A program made the translations under genes and the position numbers. Shown here in pieces: positions 1-64,000 of a DNA stretch of 64,000 nt. How positions within the stretch are numbered: the first letter of the stretch is position 1; each line of letters opens with the position of its first letter. The DNA comes from Synechococcus sp. UW140 (lineage in GTDB: Bacteria > Cyanobacteriota > Cyanobacteriia > PCC-6307 > Cyanobiaceae), in contig CALSAP010000015.1 in NCBI GenBank assembly GCA_943372935.1, forward strand, positions 1-64,000, written 5' to 3'. The notes beneath the pieces are model-generated. The model made no database searches and was not told the DNA's origin. It worked only from the letters and a program-made list of their open reading frames with translations.

Positions 1-155
1 TCTGGATCGACGGTTACTACAACCGTGAGCGCCGTCACTCAACGATCGGCTACCTCAGCCCTATCGACTACGAGCAGCAGTACATCGCTGCCCGTACACT
101 CACCACCGCGAGGCCCTGATCACTGTCCACCGAATCGGGGCAACCCCAGCTGCTG
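1..155 (+). mobile_element. Right end of an IS3-family insertion sequence (element continues off the window's left edge)
   Basis: Frame 3 of 3..119 encodes WIDGYYNRERRHSTIGYLSPIDYEQQY..., the conserved C-terminal integrase motif of IS3-family OrfB transposases, and ends at a TGA at 117-119. About 35 bp of terminal sequence follows before homology to a flotillin gene begins at about 158. Confidence 0.6.
3..119 (+). CDS. IS3-family transposase OrfB, C-terminal fragment (5' partial)
   Basis: Own translation of frame 3: YYNRERRHSxxGYLSPxxYE signature; stop at 117-119. Confidence 0.8.
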   Translation, partial: WIDGYYNRERRHSTIGYLSPIDYEQQYIAARTLTTARP

Positions 156-157
156 CC

Positions 158-331
158 ACCTTTGAGCAGGCGATAGCCGATCATCCGGGTGTCGTCCCCA
201 TCGCGACGACCACGCAGTCCGTAGAAGATCAGCACTTGATTGGGCTGGCATACGGCATAGAAAGAACGGAATCCGAGCAGGGCGATGATGCTGCCGCCGG
301 ACATCAGCAGAAGGGTAATCAGTGCTGTCAT
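158..331 (-). pseudogene. Flotillin (SPFH) paralog, N-terminal 58-codon fragment truncated by the IS3 insertion
   Basis: The first 58 aa of the 68..331 ORF (LLGFRSFYAVCQPNQVLIFYGLRGRRDGDDTRMIGYRLLKGG) are paralogous to the N-terminus of the adjacent flotillin (FCFPNSRPNQILVIAGRRHRRSDGQTVGYRVITGG). Similarity stops exactly where the IS3 end begins. The start codon overlaps the stop of the upstream flotillin (ATGA). Confidence 0.55.
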
Positions 332-1728
332 GGTGTGGTCTCGGAGGTGAAGGAGGGGAAAGAAGGCGCAGGGGGATTGAGGGTGCCGATCACATCGATC
401 CCGAAGATGTCGCGCACCGCATCAAGGAAGGTACGCATCACGGCGGGATAGAGGGCCACCAGTTCGGCCAGGGATTCAGCGTTGCCGAACTCCAGAACAG
501 AGATGCGGCCAAGCTTCAGCTGCTCCGGCAGCAGTGCCACCTCGCCGAGGATCGTTTCCAGTTGCTGGAGCAGGAAGATCGTGGCGGCGTCCTCGCCAGC
601 GTCCTTCCAGATCTCGGCCAGCCGGTCATTGACCAAGGCCGAGGCCTTGGCGTTCTCGGCGGTGGGAGCCGCGGCCCCCTTGGCCAGCCATTGATCCGCC
701 TCCTGCCGCGCCTGGGCCGGCAGCACGATGTCGGCCTCCAGACGCTTGCGCTCCAACTCCGAGCGCAGGGCCTGCAGAACCTGTTGGGCGCGGGCACGGG
801 CTTCGCCGGCCGCCGCTTCTACCCGTTCCTCCGCCGACTGGGCCTTCTGCTTGAGCTGCGCACGGATCGTGCGCAGCCCATTCTGCTTCTGCTGGATGAT
901 CGTGCGCGCCTGGGTGCAGGCCACCTCGGCCCGCTGCTGGGCTTCGGCCTCGCGCCGATCGGCATCCCCCAGGCCCTGCGCTTCGGCGATGGCTGCATCC
1001 AGCAGCACCTCAGCCAGCACGGCCCTGCCAAGGGAGTCGAGGTAGTCGACCTTGTCGGTGACCCGCAGGATCTTGAACGTGTCGAGGCGGATGCCGAGCT
1101 TGGCCATGTCGGGCTGCACGATTTCCGCCACCTGATGGGCGAAGCGCAGGCGGTCCTCATTGACCTGCTCCGGCGTGAGATTGGCCACCAGCGAGCGCAG
1201 GCTGCCCTCGAGGGTCTTGCGCGAAACCTGCACCAACTCTCCGCCGTCATGGTGGAGAAACCGCTCGATCGCATTGCCCACACGGGCAGGGTCTGTGTCG
1301 ATCTTGATGCTGGCGATCGCCTCCACATCGATCGGCGTGCCGCCCTTCGCGTAGGCGTTCTCCACATGGATCATCACCGGTGTGGTTCGCACATCCATCC
1401 AGCTGCGGGTTTCCAGGACCGGCAAAGCAAAGGCCCTGCCACCTGTGATCACGCGGTAGCCCACCGTCTGACCGTCGCTGCGGCGATGGCGGCGACCGGC
1501 GATCACAAGAATCTGGTTGGGACGGCTGTTGGGAAAACAGAAGCGGTAGCCAAGCCCCAGCACAAGGGCCAGGGCCAGCAGCAGACCCGGCACCAGATGG
1601 CTCTGGAGATTGGCCTCGATGCGGGGGATGCCGGGGGTGGTGCCAGGAGGAGCTCCGGGCACCTGGGCCACCAGCAGTGGGGGTTCAAAGCGTTGTGGAA
1701 GGGTCATGGTGCTGGAAAGTGAGAGCAA
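328..1728 (-). CDS. Flotillin-like SPFH/band-7 domain protein
   Basis: N-terminal TM segment, SPFH core (GYRVITGG...FALPVLE...) and a long Ala/Glu/Gln/Arg-rich coiled-coil region typical of bacterial flotillins (FloT/YqiK). The equally long + strand ORF 322..1722 is a low-complexity antisense artefact. Confidence 0.85.
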   Translation of the reverse strand: MLSLSSTMTLPQRFEPPLLVAQVPGAPPGTTPGIPRIEANLQSHLVPGLLLALALVLGLGYRFCFPNSRPNQILVIAGRRHRRSDGQTVGYRVITGGRAFALPVLETRSWMDVRTTPVMIHVENAYAKGGTPIDVEAIASIKIDTDPARVGNAIERFLHHDGGELVQVSRKTLEGSLRSLVANLTPEQVNEDRLRFAHQVAEIVQPDMAKLGIRLDTFKILRVTDKVDYLDSLGRAVLAEVLLDAAIAEAQGLGDADRREAEAQQRAEVACTQARTIIQQKQNGLRTIRAQLKQKAQSAEERVEAAAGEARARAQQVLQALRSELERKRLEADIVLPAQARQEADQWLAKGAAAPTAENAKASALVNDRLAEIWKDAGEDAATIFLLQQLETILGEVALLPEQLKLGRISVLEFGNAESLAELVALYPAVMRTFLDAVRDIFGIDVIGTLNPPAPSFPSFTSETTP

Positions 1729-1768
1729 AGGGTTGGGTTGACAGCTCGCGTGCCGGCGCGCTGAGGGG

Positions 1769-2095
1769 TCAGCGGCCCATCCCGGCCAGCGACGCCACCC
1801 ACACGTCGCTGCCCCTGCGTTGCAGCACCATCACCCGCAGGCCCCTGGGCAACGGCGTGTTGTTGCTGTAGGCGGGAACGTCCATCAGGGCGCCCCTCAC
1901 CGTCAGGCGAACCAGACCGCGCTCCTGGGCGCTGCAGGGGAGGACGACCACGCCCACCTGGCCGATGAAGTCGGCATCGGTGACGAGGCTGTTGCCCACC
2001 TGGATGGCGAGGGCACGCCGCCAGAACAGCAGCAGCGCCAGGACGGCCAGGCCGGCCATGACGCCGAGGGCAAGGGCCAGAAGGTGGTGGGCCAT
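1769..2095 (-). CDS. NfeD-like small membrane protein (flotillin-associated)
   Basis: 108 aa with an N-terminal hydrophobic segment and a C-terminal beta-rich region, lying immediately upstream of and co-directional with the flotillin. The NfeD-flotillin operon arrangement is established knowledge. Confidence 0.6.
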   Translation of the reverse strand: MAHHLLALALGVMAGLAVLALLLFWRRALAIQVGNSLVTDADFIGQVGVVVLPCSAQERGLVRLTVRGALMDVPAYSNNTPLPRGLRVMVLQRRGSDVWVASLAGMGR

Positions 2096-2161
2096 GGCTT
2101 CGAGGTGGATGGGGGCGATGCCCCCGTCAACGTCCGTTGGTTCCTGCCAGGGCCGGCTGAT

Positions 2162-3265
2162 TCAGCTGCCACTGCAACCGCCACCCCCACAGCTGCTGCC
2201 GCCCCCGGCGCCGCAATCACCTCCCCCCCAGCTGCTCCCAGCACCACAGCTGTCGCCGCTGCCAGCGCCGCCACCCCAAGTGCCGGCCCCGCCGCCGCCG
2301 CAGTTGCCGATCCCGACCGACCGCCAGCTGAGGGTCCAGAAGCACTGCCACACGTTGTGCCGCATCGCTGCGACAAGGCCAGGACATGGGGTGTAAGCCT
2401 TCGCCAGGCTGGCCAGGGCAGGCATGGTGGCGATCACGCCCATTCCCCCCAAAGCCACCAGGCGCAGCGGACAAGCGGGATCACCCCCTTCGAGAGCGGG
2501 CTGGGGATTTCCCCTGGCCTGGCGGTGAACCTCAGCCCGGCAGCGATGGCCAACGGGCGTCAGCCACTCGGACCGGGCCAGGCACACGGCTGGAAGCACC
2601 AGGCTTAGAGCCAGAAGCGCCAAGGTTCCCTCCATCGGCCCCTGTTTGGGAAACTGGCTCAGAGCCGCCACGGCTTCCAGCAGCAGCAGCTGCAACGGCA
2701 GCCAGGGGAGCATCAGCAGCAGCAGTCGTCGCCGCTGCTGGCCGCGCGTCCGCCGCAGACCGTTCGCCTGCAGCGACCGGTTCAGGGCCGTGAGCTCCGA
2801 CACCACCGTGTTCGACCGCAGCAGTCGCTCCATCTGCATGGCGCGGTCCACGAAGCCTCGATGCCGGCTCAGATGGTGGGCACGGTCCGACGGCCCGCCG
2901 CGGCCGGACTCGTGGTGCAGCGGCCGGCCAAGCACCACGGGGCAGAACTCTTCCCAGTAGCGCCTCGAATCGATCAGGTGCAGGTGCCATGCCGCATCCA
3001 CTGCCCTCGAGGGCGTCACGGCAGCGTCGGCCACCACCGCCAGATAGACGAAGCGTCGGTACTCCTCCACCACCCGGCTGGCCTTCCCCAGCGGCCAGCG
3101 CTGAGCGCTGGCCAGGCGCCGCTCGAAGGGATGGGCCGCCGGGGTGGGATCAAATCGGTAGCGCTGCAGCCGCTCCCACAGGCAGGAATCGCCGCCAGGA
3201 AAGATGGATGGGGTCATGGCCGTCGACGCGGAAGGAGCACAACGCCCTCGGGGGGTGGGGGGCAT
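2162..3265 (-). CDS. GRDP/DUF1399-like protein with an internal hydrophobic segment and a C-terminal Gly/Cys-rich tail
   Basis: DAAWHLHLIDSRRYWEEF matches the D..WHTH.L.P..Y motif recalled for glycine-rich-domain proteins (DUF1399). The C-terminus is GGGGAGTWGGGAGSGDSCGAGSSWGGGDCGAGGGSSCGGGGCSGS. Same strand as the NfeD/flotillin genes. Confidence 0.5.
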   Translation of the reverse strand: MPPTPRGRCAPSASTAMTPSIFPGGDSCLWERLQRYRFDPTPAAHPFERRLASAQRWPLGKASRVVEEYRRFVYLAVVADAAVTPSRAVDAAWHLHLIDSRRYWEEFCPVVLGRPLHHESGRGGPSDRAHHLSRHRGFVDRAMQMERLLRSNTVVSELTALNRSLQANGLRRTRGQQRRRLLLLMLPWLPLQLLLLEAVAALSQFPKQGPMEGTLALLALSLVLPAVCLARSEWLTPVGHRCRAEVHRQARGNPQPALEGGDPACPLRLVALGGMGVIATMPALASLAKAYTPCPGLVAAMRHNVWQCFWTLSWRSVGIGNCGGGGAGTWGGGAGSGDSCGAGSSWGGGDCGAGGGSSCGGGGCSGS

Positions 3266-3484
3266 TTCTGCCTTCGTTCCACGCTTGCCGCCGTGATTCA
3301 GCCGGGGCCCAGGCCTGGATCCTGGAGCAGATCAGCCGCCTGACCGAAGCGTTCACGACCGGCGAAGCGGACCTGCATGGCTGGGGATGGCACGGGGAAG
3401 CTCTGCTCTGGGGGCAGCCTGTTGACCGCCTCTACCCTGACTAGATTCAGGCCCGCGACGAAATCGCCCCATTCCAGGGCCTGC

Positions 3485-3775
3485 ATGGTGCTTGCCAACC
3501 CCTCCGACGCCGCGGCCGCCCCGACCACCGGCAGCGCCCACGCCGGGACCAGCCCCAGCAGCCCGTCGACCGTGGCCGACAGCAGCCGCCTCTACGGCCT
3601 GGAGGGCTGGGGCGATCCCTACTTCACGGCGAATGCCCGGGGCCACGTGATGGTGCAGCCCCGCGGCGACCGGGGCGGGTCCCTCGATCTGGTGGAGCTG
3701 GTGCGGGAGCTGCAAGGCCGCGATCTCACCCTGCCCCCTCAGATGCGCTGCGACGACATCGTCGAAGACCAGCTC
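3485..3775 (+). pseudogene. Duplicated 5' fragment (about 97 codons) of arginine decarboxylase speA
   Basis: The translation (MVLANPSD...SRLYGLEGWGDPYFTANARGHVMVQPRGDRGGSLDLVELVRELQGRDLTLPPQMRCDDIVEDQL) aligns residue by residue with the N-terminus of the intact speA at 14228 (LYGLDRWGDPYFGVGARGNVMVQPRGERGGSLDLVELVRELQGRDLSLPLLIRFDDILEDRL). Nucleotide identity is about 85-90% over roughly 170 bp. Homology ends abruptly at 3775. Confidence 0.75.
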
Positions 3776-3776
3776 A

Positions 3777-4471
3777 TCAGAGCAGCAATCCGCGCCGCTG
3801 CAGGGGTTCCAGATCGACGATGCCCCAACCGCCCCCGTCCAGGTCCTCCACGATGCCCTGGCTTCGCAGTCTGCTGAGGGTCCGTGAGGCCGTTTCCCTG
3901 GCCAGACCGGCGAGAAGAGCCAGCTCACGCTGGGGCAGGGGGGGATCGATGCCGTGGCATCGGCGCCCGGGGCGCTGTGGCAGGCCAGATCCAGAAGCAC
4001 GGCCAGCATCCTGGTGGTGGCATCGGCGGTACGCAAGGTGAGTCGGCGGCTGAGGCTCTGCAGACGTTGAACTTCCAGGCGTGCCAGGGCAAGGCACAGC
4101 GCCGGGGACGTGTCCAACAGACGGCGGAACGGCCCGGCACGCAGGATCAGAACCTCGCAGGGGGTGAGCGTCACCACATCGGCGATGCGGCGGCCGGCAT
4201 GCAGCACCGCCATCTCTCCGCAGATGTCGCCGGGCCCGAGGAGCGACAGCACCACCTCGTCGCCGCCCACCCCGAAGCTGCGCACCTTGGCAAGGCCGGC
4301 GCCGATCAGCAACAGACCCTGCGACGCATCCTGCTCCAGCAACAGCAGCTGGTCTGCTGCGAAGGACAGCAGCCGATGCTGCTCGAGCAGCTGTTGACGC
4401 TCCGCCTCAGCCAGGTCGGCGAACAGCACCACACGGTCGAGGTGATCGTCACGCTCAGGACCGGTGGGCAT
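3777..4471 (-). pseudogene. Crp/Fnr-family transcription regulator (cNMP-binding domain plus HTH), frameshifted
   Basis: The cNMP-binding domain (GPGDICGEMAVLHAGRRIADVVTLTPCEVLILRAGPF...) reads in one frame from the ATG at 4469-4471. The DNA-binding HTH (PLPQRELALLAGLARETASRTLSRLRSQGIVEDLDG, ORF 3777..4097) is in another frame. The switch lies around 3950-3990, near a C7 run. Confidence 0.7.
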
Positions 4472-4567
4472 GGAACGCTCCGGCGCTGAATCAGCCAAAT
4501 GGACACCCTGGCTCCCATCCTGAAGGCCATGAGGCCAGGGCGCCCAAAACGATCGGGGGCCTGAGCC

Positions 4568-4583
4568 TGTGAGCGATGTCACA
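4568..4583. promoter_or_regulatory. Perfect CRP-type palindrome TGTGA-gcgatg-TCACA in the divergent crp / tpsA-1 intergenic region
   Basis: Seen directly: tgtgagcgatgtcaca at 4568-4583. It sits about 53 bp upstream of the tpsA-1 ATG (4637) and about 97 bp upstream of the divergent crp start (4471). It matches the established CRP/SyCRP consensus TGTGA-N6-TCACA. Confidence 0.5.
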
Positions 4584-4636
4584 GCAAAGGCGATCCTGCT
4601 TCGCTTCAATGACAAATCTAGGGCGAGCCTGGCTCC

Positions 4637-7600
4637 ATGACGCAGCCGCCACGATCAGCATGGCAGGCATCGACAGCATGCCGGAAAGCCACCCGGATCC
4701 TGGCGCTGGTGCTGGCTCCCCTGCTCGCCGGTCCGGCAGGGGCCCAGGTGTCGAGCGGTGGCCTGGGCACGCTGGTCAACGGCTCGGCGGAAAGCAGTTG
4801 CGGATCCGGCGCCTGTCGCGTGGAGGGCGGCACGGCCGCGGGCGCCAACCTGTTTCATCGCTTCCGGCAGTTCGACACCCGCGGTGGCATCAGCGGCGTC
4901 AGCATTGACAGCCGCGGGCTGGCCAATGTGATCGTGGGGGTGACCAACCCGGCTGGCACCTTCCTCAACCGGCCCCTGAGCCTGACCCAACAGGCCAACC
5001 TCTTCTGGCTCTCCCCTGGAGGCATCTGGGTGGGTCCCGGAGCAGACCTGGTGCGCGTGTCGAACCTGCTGCTCACCACGGCCACGGCGCTGCCGCTGGA
5101 GGGAGGTGCCACCTTCGACGCCCTGCGGACCACGGCGCAGGAAGCCTCCGGCTACCCGGGCGCGCCGTCAACGGGCTGGACCACCCTCACCTCCCTGGCC
5201 AGCCTGGCCGACCTGGGGCTGAAGGAACCCGGCCCGATCGTGCTGGCTGGCGGCCGGCTCAGGGTGGATCGGTCCCTGGTCCTGGATGGCGCCAACGGCG
5301 ACGTGCGGTCGCTGACGGGTGCGGGAAGCCGACTCGAAGCCGGCGAACGTGTGCGTCTCAGCGGTCGGGCCCTGGATCTCGACGCTCTCACAATCTCGGC
5401 GGGTGAGCCCGGGCAGCGGGGGCCGGTGATCCTCCAGACCACCAGCAGCGCAACCGGCGAGGACAGCGGGGCGATCCGCCTCTCGAACAGCCACCTGGAG
5501 GGGAGCAAGGTCATCCTCCGGGCCGGGGCGGTGACGGTGGCCGGCAGCACACTGGCGGCACCCAAGGGTGTGATCCGGCTGGAGAGCACCAACACCCGTG
5601 GGGACAACGGGATCCTGCTCCGCAACGCCCGTCTCGATGTAGGGGTGCACACCCTTGAGGATCTGCGCGCGGACGGATCGGTCACCGTCGAGAAGCAGGA
5701 TGGCGCCATCGTGCGCCAGTCGGCGCCCACACCTCTGATCCATCTGTTCTCCCAGGGAGATGTGCAGGTGGAGGCCGACTCCACCCTCACGGCCAGCCAG
5801 GATCTGGGGCCGATCCGGGCGGCGCTGCTCAAAGAGACGGGGGCGTCCCTGGCCGAGGGCGACGTGAAGCTTGCGGGCACCAGCGGCAACGTGGTGCTCG
5901 ATGCCGCTGGAAGGATCGGCGTGAGCCGCAGCAGGCTGGTGGCCGATGCCAGCGACAACCTGGCCGGCAACATCGCCCTGGTGGCCAGGGGCGGCGAGGG
6001 CAGAGGCGGCATCGGCATCGAGCGCAGCACGCTCTCGGCCAGCGGCGGCGCCGGATCGGGCGATATCCGGCTGAGCAGCAGCGACGGGATCACGATCACC
6101 GGCGCCACGCTGCGCACCGAGAGCAGCCACGGCCCGGGATCCCGTGAGGGCGGCATCGACTGGGCAACCGGCTATCCCTTTGCAGCCGGGGAGATCACTC
6201 TCAGCAATGATTCCCCGACCCGGCCCGTGCTGATCAACGGAAGCCGGCTCGAAGCCACCTACCACACCCGTGAGGGTGGGCTGCCGGTGGGTTTTCCCAA
6301 CCCAGACGATGGGGGCACGACGCAGGTTCCTTTCGTGGACCTTCACGATGATCGCGATCTGATCGAGCTCAGCTTCGACCAGACCCTGGATCCACCCAGG
6401 CTCGCCGGCATCTTTCCCCGCAGCACGGTGGCCATCATCAGCGCGGGTGGCATCTCCATCTCGAACGGGTCGACACTCGATGCCGGCAGCCATCCCGCAG
6501 GCAGACCCGACCTCCTCGAGGCCTTAGGAGGCCGGGTGCTGGTCGTGAACACCGGCACGGGGCTGGGAGCCGGCGCCCTGAGCATCACGGACTCCACGCT
6601 CCTGAGCCGGGTGGACAGCGCCAGCGGCATCCGCTTCCCCAACCCGGAATTCCCGGACTCTTCTGCGCAGGAGAGCCTGCCGATCGGCGAGCCGGGCAGC
6701 GTGCAGCTCTGGAGCGCCGGCTCCCTGCGCCTGAGCAACAGCTCCGTGGATGTGGGCGATGCCGGCCGGATCATCCGTGCCGGTGATGCCATCGGCCCAC
6801 CCCCTTCGCCCGTGCGAGACCCCTATGCGCCCCCCGGGAGCCCGGATCCCCCCACCGCCCAGGCCATCCTGGAGCGGCTCGCCCTTGACAGCCGGGGCGT
6901 GGGGGAGAGCGCGAGACAGACGGTGATCGTGGATCCCGATAACCGGGTGAAGGTGGTGACCACCGATCCTGATGGCGGAATCACGGTGCTGCGCGATCCG
7001 AGCCCTCAGCTCCTCACGACCTTGGTAGGGGAGGCGCGGGCAGCCCTGCTCCCCCGCGGTCTGCTGACACCCCCGCTGATCGTCGCGGCCGGCCCCGGCG
7101 TCGGCCCAGCCGACAGCAGCCGGATCATCACCCCGCTGCGGCGGGAGTCCACCGCGCCGGCTCTCGCCACCAGCAGCATCGTCTCCATGCCCATCTCGGT
7201 CTCAAGCCTGGAAGCGGCGGAGGCCAGCCGAGCTTTCGCGCACGCGGAGGAGCGCTCCCGGCAGGAGACCATCGCTGGCCTGGGATTGGAGGCAGGACAA
7301 GCAACGGCGCCACCCAACAGCGAACAACTGCAACGGCAGCTGCAGCGCATCAGTGCTGCCCTCTCCCAGCCCAGTCAGCACAGGGCGACCTCCTACCGGC
7401 CGGCCATCGTGTTGCTCAACCTCAGCCGACGCGCCGGGGCGGACGCCGCCCTGGATCTTCTCTACCTGCCCCCCAGCGGCCCGATGAAGGGGTGGCGCGT
7501 GGAGATGCCGGAAGCGCAGCTGAGGGGTTGGATCACCACCTTCCAGCGACAGCTCAGTCGCATGGAGCCGTTCGATGGCAGCAGCCAAGGTGCAGGTCGC

Positions 7601-8497
7601 CAGCTCTCCAACCATCTGTTCACCCCCCTGCTGCCGACGTTGCGGCACGACGGCATCACGGCCCTGCTGCTCAGCGTGGACCGGGGGCTGCAGGCCATTC
7701 CCTATGCGGCCCTGCCTCTGGACGAAGGACGCCCCCTGGGTGAGGCCTTCTCCCTCACCCTTACCCCTTCCCTGGGCCTCACGGCACTCGATGCGGCGTC
7801 GAACCCGTCCGCAGGCCGCATGTTGCTGGCCGGTACCAGCCGCTTCCGCAACGGGCTTGCCGATCTGCCCCTGGTCCGTCAGGAACTGGAAACGTTGGCA
7901 GCCGAGCATCCCGCCGACATGCTGCTCGACGACGCCTTCAGCAGCGCGGCCCTGCTGGACCAGGCCGGACGCCGCGAGTACCGGCGCGTGCACCTGGCCA
8001 GCCATGCCGAGTTCCGCCCTGGCCACCCCCCCATCGCCCGGCTCTTCACCGCCACAGGCGACGTGAACATCACCCAGCTGGGACGGCGCCTGCAGAGCGA
8101 TCCGGCCAGGGGGAACGTGGATCTGGTGAGCCTGAGTGCCTGCCGCACCGCCCTGGGTGACGAGAGCAGCGAACTGGGGCTGGTCGGCCTTGCCCTGCGC
8201 ACCGGCAGCCGCAGCGGCCTGGGCACCCTCTGGTTCGTGGACGATGCCGCCAGCGCCGCCTTCTTCGTGCACTTCTACCGCCAGCTGGCCCGGGGCCTGC
8301 CCAAGGACGAGGCTCTCCAGTCCACCCGAAGGGCGTTCCGAAGCGGGGAGATCCGGGTCAGGGGCGACAGCCTGGTGGGCCCCGATGGCAGCCACCTGAT
8401 CCAGGGCCTGTCTCCGGGCGACAGGGCGCGCTTCGCCGAGGGCCTGAGCCATCCCTACTTCTGGGCCGGGGTGGTTCTCTCCGGCTCACCCTGGTAG
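4637..8497 (+). CDS. TpsA-type secreted exoprotein: N-terminal TPS (hemagglutination-activity) domain, beta-helical repeats and a C-terminal CHAT (caspase-like) domain
   Basis: Signal-like N-terminus. TPS motifs: [21 protein letters not shown] and ANLFWLSPGGIWVG (the NPNGI-type motif). The C-terminal CHAT signature has His (VHLASHAEF) and Cys ([13 protein letters not shown]) plus GLVGLALRTGSRSGLGTLWFVDD. Confidence 0.9.
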   Translation: MTQPPRSAWQASTACRKATRILALVLAPLLAGPAGAQVSSGGLGTLVNGSAESSCGSGACRVEGGTAAGANLFHRFRQFDTRGGISGVSIDSRGLANVIVGVTNPAGTFLNRPLSLTQQANLFWLSPGGIWVGPGADLVRVSNLLLTTATALPLEGGATFDALRTTAQEASGYPGAPSTGWTTLTSLASLADLGLKEPGPIVLAGGRLRVDRSLVLDGANGDVRSLTGAGSRLEAGERVRLSGRALDLDALTISAGEPGQRGPVILQTTSSATGEDSGAIRLSNSHLEGSKVILRAGAVTVAGSTLAAPKGVIRLESTNTRGDNGILLRNARLDVGVHTLEDLRADGSVTVEKQDGAIVRQSAPTPLIHLFSQGDVQVEADSTLTASQDLGPIRAALLKETGASLAEGDVKLAGTSGNVVLDAAGRIGVSRSRLVADASDNLAGNIALVARGGEGRGGIGIERSTLSASGGAGSGDIRLSSSDGITITGATLRTESSHGPGSREGGIDWATGYPFAAGEITLSNDSPTRPVLINGSRLEATYHTREGGLPVGFPNPDDGGTTQVPFVDLHDDRDLIELSFDQTLDPPRLAGIFPRSTVAIISAGGISISNGSTLDAGSHPAGRPDLLEALGGRVLVVNTGTGLGAGALSITDSTLLSRVDSASGIRFPNPEFPDSSAQESLPIGEPGSVQLWSAGSLRLSNSSVDVGDAGRIIRAGDAIGPPPSPVRDPYAPPGSPDPPTAQAILERLALDSRGVGESARQTVIVDPDNRVKVVTTDPDGGITVLRDPSPQLLTTLVGEARAALLPRGLLTPPLIVAAGPGVGPADSSRIITPLRRESTAPALATSSIVSMPISVSSLEAAEASRAFAHAEERSRQETIAGLGLEAGQATAPPNSEQLQRQLQRISAALSQPSQHRATSYRPAIVLLNLSRRAGADAALDLLYLPPSGPMKGWRVEMPEAQLRGWITTFQRQLSRMEPFDGSSQGAGRQLSNHLFTPLLPTLRHDGITALLLSVDRGLQAIPYAALPLDEGRPLGEAFSLTLTPSLGLTALDAASNPSAGRMLLAGTSRFRNGLADLPLVRQELETLAAEHPADMLLDDAFSSAALLDQAGRREYRRVHLASHAEFRPGHPPIARLFTATGDVNITQLGRRLQSDPARGNVDLVSLSACRTALGDESSELGLVGLALRTGSRSGLGTLWFVDDAASAAFFVHFYRQLARGLPKDEALQSTRRAFRSGEIRVRGDSLVGPDGSHLIQGLSPGDRARFAEGLSHPYFWAGVVLSGSPW

Positions 8498-8553
8498 CGC
8501 TTCTCTCCTGCCGCGAGATCCGCAGTCCCCAACGTTCCGCTGCCCCAACCGCG

Positions 8554-9786
8554 ATGCCTTCCCCCCGCCGCCGCAGTTCACACCCCCGCACCGCCTGGCT
8601 CATTGGCTGCCTGGCCGTCCTTGTGCTCACCCTTCTGGGGGCCTGGACGGAACCCGCCCAGGCCCAGGACGAGTACTGCGTGAGAACCAATGCGCTCTGG
8701 ACGACACCGTGCACAACATCTGTACGGGTGGACAGCCTGATGGACACCTATTTCTGGTCGCCCAAGAGCCAACCAGCCTCCAACATAAGCATCAGCATTG
8801 GGCCCACTCGAAATGTGAAAGTGTCAAAGATGACACTTCACGGGCCAAGCACGATGCGCCTGAATGCAACAGGCTCATTGCAACGGGAAACACTGATCGG
8901 CAGTCTTGGCAATAACACCCTGACGGGTGCCGGCGGCGGCGACACCTTCGTGATCGGCAACGAAACATCCGTCACCAGGAACCTGGCAAACTGCTCCCCC
9001 ACGAGCATCAACGACTGCGTCTACCGCATCAGCCCTGGCCAGGAAACAGATACCGTGAACATCAGTGGATTTAATGGATCTCCCGATGGGGTCGATATCG
9101 TTTACATCAACAAATGTCTTCAGCTCGTGGCCACTGGGAATCCTGGAAAGGGTGGCGACGCCATCCGTTCAGCCGTCGCTTCCCCCGGGCTCGACAACCA
9201 GGGATTCCCCCAGCAGCCCATTCCCCTCACCGAACCCATGGCGGTGAACTGCCGCATGGGGGGAACTTCCCTGATCCGTTCGTTCACCGGTCAGCTATCC
9301 GATGGCAACGCAGGCCTCTTCGAATCGCTGTGCACAAAGCTAAGGAATATCCTTCGTTTCATCCACTTCAAGCTGACCGGTCGGCTTCCCCTCTATGTCG
9401 GCACACCGCGGATCGTTCAGCCAGCCAGCTTCGGGGGGGCGGAGGGCGATCGCATCGTCATCGAAGCGGAGGGCCTCCGCTTCAATGACGCTCCCCTCAC
9501 CCCTGAGCAGACGGAGGTGTTCGTGCAGGCGCGCAACCGAGACCCCGTCGCCGAGGGCAGGGCACTGATCTACCACCAGGAGATGGGCGTGCTGGCCGCC
9601 TATGGGACCGACCGGGCTGCCTACGGAAGCGAGGCCAATCCCGGCAGCGTGATCGCCCAGCTGGTGCGGCCGGGAGGACGGGCCCTGACGATTGACGCGG
9701 GAATCAGCCCGGACGCGCTCGACTGGGTGAGCCTGGTCCCGCCCGTTCCCCCCGGAGCGGGGGAATCCCCTTCTCCGGCCGGCTGA
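8554..9786 (+). CDS. Hypothetical secreted protein with an RTX-like GGxGxD calcium-binding motif (low-GC insert)
   Basis: Signal peptide (MPSPRRRSSHPRTAWLIGCLAVLVLTLLGAWTEPAQA). One hemolysin-type nonapeptide-like motif (GNNTLTGAGGGDTFVIG). Local GC is clearly lower than its surroundings (roughly 8700-9400). It sits between tpsA-1 and tpsB-1. Confidence 0.6.
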   Translation: MPSPRRRSSHPRTAWLIGCLAVLVLTLLGAWTEPAQAQDEYCVRTNALWTTPCTTSVRVDSLMDTYFWSPKSQPASNISISIGPTRNVKVSKMTLHGPSTMRLNATGSLQRETLIGSLGNNTLTGAGGGDTFVIGNETSVTRNLANCSPTSINDCVYRISPGQETDTVNISGFNGSPDGVDIVYINKCLQLVATGNPGKGGDAIRSAVASPGLDNQGFPQQPIPLTEPMAVNCRMGGTSLIRSFTGQLSDGNAGLFESLCTKLRNILRFIHFKLTGRLPLYVGTPRIVQPASFGGAEGDRIVIEAEGLRFNDAPLTPEQTEVFVQARNRDPVAEGRALIYHQEMGVLAAYGTDRAAYGSEANPGSVIAQLVRPGGRALTIDAGISPDALDWVSLVPPVPPGAGESPSPAG

Positions 9787-9792
9787 GCGCCG

Positions 9793-11496
9793 ATGCTGCT
9801 CCTGCTGGCCCAGCTCGTTGCCCCGCCCCTGCAGCCAGGGCCGGCTCGACTGCCCGGGCCGGCCACCGAAGAGCAGCGAGACGGACCCACACGGCCGCCG
9901 CAGCCCCCACGGCTGCTGCGCCTCCCCCCCGATGAGCCGGCCCCCGGGAGCGAACCACCGCCGGGCGGTCCCCTGGAACTGCCCCCCCCAGCGGGGTCCG
10001 AGGGCCTGCTTCCTCAGGTGCATGGGCTGAATCGCTACGACGCCAAGGAGCTGCACCGGATCCTGGCTCCCTGCGGCGCCATCACCGATGCGGCGACCAG
10101 GCTGCGGGCCTGCGCCGCCGCCCTCAGCAGCCGGCTGTCGGCGGACGGCTACGTCAACAGCAGGGTGTACCCCCTGGCTGATCCCCCCCCAGGCCGGCTG
10201 GAGGTGGTGGAAGGGAGGATCGCCGAGGTGCGGATCGAAAGTGACAGCCCGCGGCTGGCCCGTCGGCTGCGCCAGCTGCTGCTGCCCCTCAGGGGCACGG
10301 TGCTGCACCTGCCCAGCCTGGAGCGCACCGTGGCCCAGCTGCAACAGCTGGGCGGCGTGGGGCAACTGGAGGTGAGCCTCAACCGGCTGGGCAGTGACTC
10401 CACCCGTGCCGTGCTGGACGTGAGCGCCGAACCGGCCCCGCAGCCGTTAAGGGGCGAGATCTCCCTGCGCAACGATGGCAACAGCGGCAGCGGTCAGTTC
10501 CGTGCCCTGGCCACCCTGGTGAAGACCGATCTGGTCCTCGATGGCGACATCCTGCTCCTGTTCGGCGAGCTCGATGGCGACCAGAATCCCGACCTGGGCT
10601 ACAGCCTCGCGTCGCTCAGCTACAGCCTGCCCCTGGGTGATCGCCTGAGCCTCACCACAGCCTTCGGGGCCAGCCGCCGCAACCTGGTCGAAGCCCTGGG
10701 ACCTTCGGAAGACCTGTCGTTCCGACAGTTCCAGTTGCTAAGCCAGCTGGAGGTGACCCTGGCCTCATCGCTCACCAGGCGCTGGTATGGCTTCGCCGCT
10801 CTGAGCCTGAACCGAACCGACTCCTACCTGGCGGGCCAAGCCCTGCCACTGGTGACCGGAGCCGGTGCCGACGGGTGGGTTGGCAACGGCTTCCTGCGGG
10901 TCGGACTGGGGGCAGAGGGCGGGGGCGAGCGACTTCAGTGGGCCGCCAGCGTCTTTGGTTTGCAGGGGATCGCCTGCTTCAGCACCGCCGAACAGCTCCA
11001 GAACCAGGCCTTTTTCGGCATCCGGCCCGGTGAGGCTCGCGCTGCGGGAGGCCAGATCTACGGCCAGTGGCGCATCGGGCCACGCTGGCAGCTGGAGCTG
11101 CGCGCCGCCTTCCAGCAGGCCTTCACGCCCCTCACCAGCCCGATGGGCCTGAGCCTCGGCAGCGACAACGGGCTTCGGGGTCTCCCGGGCCAGGTGGTGA
11201 GTGGCGACAGCGGTCTCCTGGGAGCGCTCGAACTGAGCTGGACCGCCTGGCGCAAGCACCAGGCGGAGATCCAGCTGGTGCCGTTTCTCGGAGCGGGCCA
11301 GGTCCACACCCGTTTTCCCGAGGGCAGTTTCAGCGAAAGCATCGCCGCAGGTGGCCTGCTGGTGCGCTGGCTCCAGGGCCGCCACTGGCAGATGGAACTG
11401 GGCTGGGTCTCCCAGTTCGGCGATGGGTCCCGGTCGTACTGGAACGACTGGCTCCTGGGCAGCGGTCTCTACTCCAAGCTGAGTTACCGCTTCTGA
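9793..11496 (+). CDS. TpsB transporter (ShlB/FhaC/HecB family; POTRA plus Omp85-like barrel), partner of TpsA-1
   Basis: Polypeptide-transport POTRA region, a beta-barrel with alternating hydrophobic residues and a C-terminal ...SKLSYRF ending in aromatic F. It is paralogous to the ORFs at 34746 and 41797, and all three share the N-terminus M(S)LLLLAQLVAPPLQ.GP.RLP. Confidence 0.85.
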   Translation: MLLLLAQLVAPPLQPGPARLPGPATEEQRDGPTRPPQPPRLLRLPPDEPAPGSEPPPGGPLELPPPAGSEGLLPQVHGLNRYDAKELHRILAPCGAITDAATRLRACAAALSSRLSADGYVNSRVYPLADPPPGRLEVVEGRIAEVRIESDSPRLARRLRQLLLPLRGTVLHLPSLERTVAQLQQLGGVGQLEVSLNRLGSDSTRAVLDVSAEPAPQPLRGEISLRNDGNSGSGQFRALATLVKTDLVLDGDILLLFGELDGDQNPDLGYSLASLSYSLPLGDRLSLTTAFGASRRNLVEALGPSEDLSFRQFQLLSQLEVTLASSLTRRWYGFAALSLNRTDSYLAGQALPLVTGAGADGWVGNGFLRVGLGAEGGGERLQWAASVFGLQGIACFSTAEQLQNQAFFGIRPGEARAAGGQIYGQWRIGPRWQLELRAAFQQAFTPLTSPMGLSLGSDNGLRGLPGQVVSGDSGLLGALELSWTAWRKHQAEIQLVPFLGAGQVHTRFPEGSFSESIAAGGLLVRWLQGRHWQMELGWVSQFGDGSRSYWNDWLLGSGLYSKLSYRF

Positions 11497-13452
11497 ATGG
11501 CGCGTCGCCCCATGGCCGAGTCGACACCATGGGCGCTTCAGCCCCCGTTCCTCCGGCATTCGCCCTTCCGGCTTCCCCTGCGGCCATGGCTGCCCTACGC
11601 CTTCGCCGCACTGCTGCTGGTGGCCCTGCAGCGCGGTGGCGTCACCGAAACGGTGAACCTGCTGCTCCATGACATCGCCACCCAGCTGCGGCCGGCTCCC
11701 GATGGCGCCGCCACACCGGTGCGGGTGATCGGCATCAACGAGCCCGACCTCAGAAGGCTGGGCTGGCCGATCGACGACGACCTGCTGAGCGAGGCGATCC
11801 GCCGGCTGGAGCGCGCTGGCGTGCGTGCCATCGGCCTCGATCTGTTTCGAGACATCGGCGTGGGCAACAAGCCGGGTCGGCTACGGGCCCTGGCAGCCAG
11901 TGATCCGCGGCTGGTGTCGGTGTTCAGCGCCGTGGACGGCATCGGTGTGATCCCCGGAACGCCGCCGCAGCGCCGCGCCTACAACGATGTCCTGGTGGAC
12001 CCTGATGGGGTGGTACGCCGTGATCTGGTCCATGTGCGGGGCCAGGGGCCGCACATGGTGGCCCTTCCGATGCGGCTGCTGGAGGTGGCATCGGGCGACG
12101 ATCGGCTGCGCCGCGCCCTGGAGCGGGATCCTGCCGCAGTGCCCCACCTCGGCGAGAACTCCGGCGGGTACAGCCATTTCGATCATGGCGGCGTGCAGCG
12201 GATGCTGGCGTTCCAGCGACCCGGCAGCATCCCCACCTGGTCGCTCAGCCAGCTGCTGGCGGACGAGGTGCCCGAGGCCAGCCTGCGCAACGCGATCGTG
12301 CTGATCGGCAACGCGGCCCCCTCGCTGCGGGATGGTTTCCGGGTGCCCTTCGGAAGGATCGGGCAGGGTCAGGCGCTGCGCATGCCCGGCGTGGAGGTGC
12401 ATGCCCATCGGCTGGCGGCCCTGCTGGCCCTGGAGGCAGGACGGCCGATCGGCCTGCGTGTGGCGCCGGGCTGGCTGAACAGCCTGCTGCTGGTGGCTGG
12501 AATCGGCATCGGGATCGGCCTTGGGGAAGGTGTGAGAACACTGAGTCGCAGCCAGTTGGCCGTGGCGGTCGCAGGGGGGGTGGTGGTGCTGGCCAGCGGG
12601 GTGGCCCTGGCGCAGGGGTTCTGGTTCGATGCCGCCCTGCCGCTGGCCGGACTGGGCGTGATGGCCAGCGCGGCATGGATCCGCAGGGCCGGCGAACAGC
12701 AGCGCCAACGGGAACAGCTCCTGCAGCTGCTCAGGCAGACCACCTCGCCGGCGGTGGCCCGTGAACTGTGGCGACAGCGTGATGTGCTGCTCGAGGGCGG
12801 TCGCTTCCCCGGACGCACGACGGAGGTGACGGTGCTGTTCACCGACATCGAGCGCTTCACCGGCGTCGCCGAACTGCTGGACCCCCATACCCTGCTCAAC
12901 TGGCTGAACAGGGGCATGGCCGCGATGGTCGGCCCCGTGGAGGATGAGGGGGGCCTGGTGAACAAGTTCACCGGCGACGGCCTGCTGGCGGTGTTCGGAG
13001 CGCCGTTGGGCAGGGGACCTGCCGTCGATGCCGCAGCAGCGGTACGGGCCGCCAGTGGCATCCGCCGTGCGGTGATGGCGCTCAATGCAAACCTGGCAGA
13101 AGAAGGATTGCCGGCGATGCAGCTGCGGGTGGGGGTGCACAGCGGCCGTGTCCTGACCGGCTCGGTGGGCACCCCGAACCGGTGGGAATTCGGCGTGGTC
13201 GGCGACACGGTGAACTGCGCCGCCCGCATTGAAGCCCTGGACATGGGCTCCACCATTGCGCCGTTCTGCCGGGTGCTGATCTCAGACTCCACCCGCGCTC
13301 TGGTGGGGGAAACGGTTCAGGGACGCTGGTTCTGCTGGGGCAAAAGGGCGCTGTCGGGACGTTCCTCGGCGGTGGAGATCTGGGAGCTGATGGAGGGGCC
13401 TGAACCCGAGGCGCTGGAGGCTTCGAGCGGCTCGCAACGAACGGGGAGCTGA
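11497..13452 (+). CDS. CHASE2 extracellular sensor / class III adenylate-guanylate cyclase
   Basis: N-terminal periplasmic CHASE2-like region, TM helices, then the cyclase catalytic core (VLFTDIERFTGVAE...NKFTGDGLLAVFGAP...VGVHSGRVLTGSVGT...VGDTVNCAARIE). The ATG follows immediately after the tpsB-1 stop codon (TGAATG). Confidence 0.9.
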   Translation: MARRPMAESTPWALQPPFLRHSPFRLPLRPWLPYAFAALLLVALQRGGVTETVNLLLHDIATQLRPAPDGAATPVRVIGINEPDLRRLGWPIDDDLLSEAIRRLERAGVRAIGLDLFRDIGVGNKPGRLRALAASDPRLVSVFSAVDGIGVIPGTPPQRRAYNDVLVDPDGVVRRDLVHVRGQGPHMVALPMRLLEVASGDDRLRRALERDPAAVPHLGENSGGYSHFDHGGVQRMLAFQRPGSIPTWSLSQLLADEVPEASLRNAIVLIGNAAPSLRDGFRVPFGRIGQGQALRMPGVEVHAHRLAALLALEAGRPIGLRVAPGWLNSLLLVAGIGIGIGLGEGVRTLSRSQLAVAVAGGVVVLASGVALAQGFWFDAALPLAGLGVMASAAWIRRAGEQQRQREQLLQLLRQTTSPAVARELWRQRDVLLEGGRFPGRTTEVTVLFTDIERFTGVAELLDPHTLLNWLNRGMAAMVGPVEDEGGLVNKFTGDGLLAVFGAPLGRGPAVDAAAAVRAASGIRRAVMALNANLAEEGLPAMQLRVGVHSGRVLTGSVGTPNRWEFGVVGDTVNCAARIEALDMGSTIAPFCRVLISDSTRALVGETVQGRWFCWGKRALSGRSSAVEIWELMEGPEPEALEASSGSQRTGS

Positions 13453-14036
13453 GCCGGCAGACCCTCGGCCAGGTGCTGGAGGGAGAAGGCCCCCAGCAAT
13501 GGAGCGGTGGCCACGGACGTGCCGCAGGCCCTGGCCAGAATCCTCAACTGGTCCGTCACCTGTCGATCCTCCCCCCTCGGCGCGGTCGAGGGTGTCGGCG
13601 GCTCGAGCCAGGTTCGGGCCGGTGGCGCAGTGGCGCTCTCCATGTCGGCGCCGCAGAGGGGAAAGCTCTCCCACAGCAGTCCACGGGACACGGCAGGAAT
13701 GGTCAGCAGCCTCACCCCCGTGGGCCTGGCGGCGAGAGTCCACTCACCGATGAGGCCCAGCTTCACCACCAGTGGAGTGGGGCGGGGAGCGGTGCCCTCC
13801 AACAGGGCGATGGTGCTGCCGGGACCGGGTGCGAAGCGGCCGCTGCTCGGCACGAGGTGAGCCAGACGGCGTGACTCGCAAGGGTCGCGGCTGCCACCGG
13901 ACTCCCTGTTCATGGGAAAGGATTTCGTGCGATCCTTGGCGACGGCTGCTGGGATGGACAGGCCAGCAGAGAGATTCGCCAGCAGTCCGACCGCCAGCGC
14001 CAGGTAGATCGTTCGGGAAAGAGCGGCTGAGTCCAT
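13317..14036 (-). CDS. Small secreted protein, DUF928-like paralog family member (copy 1, degenerate)
   Basis: Paralogous to the ORFs at 28435..29220 and 36997..37653 (shared RLAHLVPSS, W.S..C and a C-terminal LPVRC). The family motif FPGRRVGGGTRGEC is degraded here to FPMNRESGGSRDPCE. A 3' extension past the family's normal stop overlaps the convergent cyclase by 136 nt. Confidence 0.5.
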   Translation of the reverse strand: MDSAALSRTIYLALAVGLLANLSAGLSIPAAVAKDRTKSFPMNRESGGSRDPCESRRLAHLVPSSGRFAPGPGSTIALLEGTAPRPTPLVVKLGLIGEWTLAARPTGVRLLTIPAVSRGLLWESFPLCGADMESATAPPARTWLEPPTPSTAPRGEDRQVTDQLRILARACGTSVATAPLLGAFSLQHLAEGLPAQLPVRCEPLEASSASGSGPSISSQISTAEERPDSALLPQQNQRP

Positions 14037-14111
14037 CGCAGCCGGTGCTAGGTGAAGAGACCATTATGCAGTTCTGATAGCCTCATTGGCCCCCAGCCGG
14101 TCACGGCATGT

Positions 14112-14127
14112 AGTGATCCTGATCACA
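14112..14127. promoter_or_regulatory. CRP-like palindrome AGTGA-tcctga-TCACA in the speA / DUF928-like divergent intergenic region
   Basis: Seen directly at 14112-14127; 9 of 10 half-site matches to TGTGA-N6-TCACA. It sits about 100 bp upstream of the speA ATG and about 75 bp from the divergent DUF928-like start. Confidence 0.35.
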
Positions 14128-14227
14128 GGATCGGGCGAAGTCATCGCAGCGGTCCTCATCGCCGCCCCTCGACAAGCCTGCCAGCTTCACAGGGAGGCGT
14201 GGGCAGCATCGCTAGATTCCATCGGCA

Positions 14228-16264
14228 ATGCACGTTCACTCACCGGGAAGCATGGCGCTCGCCGATCCGCCCAGCGTCACCCTTCCCGACGCTGCATCCC
14301 CTGGGCGATCCGAACCCTGGAGCGCCGCCGACGGTGCCGCCCTCTACGGCCTCGACCGCTGGGGTGACCCCTACTTCGGCGTGGGCGCCCGGGGCAACGT
14401 GATGGTCCAGCCCCGCGGCGAACGGGGTGGCTCGCTGGATCTGGTGGAGCTGGTGCGGGAGCTGCAGGGGCGCGATCTGTCCCTGCCTCTGCTGATCCGC
14501 TTCGACGACATCCTTGAGGACCGTCTGGAGCGGCTCCACGGCGCCTTTGAGCGGGCCATCACCCAGTACGGCTACGACGGCCGCTACCAGGGGGTGTTCC
14601 CGGTGAAATGCAACCAGCAGCGCCATGTGGTGGAGCAGCTGGTGGAGAGCGGCCGCCGCTGGCACTTCGGCCTGGAAGCGGGCAGCAAGGCCGAGCTGCT
14701 GATCGCCCTGTCCCTGCTCGACGACCCCGACGCCCTGCTGATCTGCAACGGCTACAAGGACCGCCGCTACATCGAGACGGCAATCCTGGCCCGGCGCCTG
14801 GGGCGCCAGCCGGTGGTGGTGATCGAGCAGGCCGATGAGGTGGATCGCATCATCGCCGCCAGCAGCGCCCTGGGCGGGGCCCCGTTCCTCGGCATCCGCG
14901 CCAAGCTCTCGGCCCGCAGCACCGGCCGCTGGGGCAGCTCGGTGGGCGAGCGGGCCAAGTTCGGCCTCTCGATCCCCGATGTGCTCACCACGGTGGAGCG
15001 GCTGCGGGAGGCCGGCCTGCTCGACGACCTGCGCCTGCTGCACTTCCACATCGGCAGCCAGATCAACGACATCGCCGTGCTCAAGGACGCCCTGCAGGAG
15101 GCGGGCCAGATCTATGCCGAGCTCACCCGCCTGGGGGCCCCGATGGGCTTCCTCGACGTGGGCGGCGGCCTGGGCATCGACTACGACGGCAGCCGCACCG
15201 CCACCGCCGCCTCCACCAACTACTCGCTGCAGAACTACGCCAACGACGTCGTCGCCACGATCCGGGAGTGCTGCGAGCCCCACGGCATCCGGCCGCCCAC
15301 GCTGGTGAGCGAGAGCGGCCGGGCGCTGGCCAGCCACTTCAGCGTGCTGGTGTTCGACGTGCTCGGGGCCGGCGGCCACGGCGAAACGCTGCCGCCGGCC
15401 GCGGAGGGGGAGGCGCTGATCCTGCGCAACCTGCGCGACACCCACATCCTGATCATGGCGATCGCCGCCGAGGGGGGCCTCGAGGGGGACGACGCCAGCG
15501 ATCGGGCGGTGGTGGAACGGCTCCAGGAGGCCTGGAACGATGCCCTCAAGTTCAAGGAGGACGCTCTCACCGCCTTCCGGCTCGGCTACCTGAGCCTGCC
15601 GGAGCGGGCCACGGCCGAGCGCCTCACCTGGGCGAGCTGCCAGGCGATCGCCCGCCAGCTCGAAGGCCTGCCCCCAGGCGCCGTGATCCCCCAGGAGCTG
15701 CAGGCCCTGCCGGCGGCGCTGGCCGGCACGTACTACGCCAACCTCTCGGTGTTCCGCTCGGCCCCGGACACCTGGGCGATCGACCAGCTGTTCCCGGTGT
15801 TGCCGATCCATCGGCTCGATGAACGGCCCACCCGGCTCGGCAGCTTCGCCGACCTCACCTGCGATTCCGACGGCAAGATCGCCCGCTTCATCGACCGGGG
15901 CCAGGTCAAGCCCCTGCTGGAACTCCACGGCCTGCGGCCGGGCGAGCCCTACTGGATCGGGCTGTTTCTCGGCGGCGCCTACCAGGAGGTGATGGGCAAC
16001 CTGCACAACCTGTTCGGCAGCACCAACGCCGTTCACATCCGGCTGGCGGCCGGGGGCGGCTACCGGGTGGACCACGTGGTGCGGGGCAACACCAACGCCG
16101 AGGTGCTCGAGGCGATGGAGCACGACCCAGCACTGCTGCTGGAGCGGCTCCGCCTGGCCAGCGAACAGGCGATCGGCCGGGGCGACCTGGCCATCAGCGA
16201 TGCCCGCCGCCTGATGGCCCACCTGCGGGCCAGCCTGGAGCAGACCACTTACCTGGAGGCGTGA
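14228..16264 (+). CDS. speA: Biosynthetic arginine decarboxylase
   Basis: 678 aa with the characteristic SpeA N-terminus (WGDPYF...VMVQP), a PLP-fold core (FPVKCNQQRHVVEQLV...) and full length. The long antisense ORF 14240..16222 is rejected. Confidence 0.95.
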   Translation: MHVHSPGSMALADPPSVTLPDAASPGRSEPWSAADGAALYGLDRWGDPYFGVGARGNVMVQPRGERGGSLDLVELVRELQGRDLSLPLLIRFDDILEDRLERLHGAFERAITQYGYDGRYQGVFPVKCNQQRHVVEQLVESGRRWHFGLEAGSKAELLIALSLLDDPDALLICNGYKDRRYIETAILARRLGRQPVVVIEQADEVDRIIAASSALGGAPFLGIRAKLSARSTGRWGSSVGERAKFGLSIPDVLTTVERLREAGLLDDLRLLHFHIGSQINDIAVLKDALQEAGQIYAELTRLGAPMGFLDVGGGLGIDYDGSRTATAASTNYSLQNYANDVVATIRECCEPHGIRPPTLVSESGRALASHFSVLVFDVLGAGGHGETLPPAAEGEALILRNLRDTHILIMAIAAEGGLEGDDASDRAVVERLQEAWNDALKFKEDALTAFRLGYLSLPERATAERLTWASCQAIARQLEGLPPGAVIPQELQALPAALAGTYYANLSVFRSAPDTWAIDQLFPVLPIHRLDERPTRLGSFADLTCDSDGKIARFIDRGQVKPLLELHGLRPGEPYWIGLFLGGAYQEVMGNLHNLFGSTNAVHIRLAAGGGYRVDHVVRGNTNAEVLEAMEHDPALLLERLRLASEQAIGRGDLAISDARRLMAHLRASLEQTTYLEA

Positions 16265-16266
16265 CC

Positions 16267-18147
16267 CTACCTGGAGGCCTGATCCGCGAGGGCGACGGTG
16301 AAGATCTCCACCTCCCCGAGACTCTTCACCGCCTGGGGTCCCAGGGAGCGGGCCGAGAGGCCGGGGTCGGCCGCGATCAGGCTGGCGGTCTGGGCGTCAC
16401 ACACCACCGCCGCGTCCACATTCCGCGTGGCCGATTCGAGCCGGGCCGACAGGTTCACCGTGTCGCCGATCACGGTGAACTCCATCCGCTGTGGGCTGCC
16501 GATCTGGCCCACCATCACCTGGCCACTGGCCAGGCCGATGCCGTTGTCGAGGCTGGCGATGTCCCGCCGCGCCCAGTCCTCGTTGAGGCCGGCCAGGGCC
16601 GCCCGCATGGCCAGGGCGCAGCGCACCGCCTGGCGGGCCTCCTCGGCCACTCCCCGGCTCACCGGTGAGCCGAACACCGCCATCACCGCATCGCCGATGA
16701 ATTTGTCAACGGTGCCGCCATGGGCCATCACCACCTCCACCATGGCGCCCAGATACTCGTTGAGCTGGCGCACGTGCAGCTCGCTCTGGCCTTCACCGCT
16801 GCGCTGCTTGGTGAGCACCGTGAAGCCCTTGATGTCGGTCATCAGCACGGTCACTTCCAGCAGGCGGCCGCGCAGGATGCCCTGGGCCGATTCCGGGTCG
16901 GAGAGGATCTCCGCCACCACCCCGGGGGCCACGTAGCGCTCGAAGGTGCGGCGCAGGCGCCGCCGCTCCTGCCCCTCCCGCAGGTAGGCATCCCCGCCGT
17001 AGAGCAGGCCCAGCAGCACCAGGCCCGAGGAGGGCGCCAACAGGGGCAGCCAGCGGTTGGCCTGCTGCAGCGCCACGGCGACGACGGCCCCCTGGAGGAC
17101 CAGCACCAGCACCACCAGGGCGAGGCGCCAGCGCAGGTCGGTCCAGTGGCGGGCCGCCGCCAGCACGAGCAGCAGCGGCAGCAGGGCCAGCAGGGCCCGG
17201 CCCGGCGCGCTGCGGGGCCAGGGCTGCAGCCCATCCCCCTGCAGCGAGTTGGCGGTGGCGGTGGCCAGCACCTCCAGTCCCGACAGGCGGCCGAAGGGGG
17301 TGGGGTAGCCGTCGGTCCCCTGGGCGACCACCGGGCCAAGCAGCACCAGGGCCCCCTTCACGTCCTGGCGCAGGGGATGGGTCTGCCAGCGCGCGGGGTC
17401 GAGCACCTCCCAGGCCGGCAGGCGCTGGAAGCTGCCCTCCGGGCCATAGAAATTGAGCGCGCTGGCCCGGTCGTCCTGGTGGCTCCGGTGGCCCCCCAGC
17501 CGCAGCAGGGTGGAGGAGAGGGCGCTGTGGCCCTCGGCGCCCCGGGCGGGAAGCACGCCGCTGGCGTAGGCCTCGGGGTGGCGGCTCGGCTCGCTGGAGG
17601 TGCCGGCGAGGATGTTGGTGAGCCCGAGGGAGCCGGTGCCGCCGATGGCCGCCAGGAAGCGCTCCGGCCGCACGAAGGTGAGGGCTCCCGCCCCCTGGGT
17701 GTCGTCGGATTCGAGCATCTCGGCCGCCAGGGCGACCCGGCCGGGGTAGCGCCGCAGCCGCAGCTCCAGGGCATCGTCATCGGCCGGCCCCTTGCCGCTG
17801 GGCCCCTCGAAGACCACATTCACGGCCACGGCCCTGGCACCGGCCTGCAGCAGCTTCTCCGCCACCATGCCGTAGGTGGCGCGGGGCCAGGGCAGGCTGC
17901 CGACGCCCCTGGCCCATTCCGGGATCCGGCCTTCCTCCTCGAACCAGTCCCCCTGCTGCAGGGTGGCGTCATCGACCGTGACCAGCACCACCTTCTCTGG
18001 CGGCCGGCGCGGGCCCCGCAGCAGCATCAACTGCTGCTCCACCCCCCGCTCCCAGACACGCATCCGGGGTCCCGGCCAGCCGGAACTGACCCCCACCCAG
18101 GCCAGCACGGCCACCACGAGGACCTTGAAGGTGCGGCGTCGCGCCAT
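16267..18147 (-). CDS. CHASE2 sensor / class III nucleotidyl cyclase (second copy)
   Basis: CHASE2-like N-terminal half, TM block, cyclase core (VLMTDIKGFTVL...DKFIGDAVMAVFGSP...IGLASGQVMVGQIGS...IGDTVNLSARLE). Convergent with speA. Confidence 0.9.
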   Translation of the reverse strand: MARRRTFKVLVVAVLAWVGVSSGWPGPRMRVWERGVEQQLMLLRGPRRPPEKVVLVTVDDATLQQGDWFEEEGRIPEWARGVGSLPWPRATYGMVAEKLLQAGARAVAVNVVFEGPSGKGPADDDALELRLRRYPGRVALAAEMLESDDTQGAGALTFVRPERFLAAIGGTGSLGLTNILAGTSSEPSRHPEAYASGVLPARGAEGHSALSSTLLRLGGHRSHQDDRASALNFYGPEGSFQRLPAWEVLDPARWQTHPLRQDVKGALVLLGPVVAQGTDGYPTPFGRLSGLEVLATATANSLQGDGLQPWPRSAPGRALLALLPLLLVLAAARHWTDLRWRLALVVLVLVLQGAVVAVALQQANRWLPLLAPSSGLVLLGLLYGGDAYLREGQERRRLRRTFERYVAPGVVAEILSDPESAQGILRGRLLEVTVLMTDIKGFTVLTKQRSGEGQSELHVRQLNEYLGAMVEVVMAHGGTVDKFIGDAVMAVFGSPVSRGVAEEARQAVRCALAMRAALAGLNEDWARRDIASLDNGIGLASGQVMVGQIGSPQRMEFTVIGDTVNLSARLESATRNVDAAVVCDAQTASLIAADPGLSARSLGPQAVKSLGEVEIFTVALADQASR

Positions 18148-18558
18148 CTCGAAGACCTCTCCCGTCGGCGCCGCTGTAGACGCTCAGCCGCAGGCCATCA
18201 TCGTGGCAGCTAGGGGCGAGCGCCTAGGACCTTGGAGCCTGTTGTACCTCGGAGCCTCAGGCCTGGGGCTGCCTGTGAACGAGGAGCGCTCCTCTCGAAG
18301 TGCTGCCCGTTGGTTCTGGCCGCTCAGGCCGTTGCCAAGGCTGCCCTGCACAGCTCGAGGATGTTTTGGGTGGTGGCCATTGGCACCCGCTCGCCATTCC
18401 CCTTCTCAAGGCCCCGCAACCGGAGGCGCTCCAGCCCTCGGGCTCCATTGATCTGGACTAAGCACGACTCCAGGACCGTCTTGAGGAGGACGTGGATCGC
18501 CTAGCCAGCCGCTGAGCGGAACTTGGGATCCAGCCGGCTGAATAGAACTCATTCTCTT

Positions 18559-19968
18559 TCATTGCCGAAGAAGATCTTCGATCAATGCGTTTCTCCGCTG
18601 AAGAATGTCTACGGCCGCCTGGCCATTCCCCACAATTTGCCTGAGTTGCCGAGCGCCGTCACTCAGGAGAGAGAAAGCAGGCCTGACCCACCCCTTTCCC
18701 GGAACAAGGGACACAATATCAATGACAGCGTTCACGGGATCTCCGCCTATATACTTAGAATAGGCCGAGAAAAGCTTTTCGCCAGCAACAATTGGTTTTA
18801 AGGCTGTTTGAAGGACTCTCAAGCTATTGCTTTGCGTGACAATCCCGAAGACATTCAAGGCTATATCTACATGAGAGGGCCTTAGAAACCGAAAACGATC
18901 AGCAATGACACCCCTAACCGTGCCTATGTCTGTAGCCTGATAGGCTTGAAAGCTGGACACTCTATCATTGAGGAAACCAATATTCGCAGCATCGGCAGTA
19001 TAGGATATCCTCCGCCCAAAGAAGTTGGGATGCTCAAAGAGATCAATGCGTGCCCCCCGCGGAAGATCAATTGACGAGTAATCGTCATTAAACCTGACTT
19101 GTCGTCGGCTTCCAAGTGTATCACTATGCGCAAGTCCCTGGAAGTTCGAATGCTGATAAAGGATAACTTCGTCGCTTCGTTGGCGGCGAACTCGCAGACT
19201 GCTTATGCTATCGTTCAGATATGAGGTTCTCCAGTTGGGGTCGCTCCAGTCAGCGCCAATACTGGCCTGGGAGTGGGAAACGACAGTGCTTCTTCCTTGG
19301 AAATTGGCATGCTCGAAGAACTCTACAACCAAATCACTACCGGCAGGGATGCGTATCGAAGTCGCGATGTCATTAAAATCGCCGCCAATGAATGAATAGT
19401 TGCCAATTCCGAATGTCTTTGAGCGGCCAGAATACGCCGCATGCTCAAAGAGAGTTACAGAAGCATTGAATTCGACTTGGACAGGCGAGCCATCAATCAA
19501 GAGAATTCCGGAATCATCCTCGCTGAACGCAGAGGCCGAAAGATCCGACATGCTTTTCGACATCACCAAAGACGCAAAAATCTCGCCTTCATCTCCAAGG
19601 CTATCAACAAGGTTGATTCTTGCGTCAATTGCGTGGCCAATCTCCTCGGCAAGGACATCCGCAATCTGCCATGTGGCAGAGCTATCAACGAAGTTGCCAT
19701 CAATGTAGATTGTATTGTCAGCTCTCGCGTAGGCAGCCGTTTCAAGTCCCGTAATATTATCAACCCTGACGACATTCAAGTCCAGGGCGTCTACCAAGCT
19801 TTCGTTTGCACTTATGGACGGCCCAACAAGCTCTTGAATCTTTGCGTAAGAGCCAACTCCAAAAACACTGTCGAATGAACTGATAGGCGTGGCTAGAAGA
19901 GCTGAATGAATCGATGCCTCTGCAAAGGCAATGCCATCAGAGAGATTACAAAAAGCAGGGGGAGCGCC
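18559..19968 (-). pseudogene. Low-GC gene for a protein with four beta/gamma-crystallin-type Greek-key repeats, 5' end interrupted by an ISAs1-family insertion
   Basis: There are four repeats of the type (L/V)(F/Y)EHxNFxG(R)S ... NDxxSSxxV (e.g. VEFFEHANFQGRST...LNDSISSLRV; VILYQHSNFQGLA...FNDDYSSIDL; IDLFEHPNFFGRRIS...LNDRVSSFQA). GC content is far below its surroundings. The first 45 codons of the annotated ORF (to 20103) are IS sequence; the native 5' end continues at 21236..21315 on the other side of the IS. Confidence 0.7.
19958..19968. repeat. 11-bp target-site duplication (left copy) gggggagcgcc
   Basis: The identical 11-mer recurs at 21236-21246, immediately outside the inverted repeats. 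Confidence 0.7.
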
Positions 19969-21235
19969 AGGGCCTATTAAAAGTCTGGCCCAGTATGGCT
20001 GGCTGATCCTGTCAGCATGGGATTCGGTCCACGGGAATGGTCCTTTTCCCATACCCGTCTCTTCCGATCCAAGCCAGCTTGACGCCGCTGCCGATCTGAT
20101 CACCCTGCTGCAGGCCTTGCCCAGCTGCAGGATGCGCCGCGGGGTGCGCTATCCGCAGTGGTGGATGCTGCTGGTGGCGATCCTCGCGATCCTCAGTGGG
20201 CAGGGCTCCTTGGTTGGCATGGAGCGTTTCGCTAAGCGCCATCTGGCCTTGCTCAACGAAGTTCTCGACTTGGAGATCGGCAAGCCACCGTCTGATTCCA
20301 CGTTCCGTTACCTGTTCCTGCAGCTCGATGTGGAGGCGTTCGAGGCCCTGCTGCTCCACTGGATGAATCAGCAGCCTGCCTTGGCGGATGGCGTCGATTC
20401 TCTCGTGTGCGATGGCAAGACGCTGCGCGGCTCGATCGATGAGAAGCCTGGTGCCGCAGCGACGTTCATTGCCCAGGTGAGTCTGTATTCCCAGGCGCTG
20501 GGCGTGGCCATTGCCCAGACCACCTATGCCACTGACGAGAGCAGCGAGACGGCTGCGCTCCAACGCCTCCTCAGCGGCATCGAGCTCACCGACGTACTGG
20601 TGCAGGCGGATGCCCTGCACGGAAATCGTCCGTTTTTCTCTTCCTTGCGGAGCAGGGCGCCGACTTCTTGATTGCCATCAAAGGCAGTCGGCGAAAGGCT
20701 TTTCAGCTGATCCGCGATCGACTGACCTACGGCAAGCGGGTGCCATTTCAGGCCAGCGCGTCGGAACGCGGCCACGGCCGCGAGAGCACCTGGACCCTGC
20801 GGGCAGTGGAAGCCCCCACGACGATCAAGGAGATCTGGCCAGGAAGCGCCTTGATCATCTCGGTGAGATCCGCGGGTACCCGTGAGGGAAGGGCGATCAA
20901 CGAGACTCGCTACTACGTCACCAGCCTGCGCACCACGGCAAAAGCCTTGCTGCAACACGTGCGGGATCGGTGGTCGATCGAGAACTCCTGGCACTGGGTC
21001 CGTGACACCCAGCTGCGTGAGGATGCCCACAGATACCGGGAACGCAACGGGGTGCAGGTGCTGGCAGGGCTACGCACCGTGGCGCTGAACCTGTTGCGCC
21101 TCAACGGGTTCCACTCCATCGCAGATGCGTTGGGTGCTGTCAGCCACAACGTGGAGCTCCTGCTCCGTCTGATGCACTGGCACGGGCAGGGAGGCCCGGA
21201 GCCGGCTTCATCATGAGACTTTTAATAGGCCCTGA
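19969..21235 (+). mobile_element. ISAs1-family insertion sequence (about 1.27 kb) with 18-bp perfect terminal inverted repeats
   Basis: IRL agggcctattaaaagtct (19969-19986) and IRR agacttttaataggccct (21216-21233), flanked by 11-bp direct repeats. The internal transposase has the ISAs1 hallmarks (VRYPQWWMLLVAILAILSG...LVCDGKTLRGS; RYYVTSL...HVRDRWSIENSWHWVRDTQLREDAHRYR). Confidence 0.75.
19990..21216 (+). pseudogene. ISAs1-family transposase, split by a frameshift near 20640-20675 (T-run cgtttttctc)
   Basis: The N-terminal half reads in the 19931..20671 ORF and the C-terminal half in the 20668..21216 ORF. The expected continuation ...NRPFFLFLAEQGADFLIAIKGSRRKAF is only obtained by shifting one nucleotide within the T-run. 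No in-frame ATG exists inside the IS before the conserved N-terminal region, so the start is uncertain. The stop TGA overlaps the IRR. Confidence 0.7.
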
Positions 21236-21246
21236 GGGGGAGCGCC
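21236..21246. repeat. 11-bp target-site duplication (right copy) gggggagcgcc
   Basis: Direct repeat of 19958-19968. Confidence 0.7.
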
Positions 21247-21315
21247 GAGAATAGAATCAAGGCAACTTGCACCCGCTAGCGCTGGGGATGCAGGCACGAA
21301 ACCTATCCCTTCCAT
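21236..21315 (-). pseudogene. Displaced native 5' end of the beta/gamma-crystallin-repeat gene (MEGIGFVPASPALAGASCLDSIL-GAPP...)
   Basis: Own translation of the minus strand from the ATG at about 21313-21315 runs in frame into the TSD (GAPP). Deleting the IS plus one TSD copy joins this exactly to AFCNLSDGIAFAEASIH... at 19957 and below. The low-GC character continues to about 21450. Confidence 0.5.
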
Positions 21316-21675
21316 TGTTCAGCAGGAAATTATCAATATCTTGCCAGCCGCCAAGACACCTAGCAGCCGGAAGAACATTTCTTAATACGTTGTCGTCCAA
21401 TATGCGATAGGCGCACAACTAGACGCTCGCACCGCTCAAATTCGGGTTTTCCATTGTCGGCTTGGGCTCGTGAGCTGAGCCCCTCCAACACAGCAGGATT
21501 GGTCACGGCATCGGGCAGCGCCGGCTGTCCTACGCCTCTCTCACTGAGGTCGGATCCAGCTCCGACACCCTGGCACAGCCGCTTTGATGCCACCGACTCG
21601 CATCGGCTGAGCAGAGTGGCGAGGCCGATCAGCTGTCGGCCACTCCATGCAGCCGGAACACAGTTCCCAACTGGA

Positions 21676-22020
21676 TCACCCCCAAGTCTTGAGCGGCCTC
21701 AAGCCTCCAGCCTGTTTGATCCAGCCGCACACCTTCCCAATCCGCTGCCTGGCGTTGCTCGGGCGGGCGCTACCCGCGTGGCGAAGGATACGGCCGTCGA
21801 TCGCAGAGCGGAGGCACACCCAGATAGTCCGGGCGCCATGGGGCGTGATGCCCGAGTTACGCAGATCGGCCACAAAATCCCTGGTGTCGTGGCCCTTGCC
21901 GGCCACAATTGGCTTCTGGTGAGCAGCCGGCAGAGAGCGTGCTATGTGCACGGCCGCCGCATAAATCCTTCGCCGTCCACGGGTGTCACCCTGCCACTTC
22001 AGGGACTGTGAGGATCCCAA
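21676..22020 (-). pseudogene. IS5-family (IS427/IS1031-like) transposase relic
   Basis: SSQSLKWQGDTRGRRRIYAAAVHIARSLPAAHQKP... IVAGKGHDTRDFVADLRNSGITPH resembles the DSQSVKT...GRKRHI..D.LG and GDKGYD..F...L...GI.P blocks of IS5-family DDE transposases. It is degenerate and incomplete. Confidence 0.35.
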
Positions 22021-22357
22021 GCCACATTCAGGTTGGCATCTGACGGGAACTTCTCAGCCAGCATCAACTTCTGACGGATGCCGCAGATTGCCTGCAGCAA
22101 CAGCTCCCGCAGCAGCAGCTTCGGCGGGATCGAGGGACTCGCGCCCACGGAGTGAAGCAGGCAGAAGGTGGGATTGAGACCGCCCATCGCCTGATCCTCC
22201 AGGCGTCGCACCCCTGATGGAGATGGGCCTAGGGGATCCTGTTCTCGATGGAGAAGCAAGAAAAGAAAGGAGAAGACCGATCCCCGCTTGCGGGCGGCAT
22301 ATCCGCTGGATGCCATTGATCCATTCACTGTCAGCGTGCCTTGTGTCCCGCAGCCTC

Positions 22358-23452
22358 CTAGCGCGCGCCCCCCGCCACCGGACTCCACAGCGTGCAGATG
22401 GCGACGGCCCGGCCGGAGCGCTCCAGCCGCACGCAGTCGATGGCCCGGGCCCTGGGACGGTTGATCAGGATCTGGGTGTGCAGGGGCGAGCCCATCCAGC
22501 GGGACACGATCAGCTCCGGGTTCCAGGCGCCCGCCGGCATCGGGCAGGCGATCACCTCACTGGTGGGCATGAGCCTGGCCGTCGCCGCCATCCGCTCCTG
22601 GAACGCCCCCCAGCTGGAGCGGTCGTGGTCGCAGTCGCGGCTGTTCAGCACCCCCTCGAGCACCGGCGCCAGATAGGCGGCGTTGCGGGCCGCCAGGTCC
22701 GCCGGCAGGGGTTCCAGGGCGGGGCGCCCAGCCTGGGCCCGGTAGCGATTGATGGTCTCCACCAAGGGATCACGGCTGACCACCGGCCTCGGCGGGGCGG
22801 CGATCACCCCGGGGAAACGGCGCTCCACGAAGGCCTCCAGCGCCGCCATGCCCGGCAGGGGGGCGGTGAAGCCCTGGAACAGGGGCCCCCGCAGGATGGC
22901 GGCGTAGTCGTCCGCCGTGAGGGGTCGCTGCCAGAGCAGGGCCCCCTGGCTGGAGAGGCGCACCCGGTTGCCTCCAGCCAGCAGGAGCGGCGCCCCGGGC
23001 AGGGGCCGTCCATCGGCGAGGGGCTGGAGCTCCACCGACCCCTCCAGCACCGTCACCTCCTGCTCGCTGCTGTCCAGCAGGGTGATCAGGTAATTGGTGC
23101 CCCGGGTGCTCAGCCGTGAGGAGCGGGTGCAGCCGTTCTGCTGGCCGGACACCAGGATCTGGCCGCTGTTGAGCAGGAAGCAGGTGCTGCCGAGTCGCAG
23201 CTGGGTGAAGCGGTTGAGGCGGCCGGCGGCCCCACCGGCGAAGCCCAGCTGGCCGCGACTCTTCTGGGTGCGGACCAGCTCGGGGGTGAACGCCTGCTCC
23301 TGCACGTGGGCCTGACGGCGTTCGATGAACAGCTCCGGGCCATCGAGGATCTCCTGCACGACGGCCGACGGGCTGGTGCTGGCCACGCTGCCGCTGGGCC
23401 AGGCCAGGGCCGCCGCCAAGGCCGTCATCAGCACCGGGTGCGGTCGGATCAC
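22358..23452 (-). CDS. Secreted FecR-domain protein with a C-terminal CAP/SCP (PR-1-like) domain
   Basis: Signal peptide. The FecR-like region (AVVQEILDGPELFIERRQAHV...GQILVSGQQNGCTRSSRLSTRGTNYLITLL...VTVLEGSVEL) is paralogous to the next gene. The C-terminal block (NAAYLAPVLEG...DCDHD...GSPLHTQILI...) resembles the cysteine-rich secretory protein (CAP) fold motifs. Confidence 0.65.
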   Translation of the reverse strand: MIRPHPVLMTALAAALAWPSGSVASTSPSAVVQEILDGPELFIERRQAHVQEQAFTPELVRTQKSRGQLGFAGGAAGRLNRFTQLRLGSTCFLLNSGQILVSGQQNGCTRSSRLSTRGTNYLITLLDSSEQEVTVLEGSVELQPLADGRPLPGAPLLLAGGNRVRLSSQGALLWQRPLTADDYAAILRGPLFQGFTAPLPGMAALEAFVERRFPGVIAAPPRPVVSRDPLVETINRYRAQAGRPALEPLPADLAARNAAYLAPVLEGVLNSRDCDHDRSSWGAFQERMAATARLMPTSEVIACPMPAGAWNPELIVSRWMGSPLHTQILINRPRARAIDCVRLERSGRAVAICTLWSPVAGGAR

Positions 23453-23456
23453 CGGC

Positions 23457-24176
23457 TCAGAAGAAGCGCGGCAGGCCGAAGGGCAGCGACGGCGGACTGA
23501 TCGGAACCGGCAGGTTCACCCCCGGCACCCGGGAGCGGATGTAGCTCTCCAGGGAGCCGTAGGCCGGCAGCGGCACCCGGAAGCCCTGGAACAGGGGCCC
23601 ACCCAGGATGCTGTTGTAGTCGCTGACGCTCAGCCCCAGGATCGCCAGCACCACCCCGGCGGGGGAAAGGCGCAGCTTCTGGCCTGCTTCCACTGTGGTG
23701 GCGGGTTTGCCGGTGGGTTCCCCGTCGGCGAGCGGCTCCACCTCCACCGATCCCTCCAGCACGGAGATCTCCGCCTCCCCCGACTCACTGACATCGATCA
23801 GGTAATTGGTGCCCCGCACGCTGAGGCGGGCGGAACGGGTGCAGCCGCTCTGCTTGCCCGACACCAGAATCTGGCCCTTCTCGATCAGGAAGCAGCCCTG
23901 GCCCAGCTTGAGCAGGGCGAAGCGGTTGAGGCGGCCGGCGGCGCCGCTGTCGAAGCGGATCTGGCCGCGGCTGTTCTGGGTGCTGACCTTCTGGGGGGCG
24001 ACGGCCTTCTCCTTCACCTTGGCCGTCTTGCCATCGATGAACAGCTCGTTGCCATCGAGGATCTCTTGCACCACGGCGCTCTCGGATGCCTCTGACGGCA
24101 GCGACCCCAGGGGCGGGCCCACCAGGAGGATCAGGATCGGCAGGAACGACAGGCTCTGCAGGCGGCAGCGGCGCAT
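23457..24176 (-). CDS. Secreted FecR-domain protein (tandem paralog)
   Basis: AVVQEILDGNELFIDGKTAKV...GQILVSGKQSGCTRSARLSVRGTNYLIDVSESGEAEISVLEGSVEV is a near-copy of the N-terminal domain of 22358..23452. The likely start is at the Met preceding the hydrophobic signal (MRRCRLQSLSFLPILILLVG); the ORF track extends to 24254. Confidence 0.65.
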   Translation of the reverse strand: MRRCRLQSLSFLPILILLVGPPLGSLPSEASESAVVQEILDGNELFIDGKTAKVKEKAVAPQKVSTQNSRGQIRFDSGAAGRLNRFALLKLGQGCFLIEKGQILVSGKQSGCTRSARLSVRGTNYLIDVSESGEAEISVLEGSVEVEPLADGEPTGKPATTVEAGQKLRLSPAGVVLAILGLSVSDYNSILGGPLFQGFRVPLPAYGSLESYIRSRVPGVNLPVPISPPSLPFGLPRFF

Positions 24177-24253
24177 TCGCTCAAGGCTCCGGGTCCGGAT
24201 GGCTGCATTCTGCTTGGTGGGCCCCAAAACGCATCCGCCCTCCAAAAAACGCA

Positions 24254-24958
24254 TCAGCGCGCGCAGAACCGCACCGTCAAGCTCAAGCGGTCCTTCGGCA
24301 GCGCCAGCTCGGCCGGGTCGAAGGGTGGGGCGGCGTCGGCCGCGGCCGCCCGCATCAACATCGGCCGCAGTTCGTTGCCGTCCAGCTGCACGTCCAGGGG
24401 GTTGAGCTTGCTGAGCCCGACGGCGGCAGCCACCTCCCGGGCCTGGGCGAGGGCGTCCTGGTAGGCCGCCCGCAGCAGCTGGCGCCGCACCCCCCCGTCC
24501 AGGCCCCGGTCAGCCTCGGTGGCCACCGGTGCCAGCCGCACCCCGGGCAGGGCCCCCACCTCCCGGATCAGGGCCTGCAGCCGCTGGGGCACCAGCCGGC
24601 CGCTGACCTGCAGGCTGGCCGTCACCGCCGCCGGCCGGTTGCGTTCGGCGTCACGCCGCCAGGTGCTCGGCGAGGTGACCCGCAGCTCCTCCACCTGCTG
24701 GCCCTGCAGGGCGGTCCGCACCGCCGCCAGACGCTCCTGCAGGCTCTGCAGGGCCCCATCGGCGGTGGGTGCTTCCGCCTCCATGGACAGGGAGAACGAA
24801 AGTCGACGGGTGGGACGCTCCTGTTCGGCACTGCCCCTGGCCTCCAGCAGGGTGCCCTCGCAGCGCAGCTGCACCTGGGCGACCGCAGTGCCCGGCCAGG
24901 AACCGAGCGTCGTCAGGCCCAGCAGCAGGACCAGGGGGCGCAGGCAGATCGGGCGCAT
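24254..24958 (-). CDS. Periplasmic SIMPL/DUF541-like protein
   Basis: A size of 234 aa, a signal peptide and a composition/pattern resembling the 26-kDa periplasmic immunogenic protein (SIMPL) family. Co-directional with the two FecR-domain genes. Confidence 0.5.
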   Translation of the reverse strand: MRPICLRPLVLLLGLTTLGSWPGTAVAQVQLRCEGTLLEARGSAEQERPTRRLSFSLSMEAEAPTADGALQSLQERLAAVRTALQGQQVEELRVTSPSTWRRDAERNRPAAVTASLQVSGRLVPQRLQALIREVGALPGVRLAPVATEADRGLDGGVRRQLLRAAYQDALAQAREVAAAVGLSKLNPLDVQLDGNELRPMLMRAAAADAAPPFDPAELALPKDRLSLTVRFCAR

Positions 24959-25047
24959 CGACGTGGTGAACGGTTGCTCCCAGCCTGCTCGGCCAAGGAG
25001 CCGAAGATCAGGATCGGCGGCAGGATGGGGCGATCGAAGCGAGCGCC

Positions 25048-26529
25048 TTGGCCCTGCTGCAGATCTGGATCAGCGCCCTGGCCGCCACGGTCGGGCTGCT
25101 GGTGCTGGCCCGTCTCTGCCGCCACAGGGCCCTTCCGGCTGTGCCACTGAGGCTGCCGCTGCTGGCCATCGCCGCCTGGGCGCTGCTGAGTTCCCTTCCG
25201 CTGCAGGGGTTGCCGCCAGCCTACCGGGTGTGGGTGCTGCTCACCGACGACCTGCTGCTCACCTACGCCGCCATCCTCATCGCCCTCTGGGTCACGCTGC
25301 AGGTGCCCGCCCACCTGGGGCTGTGGCGCCCGCCGCCCCAGCTGTTGATGCAGCTGCTCACCCTCGGCAGCGCCGCCCTGGCCACGGTGGTGCTGGTGCG
25401 GCAGTCGGCGCGGCTGGATCTGGTGGGGCTGGTGACCACCTCTGCCGTGCTCACCGCCGTGATCGGCCTGGCCGCCCAGGAGTCCCTCAAGGACCTGTTC
25501 GCGGGCCTGGAGCTGCAGCTGGGGGACGACTTCACCGAGGGGGACTTCCTGGAGCTGGACCAGGGGGTGCGCGGGGTGGTGGTGCGGGTGAGCTGGCGGG
25601 ACACCATGCTCCGCAACATGGACGGCCAGCTGATGGTGGTCCCCAACAGCCTCGTCACCGCGCGGGTGTTGCGCAACCTGGGCCGCTCCGGGGCCGTCAG
25701 CAACCGGTTCAGCGTCGGCCTCGACTACGACCTGCCGCCCGCCCAGGCCAGGGCCCTGCTGGAGAAGGTGGTGCTGCAGCATCCCGGGGTGTTGCGGGAA
25801 CCGAGCCCCCGCATCCGGGTCCAGGAGTTCCAGGACAGTGCCATCGCCTACGAGCTGCAGGTGTGGCAGCGGGAGCTGGGGGATGGGGCCATCGGCGACC
25901 TGCGCAGCGACCTGCTTGAGCAGATCTGGTACGCCCTGGCCCGCGAAGGCCAGAGCATCCCCTACCCGGTGCGGGAGCTGCTGCCGCGCCGCTCCCGGGA
26001 CCGGCCCCAGCTCCCGGCAAGGCCCTCCCCCCAGCTGTGCTGCCAGACCCTGGCCAGCGTGGGCATCTTCACCGACCTGAGCGGCGAGCAGCTGGAGACC
26101 CTGGTGGAAGGCAGCCATCAGGTGGCCTACGGGCCCGGCGAGGCGGTGGTGCAGGAGGGGGCCGAGGGGCACTCGATGTTCCACGTGCTGCGGGGGACCG
26201 TGGAGATCCTCAAGGAGATCGAGCCAGGCCACACCGTGGCCGTGCGCGAGCTGGGGCCCGGCGAGGTCTTCGGCGAGATGACCCTCTTTCTCGATGCCCC
26301 CCGCAGCGCCACGGTGCGGGCCACCGAGGAGTGCCTGCTGCTGCAGGTGGACCGGGACAGCATCAAGGGCCTGCTGGAGGAGAATCCGGACCTGCTGGAG
26401 CGCTTCGCCGCCATGGTGCAGGAGCGGCAGGCGGAGCTGCAAAGTCTGGATCGCGAACAGCACACGGAGCGGTCCAATGCACTGCTGGTCACGATGAAAC
26501 GGCTCTTCTTCGCCTTCACGGGCACCTGA
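25048..26529 (+). CDS. MscS-family mechanosensitive channel with a C-terminal cyclic-nucleotide-binding domain
   Basis: Three or more N-terminal TM helices. MscS signature region (ESLKDLFAGLELQLGDDFTEGDFLELD...GVVVRVSWRDTMLRNMDGQLMVVPNSLV). C-terminal cNMP-binding fold (GEVFGEMTLFLDAPRSATVRATEECLLL). Confidence 0.85.
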   Translation: MALLQIWISALAATVGLLVLARLCRHRALPAVPLRLPLLAIAAWALLSSLPLQGLPPAYRVWVLLTDDLLLTYAAILIALWVTLQVPAHLGLWRPPPQLLMQLLTLGSAALATVVLVRQSARLDLVGLVTTSAVLTAVIGLAAQESLKDLFAGLELQLGDDFTEGDFLELDQGVRGVVVRVSWRDTMLRNMDGQLMVVPNSLVTARVLRNLGRSGAVSNRFSVGLDYDLPPAQARALLEKVVLQHPGVLREPSPRIRVQEFQDSAIAYELQVWQRELGDGAIGDLRSDLLEQIWYALAREGQSIPYPVRELLPRRSRDRPQLPARPSPQLCCQTLASVGIFTDLSGEQLETLVEGSHQVAYGPGEAVVQEGAEGHSMFHVLRGTVEILKEIEPGHTVAVRELGPGEVFGEMTLFLDAPRSATVRATEECLLLQVDRDSIKGLLEENPDLLERFAAMVQERQAELQSLDREQHTERSNALLVTMKRLFFAFTGT

Positions 26530-28481
26530 TGGACAGCAGAACCCCTCGCGGATCCAATCGGGCGGCCTGGCTGGCACGGCTGGGGGACCTCCATCTGGGG
26601 GATGGCCTGCGCTCGCTCGTGCCCTACGCGGCGGCCGGACTGCTGTTGCTGACCCTGCAGCGCAGCCCCATCAACGAAACCCTCAACTTGCTCCTCTACG
26701 ACCTGATCACCAACTTGCGCCCAGCTCCGCTCGGTACGGACAAGCCGATCACGATCATCGGCATCGACGAATCCGACCTGGCCACCTATGGGTTCCCGAT
26801 CGACGACAAGGTGCTGTGCGCAGCCATCGACCGGCTGAACGCCGAGGGTGCCGTGGCGATCGGCCTCGACATCTACCGCGACCAGGGCGTCGGCCCCGAC
26901 CAGGCCTGTCTGCGGGAGCGCTTCCGCCGCAATCCCCGCCTCGTTTCGATCTTCAACGTGGCCGAAGCCACCGGCCCGGTGCCGGGCACGCCGGCCGATC
27001 GCCGCGGTTTCAACGATCTGGTGCTGGATGCCGATGGGGTGATCCGCCGGGATCTGGTGCATGTGGCCGGCCAGGACGAGGCCACCGTGTCGCTGCCCCT
27101 GCGCCTGCTGGAGGTGGGCAAGGGTCAGCGGAGCCTGCGGCAACGGCTCGAGAAGGGCACCGAACCAGGCCCATGGTTGGAGCCGGCTTCAGGGGGCTAC
27201 GACCAGGTGGATGCCGCCGGGATGCAGCAGATGCTGTCCTTCCACCAGCTCGGCAGCTTCCACCTCTGGAATCTCCAGGATGTCCTCGGCCGCCGGCCGA
27301 TCCCCAGGGACCAGATCCGTGGCCACATCGTGCTGATCGGCAGCACCGCCCCGACCCTGCGCGACCTTTTCCCCGTGCCCCAGACCCGCTCCGCCCTGGG
27401 GGCGAAGCAGTTGCTGGTGCCAGGCGTCGAGATCCATGCCCATCGCCTGGCCGCCTTGATGGATCGCTATGTGGCCGGCGACCCGCGACGCATGCGGACC
27501 CTGCCCGGCTGGGTGGAGCGCCTCGCCGAGGTGGTGGCCGTGGTGCTGGGGATCGTGCTGGGGGAAGCTTTCCGTCTGCTGCGCCGCAGCGTGATCGTGG
27601 TGGTGCTGGTGGCAGCGCTGATGGTGGGAGGCGCTGTGCTGCTGCTCTACAACTTCGTCTGGGTCGGGTTAAGCCTGCCGCTGACCGGACTGATCGCGAT
27701 GGCCGGTGCGGCCTGGGTGCGCCGGGGCGCCTCCAGCCAGAAACAACGCCAGCAGATCGAGCGGCTGCTCGGCCAGACCACCTCCCCGGCCGTCGCCCGC
27801 CAGCTCTGGAACCAACGCGATGGGCTGCTCAGCGACGGCCGCTTCGAAGGGCGTCAGTTGCCGGTCACCGTGCTGATGTCCGACACCTGCTCGTTCACGG
27901 GCGTGTCGGAACGCCTCACCCCCGGGGAGCTGCTCGACTGGCTGAACCGAGGCATGGCTCTGTTCGTGCCGGCGATCACGCGCCGGGGCGGCATGGTCAA
28001 CAAGTTCACCGGCGACGGGCTGCTGGCCGTCTTCGGCGCCCCCCTGAGCAGCGGCGAGCAGGCCGACGCCAAGGCCGCCATCGATGCCGCCCTGGCAATT
28101 CAGCGGGCCGTGGTGAGCCTCAACGAGGAACTGGAGCAGGAGGGGCTGCCAGCCATGGGCCTGCGCATCGGCGTCCACTCCGGCGCCGTTCTGGCGGGAT
28201 CGATGGGCAGCAGCGAACGGCTCGAATACGCCGTGATCGGCGATGCCGTGAACTGCGCCGCACGGCTGGAGAGCATCGACAAGGAGCGTCAGTCCAATCT
28301 CTGCCGGGTGCTGGTGTCCTCCAGCACGGTGGACCTGCTGCCCAAAGGTCTGCCGCTGGAGTGGCTCGACTGGGGCGCGTTGAGCGTCAAGGGGCGCACC
28401 GAACCCCTGCGCATCTGGGAGCTGCGGGGTGGCCTCAGGCGGGACAGCGCACGGGAATCCGCTCCGGCCACTGGGCCGTGA
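26529..28481 (+). CDS. CHASE2 sensor / class III nucleotidyl cyclase (third copy)
   Basis: Close paralog of 11497..13452 and of the same length (651 aa), with the core VLMSDTCSFTGVSE...NKFTGDGLLAVFGAP...IGVHSGAVLAGSMGS...IGDAVNCAARLE. The ATG at 26529-26531 overlaps the mscS-cNMP stop codon (TGATG). The ORF track's upstream extension to 26037 is rejected. Confidence 0.9.
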   Translation: MDSRTPRGSNRAAWLARLGDLHLGDGLRSLVPYAAAGLLLLTLQRSPINETLNLLLYDLITNLRPAPLGTDKPITIIGIDESDLATYGFPIDDKVLCAAIDRLNAEGAVAIGLDIYRDQGVGPDQACLRERFRRNPRLVSIFNVAEATGPVPGTPADRRGFNDLVLDADGVIRRDLVHVAGQDEATVSLPLRLLEVGKGQRSLRQRLEKGTEPGPWLEPASGGYDQVDAAGMQQMLSFHQLGSFHLWNLQDVLGRRPIPRDQIRGHIVLIGSTAPTLRDLFPVPQTRSALGAKQLLVPGVEIHAHRLAALMDRYVAGDPRRMRTLPGWVERLAEVVAVVLGIVLGEAFRLLRRSVIVVVLVAALMVGGAVLLLYNFVWVGLSLPLTGLIAMAGAAWVRRGASSQKQRQQIERLLGQTTSPAVARQLWNQRDGLLSDGRFEGRQLPVTVLMSDTCSFTGVSERLTPGELLDWLNRGMALFVPAITRRGGMVNKFTGDGLLAVFGAPLSSGEQADAKAAIDAALAIQRAVVSLNEELEQEGLPAMGLRIGVHSGAVLAGSMGSSERLEYAVIGDAVNCAARLESIDKERQSNLCRVLVSSSTVDLLPKGLPLEWLDWGALSVKGRTEPLRIWELRGGLRRDSARESAPATGP

Positions 28482-29121
28482 TCAGATCAGCCAGGCCGAA
28501 GGCGGCTCCCACTTCCTCGCGGGGCACGCTGGAGCCGCAGGACCGATGCAGCTTGGCCAGGGAGGCCTGCACGGCTGCGTCTTCCTTGGAGGTTTCCGTG
28601 ACCAGGAGGCTGAGGGCCGGCGGCGAGTCCGCAGCCACGAAGTTGAGCGGATCGGCCGGGGTGGAGGTGGCGGGCGCCCCGGGGCAGATGTAGCTCGACT
28701 CCCACATCGTCGGCACCTTCACTGGGGGCAGGGTCAGGAGGGTGATCCCCGGTGCGGAGGCTGGCAGCACCCGGCGTTGGCCCGAGGCGATCGAGCCATC
28801 CACCGTGCCGCGATCGCTCAATGGTCGGAAGGTGATCTCCAGGGGACTGGGGGCCGCGCTGGGGCCTTCGAGCACGCCCAGGAAACGGGCCTTGCCGGGG
28901 GCAAAGACGCTGCTGGAGGGCACCAGGTGAGCCAGAAGGCGACTGGCGCATTCACCCCGGGTTCCTCCACCCACCCGCCTGCCCGGGAAGCTTTTCCGCA
29001 GCTCACTCTGGGCCTGGGCCTGTGGCGGCTCGATCACCGCCAGGGGGGCCAGGGACAGGAGGGAAGCGGCCAGCAACGGGAGGGGGGACAGTCGCGAAGA
29101 GCCGGGGGGGCGGAAACGCAT
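28435..29121 (-). CDS. Small secreted DUF928-like paralog (copy 2)
   Basis: Signal peptide (MRFRPPGSSRLSPLPLLAASLLSLAPLAV), the conserved SFPGRRVGGGTRGECASRLLAHLVPSS motif, W.SSY.C, and the family ending ...PVRCPA. Its 3' end overlaps the convergent cyclase by about 47 nt. Confidence 0.6.
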   Translation of the reverse strand: MRFRPPGSSRLSPLPLLAASLLSLAPLAVIEPPQAQAQSELRKSFPGRRVGGGTRGECASRLLAHLVPSSSVFAPGKARFLGVLEGPSAAPSPLEITFRPLSDRGTVDGSIASGQRRVLPASAPGITLLTLPPVKVPTMWESSYICPGAPATSTPADPLNFVAADSPPALSLLVTETSKEDAAVQASLAKLHRSCGSSVPREEVGAAFGLADLITAQWPERIPVRCPA

Positions 29122-29156
29122 CGGAAGAGGCATGGGGGAACCGGCAACCTTTCTCT

Positions 29157-29516
29157 TCATTGGAACCAGAGTGGTGTGGAGGCCTGCCGAATCGCCAGCC
29201 AGGCCCAAACGAGCTTGCACATGATGTGAAGCGCTTGATCAAAGGACAGGGTCCATAGACGACGGCATTTGCCCACGTCGATCAACATATGCACCACCCA
29301 TTCTGCCACACCTAACTGGGGTGACTGGGTAACCATCCCCACCAGAAACCCATGAATAGCAGCGTGGGAGGTGAGCCACCATCCCCATCCGAGGGTGACT
29401 CCACAACCTGGGCATTTCTCTCGAGCCATTCGATCGCTCTGGAGCGCGAAATCCCCGACAAAATGGGCCATCGCCAGCATCAGAAAAATGTTAAAGACCG
29501 CTGGAAGATCAGGCAC
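29157..29516 (-). CDS. Small membrane protein, possibly DUF3307-like (H..DF..Q motif), in a low-GC patch
   Basis: 119 aa with hydrophobic segments and AHFVGDFALQSD. GC content is lower than the flanks. Lies between the DUF928-like gene and tpsA-2. Confidence 0.4.
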   Translation of the reverse strand: MPDLPAVFNIFLMLAMAHFVGDFALQSDRMAREKCPGCGVTLGWGWWLTSHAAIHGFLVGMVTQSPQLGVAEWVVHMLIDVGKCRRLWTLSFDQALHIMCKLVWAWLAIRQASTPLWFQ

Positions 29517-29600
29517 TGCAGAAAAAACTGGGTTGGGCTGTGACGCTTGTTGGGAAGGGCTAAGAATCTGGATCAGGAGGTAAAAGCTGTGGCAGATCGA

Positions 29601-32600
29601 TCACCAGGGAGTGCCGATCAGCTGAACCCCCGCCCAGAAGTAGGGATGGGTCATTCCTAAAGCGATACGGCGTTGCTGGGACGCTGTCAGTCCCGTGAGG
29701 AGGGGGACGCCATCTGACCCAATGACCTTATCCCCCTGAAGCCGCAACTTACCAGTGAACATGGCCTGTCGTGTGGCCCGGAGGGCCTCGGCTTTGTGCA
29801 TCCCCTGGTTGAGGTAGCGATACAGCTGGACAAAGAAGGCCGAGGTGGCGACATCGTCGACGTACCAAAGTGTGCCGATTGCGCTACGTGCGCCCGCCTG
29901 CAGAGCCAGACCAGCGAAGCCAAGCTCACTGTCGCTGTCGCCAAGAGCCGTGCGGCAGGCGCTCAGTGCGAACAATTCCAGGGGACTGTCACTGCGCTGT
30001 TGCCGCAATCCTGTGAACTCCGCAAGGCTGATGGCGCCCGTCCCTGTATAGATACGGGCCTGGGAAGGACCACCGGGCATGAAGTCTGCGTGGGTGGCCA
30101 CGTGCAGGCGCTCGTAGCTCCGGTCAGCAGCCCGTTTGAGGAGGGCCTCTGGCGTGAAGCTCCTGTTCAGGAACCGATCAACGCCGACACCTTCCGGAAT
30201 GCCGGCCAGTTCATCCGGCACCAGGGGCAGCGGACTGAGCCCCTCGAACTCCGAAGCCCCTAACGCCAGTACCCGCCCCCGGTTCAGACGGGGAGGGGCG
30301 AAGGATGTGAGGTTAAGCGAAGGGGTGATGGAGAAGGCAAATCGATCGCCGAGGTAGGTGCTGCCGTCATGCAGGGCCGCGAAAGGGAGACCCTGCAGCC
30401 CCCGGTCGGCGACGATCACCAGTGTGGTGATGCCCTTGGCCTTCAACTCCTGGGCCAACTGGGTGATGAGGACCTGGTGGATCTGCCTGGAAGGGGAATC
30501 GGGATTCTCCACCTGGAGGCTCTCGAGACGAGCCAGCTGCCGGTAGAGCGCTCGCAGCTGCTCCCCGAATCGCTGCCTGGAGAGCTCAACCCGTTTGCCG
30601 ACGGGTTCTCCCCGGCGGCTGATCAAAATGAGATCGAGGAACGAATTCGCCGCCTTCTGGTCCTGGCCAGCTGGGGCGGCCTGGCTAGTCCCCGCAGCGT
30701 CCTTCTTTTCGTTGAAGGAAATCATCAGAACCGCCGGATTGAAGCGTTCGTCGTCCCTCCCATCTGCCTGGGAAGCCTTTTGCAGCCGTTGCTGTAATTC
30801 CTCCAGGCTAAGGGTTCCGCCTGAGCCCGCCTCCGTACCCACATCCCCCAGGGTGTTTCGCACATCCTCCGTACGCTGCCGATCTCCTTCCGAGAGGGCC
30901 GCGGCCACTTGCTCCGGGGATAGGGATGTGGTGGTGAAGGTGAGGGGGCCAGGAGCCACCAGGGACTCGTCCGCCAGGCGGAAATCTGCCTCCGCGAGGT
31001 TCACCGCCAGGGCATCGGAACCAACCTCTCGGCGGCTGGCACTGAGGGACCAACCGGCAGGAGTCGTCTGGGCCGAAGGAAAGATCAGAAATCCGAGTTC
31101 GGGCACAAATCGCGACTGAGTTGCTGGCGTCGTGGTGGGGGTCGGCGCAGGCGTCGGAGTGGGCGTGGGCGTCGGCGCAGGCGTGGGGGTGGGGGTCGGC
31201 GTCGGTGTCGGAGTCGGCGCAGGCGTCGGCGTTGGGGTCGGTGTCGGTGTCGGCGTGGGCGTCGGAGTTGGGGTCGGCGTTGGCGTCGGCGCAGGCGTGG
31301 GCGTGGGCGTCGGAGTGGGGGTAGGTGTCGGCGCAGGCGTCGGGGTCGGCGCAGGCGTCGGTGTCGGCGCAGGCGTCGGCGTTGGGGTCGGTGTCGGCGT
31401 GGGCGTCGGAGTTGGGGTCGGTGTCGGCGCAGGCGTGGGCGTGGGCGTCGGAGTGGGGGTCGGCGTCGGCGCAGGGGTCGGCGTCGGCGCAGGCGTCGGT
31501 GTCGGCGCAGGCGTCGGCGTGGGCGTCGGACTGGGCGTCGGCGTCGGAGTGGGTGTCGGCGCAGGCGTGGGGGTAGGCGTGGGCGTCGGCGTCGGGGTGG
31601 GCGTCGGAGTCGGCGCAGGCGTCGGGGTCGGTGTCGGGGTTGGTGTCGGGGTTGGCGTCGGCGCAGGCGTAGGTGTCGGCGCAGGCGTGGGGGTAGGCGT
31701 GGGCGTCGGCGTCGGCGTCGGCGCAGGCGCAGGCGTCGGAGTTGGGGTCGGCGACGGCGTAGGGGTCGGCGTGGGCGTTGGCGTCGGCGTGGGCGCAGGC
31801 GTGGGCGTCGGAGTCGGCGTCGGAGTGGGCGTCGGAGTGGGTGTCGGCGTCGGCGTCGGCGTAGGTGTCGGAGTCGGCGCAGGCGTCGGCGTCGGCGCAG
31901 GCGTGGGCGTCGGAGTGGGTGTCGGCGTCGGCGTAGGTGTCGGAGTCGGCGTCGGCGTTGGTGTCAGGGCCCCGCGCAAGGCGGCTGGGAACTGCGGATC
32001 TCCGGTGTTGACCACGCCCTCGAGCTGGAAATCAGGGGGCAGAGAGATCTCGCCGGGGGCAAAGTCGCCGCTGATGCTGGCGGCTCGGATCAGGTCGATG
32101 GGGGTGATGGCCGGCACAACCGGGGCTGACTCCACCAGCAGTCCCCCGCCGAGCTCCACATCACCGAAGACGGAGATCTGGTCGGCCGTGGAGAGGTCGA
32201 AACGGAGCTGGCTGTTGTTCCCCAGCAGGAAGCTTCCTGCCTTGATCTGGAGCGATCCGATGGGATCGATCAGCGCCGGCGCTGCGCCCAGGGACAGGGA
32301 ACGGAAAAAGACCAGGGACAGGCCATTGGTGAAGGTCCCCTGGCCGTCCTTCACTTCGATCAGACCGGAGCCCTCGATCGTCCCTTCGTTTTGAAGAACG
32401 TCGGCCTTCACCTTCAGGCTCGCAGAACCCGATCCCTGCAACACGATGGAAGAACCAGGGGAGAGAGCAGCACTCTGCATCTCAAGAGTGGCATCGGGAG
32501 CAATGAGGATGGATCCGGAATTCGATACCGCTGACAGCTGATTGAGACCAGAAAGCTGAAGCTGCCCCCCAGATTGAACGGTCAGGCTGGGACCACTGAT

Positions 32601-34646
32601 GGTCGCTTGCTTGAGCTCAAGAGTGGCTCCACCAGAAACCTTGATCAACGTGTTTTGCCCTGCCGCGCCATCCCCGAACACACTCCCCTCAATGCTGCTC
32701 ACCTGGGCCGAAGGGCCGATGGTCAGCTGCCCATTCATGTAGGCCGTGACGTTGCGACCAGCCCCCTGAAAGTACCGTCTGGAAACATCCAGAACGGCGG
32801 GTCTGGCGTCACCCGGCTGCGACAGCTGGACCGCGCCCAGGCTGGTTGGACTCCAGGCGAACTCTCCTGTGCGAACGGTTCCCGAAAGAAGCTTGAAGGG
32901 GTCGACGGCACCCGTCAGTTCGATGTTTCCGTCGATCTTGGCCGAACCCTGCAAGACACGCAGCGTTCCGGCATTGAGATCAACCGCACCTTTTTGCCAG
33001 CCAATGGATTGCACCAGCTGGGAAGGGTCTGCAAGCTTGCCGTACCAGAGCGTGACATCCAGGGTCCCCACTCTGGCGCTGTTCGAGAACGCAACGGGAT
33101 CAGCACCGGGAACATCGATGAAAATCCTGGCGTCTGCCCGCAACTCCAGACTGGAGTCCGTGCCTGCCCGCTTTCGGATCGGAGCCAGAACGGAGATGTT
33201 CCCCTGCTGGGTGGCCGCCGCATCGGTCGTATCCACGATCACCGACTGACCGAGGTTGAGGGCCGTGTTGATGAGCGTTACATCGATGCGTGACGGGGAG
33301 CCCAGCGCCCCTCCTGGTGTACCGGCTGGGGGAGGTCCGCCCCCAAGCCCGGCGGCGACAATCTCGATGTCGCGGGGATCGATCAGCCAGGTGCCCCCTC
33401 GCCCCTTGGGGGCGGACAGATTCGGCACCGTGGAGAGCCACAGCCAGTTCGCCGAGGTTTCGACGAACCCACCATCGCCACTCAGGGGACCGCCCTGGGC
33501 GCTGATGACGCCATGCACCTCGGTCCGTTCCTTGCCGAGAACCAGGATGCGGCCCCCATGGCCAGCACCGGTGGCATCAGCACGCAGAGTAGAGGCTGCG
33601 TCCACCGTGGTGCGCAAGGCGGTCACGGCACCGAGGCGATCATCACCAACCTGCATGTCCCCACCCGCCGTCCGTCCCGTCGCCAGAAGGCTGGATCCGA
33701 CCAGTGAAACCTGCTGTCCAGAGAGGCTGATGCTTCCGCCGGAGCCGGCCGGATTGGACACATCCACCGTGCTGTTCTGAAGCGTCACCTGCTGGCCCTG
33801 CAGGGCGACCTGGCCGCCGGGAGCCTCAAGCCGGGATCCCCCCAACAACACGTGGCCTCCCTGGGCATCCAGCAGCAGACCGCCATCCACGGTGAGCAAG
33901 CCGCCATCCAGGGACAGATCCCCCTGGGCGGAGAGGCCAAGCTGGCTCAGGGTGGACGGATCGGTGCTGAGACCGGACAGTCCAAGGACCGGCGCCCCGA
34001 CCAAGGAGGTGGCGGCAGCCGCCGTGGTGCTCAGCACATCAAAGCGCCCCTCTCCCAGCCGCAAGCCGGTGGCGGTCGTCAGATTCAGTTGCTGAACATT
34101 CTTGAAGCTGCCGGCACCACTCAGCCGGATGCCCCCAGGGGAAAGCCAGACAAGGTTGGCCCGCCCGCTCAGGGTGATGGCCTTGTCGATGAAGCTGCCC
34201 AGCGGGTGGGTAACGCCCACCATGACGTTGCGGTGGGCCCCCACATCCAGGGTGACACCGGTGATGCCGCCCCGGGTATCGAAGGCGGAGAAGCGGTGAA
34301 AGAGGTTGGCCCCGGCGGAGGTGCCCCCGCCGATCGCACAGACACCACTGAAGCAACTGCCACCGGATTGGCCATTCACCACACTGCCGAGTCCCAGCGC
34401 GCCGCCGGTGGCGGTGATCTCGCCAGCGGCGACGGGAGAGGATGCCACGCCCAGCAGAACGATGACCCGAAGAGAGGCGAGCCAACACGTGGATTTCCAC
34501 ACCTGCGCCGAACCCGAACGAGCCATCTGCGCCAACCCAACAAGAGTTTGGTAGCTGTTGCTACTCAAAGCCCAGCCCATGTCGCTAACTGGCGGGTAAG
34601 TTCTCTTGGCTCCGGTGACAGAGGCATTTCCTTGGTCATCATTCAC
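29601..34646 (-). CDS. Giant TpsA-type exoprotein with TPS domain, a roughly 280-residue Pro-Thr(/Ala) linker and a C-terminal CHAT domain
   Basis: TPS motifs [21 protein letters not shown] and [14 protein letters not shown] long (TP)n/(AP)n tract. CHAT His/Cys (LHVATHADF; [14 protein letters not shown]) with [20 protein letters not shown]. The start codon is uncertain (GTG at the listed start; in-frame ATGs lie downstream). Confidence 0.9.
31121..31975. repeat. Tandem hexanucleotide repeat (GGNGTN on the + strand), encoding the PTPTPT/APTPT linker of TpsA-2
   Basis: Near-perfect periodicity over about 850 bp. On the + strand it generates spurious GVGVGV... ORFs (31121..31324, 31132..32394, 31325..31576). 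Confidence 0.9.
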
Positions 34647-34745
34647 GGGTCATCATTCACGGGTCAGGGGCTAGTCCTCCTCAACCCGTCAATAACGACG
34701 CACGCTACCAGCCTTTCATTCTGAGCGAGAAATCCGCCTTTCCCG

Positions 34746-36479
34746 ATGCTGCTCCTTCTCGCCCAGTTGGTAGCCCCGCCCCTACAGGACGGCCCGGTCC
34801 GCTTACCAGGTCCCCCCCGTCAGCTGGAGCGGCCATCCCCCGATGTGACCCGGCCTCCTGATCCTGTGGACATCAGGCCCCTCGAGGCACCGGCGCGCGA
34901 TCCAGATGTCAAGCAGCCGGCCCCCGCCACCCCGGAACCGCCCTCTCAACCACCGCCATCCGAGACACCCACCTCAGAGCCGGCGAGCCCCCTGCCGGAA
35001 ATCCGGGGGCTGACGCTCTACAGCCCTCTCCAGGTGCGCGAGATCCTGGCCAAGTGCAGCAGGATCGCCGATCCCCAGGAGCTCCTCAAGGCCTGCGCCG
35101 CTGCCCTCAGCGCCAGGCTCGTCTTCGATGGGTATGTCAGCAGCCGCGTCTACGTGGTGAGCGAGCCTGCGCCTGGGTACCTTGAGGTGGTGGAAGGTCG
35201 GATCGTTGGGATCCAGGTGTCCGGCCGCGATCCGTTGCTGAACCGTCGTGTCGGACGGCTGCTTAACCCCCTGCGGGGCCAGATCCTGCGGCTGAGCAAT
35301 GTGGAGCAGCAGTTGCAGCTGCTCAAGCAGCAGCCAGGCATCGAGAGCGTGCGGGGCACCCTGGCGCGGTTGGGCAGCGATCCCTCCGAAGGGGTGTTCC
35401 GGGTCGCCGTGGAACCGGCCAGCGAACCCTGGCAAGGGGATCTGGCACTGCGCAACGACGGCACCAGCGGTTCGGGCGAGTTTCGGGCCGTGGCCACGCT
35501 GCTCAAACCCGGCCTGCTGCGGCGCGGGGACACCCTGCTGGTCTACGGCGAGCTTGATGCCACCGACACCCCCGAACTGGGGGCGGCCATCGCCTCGGTG
35601 AGTTACACCTACCCCTTCAGCGACACCTTCAGCCTCACCGGTGGTTTCGGTTTCAGCCGCCGCAACCTGGTGGAGCTGCCGGCACCGGTCGACGGGTTCT
35701 CCACCAGCCAGTTCCAGGCCCTGGCCCAGTTCGAATGGGTGTTCCGCGAATCCCTCAGCCAGCGCTGGAGCCTCTTCGCCGGCTACAGCAACAGCCGCAG
35801 CAACACCTACGAACAGGGCGCCGTCCTGCCGGCCGCCGTCCCCGACAGTGTCCGCAGCCCAGCCGGCGGCTACCTGCGCTTCGGCGTCAACGCCAGCGGG
35901 CTCAGTCGCCGCGCCAGCTGGAATGGCAGTGCCTACCTGCTGCAGGGTGTCACGGCCGCGACCCCGGCGGTCCAGCGCCAGCAACTGGCAGAGGCGGGCA
36001 TTGCCGTGGGTGGGGCCACCGCCATCGGTGGCTTCCTCTCCGGCTCCTGGACCGTGGCACCCCGCTGGCAGCTCAACCTGCGAACCGCCGCCCAGCTGGC
36101 CTTCGCCCCGCTCACCTCATCGATGCAGTTCACCCTCGGCTCCGATGTGGGGCTGCGGGGCCTCCCCGGCCAGCTGATCAGCGGCGACAGTGGCTGGCTG
36201 GCCAGCACCGAAGCGGTGTGGACCTTCTGGAACGGCAAGACCAGCGCCCTCCAGCTCGTGCCGTTCATCGGCGCCGGCGGCATCCGCACCAACTTCAACG
36301 GTGGCTCCTTCGGCGACACGGTGGGGGCCGGTGGGGTGCTGGTGCGCTGGCTGGCCAGCAACAACTGGACGGTGGAACTTGGCTGGGCCCAGCCGTTCTC
36401 CACCAACGACAACTTCGGAGTCTGGAACGACTGGCTGCTGGGACAGGGCCTTTACACCAAGGTCAATTACCGATTCTGA
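34746..36479 (+). CDS. TpsB transporter (ShlB/FhaC family), partner of TpsA-2 (divergently transcribed)
   Basis: Paralog of 9793..11496; conserved MLLLLAQLVAPPLQ N-terminus; C-terminal ...TKVNYRF. Confidence 0.85.
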   Translation: MLLLLAQLVAPPLQDGPVRLPGPPRQLERPSPDVTRPPDPVDIRPLEAPARDPDVKQPAPATPEPPSQPPPSETPTSEPASPLPEIRGLTLYSPLQVREILAKCSRIADPQELLKACAAALSARLVFDGYVSSRVYVVSEPAPGYLEVVEGRIVGIQVSGRDPLLNRRVGRLLNPLRGQILRLSNVEQQLQLLKQQPGIESVRGTLARLGSDPSEGVFRVAVEPASEPWQGDLALRNDGTSGSGEFRAVATLLKPGLLRRGDTLLVYGELDATDTPELGAAIASVSYTYPFSDTFSLTGGFGFSRRNLVELPAPVDGFSTSQFQALAQFEWVFRESLSQRWSLFAGYSNSRSNTYEQGAVLPAAVPDSVRSPAGGYLRFGVNASGLSRRASWNGSAYLLQGVTAATPAVQRQQLAEAGIAVGGATAIGGFLSGSWTVAPRWQLNLRTAAQLAFAPLTSSMQFTLGSDVGLRGLPGQLISGDSGWLASTEAVWTFWNGKTSALQLVPFIGAGGIRTNFNGGSFGDTVGAGGVLVRWLASNNWTVELGWAQPFSTNDNFGVWNDWLLGQGLYTKVNYRF

Positions 36480-36493
36480 GCCGCCGCCGCACG

Positions 36494-36556
36494 CCGCCAC
36501 CTGGATCACCTTGCCCCGATCCCCAGGATCCGGCAGACCACCGAGCACCATCCCGG
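36494..36556 (-). other. Relic of an internal 3'-region segment of alaS (about 60 nt, about 85-90% identical to 43748-43810)
   Basis: The minus-strand translation MVLGGLPDPGDRGKVIQVAA matches AlaS residues VVLGGLPDPGDLGKVMLVAA about 80 codons before its C-terminus. It lies immediately downstream of the tpsB-2 stop, just as the real alaS lies downstream of tpsB-3. Confidence 0.6.
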
Positions 36557-36996
36557 CCCTGCCCCCAGCTGGTCAGCCAGCCCAGGCGTGCAGCGTCGCA
36601 GACCGGCGCCAGCGACACCATCGAACTTGGTGGTGCACTCGTCCTCTGAGCCGATGGCCTGGCTGAATCGTTGCTTGAGGCTGTACATCCCTTTGCCATT
36701 TCGGCACGGTGACTAGGTGACGAAGACACCTGTGATGGCGTGATGGCGGAGTTCGGAGGCCGCCTCAACACCCATCCGGTCGTTGACGCCCGCGCCGCCA
36801 AGCAAGCCACGCTCGGCATCAGCGGGGGATTGAGCGATTTCAAACCCATTTAAATCTCCAAAGTGGGATTGGCTGCCGGAAATCCGGGGCCCTGCTCTTC
36901 ACGCCTGGATCCGGCGCTGGACCAGAAGTTGCGGTGGCTGCCCAGGAGGGCGCTGCAGCGCAGAGGGCGCGAAGTTCTGTTGGCGTTGTCCGAGAT

Positions 36997-37641
36997 TCAG
37001 GAGGGGCAGCGAACTGGTAGCTGATCGGGCCAGCCATCCTTCAGCAGATCAGCCAGACCGAAGGCGGCACCCAGCTCAGCCCGACTCACTGTGCCGCCGC
37101 AGCGACCCTTGAGGCCTTCTAGCCGTTCGCGGATCCCAGCATCCTGAGGCGTGACGTCCTTCACCAGCAGGCTGATGGCAGGGGGTGAGGACGTCGACAC
37201 CACCTGCAGCTGATCGTCGGTGGAAGCTGCGCCCCCGCCGCAGAGATATCTCGATTGCCACAGGGTGGGGCCTGACAGGGGTGTGCCGCTCAGAAGAACC
37301 AGGGCAGGGGGGCCTGGAGGCAGCAGGCGCTGGGCCGGTGGTGCCGATACGCCCATCAGGCTGAACTGGACGAGCAGGGGATGCAACACACTGGCGGGTC
37401 CTTCCAGAAGGCCCAACAAAGGCGCGTCGCTGGGGGCGAACACACTTGACTCCGGCACGAGATGCACGATCAAGCGGGAAGAGCATTCGCCGCGGGTGGC
37501 GCCAGCCACCCGCCTGCCGGGGAATGTGGTGCGGGGGCTGGCCTGGACGGCGCTGCCAGCCATCAGCCAATCCACCTTGGCAAGCCCGAGGTTGAAAAGA
37601 CAGAGAAGCGACAGAGAGCGCAGCGAGAACGAATAGCGCAT
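36997..37641 (-). CDS. Small secreted DUF928-like paralog (copy 3)
   Basis: Signal peptide (MRYSFSLRSLSLLCLFNLGLA), TFPGRRVAGATRGECSSRLIVHLVPESSVFAP, WQSRYLC, ending ...LPVRCPS. Confidence 0.6.
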   Translation of the reverse strand: MRYSFSLRSLSLLCLFNLGLAKVDWLMAGSAVQASPRTTFPGRRVAGATRGECSSRLIVHLVPESSVFAPSDAPLLGLLEGPASVLHPLLVQFSLMGVSAPPAQRLLPPGPPALVLLSGTPLSGPTLWQSRYLCGGGAASTDDQLQVVSTSSPPAISLLVKDVTPQDAGIRERLEGLKGRCGGTVSRAELGAAFGLADLLKDGWPDQLPVRCPS

Positions 37642-37646
37642 CGATG

Positions 37647-40600
37647 TCACCATGGGGAGCCCAGCAGGGAGATCGCCGCCCAGAAGTAGGGATGGCTGAG
37701 CCCAGAGCGGATGTTCTGGCTCTGGGCTATCGATAGATCCTTTAGCAGGGTTGTGCCATCGGGGGCCAGCACGCGGTTGCCATCCAGGCGGATCCGGTTG
37801 GCAATCAGGTCCTGCCGGAGCGCCCGGACTGCTTCAGCCTTTGGGAAGCCCTGATCCAAATAGCGGTAGAGCTGAAGGAAGGCCGCTGATGTGGCGGCAT
37901 CGTCCACGTACCAAAGGGTGCCAATGGCGCTGCGGGCTCCGGCCTGCAAGGCCAGCCCGGCAAAGCCGAACTCAGCATTGCTGTCCCCCACGGCCGTGCG
38001 GCAGGCGCTGAGACTGAAGAGATCGAGGAGATCACCCTCACGTCGATTGCGCATACGCGCGAATTCTTGGAACGACACAATGCCTGCTCCTGTATGAATC
38101 AGTCCATACTTCGGGTCGCCCGGCAGAAACTCGGCGTGGGTGGCCACATGCACGCGGTCATAGCGTGCCTCGGCAGCTTGATTAAGTAGCACGCTGGGGG
38201 TGAAGAACTGATTGAGGAAGGCATCCGCCGGTCGCTGAGCGGCAATGCCATCAATTTCCTGACGCACCAGAGGCAGGGCCGCCAGCCCTTTAAAGCTGGA
38301 GGCCCCGGCGGCCAGAAGCCGGGACGATTCAGCCTTGGGAGGATTCAGGCAGGTGAAAAACAACGACGGTGTGACCGAGAAGGCGTAGCGCTCGCCGAAG
38401 CTGCTGCTACCGTCGTGCAGGGCCGCAAATGGAACCGAATGCAGGCCGCGATCGGTGCTGATCAAGAGGCTGGTGATTCCGTGCGCCTGAAGATCTGCCT
38501 CGATCGGTGCAACCAGGGCACCGTGGAGCTGGCGAGCCGGCGAAGAGGGATCCGCTGGGTCGTATGGTTCGCGGGACGCGACTTGGTTGTAGAAGCTCTT
38601 CAGCAGGGTGCGGAATCGCTCCAAGGACAGCTGCACCCGCTGACTCTCTGGTTGCCCCTGGCTTGTGATCAGCGTCAGGTCGAGAAAGGCCTGATCGGCT
38701 GTCGCAGCGCCACTGCCGGTGACTTGCCTCTGGGTGAAGGCCAGGCTCAGGATCGCCGGCTGATAGGCCTTGAAGCGCTCTCCTGGGCGGCCCCTGATCT
38801 GGCGCTGGGCAGCCTGTAACTTCGATTGCAGAGTGGCTGTCGTAACTTCCGACATGCCACATTCTGGCCGCATTACATCCGGCAGGGAGGCTGTCACATC
38901 GTCGCTTCGCTGCGCCTCCACCTCCCACAGCTGGGTCTGGGATAGGGAGATTGGCAGGGGAGCGATACTGGAAATTAAGGTCTGAGATGTGCTCCCACCC
39001 CCGAAACGGCTGGGTGAGGATTCGGCAGCGGCCGGATCAGCAGGGTTGAGGTTATCCACGAGCTGGGCCGGCGTGGCGGGCGCGATAAGCCGCGTCGCGA
39101 AGGTCAACGATGGTTGGCTTGACCAGGGAGGCAGGATCGGCCGATTGGCCTGGTTGAAGATTTCCACAAAGGCCGTGGCGTCAGCCGCTGCTAGCGCCTG
39201 ATCCGCAGCATTCAGCGATGGCGGTGCAGTCGCACTCAGGATCACATCCTGGAGATTGGCGTTGAATCGTTCCATAAAGGTGGCGGTCGCCGGCGCCGCT
39301 GGCGGCGACGGGGGTGGTACCTCACCCAGGATCACGGCCTGGGGATTGGCGGCGATGCTGCCGCTCCCCCCGAGCGAGCCAATCACGATCGAGGATTGGC
39401 TCTGCAGCGAAAGGGCCGTGCGATTTTCAAGGTTTCCTGCAAAGTTGATGCTGGATCCTTCGCCGGTCGTGGTCAGTTGGAGAGCGGCTGGCAGTGGGTC
39501 TGGACTGAACAGATTCAACGGCAGCAAGGAGGAGGCTTCGATCGAATCCACCTGCATTGAGGCCCCTACAGCTTGGCCGCCTGTACCATCGTAGGAACCG
39601 GTGGCGTAAACGAATTTGTAATTGCCGATGGCATCGGAGGGCGCCAGAGTCACCGCGGATGTAATCCAGCCGCTGTTGGTATTGTCTTTTGACCAGCTTC
39701 CAATTCTGTCAGCGCTTGTGTTGTATTGCTGCAGGACGTTGTCGATGCCACCTTGGTTCCAAGCCGCGGGCACACTGCCGCCTGATGAATTGAGCAGGCT
39801 GATCGTTCTGCCAGTGCTTGGCTCCAGCAGAAAGGCATTGACATTGTAATCATCATTGGCGCCCGAGGCGGTCCATTTGAATGTCACCGTGTCGCCAGGT
39901 CCCAGGAAGACAGTGCCCTTGGAGACGACGTAGGGGCCCATGATGATGCAGCTTCCTGTGTTGCAGAAGAAGTTGCCGGTCTCCAATAGAAGGGACTGCG
40001 TGTTGCCTGGTGTGGAATCACCGGTCAGTGTGGAGCTTCTGACCCTGAGCGTACGGGTTTCATTACTGCCACAGTTATCAAAGCAGGGTGCCAGTCGAAT
40101 GGCATTTCCCTGGCCGACCCCGGAATTGGCGCCAGCTTCGATGTCAAGGACATTGCGGGTATCATTCGGTACCCGCATCCCATCGACGCGCGAGCTGCTG
40201 GCTTGGGGGTTGAGACCAAAGACAAGCGGCCCAAGATACACATCCCAGCCATCGATTTGAGCAGGGGTGATTACAGTGGAGTCTGATTCCAGGCCAATCT
40301 TACTTGGCCCTGACAAGTCAAATTGCGCAGCATCAAAACCGTTGTTTGTGAACGCCCCCACGCCTTTAACGCCAACAGAAGCATCATTGAAATAGAGCTG
40401 ATTACCAAGCGTTGTTGTATTGGCATTGATGAAGGTGCGACCCAGGCGGCTACTACTCGACCCAACCACAAGGCTGTTGAGAGGAGCACTGGCACCGACC
40501 TCACGATTGAACACCAGCCGTCCGAGCGGGGATCCGAGGTCTACCTGCAGGCTCCCTGGCCCATCCACCCTGCCGAAAAAGCCGATCCCACCGGACCCAG

Positions 40601-41609
40601 ATGGGTCGGTTCTGAGGGCAAACAGATTGTTGGCATTGATCGACACATTGCCCCGGTAAATCTGATCGCCTTCAGAGAAGATACTGACCAGTGGGCTATC
40701 GATGGTGATCTGCTCGGTGGCCTCCAGCAGAACGTTTGAACCCATGCCGGTCGTCCTGATATCTGAGCGTAATTTGATGTGCTTCCCAAGCACGGCGACG
40801 CTCTGCGCCGCCAGCGGCTGGTCACCTCCCAGCAGCACGTTGCCACCCTTCGCATCCAGCAGCAGGCTCCGATTCACTGTCAGCAGGCCGCCATCGATGC
40901 TCAGATCCCCGTTGTTCAGCAGCCCCAGCCCACCCAGCGTGGCGGCTTCGCTGACCAGGCCGGCGCCACCCGGCAGCGGCGCACCGCTCAGCAACCCGGC
41001 CTGTTGCGCCGTGGTGTTTCTGACATCGAACACCCCTGAACCGATCTGTAGGCCGGTTGCCGTGCTCAAGGTGAGGTTGGTGACGTTCTGGAACTGGCCG
41101 CCAGCCTGCAGGGTGATCCCCGCGGGTGAGAGCCAGAACAGGTTGCCCGGCGCTCCCAGGGCCACCGGCTTGTCGATGAAGGTGGGGCTCAAAACCCCCA
41201 CCACCAAGGTGTTGAAGCCTCTGTTCTGGAAATTCACCCCGCTAATCGCGCCACGGGTGTCGAAGGCATCGAAGCGGTGGATCAGGTTGCCGCCTGCTCC
41301 GGTGCCACCGGTCACCAGGCAGGCCCCAGTGGTGCAGGCCGTGCCACCGTTCACCGCGGTGCCAAGGCCGGCAGGACCAGAGGTCGCCGTGATTTCGCCT
41401 GCAGGAACCGCTGTCGCGCCAGCCATAACCGCTAGCAGCGTCAGAACCTGGAGCCCCGATCGTGGAAACAGGGTTGGACCCGTTGAACGGCCAGGCGCCA
41501 CGGCCTTGGCCTGGCCACGCCGCCGCTGCCGCCTGGACGAAGGGGCTGGATCCATGACCGAACCAAATCCTTTCAGCAAACCAACTATGAACTCATCTCT
41601 ACAAGCCAC
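37647..41609 (-). CDS. TpsA-type exoprotein with TPS domain, beta-helical repeats and a C-terminal CHAT domain (third copy)
   Basis: GAGGNLIHRFDAFDTRGAISGV and GNLFWLSPAGITL TPS motifs. CHAT His/Cys (VHVATHAEF; FSLSACRTAVGDSN) with [20 protein letters not shown]. The start within the first about 60 codons is uncertain. Confidence 0.9.
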   Translation of the reverse strand: MACRDEFIVGLLKGFGSVMDPAPSSRRQRRRGQAKAVAPGRSTGPTLFPRSGLQVLTLLAVMAGATAVPAGEITATSGPAGLGTAVNGGTACTTGACLVTGGTGAGGNLIHRFDAFDTRGAISGVNFQNRGFNTLVVGVLSPTFIDKPVALGAPGNLFWLSPAGITLQAGGQFQNVTNLTLSTATGLQIGSGVFDVRNTTAQQAGLLSGAPLPGGAGLVSEAATLGGLGLLNNGDLSIDGGLLTVNRSLLLDAKGGNVLLGGDQPLAAQSVAVLGKHIKLRSDIRTTGMGSNVLLEATEQITIDSPLVSIFSEGDQIYRGNVSINANNLFALRTDPSGSGGIGFFGRVDGPGSLQVDLGSPLGRLVFNREVGASAPLNSLVVGSSSSRLGRTFINANTTTLGNQLYFNDASVGVKGVGAFTNNGFDAAQFDLSGPSKIGLESDSTVITPAQIDGWDVYLGPLVFGLNPQASSSRVDGMRVPNDTRNVLDIEAGANSGVGQGNAIRLAPCFDNCGSNETRTLRVRSSTLTGDSTPGNTQSLLLETGNFFCNTGSCIIMGPYVVSKGTVFLGPGDTVTFKWTASGANDDYNVNAFLLEPSTGRTISLLNSSGGSVPAAWNQGGIDNVLQQYNTSADRIGSWSKDNTNSGWITSAVTLAPSDAIGNYKFVYATGSYDGTGGQAVGASMQVDSIEASSLLPLNLFSPDPLPAALQLTTTGEGSSINFAGNLENRTALSLQSQSSIVIGSLGGSGSIAANPQAVILGEVPPPSPPAAPATATFMERFNANLQDVILSATAPPSLNAADQALAAADATAFVEIFNQANRPILPPWSSQPSLTFATRLIAPATPAQLVDNLNPADPAAAESSPSRFGGGSTSQTLISSIAPLPISLSQTQLWEVEAQRSDDVTASLPDVMRPECGMSEVTTATLQSKLQAAQRQIRGRPGERFKAYQPAILSLAFTQRQVTGSGAATADQAFLDLTLITSQGQPESQRVQLSLERFRTLLKSFYNQVASREPYDPADPSSPARQLHGALVAPIEADLQAHGITSLLISTDRGLHSVPFAALHDGSSSFGERYAFSVTPSLFFTCLNPPKAESSRLLAAGASSFKGLAALPLVRQEIDGIAAQRPADAFLNQFFTPSVLLNQAAEARYDRVHVATHAEFLPGDPKYGLIHTGAGIVSFQEFARMRNRREGDLLDLFSLSACRTAVGDSNAEFGFAGLALQAGARSAIGTLWYVDDAATSAAFLQLYRYLDQGFPKAEAVRALRQDLIANRIRLDGNRVLAPDGTTLLKDLSIAQSQNIRSGLSHPYFWAAISLLGSPW

Positions 41610-41796
41610 TCAGGAAAAGCACCAATCAAGCAACAAACCAAAACCTGCTAGGTCAGAAGCAAACATTCTTGTTCATCGAAAATGTAGCCATAAGCACTTT
41701 TCATGGGCCGTGCCATTGCAACGGCAGTCACGCGCCCAACCGACCAATGGTTGGAAAACACGATCTAATGGGGAACTTTAGATAGCACAACTGGCC

Positions 41797-43491
41797 ATGT
41801 CTCTGCTGCTGCTGGCCCAATTGGTCGCTCCTCCCCTACAGCAGGGGCCGGTCCGATTGCCGGAAACCAGGCCAGCCCAGGAACGTCCTGCGCCCTCCCA
41901 GGAGCAGGAGTCGCCCCCCGGTCTTGAGGTCGAACCTGGCATCGCTCCGCAGTCCCTGCCACCTGAGGCGATCCCGGCCCGGCCGGCCCCAACCCCGCCC
42001 CTGAGCGCACTTCCAGCTGTCGAGGGACTAACCCTATACAAAAAACAACAACTGTTCTTGATCCTGGGCCGTTGCAGCGCCATCGCCGATCCGGCAGAGC
42101 GCCTCAACGCCTGCGCCGCCGCCCTGGGCTCCAGGTTGGTGGTCGATGGCTACGTCAACAGCCGCGTTTATGCCGAGCCCACCCCGGCGCCCGGAAGGCT
42201 GGTGGTTGTGGAGGGGCGGCTGGTGGAGCTGAGGGTCAATGGCAATGGGCCCTGGCTGAATCGGCGAATTGACCGGCTGATGCGCTCGCAGCAGGGTCGT
42301 GTGCTGCACATCCCCTCGCTCGAGAGAAACCTGCAACTGCTGCGCCGCATCCCAGGGGTCAAGCAGCTGCGCGCCAATCTCTCCCGCCTAGGCAGTGATC
42401 CCACCCAGGCCACCCTCACGATCGACGTTGAGGCTGGGGGACCGCGTTGGCAGGGAGACCTGGCGCTGCGCAATGACGGCAACAGCGGCTCCGGCGACGC
42501 GCGCATTCTGGCCAGCCTGCTGAAGCCCGGTGCCCTCACCGCCGGCGACAGCCTGCTGCTCTACGGCGAGCTCAACGGCAAGACCGATCCCCAGCTCGGC
42601 CTCGGGCTTGTGTCGCTCAGCTACAGCCTGCCACTTGGTGACTCACTCAGCTTCACCACAGCCGTCGGCTTCAGCCGCCGCAACCTGATTGAGCTTCCCA
42701 GGCCGGAGTTCTCCAACGAGCAGTTCCAGGCCCTCGGCCAGCTGGAGTGGATTTTCTCTGAAAGCCCCACCCAGCGCTGGAGCACTTTTCTTGGCCTCAG
42801 CGGCACGGTCAGCGCCAACTTGATCGATGGGCAGTCGCCGCCCTCTCTTCTGCCGGAGATCCTTCGGAATCCTCAGAGCGGCTACCTGCGCCTGGGGGTC
42901 AGCGGCAGCGGCCAAGGGCTTGGGTTCGGATGGGGCGGAACGGCCTATTTTCTGGCGGCGACACCCGGCCTGATGCCCGGTCATCAGGTGTCGGAGTGGC
43001 GCCAGGCCGGCATCGACCCAGCCGGAGCCTGCGCCATCGGAGGACTGATCTCCGCCTCCTGGGCCTTTGCCCCCCGTTGGCAGCTCAATGGCCGCCTGGC
43101 CGGGCAGTGGGCCTTTAATCCCTTGTTGCCGCCCATGCAGTTCAGCCTGGGCTCAGATGTGGGGCTGCGCGGGCTGCCCGGCCAGTTGATCAGCGGCGAC
43201 AGCGGCTGGCTGGTTGTGACCGAGGCTGCCTGGACCTTCTGGCAGGACCGGACTCATTCCCTGCAGCTGGTGCCGTTCCTCGGAGCCGGTGGGATCCACA
43301 CCCAGCTGAACAGCTTCAACGTCACGGAAACCATGGGATCCGGTGGATTGCTTGTGCGCTGGCTGGCTGGCAACAACTGGGCCTTCGATCTGGGCTGGGC
43401 CCACCAGTTCACCAGTGGTAACGTCCAAGGCCCTTGGAACAACTGGGTCCTGGACAACGGTCTCTACGCCAAGGTGCACTACCGCTTCTGA
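41797..43491 (+). CDS. TpsB transporter (ShlB/FhaC family), partner of TpsA-3 (divergent)
   Basis: Paralog of the other two TpsB genes; N-terminus MSLLLLAQLVAPPLQQGPVRLP; C-terminal ...AKVHYRF. Confidence 0.85.
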   Translation: MSLLLLAQLVAPPLQQGPVRLPETRPAQERPAPSQEQESPPGLEVEPGIAPQSLPPEAIPARPAPTPPLSALPAVEGLTLYKKQQLFLILGRCSAIADPAERLNACAAALGSRLVVDGYVNSRVYAEPTPAPGRLVVVEGRLVELRVNGNGPWLNRRIDRLMRSQQGRVLHIPSLERNLQLLRRIPGVKQLRANLSRLGSDPTQATLTIDVEAGGPRWQGDLALRNDGNSGSGDARILASLLKPGALTAGDSLLLYGELNGKTDPQLGLGLVSLSYSLPLGDSLSFTTAVGFSRRNLIELPRPEFSNEQFQALGQLEWIFSESPTQRWSTFLGLSGTVSANLIDGQSPPSLLPEILRNPQSGYLRLGVSGSGQGLGFGWGGTAYFLAATPGLMPGHQVSEWRQAGIDPAGACAIGGLISASWAFAPRWQLNGRLAGQWAFNPLLPPMQFSLGSDVGLRGLPGQLISGDSGWLVVTEAAWTFWQDRTHSLQLVPFLGAGGIHTQLNSFNVTETMGSGGLLVRWLAGNNWAFDLGWAHQFTSGNVQGPWNNWVLDNGLYAKVHYRF

Positions 43492-43562
43492 CCAGCGCCG
43501 TGACGGTATTCGCCCCCGTAAGGGGACCGTGAGCTGCGTTTGGTGCTTCGAGCCGTGAGTGC

Positions 43563-46238
43563 TCAGTCCAGGACCGACTGCAGTTGCTTTCGAGCCTGCT
43601 CCAGCGCCCCATCCAGCGCCGCCCCGTCGCGCCCCCCCGCCTGGGCCAGCTGGGGACGGCCGCCGCCGCCGCCGCCACAGAGTTTGGCGATGCCACCGAC
43701 GAAGGCGCCCGCCTTCAGCCCGGCCGCCACCACCGTCCCACCGAAGGCCGCCACCAGCATCACCTTGCCCAGATCCCCTGGATCCGGCAGACCACCGAGC
43801 ACCACGGCCGCCCCCTCACCGAGCTGCTGCTGCAGGCGCTGGGCCGCCTCCTGGAGTCCGGCCCCGTCCACCCCATCGAGGCGCTGCACCAGCAGCCGAT
43901 AGGGGCCGAACGCTTCGGCCCGCTCCGCAAGGGCACTGGCCTTGGCCACCGCCAAAGCGCCGCGCGCTGCCACCAGCTCCTTGGCGGTGGCCCGCAGCTC
44001 ATCGGCCTGGGCGGCGACACGTTCAAGGATCTCGCCGGGCTGGGCCTTGAAGCGATCAGCCAGCTCCCGAACCACCCGGTCGCGCTCCCGCAGGTAAGGC
44101 AGCAGGGCGGGACCGGCCACCGCCTCGATGCGGCGGATCCCCGCCGCCACGCCCGTCTCGGCGATGATCCGGAACAGGCCGATCTCAGCGGTGTTGGCCA
44201 CATGGGTGCCGCCGCAGAGCTCCATCGAGACACCGGGGACATCCACCACCCGAACGACCTCGCCGTACTTCTCACCGAACATCGCCACGGCTCCGGATGC
44301 TCGGGCCTGCTCCAGGTCCATCTCCTCCACCTCCAGGGGATGGGCCTCGGCGATCCAGCCGTTGACCAGGTCCTCGATCTGCTCCAGTTCGGCCGGGGTG
44401 AGGGCCCGGGGGCAATGGACGTCGAAGCGCAGCCGGTCGAAGTCCACCAGAGATCCCGCCTGGGTGATGCCGTCATCGACGACTTGCTTGAGGGCCGCCT
44501 GCAGGAGATGGGTGGCGGTGTGGTGGGCCTGGGCGCGGCGGCGGCAGCTGCGATCCACCCGTGCCTGCACCACCTGGCCCACCACCAGACTGCCGCGCTC
44601 GACGCGGCCGCCGTGCACGAACACGCTGCGGTTGCGGCTCACGGCGTCGATGGGCACGATCAGACCGGCCTCAAGGCCGGCCTCCGCCTCGCCGGCCAGC
44701 AGCACGCCCCGGTCGCCCACCTGGCCACCGGATTCGCCATAGAACGGCGTGCTGTCCAGCACGATCTGCACCGCATCACCGGCGCCAGCGACGGTGGCCG
44801 GTTCGCCGTTCACCACCAGGGCCAGCACACAGGCCGGCTGGTCGAGGGCCTCGTAGCCACGGAAGTCGGTCGGCTCGAGGGCACCGGCCACCTGATCGAT
44901 CGCGCCCTGCAGGGTGAGATCGATGCTCACGGCCGCAGCCTTGGCCCGCTGCCGCTGCCTCTCCATGGCCGCCTCGAAGCCGTCCAGATCGACTCTCAGG
45001 CCATGCTCTTCGGCGATCTCCTCGGTGAGCTCCAAGGGGAAACCGTAGGTGTCGTAGAGCTCGAAGGCCGCATCGCCACTGATGCACTCCGGCCGGGCGG
45101 CGAGCACCTCGGCCAGCAGCTTCTCGCCCCGCTCCAGGGTTTCCAGGAAGCGGGCCTCCTCCCGCACCAGTTCAGCCAGGATCACCTCCCGCCGCACCAG
45201 CAACTGCGGGTAGGCCGCCGCCATCAGGGCGATCGCCGCCTCCCCCATCGCTACCAGGAAGGGGCGGTCGATGCCCAGCAAGCGGCCATGGCGCACCACC
45301 CGGCGCAGCAGGCGGCGCAGCACGTAGCCACGGCCGAGGTTGGAGGCGGTCACCCCATCGGCGATCAGCTGGGTGATGGCCCGGCTGTGGTCGCCGATCA
45401 CCTTGAGCGACGTCTGGCCACGGTCATCAAGGGCGGGGTAGTCCAGCCCCGCCAGCGCAGCGGCCGTCTCGATCAGGGGATAGATGAGGTCGGTTTCGTA
45501 GTTGTTCGGAACCTTCTGAAGGATCTGGGCCATGCGCTCGAGGCCCATGCCGGTGTCGATGCTGCGCCGGGCCAGGGGCGTGAGGGTGCCGGCCGCGTCG
45601 CGGTTGTACTGCATGAACACCAGGTTGTAGAACTCGATGAAGCGGCCGTCGTCCTCCAGGTCGATGGCTTCATCGCCCTGTTCGGGGTGGAAGTCGTAGT
45701 AGATCTCCGAGCAGGGGCCACAGGGGCCGGTGGGGCCTGAGGCCCAGAAGTTGTCGGCCTCATCCATGCGGATGATCCGCTTCGGATCCACCCCCACGCT
45801 GTCCCGCCAGATCGCAGCCGCTTCGTCGTCGTCCCGGAAGACACTGACCACGAGGTGGGCCGGATCGAGGCCGAACACCTCGGTGATCAGCTCCCAGGCC
45901 CAGCGGATGGCCTGCTCCTTGAAATAGTCGCCGAAGGAGAAGTTCCCCAGCATCTCGAAGAACGTGTGATGCCGGGCGGTGCGGCCCACGTTCTCGATGT
46001 CGTTGGTACGAATGCACTTCTGGCTGCTGGTGGCCCGGGGCGCCGGTGGCGCCGCCTGGCCGAGGAACACCGGCTTGAACGGCAGCATGCCGGCGATCGT
46101 GAGCAGCACCGTGGGGTCGTCCGGCACCAGGGAGGCACTCGCCATCAACCGGTGGCCACGCCCTTGGTAGAACGACAGGAAGGCGTCACGGATCTCGGCC
46201 CCGCGGCGAGGCGTGGGGAGGGTGGGGTCGGCAGCCAT
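43563..46238 (-). CDS. alaS: Alanine--tRNA ligase
   Basis: 891 aa from the Met at 46236-46238 (MAADPTLPTPRRGAEIRDAFLSFYQ...). Class II aaRS motifs, FFEMLGNFSFGDYFK, an editing domain and a C-terminal DHHA1-like region. The ORF-track extension to 46451 and the antisense ORF 43584..45740 are rejected. Confidence 0.95.
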   Translation of the reverse strand: MAADPTLPTPRRGAEIRDAFLSFYQGRGHRLMASASLVPDDPTVLLTIAGMLPFKPVFLGQAAPPAPRATSSQKCIRTNDIENVGRTARHHTFFEMLGNFSFGDYFKEQAIRWAWELITEVFGLDPAHLVVSVFRDDDEAAAIWRDSVGVDPKRIIRMDEADNFWASGPTGPCGPCSEIYYDFHPEQGDEAIDLEDDGRFIEFYNLVFMQYNRDAAGTLTPLARRSIDTGMGLERMAQILQKVPNNYETDLIYPLIETAAALAGLDYPALDDRGQTSLKVIGDHSRAITQLIADGVTASNLGRGYVLRRLLRRVVRHGRLLGIDRPFLVAMGEAAIALMAAAYPQLLVRREVILAELVREEARFLETLERGEKLLAEVLAARPECISGDAAFELYDTYGFPLELTEEIAEEHGLRVDLDGFEAAMERQRQRAKAAAVSIDLTLQGAIDQVAGALEPTDFRGYEALDQPACVLALVVNGEPATVAGAGDAVQIVLDSTPFYGESGGQVGDRGVLLAGEAEAGLEAGLIVPIDAVSRNRSVFVHGGRVERGSLVVGQVVQARVDRSCRRRAQAHHTATHLLQAALKQVVDDGITQAGSLVDFDRLRFDVHCPRALTPAELEQIEDLVNGWIAEAHPLEVEEMDLEQARASGAVAMFGEKYGEVVRVVDVPGVSMELCGGTHVANTAEIGLFRIIAETGVAAGIRRIEAVAGPALLPYLRERDRVVRELADRFKAQPGEILERVAAQADELRATAKELVAARGALAVAKASALAERAEAFGPYRLLVQRLDGVDGAGLQEAAQRLQQQLGEGAAVVLGGLPDPGDLGKVMLVAAFGGTVVAAGLKAGAFVGGIAKLCGGGGGGRPQLAQAGGRDGAALDGALEQARKQLQSVLD

Positions 46239-46303
46239 CACGGGAACGCAGGGAGATGTCCTGGCACAGGCATGATCGCCCAGCGCCGGAGCGCGGCGGG
46301 CGC

Positions 46304-48199
46304 TCAGTAGTGCTCCATCAGGGTGAGCTGGACGCTCGTTTGGCTGAGCTTGGCGCCGATGTCGCAGGTGAGCGCCTTGAGCAGGGCGATCACCACGTCC
46401 GGATGGCTGGCACTGAGGGCCTCGAAGTCGCTGCGGTGCAACACCCAGCACTCACCAGGCCGGGTGGCGATGATGTCGGCGGTGCGCGGCGTCTGGGCCA
46501 CGAAGCCGATCTCGCCGAAGCAGAGACCCGGGCCGAAGGTGGCCAGCCGGGTGGAATGGCTAAGGCCGTCGCCGGTCTTGATGTCGAGGGCGATGTCGAA
46601 GGAGCCGGAACGCACCAGGAACAGCTCATCGCCGGGATCACCCCGGCGGATGACGAAATCCCCGGCCGCGAAGGATCGTCTGGCCATGCGATCCACCAGG
46701 ATCCGCCGATGCTCCTCGCTCAGGGGCGCCAGAAAGCCCTGCTCACCGAGGTCGTCGCCATGGACCGGTGCGCCCGCAGCGGCCTGGGGGTCGTACCACG
46801 ACAGGAGCAGCTCCTCGGCGGCCTCCAGGGCCGAATCCAGATGCTCGTAGGCGTCGATGCGATCGGTGATGGCCCAGTCCGGCTTCGAGACCAGGGGCAA
46901 TCGGCCGGCACGGGAGAGCAGAATCTCGACCCCATTGTCCTCCAGTGAACAGAGCTGGCGGTCCAGCAGATCGGAGGATTCCATCGGGCACTCGGTCACG
47001 TGGGCCAGGTCGAGGATGAGGATGCGAACGTCGTTGCTGAGCCGCACCAGTTCAGAGGCCAGCTGCTCGATGCCGCCGAAATCGAGCACCCCCTGCACGT
47101 GGATGATGCGTACCTTGTCCCGGTGGGGCGCCAGGACCTCCAGCTCCCGGTCGCTGCGCCAGCGACGCGATTTTCGCTGGGACCCCTGGTAGGAACGGCG
47201 AATGGTGGCATCGGCCTGGAAGTACTGGTTGAACAGGCTCAGGCCCACCCCCACCGACAACTGACGGCAGACCGCCACCCCCCGGACGCTGTTGCCGAAG
47301 TTGTCGAGGGGCGGAGAGTAGGTGGCGATGCCGAGCCGTCCCGGAATCACCGCCAGCACACCACCCGCGACCCCGCTCTTGGCCGGAATGCCGACGTCAT
47401 GGAGCCACTGGCCGGCGAAGTCGTACATGCCGCAGGTGCCCATCAGGGCCAGCACCCGAACGGTGATGTCGTAGGTCAGCGGCTGACCGCCGGTGAAGGG
47501 ATTGCGTCCCTGGCAGGCCAGGGTGGCGGCCATCACGGCCAGGTCACGGCAGGTGACGGAGATGGCGCACTGGCGGAAATAGAGATCGAGGGCCGGTTCC
47601 GGATCCGACTCGATGATGTTGAAGTTGCGTAGCAGATGGCCGATGGCGCGGTTGCGGTGGCCCGTTTCCCTTTCCGAGCGGTAGACGTCTTGATTGATCG
47701 TCAGGCGCCGGCCGGCCAGCGATTCGAAGTAGTCCAGCAGCAGATCGACGGCACCGCTGGGATCGGCGTCACAGATCTGGGCGGAGGCGGCGATCGCCCC
47801 GGCATTGATCATCGGATTGCGCGGCTTGCCCGAGTCCGGATCCAGGCTGATGGCGTTGAAGGCTTCCCCTGAAGGCTCCACGTCAATCTTGCTGGCCATG
47901 AAGTCGAACGAAAGCGTCTTCAGCGCCAGTGCATAGATGAAGGGCTTGGAGATCGACTGGATCGTGAACTCCTTCCTGGTGTCGCCGATCTCATAGATCC
48001 GCCCCCCCGATGTGGCGATGACGATGCCGAAATCATCGGGGCAGGCCTTGGCCAGCTCGGGGATGTAGTCGGCCACCCGACCCTCCTTGAGCCCGGAAAA
48101 GGACGCGTGCAGCTCGCCCAGCAACTCCTGGATGACGTTGGCATGGCGATCGGCACCCGGCCGCTGCGGCAGGTCGTCGTCCCGGAGATGGTCAGGCAT
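46304..48199 (-). CDS. glsA: Glutaminase A fused to STAS and cyclic-nucleotide-binding domains
   Basis: Serine-dependent glutaminase core (IPELAKA...SISKPFIYALAL...NPMINAGAI...), then a STAS-like block (IIHVQGVLDFGGIEQLASELVRL...RILILDLAHVTE) and a cNMP-binding domain (LCFGEIGFVAQTPRTADIIATRPGECWVL). Confidence 0.85.
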   Translation of the reverse strand: MPDHLRDDDLPQRPGADRHANVIQELLGELHASFSGLKEGRVADYIPELAKACPDDFGIVIATSGGRIYEIGDTRKEFTIQSISKPFIYALALKTLSFDFMASKIDVEPSGEAFNAISLDPDSGKPRNPMINAGAIAASAQICDADPSGAVDLLLDYFESLAGRRLTINQDVYRSERETGHRNRAIGHLLRNFNIIESDPEPALDLYFRQCAISVTCRDLAVMAATLACQGRNPFTGGQPLTYDITVRVLALMGTCGMYDFAGQWLHDVGIPAKSGVAGGVLAVIPGRLGIATYSPPLDNFGNSVRGVAVCRQLSVGVGLSLFNQYFQADATIRRSYQGSQRKSRRWRSDRELEVLAPHRDKVRIIHVQGVLDFGGIEQLASELVRLSNDVRILILDLAHVTECPMESSDLLDRQLCSLEDNGVEILLSRAGRLPLVSKPDWAITDRIDAYEHLDSALEAAEELLLSWYDPQAAAGAPVHGDDLGEQGFLAPLSEEHRRILVDRMARRSFAAGDFVIRRGDPGDELFLVRSGSFDIALDIKTGDGLSHSTRLATFGPGLCFGEIGFVAQTPRTADIIATRPGECWVLHRSDFEALSASHPDVVIALLKALTCDIGAKLSQTSVQLTLMEHY

Positions 48200-48288
48200 T
48201 AGGTAACGACAGATACCAGAAATTGGGCACGCTTGCTTGGCCCATCACCCACCATGGCAGCGGCAGGTGTGACGACGGACGGCATCCT

Positions 48289-50040
48289 TCACGGGACGCG
48301 TTGTTCGGGGACCAGCAGCGCGTCCAAATCCACTGGATCGATCTGGTCGGGGGCCAGAAATCGCTTCGCATAGGTGAGGTAGACCCCGGATCGCAGGAAG
48401 AGATCGAAAAGGTCCGCATCGATGCGGCCACGATCCCGCAGGCCGGCCAGGATCGCCAGCGCCTGGGACAGGGGCATGCCGCGTTTGTAGGGGCGGTCGG
48501 CGGCGGTGAGGGCCTCGAAGATGTCCGCAATGGCCAGAATCCGGGCCGGGATCGACAGCTGCTCCGCCGTCAGTCCCCTCGGGTAACCGCGGCCATCCAG
48601 GGTTTCATGGTGGGCCCCGGCGATCTCCGCGACACGGTCCATCGACGGGGGAAAGGCCATGCTCTCCAGCATCACGATCGTGTGGATCATGTGCTCGCGG
48701 ATCTTGTAGATCTCCTCCGGGGTGAGCGTGCCCCTGGCCACGGAGAGGTTGTAGAGCTCGCCACGGTTGTAGAGCAACTCCGGCACCGCCAGGTTGAAGC
48801 CCCAACTGGACTCGGGCACGTCGGCGGCGGGCCTGGGCAGGCGGTGGTGGGGGGCATCACTGAGCAGGGTTTCGGGGGCTGGCAGGGGCACCGGCGGGCC
48901 GCTGTGTCTGGCCTGCTCCTCCCAGCCCAGGCCCTGCCGGTCGTCGAAATGGCGCCACCAGCGGCGCACAGCCAGCTGCTGAAGCTGGGCGAGGTCCCCA
49001 GGGTCGGTGCCCTCACTGCCCAGATTGCAGCGGGCCACGCAGGCGAAATCCCGCTGCAACTCCTGCTCCAGTTGGGCAAAGTCCCGCTGCAGGGTTTCCG
49101 CGTCACCGCCCGCCAGCAAGCCCTCGAGCATGGCGATGCGCCCATCCCGCAGCAGCACCTCAAAGCGGGTGCGGATCTCATGGATCCGGTTGGTCGGGGC
49201 GTCCAGCTTGGTGGCCTTCTCCACCACGGCTTCGGGGGTGACGAGCTTGCCGCAGTCGTGCAGCCAGGCCGCCGTGCGGAACTCCCGCCGCTCCGCCTCC
49301 CCCCGGAAGCGGAAGGCCGCCAGCGGCCCCGCCTCGATGGCTTCCGCCGCCTCCGCCAGCAGCAGCGCCAACTCCGGCACCCGGCAACAGTGCTGGCCGG
49401 TGTGGGCGCTGCGGGCATCGATCGCTCCGGCCAGCAGGGCGATCATCGAATCGATCTGTTGCTGCTGCCCTTCCAGGGCCTGGGCCCGCTCGACACAGAC
49501 GGCCGCCAAGGCCGCCAGGGCCTCGATCAACTGCTGGTCGCCGGCGTCGTAGGGACGCACCAGCGCCGCCGCCGTCTCGGGGGTGAGCAGGGAGGAGGAC
49601 TCCCGCTTCCTGTTGATCAGCTGCATCACACCCAGCACGTCTCCGGCCATGGTCCGCAGCGGCACCACCAGCATCGACACCGCCCGATAACCCGTGCGGC
49701 GATCAAGCGTGGCGTCGAAGTGATAGGGACGATCGGGCGGAATCGCATACACGTCCGGCAGGTTGAGCACATCGCCATGCAGGGCCGACCAGCCGACAAG
49801 GCGCTCGGGAGTGATCGGGAAGCGCACATCCAGGAGGCCCGAATCGATGCCGGCCCCGCGGGCCGCCAGGGAGCTGTTCTGGAAGGCCGTGAACCAGAGG
49901 CGTCTCTCCCCCTTCTCCTCCTCCACCAGGTAGATGCTGCCGGCATCGCTGAGGGTGAGATCTCTGGCGCTGGAGAGGATCTGTCGCAGCAGGGCGGGAA
50001 GGTTCAGTGCACCGCTGATGGCCGTCGCGATCTGGAGCAT
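48289..50040 (-). CDS. GAF-domain / HD-GYP-domain protein (putative cyclic-di-GMP phosphodiesterase)
   Basis: N-terminal GAF (LQIATAISGALNLPALLRQILSSARDLTLSDAGSIYLV...). HD motif (AAWLHDCGK) and GYP motif (HHETLDGRGYPRGL). The start is uncertain (50040 vs 50142 vs 50292); 50040 is preferred because it opens the GAF domain and avoids a divergent overlap. Confidence 0.8.
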   Translation of the reverse strand: MLQIATAISGALNLPALLRQILSSARDLTLSDAGSIYLVEEEKGERRLWFTAFQNSSLAARGAGIDSGLLDVRFPITPERLVGWSALHGDVLNLPDVYAIPPDRPYHFDATLDRRTGYRAVSMLVVPLRTMAGDVLGVMQLINRKRESSSLLTPETAAALVRPYDAGDQQLIEALAALAAVCVERAQALEGQQQQIDSMIALLAGAIDARSAHTGQHCCRVPELALLLAEAAEAIEAGPLAAFRFRGEAERREFRTAAWLHDCGKLVTPEAVVEKATKLDAPTNRIHEIRTRFEVLLRDGRIAMLEGLLAGGDAETLQRDFAQLEQELQRDFACVARCNLGSEGTDPGDLAQLQQLAVRRWWRHFDDRQGLGWEEQARHSGPPVPLPAPETLLSDAPHHRLPRPAADVPESSWGFNLAVPELLYNRGELYNLSVARGTLTPEEIYKIREHMIHTIVMLESMAFPPSMDRVAEIAGAHHETLDGRGYPRGLTAEQLSIPARILAIADIFEALTAADRPYKRGMPLSQALAILAGLRDRGRIDADLFDLFLRSGVYLTYAKRFLAPDQIDPVDLDALLVPEQRVP

Positions 50041-50209
50041 CTCCGGCAGGGCACGCCTCGCCTGGTGGGCGTCGGAGGCGTGCGGTGGCGGATGGGCGGC
50101 GCTCAAGATGGTGGCCTGCCGGAATGGAGCTCCCTGGCACATCCATGGCCGTGAACGGAACGACGCCCGATGACCGGCCAGGGGTCGGAGAAAGGCTGAG
50201 AAAAGGTCT

Positions 50210-50740
50210 GTGCTGGTTGAACCGCTGGCATGGCCAGCCTCACTGGATAATGTAAGCCTGCCGATGGCCAGGCATGATCGGGCCATCGCCAAGGCCTTGC
50301 CGTTGACCCAGGCGTCCGACGATTCCCGTGCCCGTCTGCGGCTGCAGTCCCTGTCGTGGGCGCTGCTGGGCGGTCTGGCCGCCGCCCTGATCGGGCTGCC
50401 GGCCGGCCTCGACAGCGGACTGCGGTCGGCGGGCTGTGGCTTCTTCTACGGTCTGCTGGCCTTCCACCTGCAGCGGGTCGATCCCGACGACGAGCACCTG
50501 GCCGCCGGCCTGGTGGGGGCGGTGTGCGGGATCCGCAGCCTGGGGGGACCCGTCCTGATCACCTCCCTGGCCCTGCCCGTTCCCGAGATCCACTCCCTGC
50601 TCCACCAGCCCCTGGCGCACAGCGCCATGGCGGCGATCATCGAGCTGATGCGCGGCTGGTTGCCGCTCTGGCTTCCCCTGATCGGCAGCGCCCTGCTGCT
50701 GAGGGGCGCCCAACGTCTGCTGCCCGCCTTGCGGCCATGA
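50210..50740 (+). CDS. Hypothetical small membrane protein
   Basis: Hydrophobic segments (LSWALLGGLAAALIGLPAGL...; LPLWLPLIGSALLL). The stop overlaps the start of the SNF2 gene (ATGA at 50737-50740). The start is uncertain (50210 or 50264). Confidence 0.35.
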   Translation: MLVEPLAWPASLDNVSLPMARHDRAIAKALPLTQASDDSRARLRLQSLSWALLGGLAAALIGLPAGLDSGLRSAGCGFFYGLLAFHLQRVDPDDEHLAAGLVGAVCGIRSLGGPVLITSLALPVPEIHSLLHQPLAHSAMAAIIELMRGWLPLWLPLIGSALLLRGAQRLLPALRP

Positions 50741-53700
50741 GCCTCCTGCACGCCACCTGGCTGTTTCCTCCCGAAGGGGCCGGGGGCCGACTGCTGCTCT
50801 GGGCCGACACCTGGCGTGTCGCCACACCGGTGGCGCCGCTGCGCACCGTTCCCGACCATCCCCTGTCCCTCAGCGTCGACGATCTGGGCGCCTGGCTCGA
50901 TGACCATGGCCTGTGGTCGGAGGCCTTCCGCCCGGCGGAGGCCCTGCTCACCCTGCCCAGCCGCAGCCAGGGGGCCCGCGGCCGCCGCAAGGCCGCCAGT
51001 GAGGGGCTGGCGGCCTGGAGCGGCCTGCCGCTGCAGGCGGGCGAGCCGATCCCGAAGGAGGTGCAGTGGTGGCCCTGGCGGGTGGAGGGGCTGGCCCTTG
51101 ATCCCGCTGGGGCCGGCGACTGGCTCGCCGGGCTGCCCCTGTCGGGCGACGATCCCGGGCTGGCGGACGATCTGCGCTGGTGGAGCCACCTGGAGCGCTG
51201 GGCCCTGAGCCTGATCGCCCGGGGCCGCTGGTTGCCCCAGGTGGAGGAGGACCGGGCCCGCTGGCTGCCCCTGCTCAACCGGGAGGGGGACCGGCGGCGG
51301 CTGGAAGAACTGGCCATCCGCCTGCCCCAGGTGGCCACCTGTGCCATGGCCGCCGGGGCCACCGGGGACGGGGCCCTGGCCTGCCGCCGACCCGGCAGCG
51401 GCCGGCTACGGGTGGCCAGCCTGCTGGAGGCCCTCCTCGATGGCCAGCTGCGCAGCGGTTTCCGGCCCGGGGCCGAGGGCCTGGATCCCCTGCTGGGGGC
51501 CTGGCAGAAGGCCCTGGGCCCCGGCCCCGGCCGGCTCGAGCTGGACGAGGAGGAGCGGGAGCGGCTGGCCGTGGCCACCCAGCACTGGCGCGAAGCCGTG
51601 GCAGGGCGCGTGGCGCCGGCCAGGACCTGCCTGGAGCTGTTCACCCCCGAGGAGGGCGAAGAGCTCTGGGAACTGCGCTTCTCCCTGCAGGCGGAGGCCG
51701 ATCCCAGCCTGCGCATGCCGGCCCGCACCGTCTGGAATGCGGGCGACGGCAGGCTGCAACTGGGCGAAGTGGAGGTGGCCGAACCGGGCCAGCTGCTGCT
51801 GGAGGGCATGGGCCGGGCCCTGCAGGTGTTCGAACCGATCGGACGGGGTCTGGATGCGGCAGCTCCCGAAACCATGCAGCTCACGCCAGCCGAAGCGTTC
51901 GTGCTGGTGCGCACCGCCGCCACCCAGCTGCGCGACGTCGGCGTGGGCGTGGTGCTGCCCGCCAGCCTCAGTGGCGGCCTGGCCAGTCGGCTGGGCCTCT
52001 CGATCGAAGCCGAGCTGCCCGAGCGCTCCCGCGGCTTCTCCCTGGGGGAAAGCCTTGAGTGGAAGTGGGAACTGATGATCGGCGGCGTCACGCTGACGCT
52101 GAAGGACCTTGAGCGCCTCTCCGCCAAGCGCAGCCCGCTGGTGCAGCACAAGGGGGCCTGGATCGAGCTGCGCCCCAGCGATCTCAAGAACGCCGAGCGC
52201 TTCTGCGCCGCCGATCCCAACCTCAGCCTCGACGATGCCCTGCGGCTGACCGCCAGCGACGGCGACACCATGATGCGACTGCCGGTGCATCGCTTCACCG
52301 CCGGGCCCAGGCTGCACGCCGTTCTGGAGCAGTACCACCAGCAGAAAGCCCCGGACCCCCTGCCGGCACCGGAGGGCTTCGCTGGCCAGCTGCGGCCCTA
52401 CCAGGAGAGGGGCCTGGGCTGGCTGGCCTTCCTGCACCGCTTCGACCAGGGGGCCTGCCTGGCCGACGACATGGGCCTGGGCAAGACGGTGCAGCTGCTG
52501 GCCTTCCTGCAGCACCTCAAGGTGGAGCAGGAGCTGAAGCGTCCTGTCCTGCTGGTGGCCCCCACCTCGGTGCTGACCAACTGGAAGCGGGAGGCGGCGG
52601 GCTTCACGCCGGATCTGGAGGTGCGCGAGCACTACGGCCCGCGCCGACCGTCCACCCCTGAAAAGCTGGCCAAGGCCCTGGACGGGGTGGACCTGGTGCT
52701 CACCAGCTACGGACTGCTGCAGCGCGACAGCGAACTGCTGGAGAGCATCGACTGGCAGGGCATGGTGATCGACGAAGCCCAGGCGATCAAGAACCCATCG
52801 GCCAAGCAGAGCCAGGCGGCCCGCGACCTGGCCCGCCCCGGCAAGCAGGGGCGCTTCCGCATCGCCCTCACCGGCACGCCCGTGGAGAACAGGGTGAGCG
52901 AGCTGTGGGCCCTGATGGACTTCCTCAACCCCCGGGTGCTGGGGGAGGAGGGTTTCTTCCGCCAGCGCTACCGCCTGCCGATCGAGCGCTACGGCGACAT
53001 GAGCTCCCTGCGGGACCTCAAGGCCCGGGTCGGGCCCTTCATCCTGCGGCGGCTCAAGACCGACCGTTCGATCATCTCCGACCTGCCCGAGAAGGTGGAG
53101 TTGCGCGAGTGGGTGGGCCTGTCGGCGGAGCAGACGAAGCTCTACCGCCAGACCGTGGACGACAGCCTCGACGCCATCGCCCGCGCGCCCCTGGGCCAGC
53201 GCCATGGCCAGGTGCTGGCCCTGCTCACCCGCCTGAAGCAGATCTGCAACCACCCTGCCCTGGCCTTGAAAGAGGGCCGGGTGGACAACGGCTTCGCCGG
53301 CCGCAGCGCCAAACTGCTGCGCCTGGAGGAGATCCTTGAGGAGGTGATCGAGGCGGGCGATCGCGCCCTGCTGTTCACCCAGTTCGCCGAATGGGGGCAC
53401 CTGCTCAAGGCCTACCTGGAACAGCGCTGGCGCCAGGACGTTCCCTTCCTCCATGGCGGCAGCAGCAAGACCGACCGGCAGGCGATGGTGGACCGCTTCC
53501 AGGAGGATCCCCGCGGTCCCCAGCTGTTCCTGCTGTCGCTCAAGGCCGGCGGCGTTGGCCTCAACCTGACCCGGGCCAGCCACGTCTTCCACATCGACCG
53601 CTGGTGGAACCCCGCTGTGGAGAACCAGGCCACCGACCGGGCCTACCGGATCGGCCAGACCAACCGGGTGCTGGTGCACAAGTTCATCACCAGCGGTTCG

Positions 53701-53838
53701 GTGGAGGAGAAGATCGACCGCATGATCGAGGAGAAATCCAAGCTGGCCGCCGACATCGTCGGCAGCGGCGAGGAATGGCTCGGAGGCTTCGACGTGGGCC
53801 AGCTCCGGGATCTGGTGGCCCTGGAGGACGGGCCCTGA
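50737..53838 (+). CDS. SNF2/RapA-family helicase with a long N-terminal extension
   Basis: SNF2 N-terminal ATPase motifs (LADDMGLGKTVQLL...LLVAPTSVLTNW...DEAQAIKN) and a helicase C domain (LFLLSLKAGGVGLNLTRASHVFHIDRWWNPAVENQATDRAYRIGQ). The antisense ORF 51406..53679 is rejected. Confidence 0.85.
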   Translation: MSLLHATWLFPPEGAGGRLLLWADTWRVATPVAPLRTVPDHPLSLSVDDLGAWLDDHGLWSEAFRPAEALLTLPSRSQGARGRRKAASEGLAAWSGLPLQAGEPIPKEVQWWPWRVEGLALDPAGAGDWLAGLPLSGDDPGLADDLRWWSHLERWALSLIARGRWLPQVEEDRARWLPLLNREGDRRRLEELAIRLPQVATCAMAAGATGDGALACRRPGSGRLRVASLLEALLDGQLRSGFRPGAEGLDPLLGAWQKALGPGPGRLELDEEERERLAVATQHWREAVAGRVAPARTCLELFTPEEGEELWELRFSLQAEADPSLRMPARTVWNAGDGRLQLGEVEVAEPGQLLLEGMGRALQVFEPIGRGLDAAAPETMQLTPAEAFVLVRTAATQLRDVGVGVVLPASLSGGLASRLGLSIEAELPERSRGFSLGESLEWKWELMIGGVTLTLKDLERLSAKRSPLVQHKGAWIELRPSDLKNAERFCAADPNLSLDDALRLTASDGDTMMRLPVHRFTAGPRLHAVLEQYHQQKAPDPLPAPEGFAGQLRPYQERGLGWLAFLHRFDQGACLADDMGLGKTVQLLAFLQHLKVEQELKRPVLLVAPTSVLTNWKREAAGFTPDLEVREHYGPRRPSTPEKLAKALDGVDLVLTSYGLLQRDSELLESIDWQGMVIDEAQAIKNPSAKQSQAARDLARPGKQGRFRIALTGTPVENRVSELWALMDFLNPRVLGEEGFFRQRYRLPIERYGDMSSLRDLKARVGPFILRRLKTDRSIISDLPEKVELREWVGLSAEQTKLYRQTVDDSLDAIARAPLGQRHGQVLALLTRLKQICNHPALALKEGRVDNGFAGRSAKLLRLEEILEEVIEAGDRALLFTQFAEWGHLLKAYLEQRWRQDVPFLHGGSSKTDRQAMVDRFQEDPRGPQLFLLSLKAGGVGLNLTRASHVFHIDRWWNPAVENQATDRAYRIGQTNRVLVHKFITSGSVEEKIDRMIEEKSKLAADIVGSGEEWLGGFDVGQLRDLVALEDGP

Positions 53839-53850
53839 GGGCCTGCCGGA

Positions 53851-55002
53851 TCAGCGGCTGACCAGGGCAGCGACATCAGGCTCCCCCATCACCGGCAGAA
53901 GCACCTGTAGGGCCAGGGGGGTGGCGGCGGCTGGCGTCTGACCCATTCGGCGCAGCCAGCGGTAGTGGGAGACCACACCGGCCAGGAAGGAACGGTGGCT
54001 GCGGAAGGGCACACCGCAGTCGCGGCAGGTCTGCTCGACGATGGCGGAGAGCTGGGGGTAGTGGACGTGGCAGATGCGGGGGAACAGGTGGTGCTCCACC
54101 TGGAAGTTCAAGCCCCCCAACAGCCAGCTCAGCAGGCCGTTGGAGCGGCTGAAATCCACTGTGGTGGCGAGTTGGTGGTCGGCCCAGGGACCCATGCCGG
54201 CACCGGCGTCAGCAACACCAGGGAAGTCGGCCTCCTCCACACAGTGGGCCAGCTGGAACACCACACTCAGGACGATCCCCTGCACCATGGCCGTCAATAG
54301 GTAGCAGCCGATCACCGCCGCGAAGGAATGGTGCTGCAACGGCAGGGCAAAAGCGAGAGAGAAGAAAATCACCTTGCCGCCCACGACCAGCAGCCAGTCG
54401 GCCGGCGAGAGCGGTGGCAGGGAATGGTCACCGCGGCCCCGGCTGGCGAGATCGGCGAAGTCGTCGAAGAACTGCCACTTGATCGGCAGCATTCCGTAGA
54501 GGGGCCACAGATAGAGGTGCTGCCAGCGGTGCCACCAGCGGTGGGGCTGGTGGGGCGAGAGACGCCCGATCAATCCGAGGTTGATGTCGTCGTCGTGGCC
54601 GGAGATGTTGGTGAAGGTGTGGTGCAGACCGTTGTGCTTATGGGCCCAGATCAGGGAACTGCCGCCCAGCAGGTCGAGCGTCATGGCGGCGGCCTTGTTG
54701 ATCCAGCGGTACCGCGAGTAGGCGCCGTGGCCACCGTCGTGCTGAATGTTGAAGCCGATGGCGGCGATCGCCAGGCCGAGAGACACCGAAAGGGCGACAG
54801 CCATCGGCCAGCTCCTGACCTGGAAGACCAGCAACCCGTAGGTGAACGCGAACCAGCCCAGGATCAGGGCCGATTTGACCACCATGGCCCGGGAGTCACG
54901 CCGGTCCTGGCCCGTGCTCTCGAAATGCTCGTGAACCCTTGCCCTCAGAAGACTGTGAAAACCGTCGCCGGCGCCGAACGTGATGCGATTCAAGGACTCC
55001 AC
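53851..55002 (-). CDS. Membrane fatty-acid desaturase (three His boxes HDGGH, HKHNGLHH, QVEHHLFP)
   Basis: His-box spacing and TM topology are typical of acyl-lipid desaturases. The third box starts with Q (QxxHH). Confidence 0.8.
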   Translation of the reverse strand: MESLNRITFGAGDGFHSLLRARVHEHFESTGQDRRDSRAMVVKSALILGWFAFTYGLLVFQVRSWPMAVALSVSLGLAIAAIGFNIQHDGGHGAYSRYRWINKAAAMTLDLLGGSSLIWAHKHNGLHHTFTNISGHDDDINLGLIGRLSPHQPHRWWHRWQHLYLWPLYGMLPIKWQFFDDFADLASRGRGDHSLPPLSPADWLLVVGGKVIFFSLAFALPLQHHSFAAVIGCYLLTAMVQGIVLSVVFQLAHCVEEADFPGVADAGAGMGPWADHQLATTVDFSRSNGLLSWLLGGLNFQVEHHLFPRICHVHYPQLSAIVEQTCRDCGVPFRSHRSFLAGVVSHYRWLRRMGQTPAAATPLALQVLLPVMGEPDVAALVSR

Positions 55003-55072
55003 GCCCTGCGTCGGGACAACCTAGGCCAGTGGGTCCGGCAGGCGTCAGGATGGGCGGCGTGAGGCCGGCGGC

Positions 55073-55939
55073 ATGACCAGCTCCTTCCCCGGCGCCTCCG
55101 GCGCCATCACCACCCAGCTGGGCCAGCAGGGTCTGGGACAGCAGCCCTGGTGGGTGGAGCAGTGGATGGAGCTGATCCACTCCTACCGGTTCAAGAAACG
55201 CCTGGAGCGCGCCTGGACCTACGCCCGGGAGGGCAATGTCGTCTCGATCCGCTTCGAGGGACGTCGGGTCCATGCCCGGGTGCAGGGCACCGATCCAGAC
55301 CCTTACAAGGTGAAGCTCTGGCTCGATGTGCTCAACGACGAGGACTGGGGCTATGTGCTGGAAGCCCTGAGCCAGAAAGCCCGCTGGTCGGCCCAGCTGC
55401 TGGCTGGGATCATGCCGGCCGACATCGAGCGGGCCTTCGCCGCCAGCGGCAAGCGGCTGTTCCCCTTCAAGCTCCAGGAGGTACGCAGCGAATGCAGCTG
55501 TCCCGACAAGGCCAACCCCTGCAAGCACATCAGCGCCGTCTATTACCTGATGGGGGATCGCTTCAGCGAGGACCCCTTCGTGCTGTTCCAGTTGCGGGGC
55601 CGCACCCGCAGCCAGTTGCTGGGTGATCTGGCCAAACGCCGCCGGGAGGGGGTGGTGGCGCCCGTGGAGCATGCGCCCCATCCGACCCATCCCGCCATCG
55701 CCGATCCGGCCCGTTGGTGGCGCTACGACGCCCCCCTCGATCCCGATCTTGTGGTGATCACGCCGGCCATGGAAGGGGAATCGGGTCTCGATGGCGCCGG
55801 TCCCCTGCCGCTGGCGGAGGAGCCCCGATTCCCGGAGGCCAACCAGCTCTTTCTGGACACACTCAAGACCCACGGGACCGGGACGGCCCAGCAGGCCATG
55901 GCCCGGGCGATGGCCACTGGGGCGGATGCCGAGGCCTGA
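55073..55939 (+). CDS. SWIM zinc-finger protein (SNF2-associated)
   Basis: C.C...C.H signature (CSCPDKANPCKHISAVYYLM). This is the typical genomic partner of SNF2/RapA-like helicases. Confidence 0.75.
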   Translation: MTSSFPGASGAITTQLGQQGLGQQPWWVEQWMELIHSYRFKKRLERAWTYAREGNVVSIRFEGRRVHARVQGTDPDPYKVKLWLDVLNDEDWGYVLEALSQKARWSAQLLAGIMPADIERAFAASGKRLFPFKLQEVRSECSCPDKANPCKHISAVYYLMGDRFSEDPFVLFQLRGRTRSQLLGDLAKRRREGVVAPVEHAPHPTHPAIADPARWWRYDAPLDPDLVVITPAMEGESGLDGAGPLPLAEEPRFPEANQLFLDTLKTHGTGTAQQAMARAMATGADAEA

Positions 55940-56396
55940 GTCGCCCCCCTGGCTCAGCGAGGCCGCCATCACCACCGCCGGGCGCCTCCTGGCTGGTCAC
56001 CGGCAGGCCTTCGATCGGCCGCTCCTGGCCGGGGTGGAGAACGGCCGTTCGCCACTGCAGGCGGCCCAGGAACTGTTCGTGGCCGCCACGGTCGTCCTGG
56101 CCCATGACGGCGGCGCCGATCCGCAGCTGATCTATGCCAACCGCGCCGCGTTGCTGCTGTGGCGCCGCCCCTGGAACGCCATGGTGGGCTTGCCGTCCCG
56201 GCTCACGGCCGAGCCGGCCGAACGCCGCAGCCGGGCCCTCGCCCTGGAGCAGGCGCGACGCCGTCAGACCCTCACTGGCTACGCCGGCGTCCGCATCGAC
56301 AGCGGAGGCCGCCGGTTCCGCATTGAAAAGGCACGGCTGTGGACCCTGCCGGATGGCGGCCAGGCGGCTGCATTCGCCACCTGGTGGTGGCTGTAG
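55926..56396 (+). CDS. MEKHLA (PAS-like) domain protein
   Basis: AATVVLAHDGGADPQLIYANRAALLLWRRPWNAMVGLPSRLTAEPAERRSRALALEQARRRQTLTGYAGVRIDSGGRRFRIEKARLWTL matches the conserved MEKHLA blocks (PFVVLSH...DP.F.YAN.AAL.L....W.....LPSR.SAE...ER.....G....Y.GIRIS..GRRF.I..A.VWN). The ATG overlaps the 3' end of the SWIM gene by 14 nt. Confidence 0.65.
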   Translation: MPRPESPPWLSEAAITTAGRLLAGHRQAFDRPLLAGVENGRSPLQAAQELFVAATVVLAHDGGADPQLIYANRAALLLWRRPWNAMVGLPSRLTAEPAERRSRALALEQARRRQTLTGYAGVRIDSGGRRFRIEKARLWTLPDGGQAAAFATWWWL

Positions 56397-56569
56397 CCGC
56401 CCCGCTCCGGTTCTCCACCCCCGTTGGCGAAGAGGCCGAACCCGGTTGGGGGGACCGAACCCGGAGCGTCGGTTCTCCCCCTCGAAGCCTGAGGGCAAGG
56501 CGGGCACATTGATGGGGCGGGTGGTTCCTCACCCGGCCATTCCCGTGACTCGTATCGGAAACCACAACC

Positions 56570-56989
56570 ATGCGCACCCTGCATTCTTCCCCATTCGATC
56601 TTTTCGACCGGCTGGAGCAACAGCTGCAGACAGCCGAACGGGTTCCTGCCGCCGAGATTCATGAATCCGAAGCGATGTACACCATCGCTCTGGAACTCCC
56701 CGGCGTCGACCGCTCCTCCATTGATGTCAAGGCCACGGACCGTTCCTTGATCATCACCGCCGAGCGACGTGCCCCCCAGCCGGTGGAGGACAGCAACACC
56801 GAAACCGCAGGCAGCCGCCGCGCACCCCTGCTGAGCGAATTCCGCTACGGCACATGGAGCCGCAGCTTCCGTTTCCCTGGCGGCATTCAACGGGACGCCC
56901 TCGAGGCCCACTACCGCGATGGCCTGCTCACCGTGACGGCACCGAAAGCACAGTCACTGACCTCCGTCAGTGTGAAGCTGGCTGACTGA
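56570..56989 (+). CDS. Hsp20/alpha-crystallin family small heat-shock protein
   Basis: Alpha-crystallin domain (YTIALELPGVDRSSIDVKATDRSLIITAER...FRYGTWSRSFRFP...LEAHYRDGLLTVTAPK). Confidence 0.85.
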   Translation: MRTLHSSPFDLFDRLEQQLQTAERVPAAEIHESEAMYTIALELPGVDRSSIDVKATDRSLIITAERRAPQPVEDSNTETAGSRRAPLLSEFRYGTWSRSFRFPGGIQRDALEAHYRDGLLTVTAPKAQSLTSVSVKLAD

Positions 56990-56994
56990 GGCCA

Positions 56995-57393
56995 TCAGGC
57001 CTCGATGCGGTGGGCGGAATCAAGGGAGAGACCGATCACGGAGATGTAGCTGGTGGCTTCGATCCAGCGCACGGTGCCTCTCAGGTCGTAGGTCTCTCCC
57101 TCCCCGTCACCCACCACAACACTGCAGTGCTGGCCAACAGCGAGATCATGACTGGCCTCGATGGCAATTTTCATTCCATCCGCATTCAGGTCGAGGACCT
57201 CACCGGGCACCCCCTCAGAGGCGTTGATCGACTCCTGGTGAAGGCGGGCCGTGGCCAGGCCCGTCGGCGGCTTGAAACGGTCGGACCGCGAGCCTTCCAG
57301 AAGACGCTCTTCCAGGCGGCGGAACGCGTTCCGAAACCGCTCCAAGTCGTCAGTGACCACCAATCGGCTCGTCTTCGGAATGTTCCTGCTCAT
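56995..57393 (-). CDS. Stand-alone PilZ-like domain protein (putative c-di-GMP receptor)
   Basis: R...R (RFRNAFRRLEER) followed by the D.N..G motif (LDLNADGMKIAI), with PilZ-like beta-barrel spacing; 132 aa. Confidence 0.5.
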   Translation of the reverse strand: MSRNIPKTSRLVVTDDLERFRNAFRRLEERLLEGSRSDRFKPPTGLATARLHQESINASEGVPGEVLDLNADGMKIAIEASHDLAVGQHCSVVVGDGEGETYDLRGTVRWIEATSYISVIGLSLDSAHRIEA

Positions 57394-57491
57394 TGTCCAC
57401 CGTCCCGCAAGGTTCTTGCGAGGTTGCCTGGCAGACCGAAAGGGACTTCACCCTGCCTACAGTCGTGAGCCTGCGGAAGGAGTCTGACCCC

Positions 57492-59267
57492 ATGAGCAGC
57501 AGCACCGCCACCGCCCCGGCCTCGATGGCGGCCCCGACCGGTCGCCTCAGTCTTCAGTGCGAGCCGATCGCGGCTGACACCACGGCGATCCGCTCCCTCG
57601 ACTGGGACCGCAGCCGTTTCGACATCGAGTTCGGCCTGCGCAACGGCACCACCTACAACGCGTTCCTGGTGCGCGGGGAGCGCACGGCCCTGGTCGACAC
57701 CAGCCACGCCAAGTTCCGCGACACCTGGATCCCCCTGCTGGAAGGTCTGGTCGAGCCAACGGCGATCGATCACCTGATCGTCTCCCACACCGAACCGGAC
57801 CATTCCGGCCTGATCGGGGATCTGATCGATCGCCACCCGGACATCGAGATCGTCGGCTCCAAGGTGGCGATCCAGTTCCTCCAGGACCAGGTGCACCGCC
57901 CCTTCCGCAGCCGGGCGGTCAAGAGCGGCGACGATCTCGACCTGGGCGTCCATCCCGACAGCGGTGTGGCCCATCGCTTCAGTTTCCTCAGCGCCCCCAA
58001 CCTGCACTGGCCAGACACGATCTTCTCCTTCGACCATGGCACCGGCATCCTCTACACCTGCGATGCCTTCGGCCTCCACTACTGCTCCGACGACCTCTTC
58101 GATGTCGACCCCGGCGCCATCGCGCCGGACTTCCGCTTCTACTACGACTGCCTGATGGCGCCCAACGCCCGCAGCGTGCTGCAAGCGCTCAAGCGCATGG
58201 ACGGGCTGCCGGAGATCAACACGATCGCCGTGGGCCACGGGCCCCTGCTGCGGGAGCACCTGCCCCTGTGGGTGGGCGACTACCGCGACTGGAGCGGCCA
58301 GCGCAGCGCCGGCGAGGCCTACGTGGCCGTCTGTTATCTGAGCCAGTACGGCTTCTGCGACCGGCTCAGCCAGGCCATCGCCCGGGGCGTCGGCAAGGCC
58401 TCCGGCCAGGTGCAGCTCGTCGACCTGCGCGGCACCGACCCCCAGGAGCTCGCCGCCCTGATCGGTGAGGCCAGCGCCGTGGTGGTTCCCACCTGGCCCG
58501 CCTCCCCCGATCCGGACCTCCAGACGGCCATCGGCACCTTGCTGGCGGCCCTCCATCCCAAGCAGTGGGTGGGCTGCTACGACGCCTTCGGAGGCAACGA
58601 CGAACCGATCGACACCCTGGCCGGCCAGCTGCGCAACCTGGGGCAGAAATGGGCGTTCGAGCCCCTGCGCATCCGCCAGGTTCCCGGTGGCGCCGACTAC
58701 CAGCGCTGCGAGGAGGCCGGCACCGACCTGGGCCAGCTGCTCACCAAGGAGAAGACCATCGCCGCCATGAAGGCCATCGACGGCGACCTGGACAAGGCCC
58801 TCGGTCGCCTCAGCGGCGGGCTCTACATCGTCACGGCCCGCCAGGACGACGAGGCCGGCAGCCGCAGCGGCGCCATGGTGGCCAGCTGGGTGAGCCAGGC
58901 GAGCTTCGATCCGCCGGGGCTCACGGTGGCTGTGGCCAAGGACCGGGCCATCGAAGCCCTGATGCAGGTGGACGACCGCTTCGTGCTCAACATCCTGCGG
59001 GATGACAACCACCAACCGCTGCTGCGCCACTTCCTGCGCCGCTTCCCGCCGGGGGCCGACCGCTTCGCCGGCGTCAACGTGCTCGAAGGCGTGGCCGCCG
59101 GCGGCCCCGTCCTCGGGGATGCCCTGGCCTACCTGGGCTGCCGGGTGACCCAGCGCATGGAAGGCCCTGACCACTGGATCATTTACGCGGTGGTGGAGGA
59201 GGGCAATGTGGCTGACACCACCGCCGCCACGGCCGTGCATCACCGCAAAGTGGGCAACCACTACTGA
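57492..59267 (+). CDS. Flavodiiron protein (metallo-beta-lactamase-like, flavodoxin-like and flavin-reductase-like domains), first of a tandem pair
   Basis: HTEPDHSG di-iron site motif, a flavodoxin-like region and a C-terminal NAD(P)H:flavin oxidoreductase-like domain (LYIVTAR...AMVASWVSQASFDPPGLTVAVAKDR). This is the cyanobacterial Flv1/Flv3 type. Confidence 0.9.
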   Translation: MSSSTATAPASMAAPTGRLSLQCEPIAADTTAIRSLDWDRSRFDIEFGLRNGTTYNAFLVRGERTALVDTSHAKFRDTWIPLLEGLVEPTAIDHLIVSHTEPDHSGLIGDLIDRHPDIEIVGSKVAIQFLQDQVHRPFRSRAVKSGDDLDLGVHPDSGVAHRFSFLSAPNLHWPDTIFSFDHGTGILYTCDAFGLHYCSDDLFDVDPGAIAPDFRFYYDCLMAPNARSVLQALKRMDGLPEINTIAVGHGPLLREHLPLWVGDYRDWSGQRSAGEAYVAVCYLSQYGFCDRLSQAIARGVGKASGQVQLVDLRGTDPQELAALIGEASAVVVPTWPASPDPDLQTAIGTLLAALHPKQWVGCYDAFGGNDEPIDTLAGQLRNLGQKWAFEPLRIRQVPGGADYQRCEEAGTDLGQLLTKEKTIAAMKAIDGDLDKALGRLSGGLYIVTARQDDEAGSRSGAMVASWVSQASFDPPGLTVAVAKDRAIEALMQVDDRFVLNILRDDNHQPLLRHFLRRFPPGADRFAGVNVLEGVAAGGPVLGDALAYLGCRVTQRMEGPDHWIIYAVVEEGNVADTTAATAVHHRKVGNHY

Positions 59268-61084
59268 TGACCACCTCCCCATCCGCGTCCGACCGGCGCG
59301 TCATCACCCTGCCGGTCGAACCCGGCCTCATCTGCCTGCGCGGCCTCAGCCCGCGCCGCCTGCGCTTCGAAGTCGAATACGGCCTCGAGCGGGGCACCAC
59401 CGCCAACAGTTTCCTGTTCCAGCAGGGCGCCTCCGGCGGCGCCCCCGTGCTGGTGCATCCGCCGGGGGCCTCCTTCGCCGCCCCCTTCCTGGAGCAGCTG
59501 ACCCTGCTGCTGCCGACCGACGCGCCCCTCAAGGTGGTGGTGGGCCACGTCAACCCCAACCGGGTCGCCCTGCTGAAGCAGCTGGCGACGGGCTGGCCGG
59601 CCACGGTGCTGGTGGCCTCCAATCCCGGCGCCCAGGTGCTCGCCGAGCTGTGGGAGCAGCAGCGGCCCGGCCCGGGGGGTGAGCCCGCCGCCACTGCCGA
59701 CTCCGTGCCCCTGCCGACGATCGAGGTGGTGAAGCAGGAGACCAGCCGCACCCTCGCCGACGGCCATGTCCTCACCCTGCTTCCCACCCCCACCCCCCGC
59801 TGGCCCGGCGGCCTGATCGCCTTCGAGGCCACCACGGGGCTGCTGATGAGCGGCAAGTTCTTCGCCGCCCACCTCTGCACCGAGGACTTCGCCGAGGCGA
59901 ACCGCAGCAGCACCGAGGAGGACCGCCGCTACTACTACGACTGCCTGATGGCGCCGATGGCCCGCCAGGTGGAGACGGTGGTCGACAGGTTGGACGAACT
60001 GCCGATCCGCACGATCGCGCCGGGCCACGGCCCGGCCATTGCCCAGAGCTGGCGAAGCCTGCTGGCCGACTACCGCCGCTGGGGGGAGAGCCAGGAGCGG
60101 GCCAGCCTGTCGGTGGCCCTGCTGTACGCGAGCGCCTACGGCAACACCGCCGCCATCGCCGACGCCCTCTCCCAGGGGGTGGCCCGCAGTGGCGTTCGGG
60201 TCGAGAGCATCAACTGCGAATTCGCACCCGCCGAGCAGCTGCTGGAGGCGATCCACACCTGCGACGCCCTGCTGATCGGCTCCCCCACCCTCGGTGGCCA
60301 TGCCCCCACGCCGATCGTCTCGGCCCTCGGCACCGTGCTGGCCGAAGGCGACCGGGCCAAGCCCGTGGGGGTGTTCGGCAGCTTCGGCTGGAGCGGAGAG
60401 GCCATCGACCTGCTCGAAGCCAAACTTCGCGACGGCGGCTTCCAGTTCGCCTTCGATCCGATCCGGATCAAGTTCAGTCCCGATCTGGCCACCCTGCGCA
60501 CCCTGGAGGAAACCGGCACCGCCCTGGGCCGTCGCCTGCGCAGCCAGCATCGCCAGGCCCAGCGGCGCAGCACCGGCGGAGGCCTGAGCGAGAGCCGCAC
60601 CAATCCGGCGATCCAGGCCCTCGGCCGGGTGGTGGGTGCCCTGTGCGTGGTGCTGGCCCGCAAAGGGGATGGGCCTGAGGCCATCGGCGGAGCGATGGTG
60701 GCCAGCTGGGTGAGCCAGGCCAGCTTCAGTCCCCCAGGCTTCACCGTGGCCGTGGCCAAGGATCGGGCCATGGAATGCCTGCTGCACGTGGGTGACGTCT
60801 TCACCCTCAATGTGCTGGCCTCCGGACGCGAAAGCGGCCCGATGAAGCGGTTCCTGCAGCCCTTCCCCCCGGGGGCCGATCGTCTGGCGGGCCTGGATCT
60901 TGAAGCCACCCCCAGCGGGCAACCGCTGCTGCCGGAAGCCCTGGCCTGGCTGGAGGCCCGCGTCAGCCAACGGATGGAATGCGGCGACCACTGGCTGCTC
61001 TATGCCGAGGCCCTCAGCGGCGACCTGCTGGATCCGGCCGCCACGACCGCCGTGCACCAGCGACGCAGCGGCGCCAACTACTGA
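59267..61084 (+). CDS. Flavodiiron protein, second of the tandem pair (start overlaps the upstream stop, TGATG)
   Basis: Same three-domain architecture (…AMVASWVSQASFSPPGFTVAVAKDR…). Paralogous to the upstream gene, a tandem arrangement of the Flv1/Flv3 type. Confidence 0.9.
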   Translation: MTTSPSASDRRVITLPVEPGLICLRGLSPRRLRFEVEYGLERGTTANSFLFQQGASGGAPVLVHPPGASFAAPFLEQLTLLLPTDAPLKVVVGHVNPNRVALLKQLATGWPATVLVASNPGAQVLAELWEQQRPGPGGEPAATADSVPLPTIEVVKQETSRTLADGHVLTLLPTPTPRWPGGLIAFEATTGLLMSGKFFAAHLCTEDFAEANRSSTEEDRRYYYDCLMAPMARQVETVVDRLDELPIRTIAPGHGPAIAQSWRSLLADYRRWGESQERASLSVALLYASAYGNTAAIADALSQGVARSGVRVESINCEFAPAEQLLEAIHTCDALLIGSPTLGGHAPTPIVSALGTVLAEGDRAKPVGVFGSFGWSGEAIDLLEAKLRDGGFQFAFDPIRIKFSPDLATLRTLEETGTALGRRLRSQHRQAQRRSTGGGLSESRTNPAIQALGRVVGALCVVLARKGDGPEAIGGAMVASWVSQASFSPPGFTVAVAKDRAMECLLHVGDVFTLNVLASGRESGPMKRFLQPFPPGADRLAGLDLEATPSGQPLLPEALAWLEARVSQRMECGDHWLLYAEALSGDLLDPAATTAVHQRRSGANY

Positions 61085-61414
61085 GCCTGTGGCCTAGGCC
61101 GCCTGGGGCGGCGTGGGCGACCCGCCACCGCCCGTCTGGAAAGGAAGGACGAGGGTGGCCCAGTGGTCGGGCCGTTCCGGACGGCGGCGCCGGGCCCGGC
61201 GCACCCCGAAGGGCACCCGCACCACGTTGGTGCCATCCACCCGTTGGCTGGCCTCCGGCAAACCCGGGGCAAGAACGCCCGTGCCCGGCTCATCGCCTGA
61301 ATTGTCGTTGCCGTTCATGAACCCCATGAAAATGAAAGGCGGTTGCCGTCACCGCAGGGGTGGTGGCACAGCAATGATGCGCCATGGCGGGGGGAAAAGG
61401 TACCGCCGGAACAC

Positions 61415-64000
61415 TCAGGCGGCCAGTTCGGGAATTGCCACCTCCTCCACGCTCGGACAGGTGCAGACAAGGTTCCGATCGCCGAAGGCGTTGTCGATGC
61501 GGGCGACCGCCGGCCAGAACTTGGCCTGCCGCTGGCTCTCCCCAGCGGGGAAGGCGGCCTCACTGCGGCTGTAGGCCCGATCCCAGTGGTCGGCGGTGAC
61601 GGCCGCCAGAGTGTGGGGGGCCTGCTTGAGCGGGTTGTCGAGGGGGTCGGCGGCGCCGGTTTCGATCGCCCAGGCTTCACGGCGGATCCCCTCCATCGCG
61701 GCGCAGAAGCGATCGATCTCCGGCAGCGATTCGCTCTCAGTGGGCTCCACCATCACCGTGCCGGCCACGGGCCAGCTGACGGTGGGGGCATGGAAGCCGT
61801 AATCCATCAGACGCTTGGCCAGATCATCCACCTCCAGGCCACAGCTGCGCTTGAGGGGCCGCAGATCGAGGATGCACTCGTGGGCCACCCGGCCGCCGCG
61901 GCCGCGGTAGAGCACAGGGAAATGGGGCTCGAGGCGCTCGGCGATCACGTTGGCCGCCAGCAGGGCCACCTGGCTGGCGGTGCGCAGGCCCGACCCCCCC
62001 ATCATGCGGATGTACATCCAGCTGATCGGCAGGATGCCGGCACTGCCCAGGGGCGCGGCCGACACCGGGCCGATCGCCTGGCTGCCGGCGGCGGCGTCCA
62101 GGGGATGGGAGGGCAGGAAGGGCACCAGGTGGGCCGCCACACCGATCGGACCCACCCCGGGGCCACCGCCGCCATGGGGGATGCAGAACGTCTTGTGGAG
62201 GTTCAGATGGCAGACGTCGGCGCCGTAGAGCCCCGGTTTGCAGAGCCCCACCTGGGCGTTGAGGTTGGCCCCATCCAGATACACCTGGCCGCCGTGGTCG
62301 TGGACGACCTGACAGATGCGGCGGATGCCCGTTTCGAACACGCCGTGGGTGGAGGGGTAGGTGACCATCACGGCCGCCAGGTTGGCGGCGTGGGCGGCGG
62401 CCTTGGCCTCCAGGTCGGCGATGTCGATGTTGCCGTGGCTGTCGCAGGCCACGGCCACCACCCGCATGCCGGCCATCACGGCGCTGGCGGGATTGGTGCC
62501 GTGGGCGCTGGTGGGGATCAGGCACACCTGTCGATGGCCCTCGCCCCGGCTGTGGTGCCAGGCCCTGATCACCATCAGGCCGGCGTACTCCCCCTGGGAG
62601 CCTGCGTTCGGCTGCAGGGACACCCCCGCGAAACCGGTGATCGCCCCCAGCCAGTCCTCAAGATCCGCCGCAAGGGCGGCGTAGCCCCCGGTCTGGTCGG
62701 CGGGCGCGAACGGATGCATCTGGGCGAAGGCCGGCCAGCTCACCGGAGCCAGTTCGGCGGCGGCGTTGAGCTTCATCGTGCAGCTGCCCAGCGGGATCAT
62801 GCCGTGGACGAGCGACAGATCCTTGCTCACCAGGCGCTGGATGTACCGCAGCAGTTCCGTCTCGCTGCGATAGCGGTGGAACACCTCCTGACGCAACCAG
62901 GGGCGCTCCCGAAGGGGAACGCCGTCGAGCAGCTCCGCCAGGGGGCTGCGCTGCAGGGTGGACAGGCCGGCCCGCATGGCGGCCTGCGCGGCGTCAGCGG
63001 CGGCCGGGTCCGGTGCCAGGGCCGTCAGCAGGGCGACCAGTTCCTCCGGCGTGGAGAGTTCATCGAGGCTGATGGCCAGGGCGGCCTCGCCGTCGTCGCC
63101 ACGGACCCCGCAGCGGAGGTTGAAGCCGGCGGCCACGGCCCGCTGGCGCAGGGCGGGGGCCGCCGCGGTCTGCACCACCACGGTGTCGAAGGCGGCGCCC
63201 GGATCGGCCGGCAGCCCCAGGGCGTCCAGGGAGAGCACCAGACCCTGGCGCAGGACGAGCAGGCGACGGGCGATGGCCTCAAGGCCATCGGGTCCGTGGT
63301 GGACCGCATAGAAGCTCGCCATCACGGCGAGCAGCACCTGGGCGGTGCAGATGTTGCTGGTGGCCTTGTCGCGCCGGATGTGCTGCTCCCGCGTCTGGAG
63401 GGCCAGCCGCAGGGCCGGATTCCCCTCCGCATCCTTCGACTGCCCCACCAGGCGGCCGGGGATCTGGCGCTTGAAGTCCTCCCGGGTGGCGAAGAAGGCG
63501 GCGTGGGGCCCCCCGAACCCCATCGGCACGCCATAGCGCTGCAGGCTGCCGACGGCGATGTCGGCACCCAGCTCACCCACCGGGGCCAGCAGCGCCTGGG
63601 CCAGGGGATCCACGGCCACCGTGCTGATCACGGCACTGGAGCGGGCCGCCGCCAGCAGCGGAGAGGGATCCCAGAGTCGGCCCTCGACCCCCGGCAGTTG
63701 CAGCAGCAGACCGAAGACGCCCTCGCCCAGCGCCCCGTCAGGGCTGTTGGCGACGGCTTCGGCATCGAACGTCTCGATGACGATCCCCAGGGGCTCGGCC
63801 CGGGTGTGGAGCACGGCGAGGGTCTGGGGCAGGACGGCCCGGTCGACCAGGAAGCGGCGGGCGCCGTGGCGCGTCGTGACCGCCGCCGCCATCGCCATCG
63901 CTTCGGCAGCCGCGGTGGCCTCATCCAGCAACGACGCATTGGCGATCGGCAGCCCCGTCAGCTCGCTGACCAGGGTCTGGAAATTGAGCAGCGCCTCCAG
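61415..64000 (-). CDS. gcvP: Glycine dehydrogenase (decarboxylating), P-protein; N-terminus lies beyond the window edge
   Basis: The ORF runs to the window boundary. Both PLP-dependent halves of the single-chain GcvP are recognisable (...[24 protein letters not shown]...), with the C-terminal stop at 61415. Confidence 0.95.

What the first reader, a model, noticed from the sequence alone, without database searches (positions are those of the whole stretch)
3485..3775. Segmental-duplication scars: a copy of the first about 97 codons of speA bounds TPS-CHAT locus 1
The 3485-3775 copy is co-oriented with the intact speA at 14228, 10.5 kb away. Everything between them is accessory: crp pseudogene, tpsA-CHAT, RTX-like ORF, tpsB, cyclase and DUF928-like gene. 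The geometry (5'-gene fragment, insert, intact gene) is what site-specific integration into the 5' end of a gene, or an unequal-crossover duplication, would leave. Upstream homology (ctagattc...) extends a few tens of bp beyond the start codons. The boundary is sharp at 3775/3776.
Basis: seen in the sequence. Interest (0 to 1): 0.6.

Follow-up and report, generated by a model that had tools for sequence, protein, structure and literature searches.

The report
Leftover speA gene start at recombination joint
A dead copy of the first 97 codons of the arginine decarboxylase gene marks where two blocks of optional genes were joined by sloppy, non-site-specific recombination in a freshwater picocyanobacterium; it is a fairly ordinary recombination scar, not the footprint of an integrating mobile element.

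Summary
Window 3485-3775 is a promoter-bearing copy of speA codons 1-97, co-oriented with the intact gene. That gene's true start is 14252, not 14228. The copies are 79-82% identical over about 200 nt, and the homology ends sharply at 3775.

Three related contigs (L089, L090, L091) carry the same 10.4-kb TPS-CHAT segment at about 90% identity. In them it lies directly between ndk and speA, with no speA fragment. The segment contains no integrase, and the window has no tRNA gene.

The fragment is a different speA allele, with its own upstream region and N-terminus. It is attached to unrelated cargo on its left: Band7, NfeD and a UCP032817-like gene. The join lies 1 nt past the crp stop codon, at an ACCnGCTC microhomology.

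My best model is illegitimate recombination, either homology-facilitated or by unequal crossover. It stacked two alternative cargo alleles of the variable ndk-speA locus in tandem. A metagenome contig (L081) shows the same architecture with ndk visible. Interest is modest.

The parts
328..3265 (-). Left-hand cargo that carries the fragment at its right end. It holds SPFH/Band7 (328-1728), an NfeD-like small membrane protein (1769-2095) and a UCP032817-like protein with a glycine-rich tail (2162-3265).
   Evidence: Pfam Band_7, E = 3.8e-20. PF27765 on the precomputed gene call. Codon-position GC favours the minus-strand ORFs. None of the three genes occurs within 10 kb of speA in any fetched locus, and ndk is absent from the whole window.
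3441..3448 (+). CTAGATTC motif, 36 nt upstream of the fragment's ATG. It holds a -10-like TAGATT. It belongs to the speA leader and promoter region retained by the fragment.
   Evidence: The motif is conserved at the same place upstream of speA in nearly all relatives aligned. The strict sigma-70 scan found no full promoter, so the promoter role is inferred.
3485..3775 (+). speA' fragment: codons 1-97 of a biosynthetic arginine decarboxylase allele. It is truncated before the PLP-binding domain. The ORF reads on for 33 more codons, antisense to crp, to the stop at 3875-3877.
   Evidence: In the intact protein the Pfam PLP domain begins at residue 107, so the fragment has no catalytic domain. 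GC3 is 0.92.
3731..3775 (+). Junction-proximal cluster of substitutions. LPLLIRFDDILEDRL has become LPPQMRCDDIVEDQL.
   Evidence: Six residues here are never seen in 104 speA relatives. None of the preceding 47 aligned codons has such a residue.
3768..3776 (.). Recombination joint with microhomology. The window has GACCAGCTC|ATCAG. The speA consensus is GACCGGCTCGAG. The L090 spacer is CACCGGCTCATCAG.
   Evidence: Homology to L090 starts at window 3768 and homology to speA ends at 3775.
3777..4471 (-). crp/fnr-family pseudogene, the first gene of the TPS-CHAT segment. It is full length (232 aa) if one frameshift at the G7 run 3938-3944 is repaired. Its stop codon is at 3779-3777, 1 nt from the joint.
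   Evidence: cNMP_binding domain. Homologues are 228-237 aa with an HTH domain. An independent Logan assembly, possibly of the same reads, has the same sequence.
3776..14211 (+). TPS-CHAT cargo segment: crp pseudogene, tpsA-CHAT (4637-8497), an unknown ORF (8554-9786), tpsB (9793-11496), a CHASE2-cyclase (11497-13452) and an unknown ORF on the minus strand (13317-14036).
   Evidence: Pfam domains. The same segment at 89-90% identity lies between ndk and speA in L089, L090 and L091. It is absent from L001 and L003-L006.
14212..14321 (+). Segment-linked speA promoter region, leader and codons 1-23 of the intact gene. This haplotype is shared with the other carriers of the TPS-CHAT segment.
   Evidence: Informative sites switch from L002-like to L001-like between 14315 and 14322. 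L090 and L089 share the N-terminus ADPPS..IPD.A..GRS.
14252..16264 (+). Intact speA, 670 aa. It has the Orn_Arg_deC_N, helical-bundle and C-terminal domains.
   Evidence: It is 93-96% identical in nucleotides to the L001 group from 14322 on.

Best explanation
The fragment is the scar of an illegitimate, microhomology-associated recombination at the variable locus between ndk and speA.

In picocyanobacteria the ancestral layout is ndk(-) - short spacer - speA(+). In about a third of lineages the spacer holds cargo of very different kinds. The speA promoter, leader and variable N-terminus travel with that cargo as one haplotype.

In this genome two such haplotypes are stacked head to tail.
- The left unit holds the Band7/NfeD/UCP032817-like cargo, its own speA promoter and codons 1-97.
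- The right unit holds the crp-TPS-CHAT-cyclase cargo, its own speA promoter and 5' end, and the rest of speA.

The joint connects codon 95-97 of the left unit's speA to a point 48 nt inside the right unit's left edge, 1 nt past the crp stop. It lies at the short shared string ACCGGCTC.

I consider three routes:
- The most likely route is homology-facilitated illegitimate recombination. Incoming or sister-chromosome DNA is anchored by homology in or beyond speA, and its other end is joined without homology.
- The second is a single crossover with a circularised fragment.
- The third is a tandem duplication whose left cargo was later swapped.

Shown here: the joint, the microhomology, the fragment-free carriers and the distinct alleles. 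Inferred: the route, and the position of ndk to the left of the window.

The stub cannot make an enzyme. It keeps a conserved promoter-like motif and start codon, so it may still drive transcription antisense into the decaying crp gene. That too is inference.
For: 1. L089, L090 and L091 carry the same TPS-CHAT segment with ndk directly on its left and no fragment. The segment's arrival therefore did not create the fragment.
2. The fragment and the intact copy are different alleles. Codons 1-35 and the upstream DNA differ. The fragment's leader resembles L009, L013, L014 and L016, while the intact gene's leader is L002/L090-like.
3. In aligned codons 1-47 the fragment diverges from relatives just as a functional speA does. 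At codon positions 1 and 2 the divergence is 0.11, against 0.13 for the intact copy. At position 3 it is 0.40 against 0.43. No residue is novel. Most of its divergence therefore predates the truncation.
4. There is microhomology at the joint.
5. There is no integrase, tRNA or IS at the joint. The only transposase, an ISAs1 type, is at 19.9-21.2 kb.
6. The locus is variable. Of 82 loci with ndk upstream of speA, 55 have a short spacer and 27 have inserts of 0.5-10.7 kb.
7. There is an independent parallel in L081. It reads ndk - spacer - 5.3 kb of cargo - speA'(71 codons) | GGCCGC microhomology | copy of the ndk-proximal spacer motif - other cargo. Further stubs occur in L083-L086 and in L088/L110.
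8. Homology-facilitated illegitimate recombination is an established route in naturally transformable bacteria (PMC2884548, section 14, citing de Vries & Wackernagel 2002, Prudhomme et al. 2002 and Meier & Wackernagel 2003).
Against: - ndk is not in the window. The DNA to the left of position 1 could not be fetched, so 'left unit = cargo between ndk and speA'' is unverified here.
- No relative of the left cargo or of the fragment's allele was found. Neither a donor nor an ancestral layout 'UCP032817-like gene next to intact speA' has been seen.
- The homologous anchor of the event cannot be located. The haplotype switch at 14316-14322 is shared with L090, so it is not specific to this event.
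- The microhomology is imperfect in the present sequence, matching at 7 of 8 positions.
- The mutation cluster in the last 45 nt is unexplained.
- In two cases (the window and L081) the partner breakpoint lies within 50 nt of the ndk-proximal motif. That is closer than random breakage would predict.
Confidence: 0.6

Rival explanations
1. Integrase-mediated, site-specific integration of the TPS-CHAT segment into the 5' end of speA. The element would bring a replacement 5' end and displace the resident one as the fragment.
For: The geometry fits: fragment, insert, intact gene. The intact gene's promoter and first 23 codons do travel with the segment. speA 5' stubs recur in other picocyanobacteria, with breakpoints confined to codons of about 50-97.
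Against: - The same segment occurs in three contigs with no stub and with ndk at its left edge.
- There is no recombinase gene in or beside the segment.
- The repeats are only 79-82% identical. Their longest exact stretch is a part of speA that is conserved in all lineages.
- The stub is not the allele expected for a displaced resident: it is 84-86% identical to its own clade.
- The stubs in other genomes have different end points and different partners.
- There are no tRNA genes.
Confidence: 0.05
2. A tandem duplication arose within one chromosome. The duplicated unit ran from the spacer through the TPS-CHAT segment to speA codon 97. Its left copy's cargo was later replaced, by homologous recombination, with the Band7/NfeD/UCP cargo and its linked speA 5' allele.
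For: The joint (end of speA' to start of the segment) is exactly what a tandem-duplication join point looks like, and it has microhomology. Cargo at this locus does appear to be exchanged between lineages: the segment is present in L090 but absent from its close relatives L001-L006, which are 93-97% identical in the flanks.
Against: It needs two events. No trace of a left copy of the TPS-CHAT segment remains upstream of the fragment. The replacement crossover would have to fall inside the 291-nt stub.
Confidence: 0.2
3. The stub is kept because it is useful. It could be a portable promoter and leader giving antisense control of crp or read-through into neighbouring cargo, or the source of a small N-terminal SpeA peptide.
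For: The promoter-like motif, start codon and an open frame of 130 codons are intact. No unusual residue occurs in aligned codons 1-47, and GC3 is 0.92. Stubs in other lineages also keep the motif and the ATG.
Against: The target, crp, is itself a pseudogene here and decays independently in L090 and L089. The L110 copy of another stub has an in-frame stop. The carriers L089-L091 do without a stub. The intact state is equally explained by recent origin. No expression data are available.
Confidence: 0.08
4. Assembly chimera: the joint is a mis-join of two strains at conserved speA sequence.
For: The source is probably a metagenome-derived or short-read assembly. speA codons 60-80 are nearly identical among strains.
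Against: - An independent Logan assembly of run ERR9580620 is identical to window 120-14471 across the joint.
- The joint is not in the conserved stretch. It lies at a point where speA homology ends and unrelated DNA begins.
- The stub's allele is not that of the intact gene on the same contig.
Confidence: 0.04

Closest known systems
Homology-facilitated illegitimate recombination (HFIR) junctions, as described for Acinetobacter baylyi, Streptococcus pneumoniae and Pseudomonas stutzeri (reviewed in PMC2884548)
   Same: Novel DNA is joined at one end through a few bases of microhomology. There is no recombinase, IS or att site. A neighbouring conserved gene (speA) is available as the homologous anchor. 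The result is a truncated resident gene next to foreign cargo.
   Different: No experiment and no donor are available here. The homologous anchor point cannot be mapped. Both recombining partners seem to be alleles of the same variable locus, so the outcome is stacking of two cargo blocks rather than a simple insertion-deletion.
Tandem-duplication join points (RecA-independent, short-homology joins)
   Same: Head-to-tail order: the end of the unit (speA codon 97) is fused to the start of the unit (the spacer just left of crp). The joint has microhomology. It leaves a 5' gene stub with its promoter upstream of the intact gene.
   Different: The two units do not share cargo, and their speA parts are only about 80% identical. 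A plain duplication is therefore excluded without a second, replacement event.
Partial-tRNA repeats flanking tycheposons and other integrase-borne islands of marine picocyanobacteria (bioRxiv 10.1101/2020.12.28.424599)
   Same: A fragment of a conserved gene marks the inner border of stacked cargo in a genomic island hotspot. Successive events could push older cargo further from the intact gene.
   Different: Those elements carry tyrosine recombinases, target tRNA or tmRNA genes, and leave about 40-nt near-identical att repeats. Here there is no recombinase and no tRNA. The repeat is 291 nt and diverged, and the same cargo occurs elsewhere without any repeat.

Membership tests
Integrase-mediated integrative element (island, prophage or tycheposon type) | Recombinase (tyrosine or serine integrase) gene inside the element, usually next to one end | tested here: not met
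   Pfam and NCBIfam scans of all ORFs in 3353-14036 give crp, TPS+CHAT, ShlB, CHASE2+cyclase and two unknowns. These six genes fill the segment, leaving no room for an integrase.
Integrase-mediated integrative element (island, prophage or tycheposon type) | Near-identical direct repeats (att core) at both ends | tested here: not met
   The copies are 79-82% identical. The longest exact run lies in a stretch conserved in all speA genes.
Integrase-mediated integrative element (island, prophage or tycheposon type) | Other carriers of the element show the same pair of repeats, and empty sites show one uninterrupted target with the same flanks | tested here: not met
   L089, L090 and L091 carry the segment without the left repeat and with ndk as left flank. 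Empty sites (L001, L003-L006) have ndk, not the window's left flank.
Integrase-mediated integrative element (island, prophage or tycheposon type) | Excision to a circle and re-integration | not testable with these tools
   Needs PCR or read-level data.
Illegitimate or homology-facilitated illegitimate recombination junction | Short microhomology (3-10 nt) shared by both parental sequences exactly at the joint | tested here: met
   ACCGGCTC occurs in the speA consensus and in the L090 spacer. The window has ACCAGCTC at 3768-3775. The parallel joint in L081 lies at GGCCGC.
Illegitimate or homology-facilitated illegitimate recombination junction | No mobile-element machinery or repeats at the joint | tested here: met
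Illegitimate or homology-facilitated illegitimate recombination junction | A homologous anchor on the other side of the incoming DNA | tested here: inconclusive
   speA and its downstream cyclase are 93-96% identical to the L001 group, against 88-92% further right. The only mapped switch, at 14316-14322, is shared with L090.
Tandem duplication | Head-to-tail joint: end of the unit fused to the start of the unit | tested here: met
   speA codon 97 is fused to DNA that in L090 lies 48 nt into the ndk-side edge of the segment.
Tandem duplication | Two copies of the same unit | tested here: not met
   The left unit holds Band7, NfeD and UCP, not TPS-CHAT. No other repeat was found in 1-15000.
Functional biosynthetic arginine decarboxylase (SpeA) paralogue | PLP-binding barrel and C-terminal domains, and full-length relatives of the same type | tested here: not met
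   The fragment covers only profile positions 7-79 of 636. The PLP domain starts at residue 107 of the intact protein. The database search returned only contig-end partials and other stubs.

The most novel reading that the evidence does not exclude
The ndk-speA spacer of freshwater picocyanobacteria may be a dedicated cargo-stacking locus. Under this reading a recurrent, still unrecognised mechanism repeatedly joins speA codons of about 50-97 to the first 50 nt next to the ndk promoter motif. Candidates are a fragile or transcription-collision site between two divergent promoters, or a trans-acting recombinase. The events would leave promoter-bearing speA stubs that then serve as portable promoters or homology arms for later cargo exchange.
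Probability: 0.1. Interest if true: 0.6.

Novelty: new member of a known kind. Interest (0 to 1): 0.3.

Why it matters
The case shows, at base-pair resolution, how optional gene blocks can pile up at one chromosomal hotspot in picocyanobacteria without any mobile-element machinery. These organisms have few classical mobile elements. Two alleles of a variable locus were fused through a few shared bases, leaving a gene stub as the only trace.

It is also a caution for island annotation. A 'gene fragment - insert - intact gene' geometry does not by itself indicate site-specific integration. Here the decisive test was a comparison with carriers of the same insert.

The recurrence of speA stubs in several lake populations suggests that the ndk-speA locus is worth a systematic look.

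Tried and rejected
- I looked for the left continuation of the contig, to see whether ndk lies left of the Band7 cargo. The Logan contig ends at window position 120. The 87-aa ORF at 68-331 is not on record. The cluster look-up gave no accession.
- I looked for relatives of the left cargo. None was found in the 115 fetched loci. A metagenome scan with the UCP032817-like protein found nothing.
- I looked for the fragment's parental speA allele. The best metagenome matches are only 54-64% identical where they span most of the 84 residues, and up to 80% only over the conserved C-terminal part. All but L110, another truncated stub (discussed in the full report), belong to speA genes that run full length or to the contig end.
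- P0022/L082 looked like another stub but is only a frameshifted full-length gene in a contig labelled 4x.
- I tested whether the last 45 nt of the fragment come from the L090 spacer rather than from speA. The speA alignment is clearly better, with score 56 against 30 in the same global-alignment scoring of the ~110-nt junction region 3690-3800. I rejected the idea, but the shared 'CCTsAGATGC' remains odd.
- The identity gradient along the intact speA cannot serve as evidence for an att-type crossover at 14522. The haplotype switch is at 14316-14322 instead, and L090 shares it.
- Rfam, tRNA, promoter/terminator and repeat scans around both copies gave nothing beyond the repeat itself.
- A literature search for speA as an attachment site found nothing relevant.

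Full report
**Source and observation**

The window comes from a freshwater Cyanobium/Synechococcus-type picocyanobacterium with 67% G+C. Its speA is 93-95% identical in protein to several lake MAGs and to Cyanobium sp. Cruz CV13-4-11.

- Region 3575-3770 matches 14327-14522 at 81.7% identity over 197 nt, E = 2e-47.
- The repeat finder gives 208 nt at 79% identity, spaced 10,752 nt apart.
- From the ATG at 3485 the fragment encodes 97 codons that align with the start of SpeA. It hits the speA models of NCBIfam at profile positions 7-79 only.
- The PLP-binding domain of the intact protein starts at residue 107, so the fragment lacks every catalytic part.
- The true start of the intact gene is the second ATG, 14252. 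The 670-aa gene calls and the alignments agree on this.
- The shared CTAGATTC lies at 3441-3448 and 14212-14219. It is conserved upstream of speA in nearly all relatives. It contains a -10-like TAGATT, although the strict promoter scan reported nothing.

**What lies around it**

To the left are three minus-strand genes: SPFH/Band7, an NfeD-like gene and a UCP032817-like gene.

To the right the first gene is a crp/fnr-family gene on the minus strand. After repair of one frameshift at a G7 run (3938-3944) it gives a 232-aa protein, the same length as its 228-237-aa homologues. Its stop codon is at 3779-3777, so the speA homology ends 1 nt beyond it.

After crp come, in order:
- tpsA-CHAT
- an ORF of unknown function
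- tpsB
- a CHASE2-adenylate/guanylate cyclase
- a minus-strand ORF of unknown function
- the intact speA

No integrase fits in this segment. There is no tRNA gene in the window and no Rfam hit in 1-20000.

**The decisive comparison**

In most relatives ndk(-) lies immediately upstream of speA(+), and close relatives L001 and L003-L006 lack the TPS-CHAT segment.

Three contigs carry the same segment:
- L089, an ENA scaffold from the same population as L002
- L090, from a JGI metagenome
- L091, from a JGI metagenome

L090 aligns with window 3768-18148 in one HSP at 90% identity. In all three the segment lies directly between ndk and speA, and tblastn finds only the intact speA. The fragment is therefore not a by-product of the arrival of the TPS-CHAT segment.

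**Whose 5' end is it?**

The window's intact gene carries a segment-linked haplotype up to 14315: promoter region, leader and codons 1-23. This haplotype is shared with L002/L089 and L090. From 14322 onward the gene is L001-like. The variable 5' end of speA thus travels with the cargo upstream of it.

The fragment has a third, unrelated version of this 5' end and leader. It resembles L009, L013, L014 and L016 in the leader. It is contiguous with the Band7 cargo.

Across its first 47 aligned codons the fragment differs from 104 relatives just as a working speA does:
- divergence at codon positions 1 and 2 is 0.11, against 0.13 for the intact copy
- divergence at position 3 is 0.40, against 0.43
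- no residue is unknown among the relatives

Its divergence therefore arose mostly while it was part of a functional gene in another lineage or allele, not by decay of a local duplicate. The last 15 codons are the exception. They hold six residues never seen in relatives, a mutation cluster next to the joint that I cannot explain.

**The joint**

At the joint the window reads GACCAGCTC|ATCAG, the speA consensus reads GACCGGCTCGAG, and the L090 spacer reads CACCGGCTCATCAG. The two parents share ACCGGCTC at the crossover.

In L090 this point lies 48 nt to the right of the conserved ndk-proximal motif ...CTGCCGCTTGGCAAGC. All lineages diverge after that motif. The window therefore lacks ndk, the motif and the first 48 nt of the L090-type segment. 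ndk is nowhere in the 64 kb.

**A variable locus, and parallels**

Of 82 loci in which ndk is seen upstream of speA, 55 have a short spacer and 27 have inserts of 0.5-10.7 kb of many kinds.

A protein search with the fragment returned further speA stubs inside contigs.
- L081 reads ndk - spacer - cyclase/FecR/OMP cargo - speA' of 71 codons. This is followed by a second copy of the ndk-proximal motif, joined at a GGCCGC microhomology, and then by other cargo: GerE and HpsJ. This is the architecture I infer for the window, seen from the ndk side.
- L083-L086 hold two stubs tail to tail within a toxin-antitoxin cluster. They occur in at least nine contigs from several samples.
- L088 and L110 share another stub joint, and L110 has an in-frame stop.
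- L082 is only a frameshift.
- None of the 80 GTDB loci has a second stub within 10 kb.

**Mechanism**

I commit to illegitimate, microhomology-associated recombination that fused two alleles of the ndk-speA variable locus head to tail. The most likely route is homology-facilitated illegitimate recombination. In it, one end of incoming or sister DNA is anchored by RecA-type homology in or beyond speA, and the other end is joined without homology. This process is established in transformable bacteria (PMC2884548).

A tandem duplication followed by replacement of the left cargo, or single-crossover integration of a circularised fragment, would give the same joint. The present data cannot separate these routes.

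Integrase-mediated integration is rejected. So is the comparison with partial-tRNA repeats at tycheposons (bioRxiv 10.1101/2020.12.28.424599). There is no recombinase, the repeats are not near-identical, some carriers lack the repeat, and the stubs elsewhere have different end points and partners.

An assembly artefact is unlikely. An independent Logan assembly is identical across the joint.

**Limits**

- The DNA left of the window could not be obtained.
- No relative of the left cargo or of the fragment's allele was found.
- ndk to the left, and the parental layout, therefore remain predictions.
- The breakpoints cluster in the first ~100 codons of speA. This could be a bias of my search, which returned only short proteins, or selection against longer fragments. 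I do not treat it as evidence for a special mechanism.

**Verdict**

The scar is real and its geometry was well described. It is an ordinary kind of recombination scar at a cargo hotspot, not an integration site. I rate it as a new member of a known kind, of modest interest.

Noticed in passing
window 18149-22375: A second insert of about 4.2 kb, just downstream of the speA-cyclase pair. It is absent from L001-L006, L002 and L090. It holds an ISAs1-family transposase split into two ORFs (19931-20671 and 20668-21216). It also holds a beta/gamma-crystallin-domain ORF at 18559-20103 on the minus strand.
   Followed up: partly
window 14316-14322: Haplotype switch inside the intact speA. The promoter, leader and codons 1-23 are shared with the TPS-CHAT carriers (L002/L089, L090). 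The rest of the gene is L001-like. The cargo's right boundary is therefore inside the gene, not at its start.
   Followed up: yes
window 3731-3775: The last 15 codons of the stub carry six residues never seen in 104 speA relatives, while the preceding 47 codons carry none. 'CCTCAGATGC' at 3737-3746 also resembles 'CCTGAGATGC' at a similar distance from the crp stop in L090. The cause is unknown: mutagenic repair, patchy template switching or chance.
   Followed up: partly
L083 4388-4760 (also L084-L086): Two different speA 5' stubs, each with its CTAGATTC motif and ATG, are joined tail to tail inside a PIN/PhdYeFM toxin-antitoxin cluster. The DNA beyond them is the inverted upstream region of speA of an L014-like genome. 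The arrangement occurs in at least nine contigs from several samples.
   Followed up: partly
L081 10001-10240; L088 118-450 and L110 2431-2720: Two more independent speA stubs both break within 2 nt of each other, after ...GAGCTGCAGGG (the ELQG codons). The L081 stub is joined to a copy of the ndk-proximal spacer motif at a GGCCGC microhomology. In L088 the stub is followed by DNA that lies upstream of speA in L011.
   Followed up: partly
ndk-speA spacer in loci L001-L115: The spacer between the divergent ndk and speA genes is a recurrent insertion locus. 55 of 82 loci have a short spacer and 27 hold 0.5-10.7 kb of varied cargo: cyclases, FecR, TPS genes and toxin-antitoxin pairs. All lineages diverge right after the conserved motif CTGCCGCTTGGCAAGC next to ndk.
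   Followed up: partly
window 3777-4471 (-); L090 9214-9822; L089 9380-9700: The crp-like regulator at the left end of the TPS-CHAT segment is decaying independently in every carrier. The window has a frameshift at a G7 run. L090 has a 45-nt and a 1-nt deletion. L089 has larger deletions that remove the stop codon.
   Followed up: yes
window 4637-8497, 29601-34646, 37647-41609; tpsB at 9793-11496, 34746-36479, 41797-43491: The 64-kb window holds three paralogous TPS-type loci. The pairs are 65-68% identical in DNA. The largest ORF contains a tandem-repeat array at 31125-31965. CHASE2-cyclase paralogues lie at 11497-13452, 16267-18147 and about 26600-28260.
   Followed up: no
window 14322-18148 versus 22376-29000: The speA-cyclase block is 93-96% identical to the L001 group, whereas core genes a few kb further right are only 88-92% identical. 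This suggests a separate recombination tract covering speA and the cyclase.
   Followed up: partly

Follow-up and report, generated by a model that had tools for sequence, protein, structure and literature searches.

Why does a single stretch of a picocyanobacterial genome encode three exported caspase-like proteins together with transporters, small secreted proteins and CHASE2 receptors? The window (the whole 64,000 nucleotides analysed, from Synechococcus sp. UW140) has a GC content of about 68%, of the Cyanobium type. It contains three TpsA-CHAT exoproteins; three TpsB transporters; three paralogous small secreted proteins, here called S; and three CHASE2 cyclases, two with S as partner and one with FecR-like proteins. 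A preliminary description argued for one functional system here, possibly one in which a periplasmic CHASE2 domain senses the activity or product of an extracellular caspase-like protease and converts it into a cyclic nucleotide signal. Every coordinate that it listed holds an open reading frame with coding-type GC3. Our own reading, to which we give a probability of roughly 55% from sequence comparison, is a conserved cyanobacterial cell-envelope signalling module: S, CHASE2 and an exported CHAT protein would together govern cAMP, and thereby co-encoded cNMP-binding proteins. The functional linkage of these parts is well supported; the step from protease to ligand we infer.

The exoproteins are TpsA1-CHAT (4637-8497, plus strand; module 1), TpsA2-CHAT (29601-34646, minus strand) and TpsA3-CHAT (37647-41609, minus strand). 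Pfam CHAT matches them with E values of 3e-47, 2e-53 and 5e-46, respectively. The His and Cys of the CHAT site (VHVATHAEF ... LSACRTA) are invariant in the three copies and in 27 homologues, and correspond to H1519 and C1564 in TpsA2; the intact dyads claimed previously are real. The Pfam TPS match is weak (24-25 bits, for a gathering score of 33.5) and copy 3 gives nothing, its TPS domain being assigned by alignment and profile only. Nonetheless the motifs NLFHRF and NLFWLSPGGI anchor an alignment of the amino termini (44-52% identical in pairwise comparison) to a bona fide TPS domain, and the profile of these termini matches the HMW1 secretion domain (2odl, E 5e-7); TpsA1 also has a signal peptide. 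TpsA2 contains a Pro-Thr linker of about 280 residues (nucleotides 31126-31965). The best-conserved part of TpsA is the CHAT tip. A model of the carboxyl-terminal 365 residues of TpsA2 resembles Csx29 (Foldseek E 7e-11), and the CHAT model also matches the periplasmic CHAT domain of DdvA (Foldseek ranks 13-14).

Each TpsA has its cognate transporter, as proposed: TpsB1 (9793-11496; ShlB E 3e-10), an Omp85-type protein; TpsB2 (34746-36479; E 2e-12); and TpsB3 (41797-43491; E 2e-11), all on the plus strand and 47-53% identical to one another. All three give a weak POTRA_2 match, under Pfam's gathering score. The exported component is thus, as far as sequence can tell, a CHAT caspase-like protein with an amino-terminal TPS domain and signal peptide, encoded beside an Omp85-type TpsB exporter.

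The S genes are all on the minus strand. S1 (13317-14036) and cyclase 1 are convergent genes with 136 nt in common, an arrangement shared by the orthologue P0049; S2 (28435-29220), situated downstream of tpsA2, converges in the same way on cyclase 2, the overlap here being 47 nt; and the start of S3 (36997-37653) overlaps the tpsA3 stop. These are true paralogues, as supposed (BLASTP E 2e-57 for S2/S3, and about 1e-20 for S1 versus the others), with signal peptides and four invariant Cys residues. Their DUF928-like label fares less simply. Tested directly against Pfam, S has no match even at E = 10, and the DUF928 threshold is not reached; what stands is remote homology, with hhalign aligning S to bona fide DUF928 at 89.9% probability (E 1.7e-6) and placing the RGxC and W..C motifs of the two opposite each other. 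The amino-terminal motif of mature S2, FPGRRVGGGTRGEC (28948..28989, minus strand), has the RGxC core common to DUF928. Its residues R88 and C91 are invariant across 38 S proteins; the DUF928 equivalents are R47, nearly invariant in 32 DUF928 proteins, and C50, invariant in seven plasmid DUF928 proteins. S resembles Pfam DUF928 (PF06051) in its amino-terminal beta-sandwich core, its signal peptide and its gene position beside CHAT and CHASE2, but differs in the carboxyl-terminal half, where a Cys-containing subdomain replaces the helical YAxNGIWYxAL region. The AlphaFold2 model of S2 has a pLDDT of 79. By sequence analysis, S is a small protein exported by Sec, with a beta-sandwich of the disulfide type and a divergent relationship to DUF928. 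The family is small (174 representatives at 50% identity), and its named homologues and loci are all picocyanobacterial except for a few MAG records with non-cyanobacterial titles, which we take to be mislabelled.

The two CHASE2 cyclases listed in the preliminary description are confirmed by Pfam: cyclase 1 (11497-13452, plus strand; CHASE2 E 5.5e-43, Guanylate_cyc E 2e-17), whose start abuts the tpsB1 stop, and cyclase 2 (26529-28481, plus strand; E 5e-46 and 1e-17). Cyclase 3 (16267-18147, minus strand; E 7e-26 and 3e-17) had gone unlisted. Cyclases 1 and 2 retain the catalytic Asp, Asp, Asn and Arg residues (metal and transition-state) and the specificity Lys. The predicted receptor is a membrane protein that joins a periplasmic CHASE2 domain to a catalytically complete class III cyclase. 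Because Lys occupies the purine-specifying position, the product is probably cAMP; of the cAMP/cGMP output first suggested, cGMP is the less likely half. The second purine-specificity residue is non-canonical (Gly/Ala), so that the product of cyclases 1 and 2 is not certain.

Upstream of cyclase 3 are two secreted proteins with weak FecR matches (22358-23452 and 23457-24254, minus strand), paralogous at 57% identity and conserved in position; in loci L001-L024, FecR-like gene and cyclase follow one another on one strand in conserved order. A SIMPL/DUF541 secreted protein (24254..24958, minus strand; Pfam E 7.5e-19) is another conserved member of the core locus. Beside each cyclase are encoded cNMP-binding proteins, namely a regulator of the CRP type and a channel of the MscS type with a fused cNMP domain. 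The channel gene (25048..26529, plus strand; MS_channel, and carboxyl-terminal cNMP_binding at E 2e-22) overlaps the cyclase 2 start with its stop, and adjoins the cyclase on the same strand in most loci. The CRP-like gene (3353..4615, minus strand; Pfam cNMP_binding E 2.5e-16) is divergent from tpsA1. Its reading frame is probably over-extended at both ends, with Met48, near 4474, as the likely start; the protein shares 58% identity with its counterpart in the orthologous island of locus L097, a cNMP_binding+HTH_Crp_2 protein encoded at the equivalent position. The preliminary description had missed the FecR-like partners and the co-encoded cNMP receptors along with the third cyclase, and also the island nature of module 1.

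That island, about 10.6 kb including the CRP-like gene, is flanked by a direct repeat consisting of speA and a relic copy of the speA 5' region (3575..3770, plus strand; 82% identical to 14327-14522, blastn E 3e-50). It carries TpsA, TpsB, cyclase, S and the CRP-like gene as one unit, and recurs at a different genomic site in L097/L098. Between tpsA1 and tpsB1 lies an accessory secreted protein of 410 residues (8554..9786, plus strand; signal peptide, weak RTX match), with a homologue at the equivalent position in L097 (29% identity, E 9e-16); it is missing from all 80 picocyanobacterial loci compared. Overall, the window holds one core copy of the module and two additional diverged copies. 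With identities of only 35-53%, these are old paralogues and not a recent repeat. TpsA, TpsB and S diverge in parallel among the three modules, and module 3 has these genes without its own cyclase.

The co-occurrence extends well beyond one strain, first of all across the picocyanobacteria. In their reference genomes, a CHASE2 cyclase abuts S at 72 of 76 S loci, and the two genes are convergent with a 3' overlap at 66 of the same 76. TpsB is present in 31, and CHAT in 26, of the 35 S loci with at least 8 kb of flank on both sides. The site is fixed between housekeeping genes across the picocyanobacterial loci compared, streamlined marine lineages included; part of this synteny could reflect shared descent.

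The S-cyclase pair is by far the tightest association, and this fits an alternative in which S and the CHASE2 cyclase form a self-sufficient two-part periplasmic sensor, and TpsA-CHAT/TpsB is a distinct system, a protease or adhesin of the cell surface, that happens to lie in the same variable island between alaS and speA. S-cyclase pairs do occur without CHAT or TPS inside 10 kb (L079, L038, L033), and L094 too has the pair without CHAT or TPS; module 3 has no cyclase; and the position of TpsB/TpsA relative to S-cyclase varies between lineages. We nonetheless judge such independence unlikely. Module 1 moves as one island; the tpsA3 stop and S3 start overlap, and S2 follows tpsA2 on the same strand; and the same parts come together again in distant cyanobacteria.

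On plasmids of Nostoc, Gloeothece, Calothrix and Pseudanabaena, genes for CHAT, DUF928 and CHASE2 lie side by side, in many cases together with TpsA/TpsB. Seven such loci were chosen solely for a nearby CHAT and CHASE2 match, and in all seven a DUF928 gene lies between or beside the two. In Calothrix, Nostoc and Gloeothece the DUF928 and CHASE2 genes share a strand and either adjoin or overlap, and Pseudanabaena has the order ShlB-CHASE2-TpsA-CHAT-DUF928, all on one strand. With DUF928 replacing S, the combination is found in Nostocales, Chroococcales and Pseudanabaena, and partly in a Nitrospira MAG (TPS-ShlB-CHAT-DUF928; CHASE2 was not seen in Nitrospira L089 and L099); a CHASE2 cyclase and DUF928 pair is also present on a contig with proteobacterial features. 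Two of nine DUF928-seeded loci have none of the partners. Moreover, CHAT-CHASE2 fusion proteins, absent from the window ORFs scanned, are encoded beside DUF928 in Crocosphaera and Nostoc, which provides a domain-fusion argument for linkage and further weakens the case for a separate sensor. The CHAT domain of these fusions, on the cytoplasmic side of the first transmembrane helix by predicted topology, looks like an output and not an input.

Contact-dependent competition, of the CDI or polymorphic-toxin type, is somewhat harder still to credit. Here TpsA would deliver CHAT to neighbouring cells, S would act in the periplasm as immunity protein or inhibitor, and the diverged modules would record an arms race. 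An enzymatic carboxyl terminus on TpsA with TpsB, the small gene directly downstream in modules 2 and 3, the parallel divergence of TpsA, TpsB and S in three modules, and the island behaviour of module 1 all suit such a role. However, conservation is highest at the very tip where a variable toxin would be expected, and a toxin-demarcation motif was not seen; S is itself conserved, with a signal peptide, in a family tied to CHASE2 sensors; and the cyclase and cNMP receptors are left without explanation.

An anti-invader alarm against phage or grazers, of the Pycsar or EACC2-caspase kind, in which CHASE2 would sense envelope attack and the cyclic nucleotide would make the MscS-like effector arrest or kill the cell, is the most improbable of these readings: PADLOC matches the cyclase and cNMP domains to Pycsar PycC and effector models and CHAT to BovA of Borvo, caspase-CHASE2 fusions with ECF sigma and DUF1822 have been placed among conflict systems (Kaur et al. 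2021, PMC8195603) and stand beside DUF928 in Nostoc and Crocosphaera, and a defence island is under the control of DdvA, a periplasmic CHAT protein (PMC11506125). However, the PADLOC matches are at domain level only, the locus differs from typical defence islands in its fixed position among housekeeping genes of the chromosome, the window ORFs scanned include neither ECF sigma nor DUF1822, and the purine-specifying Lys favours cAMP over cCMP or cUMP.

The signalling module that we favour would operate as follows. S may serve as the periplasmic partner of the CHASE2 domain, ligand or co-receptor, and the exported CHAT protease would alter its state. The most likely step would be a cut at the invariant Arg of the amino-terminal RGxC motif, or close to it, made in the course of periplasmic transit or else at the surface; the preliminary description had proposed the GRRVGGGTRGEC loop as a plausible CHAT substrate or ligand site. 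The change in S would then be turned into cAMP by the CHASE2 cyclase, which would gate the MscS-like channel and drive CRP-type transcription. For cyclase 3, the FecR-like periplasmic proteins would presumably take the role of S. Because S-cyclase pairs occur without CHAT, and DUF928-CHAT loci without CHASE2, the protease may be a modulator and not an obligatory input. Moreover, a TPS passenger ends up outside the outer membrane, whereas the predicted location of S is the periplasm, and contact between the two may never occur. The original interpretation is partly supported: domains (CHAT and CHASE2 by Pfam), neighbourhood conservation and paralogy all hold. For CHASE2 sensors, the module points to a protein partner.

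How does this module compare with known systems? The Burkholderia 'BiofilmReg' operon (FecR/LysM protein, CHASE2 histidine kinase and response regulator; PMC5192318) likewise encodes a CHASE2 receptor with a secreted periplasmic partner, and cyclase 3 has FecR-like partners; the operon differs in its kinase and response regulator output, its FecR/LysM instead of DUF928-like partner, and its lack of protease or TPS. EACC2-caspase proteins, with a variable carboxyl terminus that includes CHASE2, and with ECF sigma and DUF1822 (Kaur et al. 2021, PMC8195603), draw on the same caspase/CHAT and CHASE2 families, and in related loci of Nostoc and Crocosphaera such fusions adjoin DUF928. In our system, by contrast, CHAT is extracytoplasmic on TpsA and the predicted output is cAMP, with no fusion, DUF1822 or ECF sigma among the window ORFs scanned; a term search of that paper gave zero occurrences of 'two-partner' and 'periplasm', and a separate search for papers containing DUF928 did not include it. 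In the DdvA/DdvS pair of Myxococcus xanthus, DdvA is a transmembrane anti-sigma factor whose periplasmic TPR-CHAT domain acts in transmembrane signalling (PMC11506125). It is a structural match, and CHAT is again used outside the cytoplasm for signalling across a membrane. However, the His-Cys site of DdvA is incomplete, its CHAT domain is part of the membrane protein itself, and it acts by releasing an ECF sigma factor. The present system has an intact dyad, a protease that is the passenger of a TPS pair, and a receptor, the CHASE2 cyclase, encoded as a protein of its own.

Export would follow two-partner secretion (type Vb; FhaB/FhaC, HMW1/HMW1B, ShlA/ShlB, CdiA/CdiB), with an amino-terminal TPS domain (NLFH.F and NLF.L.P.GI motifs), an extended signal peptide, and an adjacent Omp85-type TpsB with ShlB barrel and weak POTRA_2 match. 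In contrast to type Vb systems, the passenger ends in a conserved CHAT domain, not an adhesin, cytolysin or variable toxin, and it is linked both to a CHASE2 cyclase and to a DUF928-like secreted protein. The literature searched yielded no paper that combines CHAT with two-partner secretion, and no description of exported CHAT, TpsB, DUF928-like S and CHASE2 cyclase together, in agreement with the preliminary description, which knew of no experimental account of such a circuit.

The best structural match to CHAT is Csx29, the TPR-CHAT protease of Craspase, which also comprises the type III-E CRISPR gRAMP and the substrate Csx30. Craspase is cytoplasmic and RNA-activated, with a sigma-factor pathway as output; the present system exports its protease, lacks CRISPR genes and has a cyclase as predicted output. 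Csx29 cleaves Csx30, the product of a neighbouring gene. A CHAT protease that cuts a small protein encoded alongside it, and so passes a signal on, is the same logic that we propose for TpsA-CHAT and S.

The window, with a GC content of about 68%, contains genes for a flavodiiron protein, AlaS, SpeA, and a desaturase, and the closest relatives of its genes are in Cyanobium, Synechococcus, and Aphanothece genomes; it therefore comes from a picocyanobacterium of Cyanobium type. Gene order, built from a GC3 filter together with Pfam, shows the picocyanobacterial core locus plus two extra modules. Module 1 comprises genes for a cNMP-binding CRP-like regulator (3353-4615, minus strand); TpsA1-CHAT (4637-8497, plus), a two-partner-secretion exoprotein; a secreted 410 aa protein of unassigned function (8554-9786, plus); the TpsA1 exporter TpsB1 (9793-11496, plus); CHASE2 cyclase 1 (11497-13452, plus); and the small secreted protein S1 (13317-14036, minus). 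Next come speA (14228-16264, plus) and CHASE2 cyclase 3 (16267-18147, minus); a low-GC insertion (about 18.2-22.3 kb); two FecR-like genes (22358-24254, minus), SIMPL (24254-24958, minus), and MscS-cNMP (25048-26529, plus); and then CHASE2 cyclase 2 (26529-28481, plus), S2 (28435-29220, minus), TpsA2-CHAT (29601-34646, minus), and TpsB2 (34746-36479, plus). S3 (36997-37653, minus), TpsA3-CHAT (37647-41609, minus), and TpsB3 (41797-43491, plus) complete the series up to alaS (43563-46451, minus). Three junctions are operon-like: the tpsB1 stop with the cyclase 1 start, the MscS-cNMP stop with the cyclase 2 start, and the tpsA3 stop with the S3 start.

A recent duplication or an assembly repeat is ruled out as the source of the three modules, since the copies are merely 35-53% identical; the modules must therefore be old. 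Modules 2 and 3 are nearer each other than either is to module 1, for every component. An Rfam scan of the whole window yielded no match.

Module 1 is an island. On its far side (3575-3770), the 5' region of speA recurs as a 197 bp copy, 82% identical to 14327-14522. This direct repeat, a remnant of speA, brackets module 1 and identifies it as an insertion of about 10.6 kb. (Because the CRP-like ORF continues across the antisense strand of the remnant, the C-terminal end of that ORF is uncertain.) An orthologous set occupies a different genomic site, near DNA ligase, in metagenome contigs L097 and L098. Identities to module 1 are 59% for TpsB, 58% each for the CRP-like protein and the cyclase, 52% for a convergent S1-type gene, 42% for TpsA-CHAT, and 29% for the homologue of the 410 aa protein. 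Thus, protease, exporter, S, cyclase, and a cAMP receptor travel as a set. The 410 aa protein itself has a weak RTX match and nothing else in Pfam, and no match in NCBIfam.

Other elements bear on the history of the locus. The 4.2 kb insertion (18148-22357; GC 54-62%) parts the FecR-like genes from cyclase 3, which in related genomes are about 100 bp apart. It includes an ORF with a beta/gamma-crystallin / inhibitor I36 domain (18559-20103, minus strand) and an IS (19968-21234) with perfect 19 nt terminal inverted repeats (19968-19986 and 21216-21234) and a transposase in two ORFs, DDE_Tnp_1_assoc and DDE_Tnp_1. The IS appears to truncate the 5' end of the adjoining crystallin ORF. Just beyond the module region are two further cyclic-nucleotide genes. 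One (46304-48199, minus) encodes a fusion of glutaminase with STAS and cNMP-binding domains, the other (48289-50292, minus) a protein of the GAF/HD-GYP type.

The preliminary description proposed a CHAT domain with an intact His/Cys dyad at the C-terminus of each TpsA, and a cognate TpsB for each; both proposals hold. Full-length matches to CHAT (PF12770) have E values of 3e-47, 2e-53, and 5e-46 in TpsA1, TpsA2, and TpsA3, respectively. The dyad residues, H..H and C in the motifs VHVATHAEF and LSACRTA, do not vary among the three window copies and 27 homologues. AlphaFold2 modelled the last 365 residues of TpsA2 at pLDDT 80, and the best Foldseek matches (the Craspase protease Csx29, DdvA, SAVED-CHAT, caspases, and separase) assign the modelled region a caspase/CHAT fold. 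A PDB sequence search with the CHAT domain gave no match, nor did NCBIfam for the three TpsA proteins and TpsB1. Each TpsB adjoins its TpsA and matches ShlB (E 3e-10 to 2e-12); POTRA_2 matches in all three are weak and fall under the Pfam gathering score. Together these confirm the assignment to the Omp85 family.

Evidence for the secretion domain came from comparison beyond Pfam, in which TpsA1 and TpsA2 reach 24-25 bits for TPS, under the gathering score, and TpsA3 has no match. Through conserved motifs, the three N-termini can be aligned with the authentic TPS domain of comparison locus L088 (E 2e-46), and their profile matches the HMW1 secretion domain (2odl; E 5e-7). By these alignments a TPS domain is present in all three TpsA proteins, which are thus predicted to be exported. 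Short CHAT-only proteins (about 420 aa) occur in some relatives and might seem to argue against TPS export. However, at least one of them, P0234, has its own signal peptide, and P0205 seems to be an incomplete gene call within a longer TpsA region, so CHAT apparently stays extracytoplasmic.

Several features of these genes are noted in passing. All three TpsB N-termini (9793-9860, 34746-34810, and 41797-41860) share MLLLLAQLVAPPLQ.GP.RLP followed by a Pro-rich stretch, without an obvious Sec signal peptide. Within tpsA2, 31126-31965 (minus) encodes a linker of some 280 residues built from Pro-Thr/Pro-Ala dipeptides (TPTPTPAP...), which would keep the CHAT domain distant from the TPS stalk. The linker DNA is a tandem array of 6 nt-based units and accounts for the GC-skew spike at 30-32 kb. 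In the Cyanobium sp. NIES-981 chromosome (7358-11410 of the fetched locus, L095), a CHAT gene is called as 469 aa without a signal peptide; a stretch resembling the TpsA N-terminus, oriented alike, is located 2 kb upstream, which probably means that the deposited call is too short or the gene broken.

S1, S2, and S3 are indeed paralogues, as proposed, each with a signal peptide and four invariant Cys residues. Their assignment to DUF928 fared less simply. PF06051, and Pfam as a whole, gave no match to the three window proteins at E up to 10; ten remote members of the family likewise had none in Pfam with the limit at E 1, and NCBIfam gave none for S2. As controls, seven DUF928 proteins encoded on plasmids scored down to E 1.5e-60. 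The S family is small, with 49 clusters in a word-indexed search and, in a set of 1.84 billion proteins, 174 representatives at 50% identity; Pfam annotation is absent from all of them. Profile-profile comparison used a DUF928 set drawn from cyanobacterial plasmid loci and a homology search. With hhalign, 38 S proteins matched 32 DUF928 proteins with 89.9% probability (E 1.7e-6) over 85 columns of an N-terminal beta-sandwich; against the seven plasmid proteins, the values were 45% and E 2e-4 over 143 columns. The S motif PGRRvGGGTRGEC falls in register with P..ggGg.RG.C, and W.S.Y.C with Y.W....C. Within RGxC, the Arg never varies in S and hardly does in the 32 DUF928 proteins, and the Cys is fixed both in S and in the seven plasmid proteins. 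The C-terminal halves differ: the DUF928 helical region YAxNGIWYxAL... was not found in S, whose C-terminal subdomain has two extra invariant Cys residues. The label therefore fails at the Pfam threshold, but it stands in the sense of a common ancestry between S and DUF928 detectable at the level of profiles.

Two CHASE2 cyclases had been described; a third, cyclase 3, was overlooked. CHASE2 (PF05226) matches with E values of 5e-43, 5e-46, and 7e-26 in cyclases 1, 2, and 3, respectively; a PDB sequence search with this domain gave no match. Hydrophobic segments follow CHASE2 in all three, and also precede it in cyclase 3. Alignment to 2w01 and 6fht, and to each other, shows that the two metal-binding Asp residues, the Asn, and the Arg are complete in every cyclase. 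The purine-specifying position is Lys in all three (VNKFTGDG / VDKFIGDA), whereas the guanylyl cyclase Cya2 has Glu there; the second specificity position, Asp or Thr in the adenine-specifying pair, is Gly, Ala, and Thr in cyclases 1, 2, and 3, respectively. Complete catalytic residues together with this Lys make cAMP the likely product.

How general is this association? One genome per GTDB species was scanned, yielding 136 S-encoding stretches; 80 of these, with flanks of up to 10 kb, were fetched and searched by tblastn with the window proteins. They come from freshwater Cyanobium and Synechococcus, marine Synechococcus, and Prochlorococcus MIT 0707. S directly neighbours a CHASE2 cyclase in 72 of the 76 loci for which downstream sequence is available, a synteny that within picocyanobacteria may be partly inherited. 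The two genes are convergent in 66 of the 76, usually with a 3' overlap of 30-40 nt; such kept convergence suggests antisense or transcriptional interference between them. (In the window, the overlaps are 136 nt, 13317-13452, and 47 nt, 28435-28481.) Where both flanks reach 8 kb or more (35 loci), TpsB is present in 31, a TPS N-terminus in 29, CHAT in 26, and TpsB together with CHAT in 25. The genes typically run alaS, TpsB, TpsA-CHAT, S, cyclase, MscS-cNMP, SIMPL, FecR-like, cyclase, speA. Some lineages instead have TpsB and TpsA on the opposite side of the S-cyclase pair or beside the second cyclase, so that proximity survives rearrangement. The neighbourhood is thus conserved among picocyanobacteria.

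Nor is the co-occurrence peculiar to picocyanobacteria. Plasmids were searched by tblastn with the CHAT and CHASE2 domains, and seven loci were chosen for having both matches a few kb apart. Their CHAT-CHASE2 adjacency is therefore selected; the DUF928 gene found beside these domains in all seven is an independent observation. Gene orders vary: CHAT, DUF928, CHASE2 in Gloeothece PCC 7424; DUF1822, CHASE2, DUF928, CHAT in Nostoc TCL26-01; and LuxR regulator, CHASE2, DUF928 (4 nt overlap), TPR-CHAT in Calothrix NIES-4105. Nostoc C052 (L086) has a sigma-70 family sigma factor, DUF1822, and a CHASE2 protein, then DUF928, CHAT, and TpsA. In Pseudanabaena ABRG5-3, ShlB, a CHASE2 kinase, TpsA, TPR-CHAT, and DUF928 all lie on one strand. 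The remaining two loci are on separate plasmids of Nostoc flagelliforme, one with TpsA as well and the other with a response regulator. The best plasmid CHAT match, in Nostoc NIES-3756, has an unrelated gene context, and tblastn of the TPS domain against plasmids gave no match.

Nine further loci were seeded on DUF928 proteins alone. A Nitrospira MAG encodes TPS, ShlB, TPR-CHAT, and DUF928; a contig with flagellar and sigma-54 genes encodes a CHASE2 cyclase and DUF928. Other contigs have TPS and TPR-CHAT flanking DUF928 (one), TPS adjacent (one), or TPR-CHAT 4 kb away (one); in two of the nine, none of the TPS, CHAT, or CHASE2 partners was found. On metagenome contig L100 (6393-8843 region), where a CHAT or CHASE2 neighbour was not found, DUF928 lies 2 kb from the gene for a Peptidase_C14 (metacaspase-like) + GUN4 protein, which could be another caspase-family pairing, or chance. 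The separate TPR-CHAT proteins of these loci have signal peptides. Beside DUF928 in Crocosphaera watsonii (L090), Nostoc C052, and a Nostoc MAG (L093), a single protein joins an N-terminal CHAT to a C-terminal CHASE2. (DUF1822 is adjacent in all three, and a sigma-70 family factor in Nostoc C052.) Here CHAT precedes the first transmembrane helix and so should be cytoplasmic, with CHASE2 periplasmic. CHASE2 outputs across these loci include cyclase, histidine kinase (Pseudanabaena), and fused CHAT, while DUF928 is constant.

The CHASE2 domain was defined about two decades ago and heads many bacterial kinases, cyclases, and diguanylate cyclases. Its ligands were stated to be unknown in 2016 (PMC5192318) and again in 2023 (PMC10581220). 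The proposed mechanism begins with S binding the CHASE2 ectodomain, as suggested by their adjacency, the tightest in the locus, and by analogy with the FecR-like proteins that accompany cyclase 3 and the CHASE2 kinases of Burkholderia (PMC5192318). Extracytoplasmic signals are present in S, TpsA, the FecR-like proteins, and the 410 aa protein. Once exported, the CHAT protease would alter S, and cAMP would in turn act on two products of the same locus, the MscS-cNMP channel and the CRP-like regulator. Related clan CD enzymes (metacaspases, gingipains, and separase) prefer Arg or Lys. This preference, and the conservation of the Arg, prompt the guess that cleavage may occur at the invariant Arg of S.

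Several observations weigh against this mechanism. There are S-cyclase pairs without CHAT, DUF928-CHAT loci without CHASE2, and, in the window itself, module 3 without a cyclase. The cytoplasmic CHAT of the CHAT-CHASE2 fusions looks like an output. Moreover, a surface-exposed passenger and periplasmic S would occupy different compartments. We give a probability of roughly one in four to the complete reading: that the protein partners or ligands still missing for CHASE2 belong to the DUF928 family and are switched by exported CHAT cleavage, in a bacterial protease-activated receptor pathway that converts an extracellular or envelope event into cAMP in picocyanobacteria. If true, this pathway operates in globally abundant organisms: Cyanobium, Synechococcus, and low-light Prochlorococcus.

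A secreted family almost always encoded against a CHASE2 gene is a concrete ligand candidate. The module would assign a role to the exported CHAT proteases of prokaryotes and place DUF928 in a functional context for the first time. It may also have ecological weight, as a route of input to cAMP signalling in picocyanobacteria of importance to both lakes and oceans. In the open-access literature searched, no paper joins the CHAT domain with CHASE2 or with two-partner secretion, and DUF928 is named nowhere but in a WD40 survey. TPS export, CHAT signalling proteases, and CHASE2 receptors are each known; their combination is undescribed in that literature, and DUF928/S is the new element.

Known systems resemble the module in part. 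CDI and polymorphic toxin TPS proteins have a variable C-terminal toxin and a small cytoplasmic immunity protein; here, the C-terminal CHAT is the most conserved TpsA region, and S is conserved and has a signal peptide. Pycsar pairs a cytosolic pyrimidine cyclase with a cNMP-binding effector in a defence island; the cyclase here is a CHASE2 membrane receptor with an adenine-type Lys, and PADLOC gave domain-level matches to Pycsar and Borvo, no more. The nearest published systems are the EACC2-caspase proteins, DdvA, and Craspase. EACC2-caspase loci combine a caspase-sensor fusion, including proteins with CHASE2 C-termini, with an ECF sigma factor and DUF1822 (Kaur et al. 2021, PMC8195603, whose text does not contain the term DUF928). 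This arrangement was not found among the window ORFs scanned; it is matched by the three DUF928 loci with CHAT-CHASE2 fusions (L086, L090, and L093). DdvA is a periplasmic TPR-CHAT anti-sigma factor (PMC11506125). Together, the ties to caspase-CHASE2 fusions and to DdvA-type periplasmic CHAT signalling suggest one broader class of envelope protease signalling.

Follow-up and report, generated by a model that had tools for sequence, protein, structure and literature searches.

Gene content of the window

The window, meaning the whole 64-kb stretch of DNA that was analysed, comes from a Synechococcus/Cyanobium-type picocyanobacterium of the freshwater type. Its GC content is 65–73% in most 2-kb intervals (range 54–73%), and it is approximately 93% coding and 7% intergenic. 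A frameshifted crp-family gene and an operon headed by a large secreted protein, TpsA1, diverge from a short intergenic region that holds a perfect CRP-type palindrome, and a second, near-perfect palindrome is found beyond the end of the operon. The features on which the analysis is built are given below by position.

3777..4471, minus strand: crp-family gene with a −1 frameshift in a poly-C tract; as assembled, the open reading frame continues to 3353
4568..4583, no strand: box 1, CRP-type operator TGTGAGCGATGTCACA, that is TGTGA-GCGATG-TCACA, matching 10 of 10 specified bases
4605..4610, plus strand: predicted −10 element TTCAAT, 21 nt past box 1, at a conserved offset
4637..8497, plus strand: tpsA1, secreted protein with an N-terminal TPS-like region and a C-terminal CHAT (caspase-like protease) domain (CHAT, 3e-47)
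8554..9786, plus strand: unk410, a 410-aa gene, second in the operon and syntenic in the related loci L001, L072, L073, L075 and L087
9793..11496, plus strand: tpsB1, ShlB/FhaC-type outer-membrane transporter (ShlB, 3e-10, above the cut-off)
11497..13452, plus strand: cyc1, CHASE2 class III cyclase (PF00211, 2e-17) that closes the operon
13317..14036, minus strand: 239-aa gene, convergent with cyc1, predicted target of box 2
14085..14090, minus strand: GCCAAT, a weak −10-like hexamer without conservation in orthologues, 21 nt from box 2 in the direction of the 239-aa gene
14112..14127, no strand: box 2, CRP-type operator AGTGATCCTGATCACA, one mismatch, 9 of 10 bases
16267..18147, minus strand: cyc2, CHASE2 class III cyclase (Pfam)
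25048–26529: MscS channel with a cNMP domain
26037..28481, plus strand: cyc3, CHASE2 class III cyclase (Pfam); the coordinates are those of the longest open reading frame
46304–48199: glutaminase (glsA) with STAS and cNMP domains
48289–50292: GAF-HD protein

The tpsA1 product is 1286 aa in length, and its TPS match in Pfam scores 24.1 bits, under the curated cut-off of 33.5. The POTRA_2 match of tpsB1 is weak. No significant Pfam match was found for the 410-aa unk410, nor could a Pfam family be assigned to the 239-aa, 218-aa and 367-aa genes. The start of cyc1 abuts the stop of tpsB1. At their 3′ ends, cyc1 (plus strand) and the convergent 239-aa gene (minus strand) overlap by 136 bp (13317–13452), and the same overlap is seen in locus L089.

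Following cyc1, the Pfam map consists of the 239-aa gene (minus strand), speA, cyc2 (minus strand), an insertion element, a FecR-like gene, SIMPL, the MscS channel with its cNMP domain, cyc3, two CHAT/ShlB modules, alaS, the glutaminase with its cNMP domain and the GAF-HD protein. The preliminary description had spoken of three adjacent cyclases, and Pfam identified all three as CHASE2 class III cyclase genes; the true start of cyc3 is probably near 26.5 kb. The MscS-cNMP, glsA-cNMP and GAF-HD genes are further cyclic-nucleotide effectors clustered in the window. None of them has a Crp box; upstream of these genes and of the other cyclases, no site was better than three mismatches.

An IS-type transposase, split into two open reading frames (DDE_Tnp_1_assoc and DDE_Tnp_1), is located at 19931–21216 in a low-GC stretch (54% at 18–20 kb), beside a beta/gamma-crystallin-like gene. 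Transposase and low GC together suggest a recent insertion or rearrangement in the island.

A perfect CRP-type palindrome upstream of tpsA1

A perfect 16-bp box had been reported at 4568–4583, 53 bp from tpsA, and both statements were borne out by a position check. The intergenic region that contains box 1 is 165 bp in length; the palindrome is separated by 53 bp from the tpsA1 ATG at 4637 and by 96 bp from the ATG (4471) of the divergent crp-like gene. Box 1 is the only match to TGTGA-N6-TCACA with no mismatch in the 64-kb window, compared to 0.02 expected from dinucleotide-preserving shuffles (n = 100), 2 of which contained at least one perfect box. Matches with at most one mismatch numbered three, against 0.99 expected, a count reached in 9 of the 100 shuffles. 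Those with at most two mismatches numbered 14 (15.7 expected), thus the relaxed classes alone show no enrichment.

When a weight matrix made from 23 orthologous sites was scored over all positions of the window, box 1 at 4568 ranked first (20.3 bits) and box 2 at 14112 ranked second (18.1 bits), both of them intergenic. The third match (47758, one mismatch) falls inside the glutaminase coding region. A search for known RNA families in 4300–4800 produced chance-level matches only. A scan with the sigma-70 consensus identified no canonical promoter at 4400–4700, as would be expected of a promoter that depends on an activator.

Conservation of the palindrome in related loci

For comparison, a set of 80 picocyanobacterial loci encoding relatives of the window's crp-like regulator was assembled and enlarged by several loci from an exact protein look-up, and the window proteins were mapped onto all of them. 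The divergent crp/tpsA layout was found in 25 other loci, every one of which has an intergenic box (16 with no mismatch and 9 with one), and the 6-bp spacer and the flanks vary among these 25 boxes. Crp identity is 57–64% in 24 of the syntenic loci, where the gene is intact or merely frameshifted; the remaining locus, L087, has remnants only. The tpsA-x-tpsB-cyc1 gene order is present in 8 loci.

The preliminary description had raised chance frequency as an outcome that would speak against the motif. In 1.087 Mb of non-redundant related loci, 41 perfect boxes were counted where 0.44 (base composition) or 1.1 (first-order Markov) would be expected, an over-representation of approximately 40-fold. 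Twenty-nine control palindromes with permuted half-sites occurred 0–6 times each in the same 1.087 Mb. From 39 distinct perfect sites, an extended consensus of c-TGTGA-[T/G/C]N4[A/C/G]-TCACA-g was obtained in which A never follows TGTGA, and the c and g flanks of box 1 agree with it. Neither the 39 distinct perfect sites nor the 23 orthologous ones show any variation at the G and A of TGTGA. A chance palindrome is excluded by the conservation in 25 loci and the approximately 40-fold enrichment. These comparisons support box 1 as a genuine, evolutionarily conserved Crp-type operator, positioned to control the tpsA-CHAT operon.

Promoter geometry on the tpsA side

Twenty-six intergenic regions, the window included, were anchored on the box and offsets of 14–31 nt were scanned for a T..AT hexamer. 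On the tpsA side, 13 of the 26 loci have such a hexamer at an offset of exactly 21 (TTCAAT in the window; the forms across loci are TTCAAT, TGCAAT, TCTAAT, TGTAAT, TCCAAT and TTTGAT), and two more loci have TATAAG and TAAAAA at the same offset. Among the remaining offsets, 14–25 and 27–31 yielded no T..AT hexamer in the 26 loci and offset 26 yielded one. On the crp side, none of the 26 loci has a T..AT hexamer at offset 21, and no −10 element at a fixed offset was found there. In 11 of the 26 syntenic loci the +21 hexamer is missing and the region downstream is arranged differently.

The centre of the box is 29.5 bp ahead of the hexamer; with the hexamer assigned to −12 to −7, the centre falls at −41.5. 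Judged by position, the offset of 21 matches class II (−41.5) geometry; the transcription start of tpsA1 would then be near 4617, with a leader of approximately 20 nt. TTCAAT is without the usual A at position 2. In characterised cyanobacterial CRP promoters, the −10 element is found approximately 22 bp downstream of the CRP site (PMC2633013), and the +21 spacing of the window agrees with this arrangement.

A second conserved element, GTCAC(AGG), is present 17 nt past the box in L016, L024, L032, L035, L040, L089 and L092, in promoters without the +21 hexamer. It might be an extra half-site.

Box 2 and the 239-aa gene

The second near-perfect box described earlier at 14112–14127 is present, with one mismatch. 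Read toward the 239-aa gene, its sequence is TGTGATCAGGATCACT and it is located 75 bp ahead of the ATG of that gene. Orthologues of the 239-aa gene in L089–L093 (52–57% identical) have a box with 0–1 mismatch 66–77 bp ahead of the ATG, and their upstream neighbour is not speA. The upstream regions of speA in 19 other loci contain no comparable site, the best having 2–4 mismatches. Since the orthologues keep the box with other neighbours and the speA regions are without the site, box 2 appears to belong to the 239-aa gene, which is its probable target. The initial proposal that box 2 co-regulates speA and a DUF928-like copy was thus upheld for the 239-aa gene by the L089–L093 boxes and abandoned for speA (0 of 19).

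The DUF928-like label could not be verified, as Pfam gave no match at E ≤ 10 for the 239-aa gene or for its paralogue at 36997–37653 on the minus strand (35% identity, 4e-22). Marine Synechococcus homologues of this paralogue have boxes with 0–1 mismatch upstream. A further sequence, GGTGATCTGCTTCAGA, is conserved at a constant distance of approximately 148 bp upstream of speA in the marine-type loci L021, L057, L061 and L074; it was ruled out as a CRP box as it has TCAGA instead of TCACA.

Boxes at other genes

In loci without the +21 hexamer, a perfect box is found approximately 100 nt upstream of a 77–89-aa open reading frame with a double-glycine leader (..LSDDELQAVSGG..); downstream of this frame come a gene for an MbnB/TglH/ChrH RiPP enzyme (1.5e-34) and, next, the TPS-CHAT gene. 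The layout of box and double-glycine open reading frame is seen in L016 (6080–7905) and also in L019, L024, L032, L035, L040, L070 and L079. By its gene content, the combination of box, double-glycine open reading frame and MbnB/TglH/ChrH enzyme looks like a Crp-controlled RiPP cluster. Other boxes are located ahead of RTX proteins (2e-29), DUF3386 proteins and signal-peptide proteins, and exported products predominate in the predicted regulon. A perfect box between a SIMPL gene and an RTX gene (HemolysinCabind, 2e-29) was observed in L005 (8439–8454) and L015 (3223); the SIMPL gene of the window (24254–24958) has no neighbouring RTX gene or box.

Enrichment of the motif upstream of other TPS/CHAT/cyclase genes, a point raised in the preliminary description, was not seen in the regions compared: the two other TPS/CHAT modules of the window, like nine intergenic regions between marine tpsB and tpsA genes, have no Crp box with fewer than three mismatches.

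The broken crp-family gene

The crp-family gene had been described as frameshifted, and a closer comparison with homologues and with a second assembly confirmed this. The frame switches at a C7 run at 3938–3944 (G7 on the plus strand) where homologues need C8: 20 homologues read I-P-P-L-P-Q-R-E-L at the switch point, and the intact orthologues in L011 and L018 have ATC CCC CCC CTC. As assembled, the open reading frame is 372 codons in length and the DNA-binding domain is lost. The second frame encodes ...IDPPLPQRELALLAGLARETASRTLSRLR...*, and the helix-turn-helix with RETASR is in this shifted frame. Over 20,720 bp, the G7 run included, a Logan assembly of run ERR9580620 and the window agree at every position (100% identity), and the gene caller of that assembly likewise gave a 372-aa product. 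Since the second assembly is identical, the frameshift is not the artefact of one assembler; the same reads may underlie both.

A −1 deletion in the poly-C tract has also arisen, independently, in L067 (8528–8540), which is the sister locus of the C8-bearing L018. The two deletions suggest either that the tract is a hotspot where repeated slippage inactivates the TPS-linked crp, or that the homopolymer was misassembled.

The gene contains the cNMP-binding domain PF00027 (2e-16), and its homologues carry PF13545 and PF00325. RETASR aligns with RETVGR of E. coli CRP, the segment that holds the three base-contacting residues (R-E-x-x-x-R). The best solved relatives of the regulator are T. thermophilus Crp, GlxR, M. 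tuberculosis CRP and E. coli CAP; the score of NtcA is approximately ten orders of magnitude worse. Repair of the run to C8 gives a Crp protein of 231 aa with 0 deviations in the 48 columns where 77 homologues show conservation of 95% or more, from which it follows that the inactivation would be very recent. In the repaired protein, Arg95 is present and is followed by Ile96, at which position 81 of 82 homologues have Ser or Thr. Ile96 aligns with Ser83 of E. coli CRP, part of the cAMP phosphate-binding cassette (R82-S83). For both the RETASR and the Ser83 alignments, we used what we take to be the E. coli CRP sequence. As a member of the CRP subfamily, the gene thus has the cNMP domain and the R-E-x-x-x-R helix and is without an intact frame and an Arg-Ser/Thr cassette. 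Given the frameshift and the Ile at the Ser83 position, the cognate Crp of the cassette is probably not made in this organism.

Just past the true crp stop, 197 bp at 3575–3770 (plus strand) are 82% identical to 14327–14522 (plus strand), the 5′ part of speA. A rearrangement probably left this fragment behind. Directly after crp, L017 and L023 have a convergent speA.

Closest relative and an intact paralogue

The closest relative of the window is L087, from a Synechococcus UW140-like MAG. The two are identical at the DNA level, free of gaps, by 93.5% for tpsA1, 93.5% for tpsB1 and 92.2% for cyc1. The crp gene of L087 is 81–82% identical and has two internal deletions and further indels. Its box, TGTGACCATTAGCACA, has one mismatch; TTCAAT and the tpsA ATG are conserved. 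Homology between the window and L087 stops right after crp.

The MAG that contains L087 also encodes an intact Crp paralogue with GLARETASR (L053), and this family is widespread in the clade. The members found for this core paralogue cluster all come from samples other than that of the window, and no copy could be assigned to the genome of the window itself. None of 17 core paralogue loci has a box within 350 bp upstream, the best sites having 3–4 mismatches.

A proposed class II promoter for the tpsA1 operon

Considering the operator, its placement and the gene order, a Crp-dependent class II promoter with box 1 as its operator is likely, though short of assured, to drive tpsA1(CHAT)-unk410-tpsB1-cyc1. 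According to this model, a cAMP-loaded dimer of a CRP-subfamily regulator (helix RETxSR) would bind the palindrome, which would be centred approximately 41.5 bp upstream of the start and substitute for the −35 element, and the dimer would recruit RNA polymerase to the weak −10 element TTCAAT.

The choice of cAMP as the messenger comes from the cyclases. The ATP-specifying residues Lys and Asp are present in cyc1 and cyc3, therefore the predicted messenger is cAMP. In cyc1, NKF aligns to DEF of Cya2 and GDTVN is present; where cyc1 has the Lys, the guanylyl cyclase Cya2 (2w01) has its specificity Glu, and Lys is also found in 6fht, an engineered adenylyl-cyclase form. These residues predict that cyc1 is an adenylyl cyclase. 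Possible further sources of cAMP are cyc2 and cyc3. A cyclic-nucleotide link of the operon is reasonable, since its final gene encodes a CHASE2 cyclase bearing the Lys/Asp pair and the regulator has a CRP recognition helix. The induction of cyc1 would raise cAMP and, because the last gene is a CHASE2 adenylyl cyclase, the operon would reinforce its own expression. Such a cAMP feedback loop is plausible on the basis of gene content. The proposal that the TPS-CHAT operon is under cNMP-Crp control is thus retained with respect to the operator, its placement and the cyclase link, and given up with respect to autoregulation of crp, as discussed below.

Box 2 would drive the convergent 239-aa gene, therefore a cassette of approximately 9.6 kb would be bracketed by two Crp sites. 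The layout with two operators is common to a Tobar12-like contig (L002 and L089, which are the same record). With the crp of the cassette knocked out, the promoter would be served by another Crp paralogue with the same helix or would now be poorly inducible. For the organism at hand, we infer binding, activation as opposed to repression, cAMP as the ligand, the feedback and the binder.

Alternative explanations

An unlikely alternative to the class II promoter in current use is that box 1 is a relic: an ancestral Crp promoter element, now unused as the regulator of the cassette is dead, whose match would still be perfect only for want of time since the inactivation. The state of the regulator fits this explanation, with the −1 frameshift seen by a second assembler as well and Ile96 in place of the Ser/Thr of 81 of 82 homologues. 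So does L087, where crp has two deletions and has fallen to 81–82% identity, as opposed to 92–93.5% for the operon genes, and where the box has a mismatch; a dead crp with an imperfect box is also compatible with a site starting to decay and counts against the class II model. The broken copy in L067 goes with a one-mismatch box, as against a perfect box in the intact sister locus L018, and fading of CRP sites after the loss of crp has been proposed (PMC2633013). However, box 1 is still perfect, and the −10 element and the ATG have been kept between two lineages that are both without a working cassette crp. All four operon genes are intact and conserved, which suggests that they are still expressed and selected, and an intact, conserved operon argues for continued use of the site. 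The core Crp paralogue with the same GLARETASR helix, present in the genome of the relative (L053) and widespread, could take the place of the lost regulator, and the repaired Crp with its 0 of 48 deviations leaves any inactivation very recent.

It is far less probable that the box is mainly an autoregulatory operator of the divergent crp, whether repressing or activating, with control of tpsA secondary. The box does lie 96 bp ahead of the crp ATG in a shared intergenic region of 165 bp, its distance to crp is constant at approximately 80 bp in a second group of loci, and crp is autoregulated in E. coli (cited in PMC2633013). Over the loci as a whole, however, the distance between box and crp ranges from 29 to 193 bp with no −10-like hexamer at a fixed offset on the crp side, and in L064, L070 and L079 the box comes after crp and ahead of the target genes. 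The 17 core-type paralogue loci, with no site within 350 bp upstream (best 3–4 mismatches), also speak against it. Autoregulation of crp, which had been part of the preliminary description, was therefore set aside.

The sites of NtcA follow the consensus TGTA-N8-TACA, and its promoters have them at −41.5. That the box is bound by another Crp/Fnr-family factor such as NtcA (GTA-N8-TAC), or is a chance palindrome, is scarcely credible: TGTG-N8-CACA is one base per half-site from the NtcA consensus, the −41.5 layout is common to both and the excess inside the window alone is modest (p ~0.02), but no GTA/TAC variants exist among the 39 distinct perfect and 23 orthologous sites with their invariant G and A, the regulator linked to the box carries the CRP-type RE...R helix and is only a weak match to NtcA, and conservation in 25 loci with approximately 40-fold enrichment speaks against chance. 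As an NtcA box the site was ruled out, since GTG-N8-CAC is found in box 1 and in all orthologous sites.

Significance

Returning to the class II promoter model, its conserved operator with a fixed promoter geometry provides a directly testable handle. To our knowledge, cAMP signalling in picocyanobacteria is almost unexplored experimentally, and we know of no role or regulation for TPS-secreted CHAT (caspase-like) proteins. The operon of the secreted CHAT protease, the 239-aa family, RiPP precursors and RTX proteins are predicted cAMP-Crp responders, and positive feedback is predicted via the sensor cyclase that the operon encodes. The locus may also serve as a natural case in which a regulator decays and its operator and target operon persist.

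A wider reading is put forward tentatively, as a possibility that is open to considerable doubt. Freshwater and brackish picocyanobacteria may share a conserved, self-amplifying cAMP-Crp cassette composed of crp, the operator, a TPS-secreted CHAT protease, its transporter and a CHASE2 adenylyl cyclase, closed by a second operator on a gene for a small exported protein; the same regulator would also control double-glycine RiPP precursors and RTX proteins. If true, the cassette would be a switch driven by extracellular cues for secreted factors of cell-cell interaction or cell death, and the poly-C tract in crp would be a recurrent slippage hotspot by which the programme is turned off in some lineages.

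Comparison with known systems

As a kind of element, box 1 is already known, since both CRP boxes and CRP orthologues were predicted for cyanobacteria, marine picocyanobacteria among them, in 2009 (PMC2633013). Xu and Su (2009) predicted CRP sites in the marine strains CC9311, CC9605, MIT9313 and MIT9303, in the form of perfect palindromes upstream of lineage-specific genes (PMC2633013). The sites of the present study belong to the same clade and have the same motif. The supplementary tables of Xu and Su (2009) contain no hemagglutinin, CHAT, hemolysin activation, surface antigen or adenylate cyclase entries, and a literature search found no paper that ties Crp to TPS-CHAT or that brings CHASE2, CHAT and DUF928 together. 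What is new is that crp, the operator, the TPS-CHAT operon and the CHASE2 cyclase stay linked across loci, that the +21 spacing is fixed, that box 2 is assigned to genes of the 239-aa family and that the poly-C frameshift in crp is recurrent.

The predicted promoter resembles the class II CRP promoters of E. coli (−41.5, e.g. galP1) in having the same 16-bp TGTGA-N6-TCACA palindrome, a site in place of the −35 element at a fixed spacing from the −10 element, and a regulator with R-E-x-x-x-R. It differs in that the host is a picocyanobacterium of 68–70% GC, the −10 element is of the form TNNAAT without the usual A at position 2, and the predicted targets are secretion and signalling genes instead of catabolic operons. 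With NtcA promoters (GTA-N8-TAC), the likeness is a Crp/Fnr-family activator at −41.5 and a −10 element approximately 22 bp downstream; unlike them, every orthologous site here has the GTG/CAC half-site and the linked regulator is CRP-like.

Among cyanobacteria, SyCrp1 of Synechocystis PCC 6803 and AnCrpA of Anabaena PCC 7120 bind TGTGAN6TCACA with cAMP (PMC2633013). Their promoters have a −10 element (TAN3T) approximately 22 bp downstream, and their targets are cell-surface structures, e.g. pilus genes (PMC2633013). In contrast, the predicted target in the window is a TPS-CHAT-cyclase operon, and the regulator is that of a picocyanobacterial subgroup; its gene is found beside the predicted target and is broken in the window.
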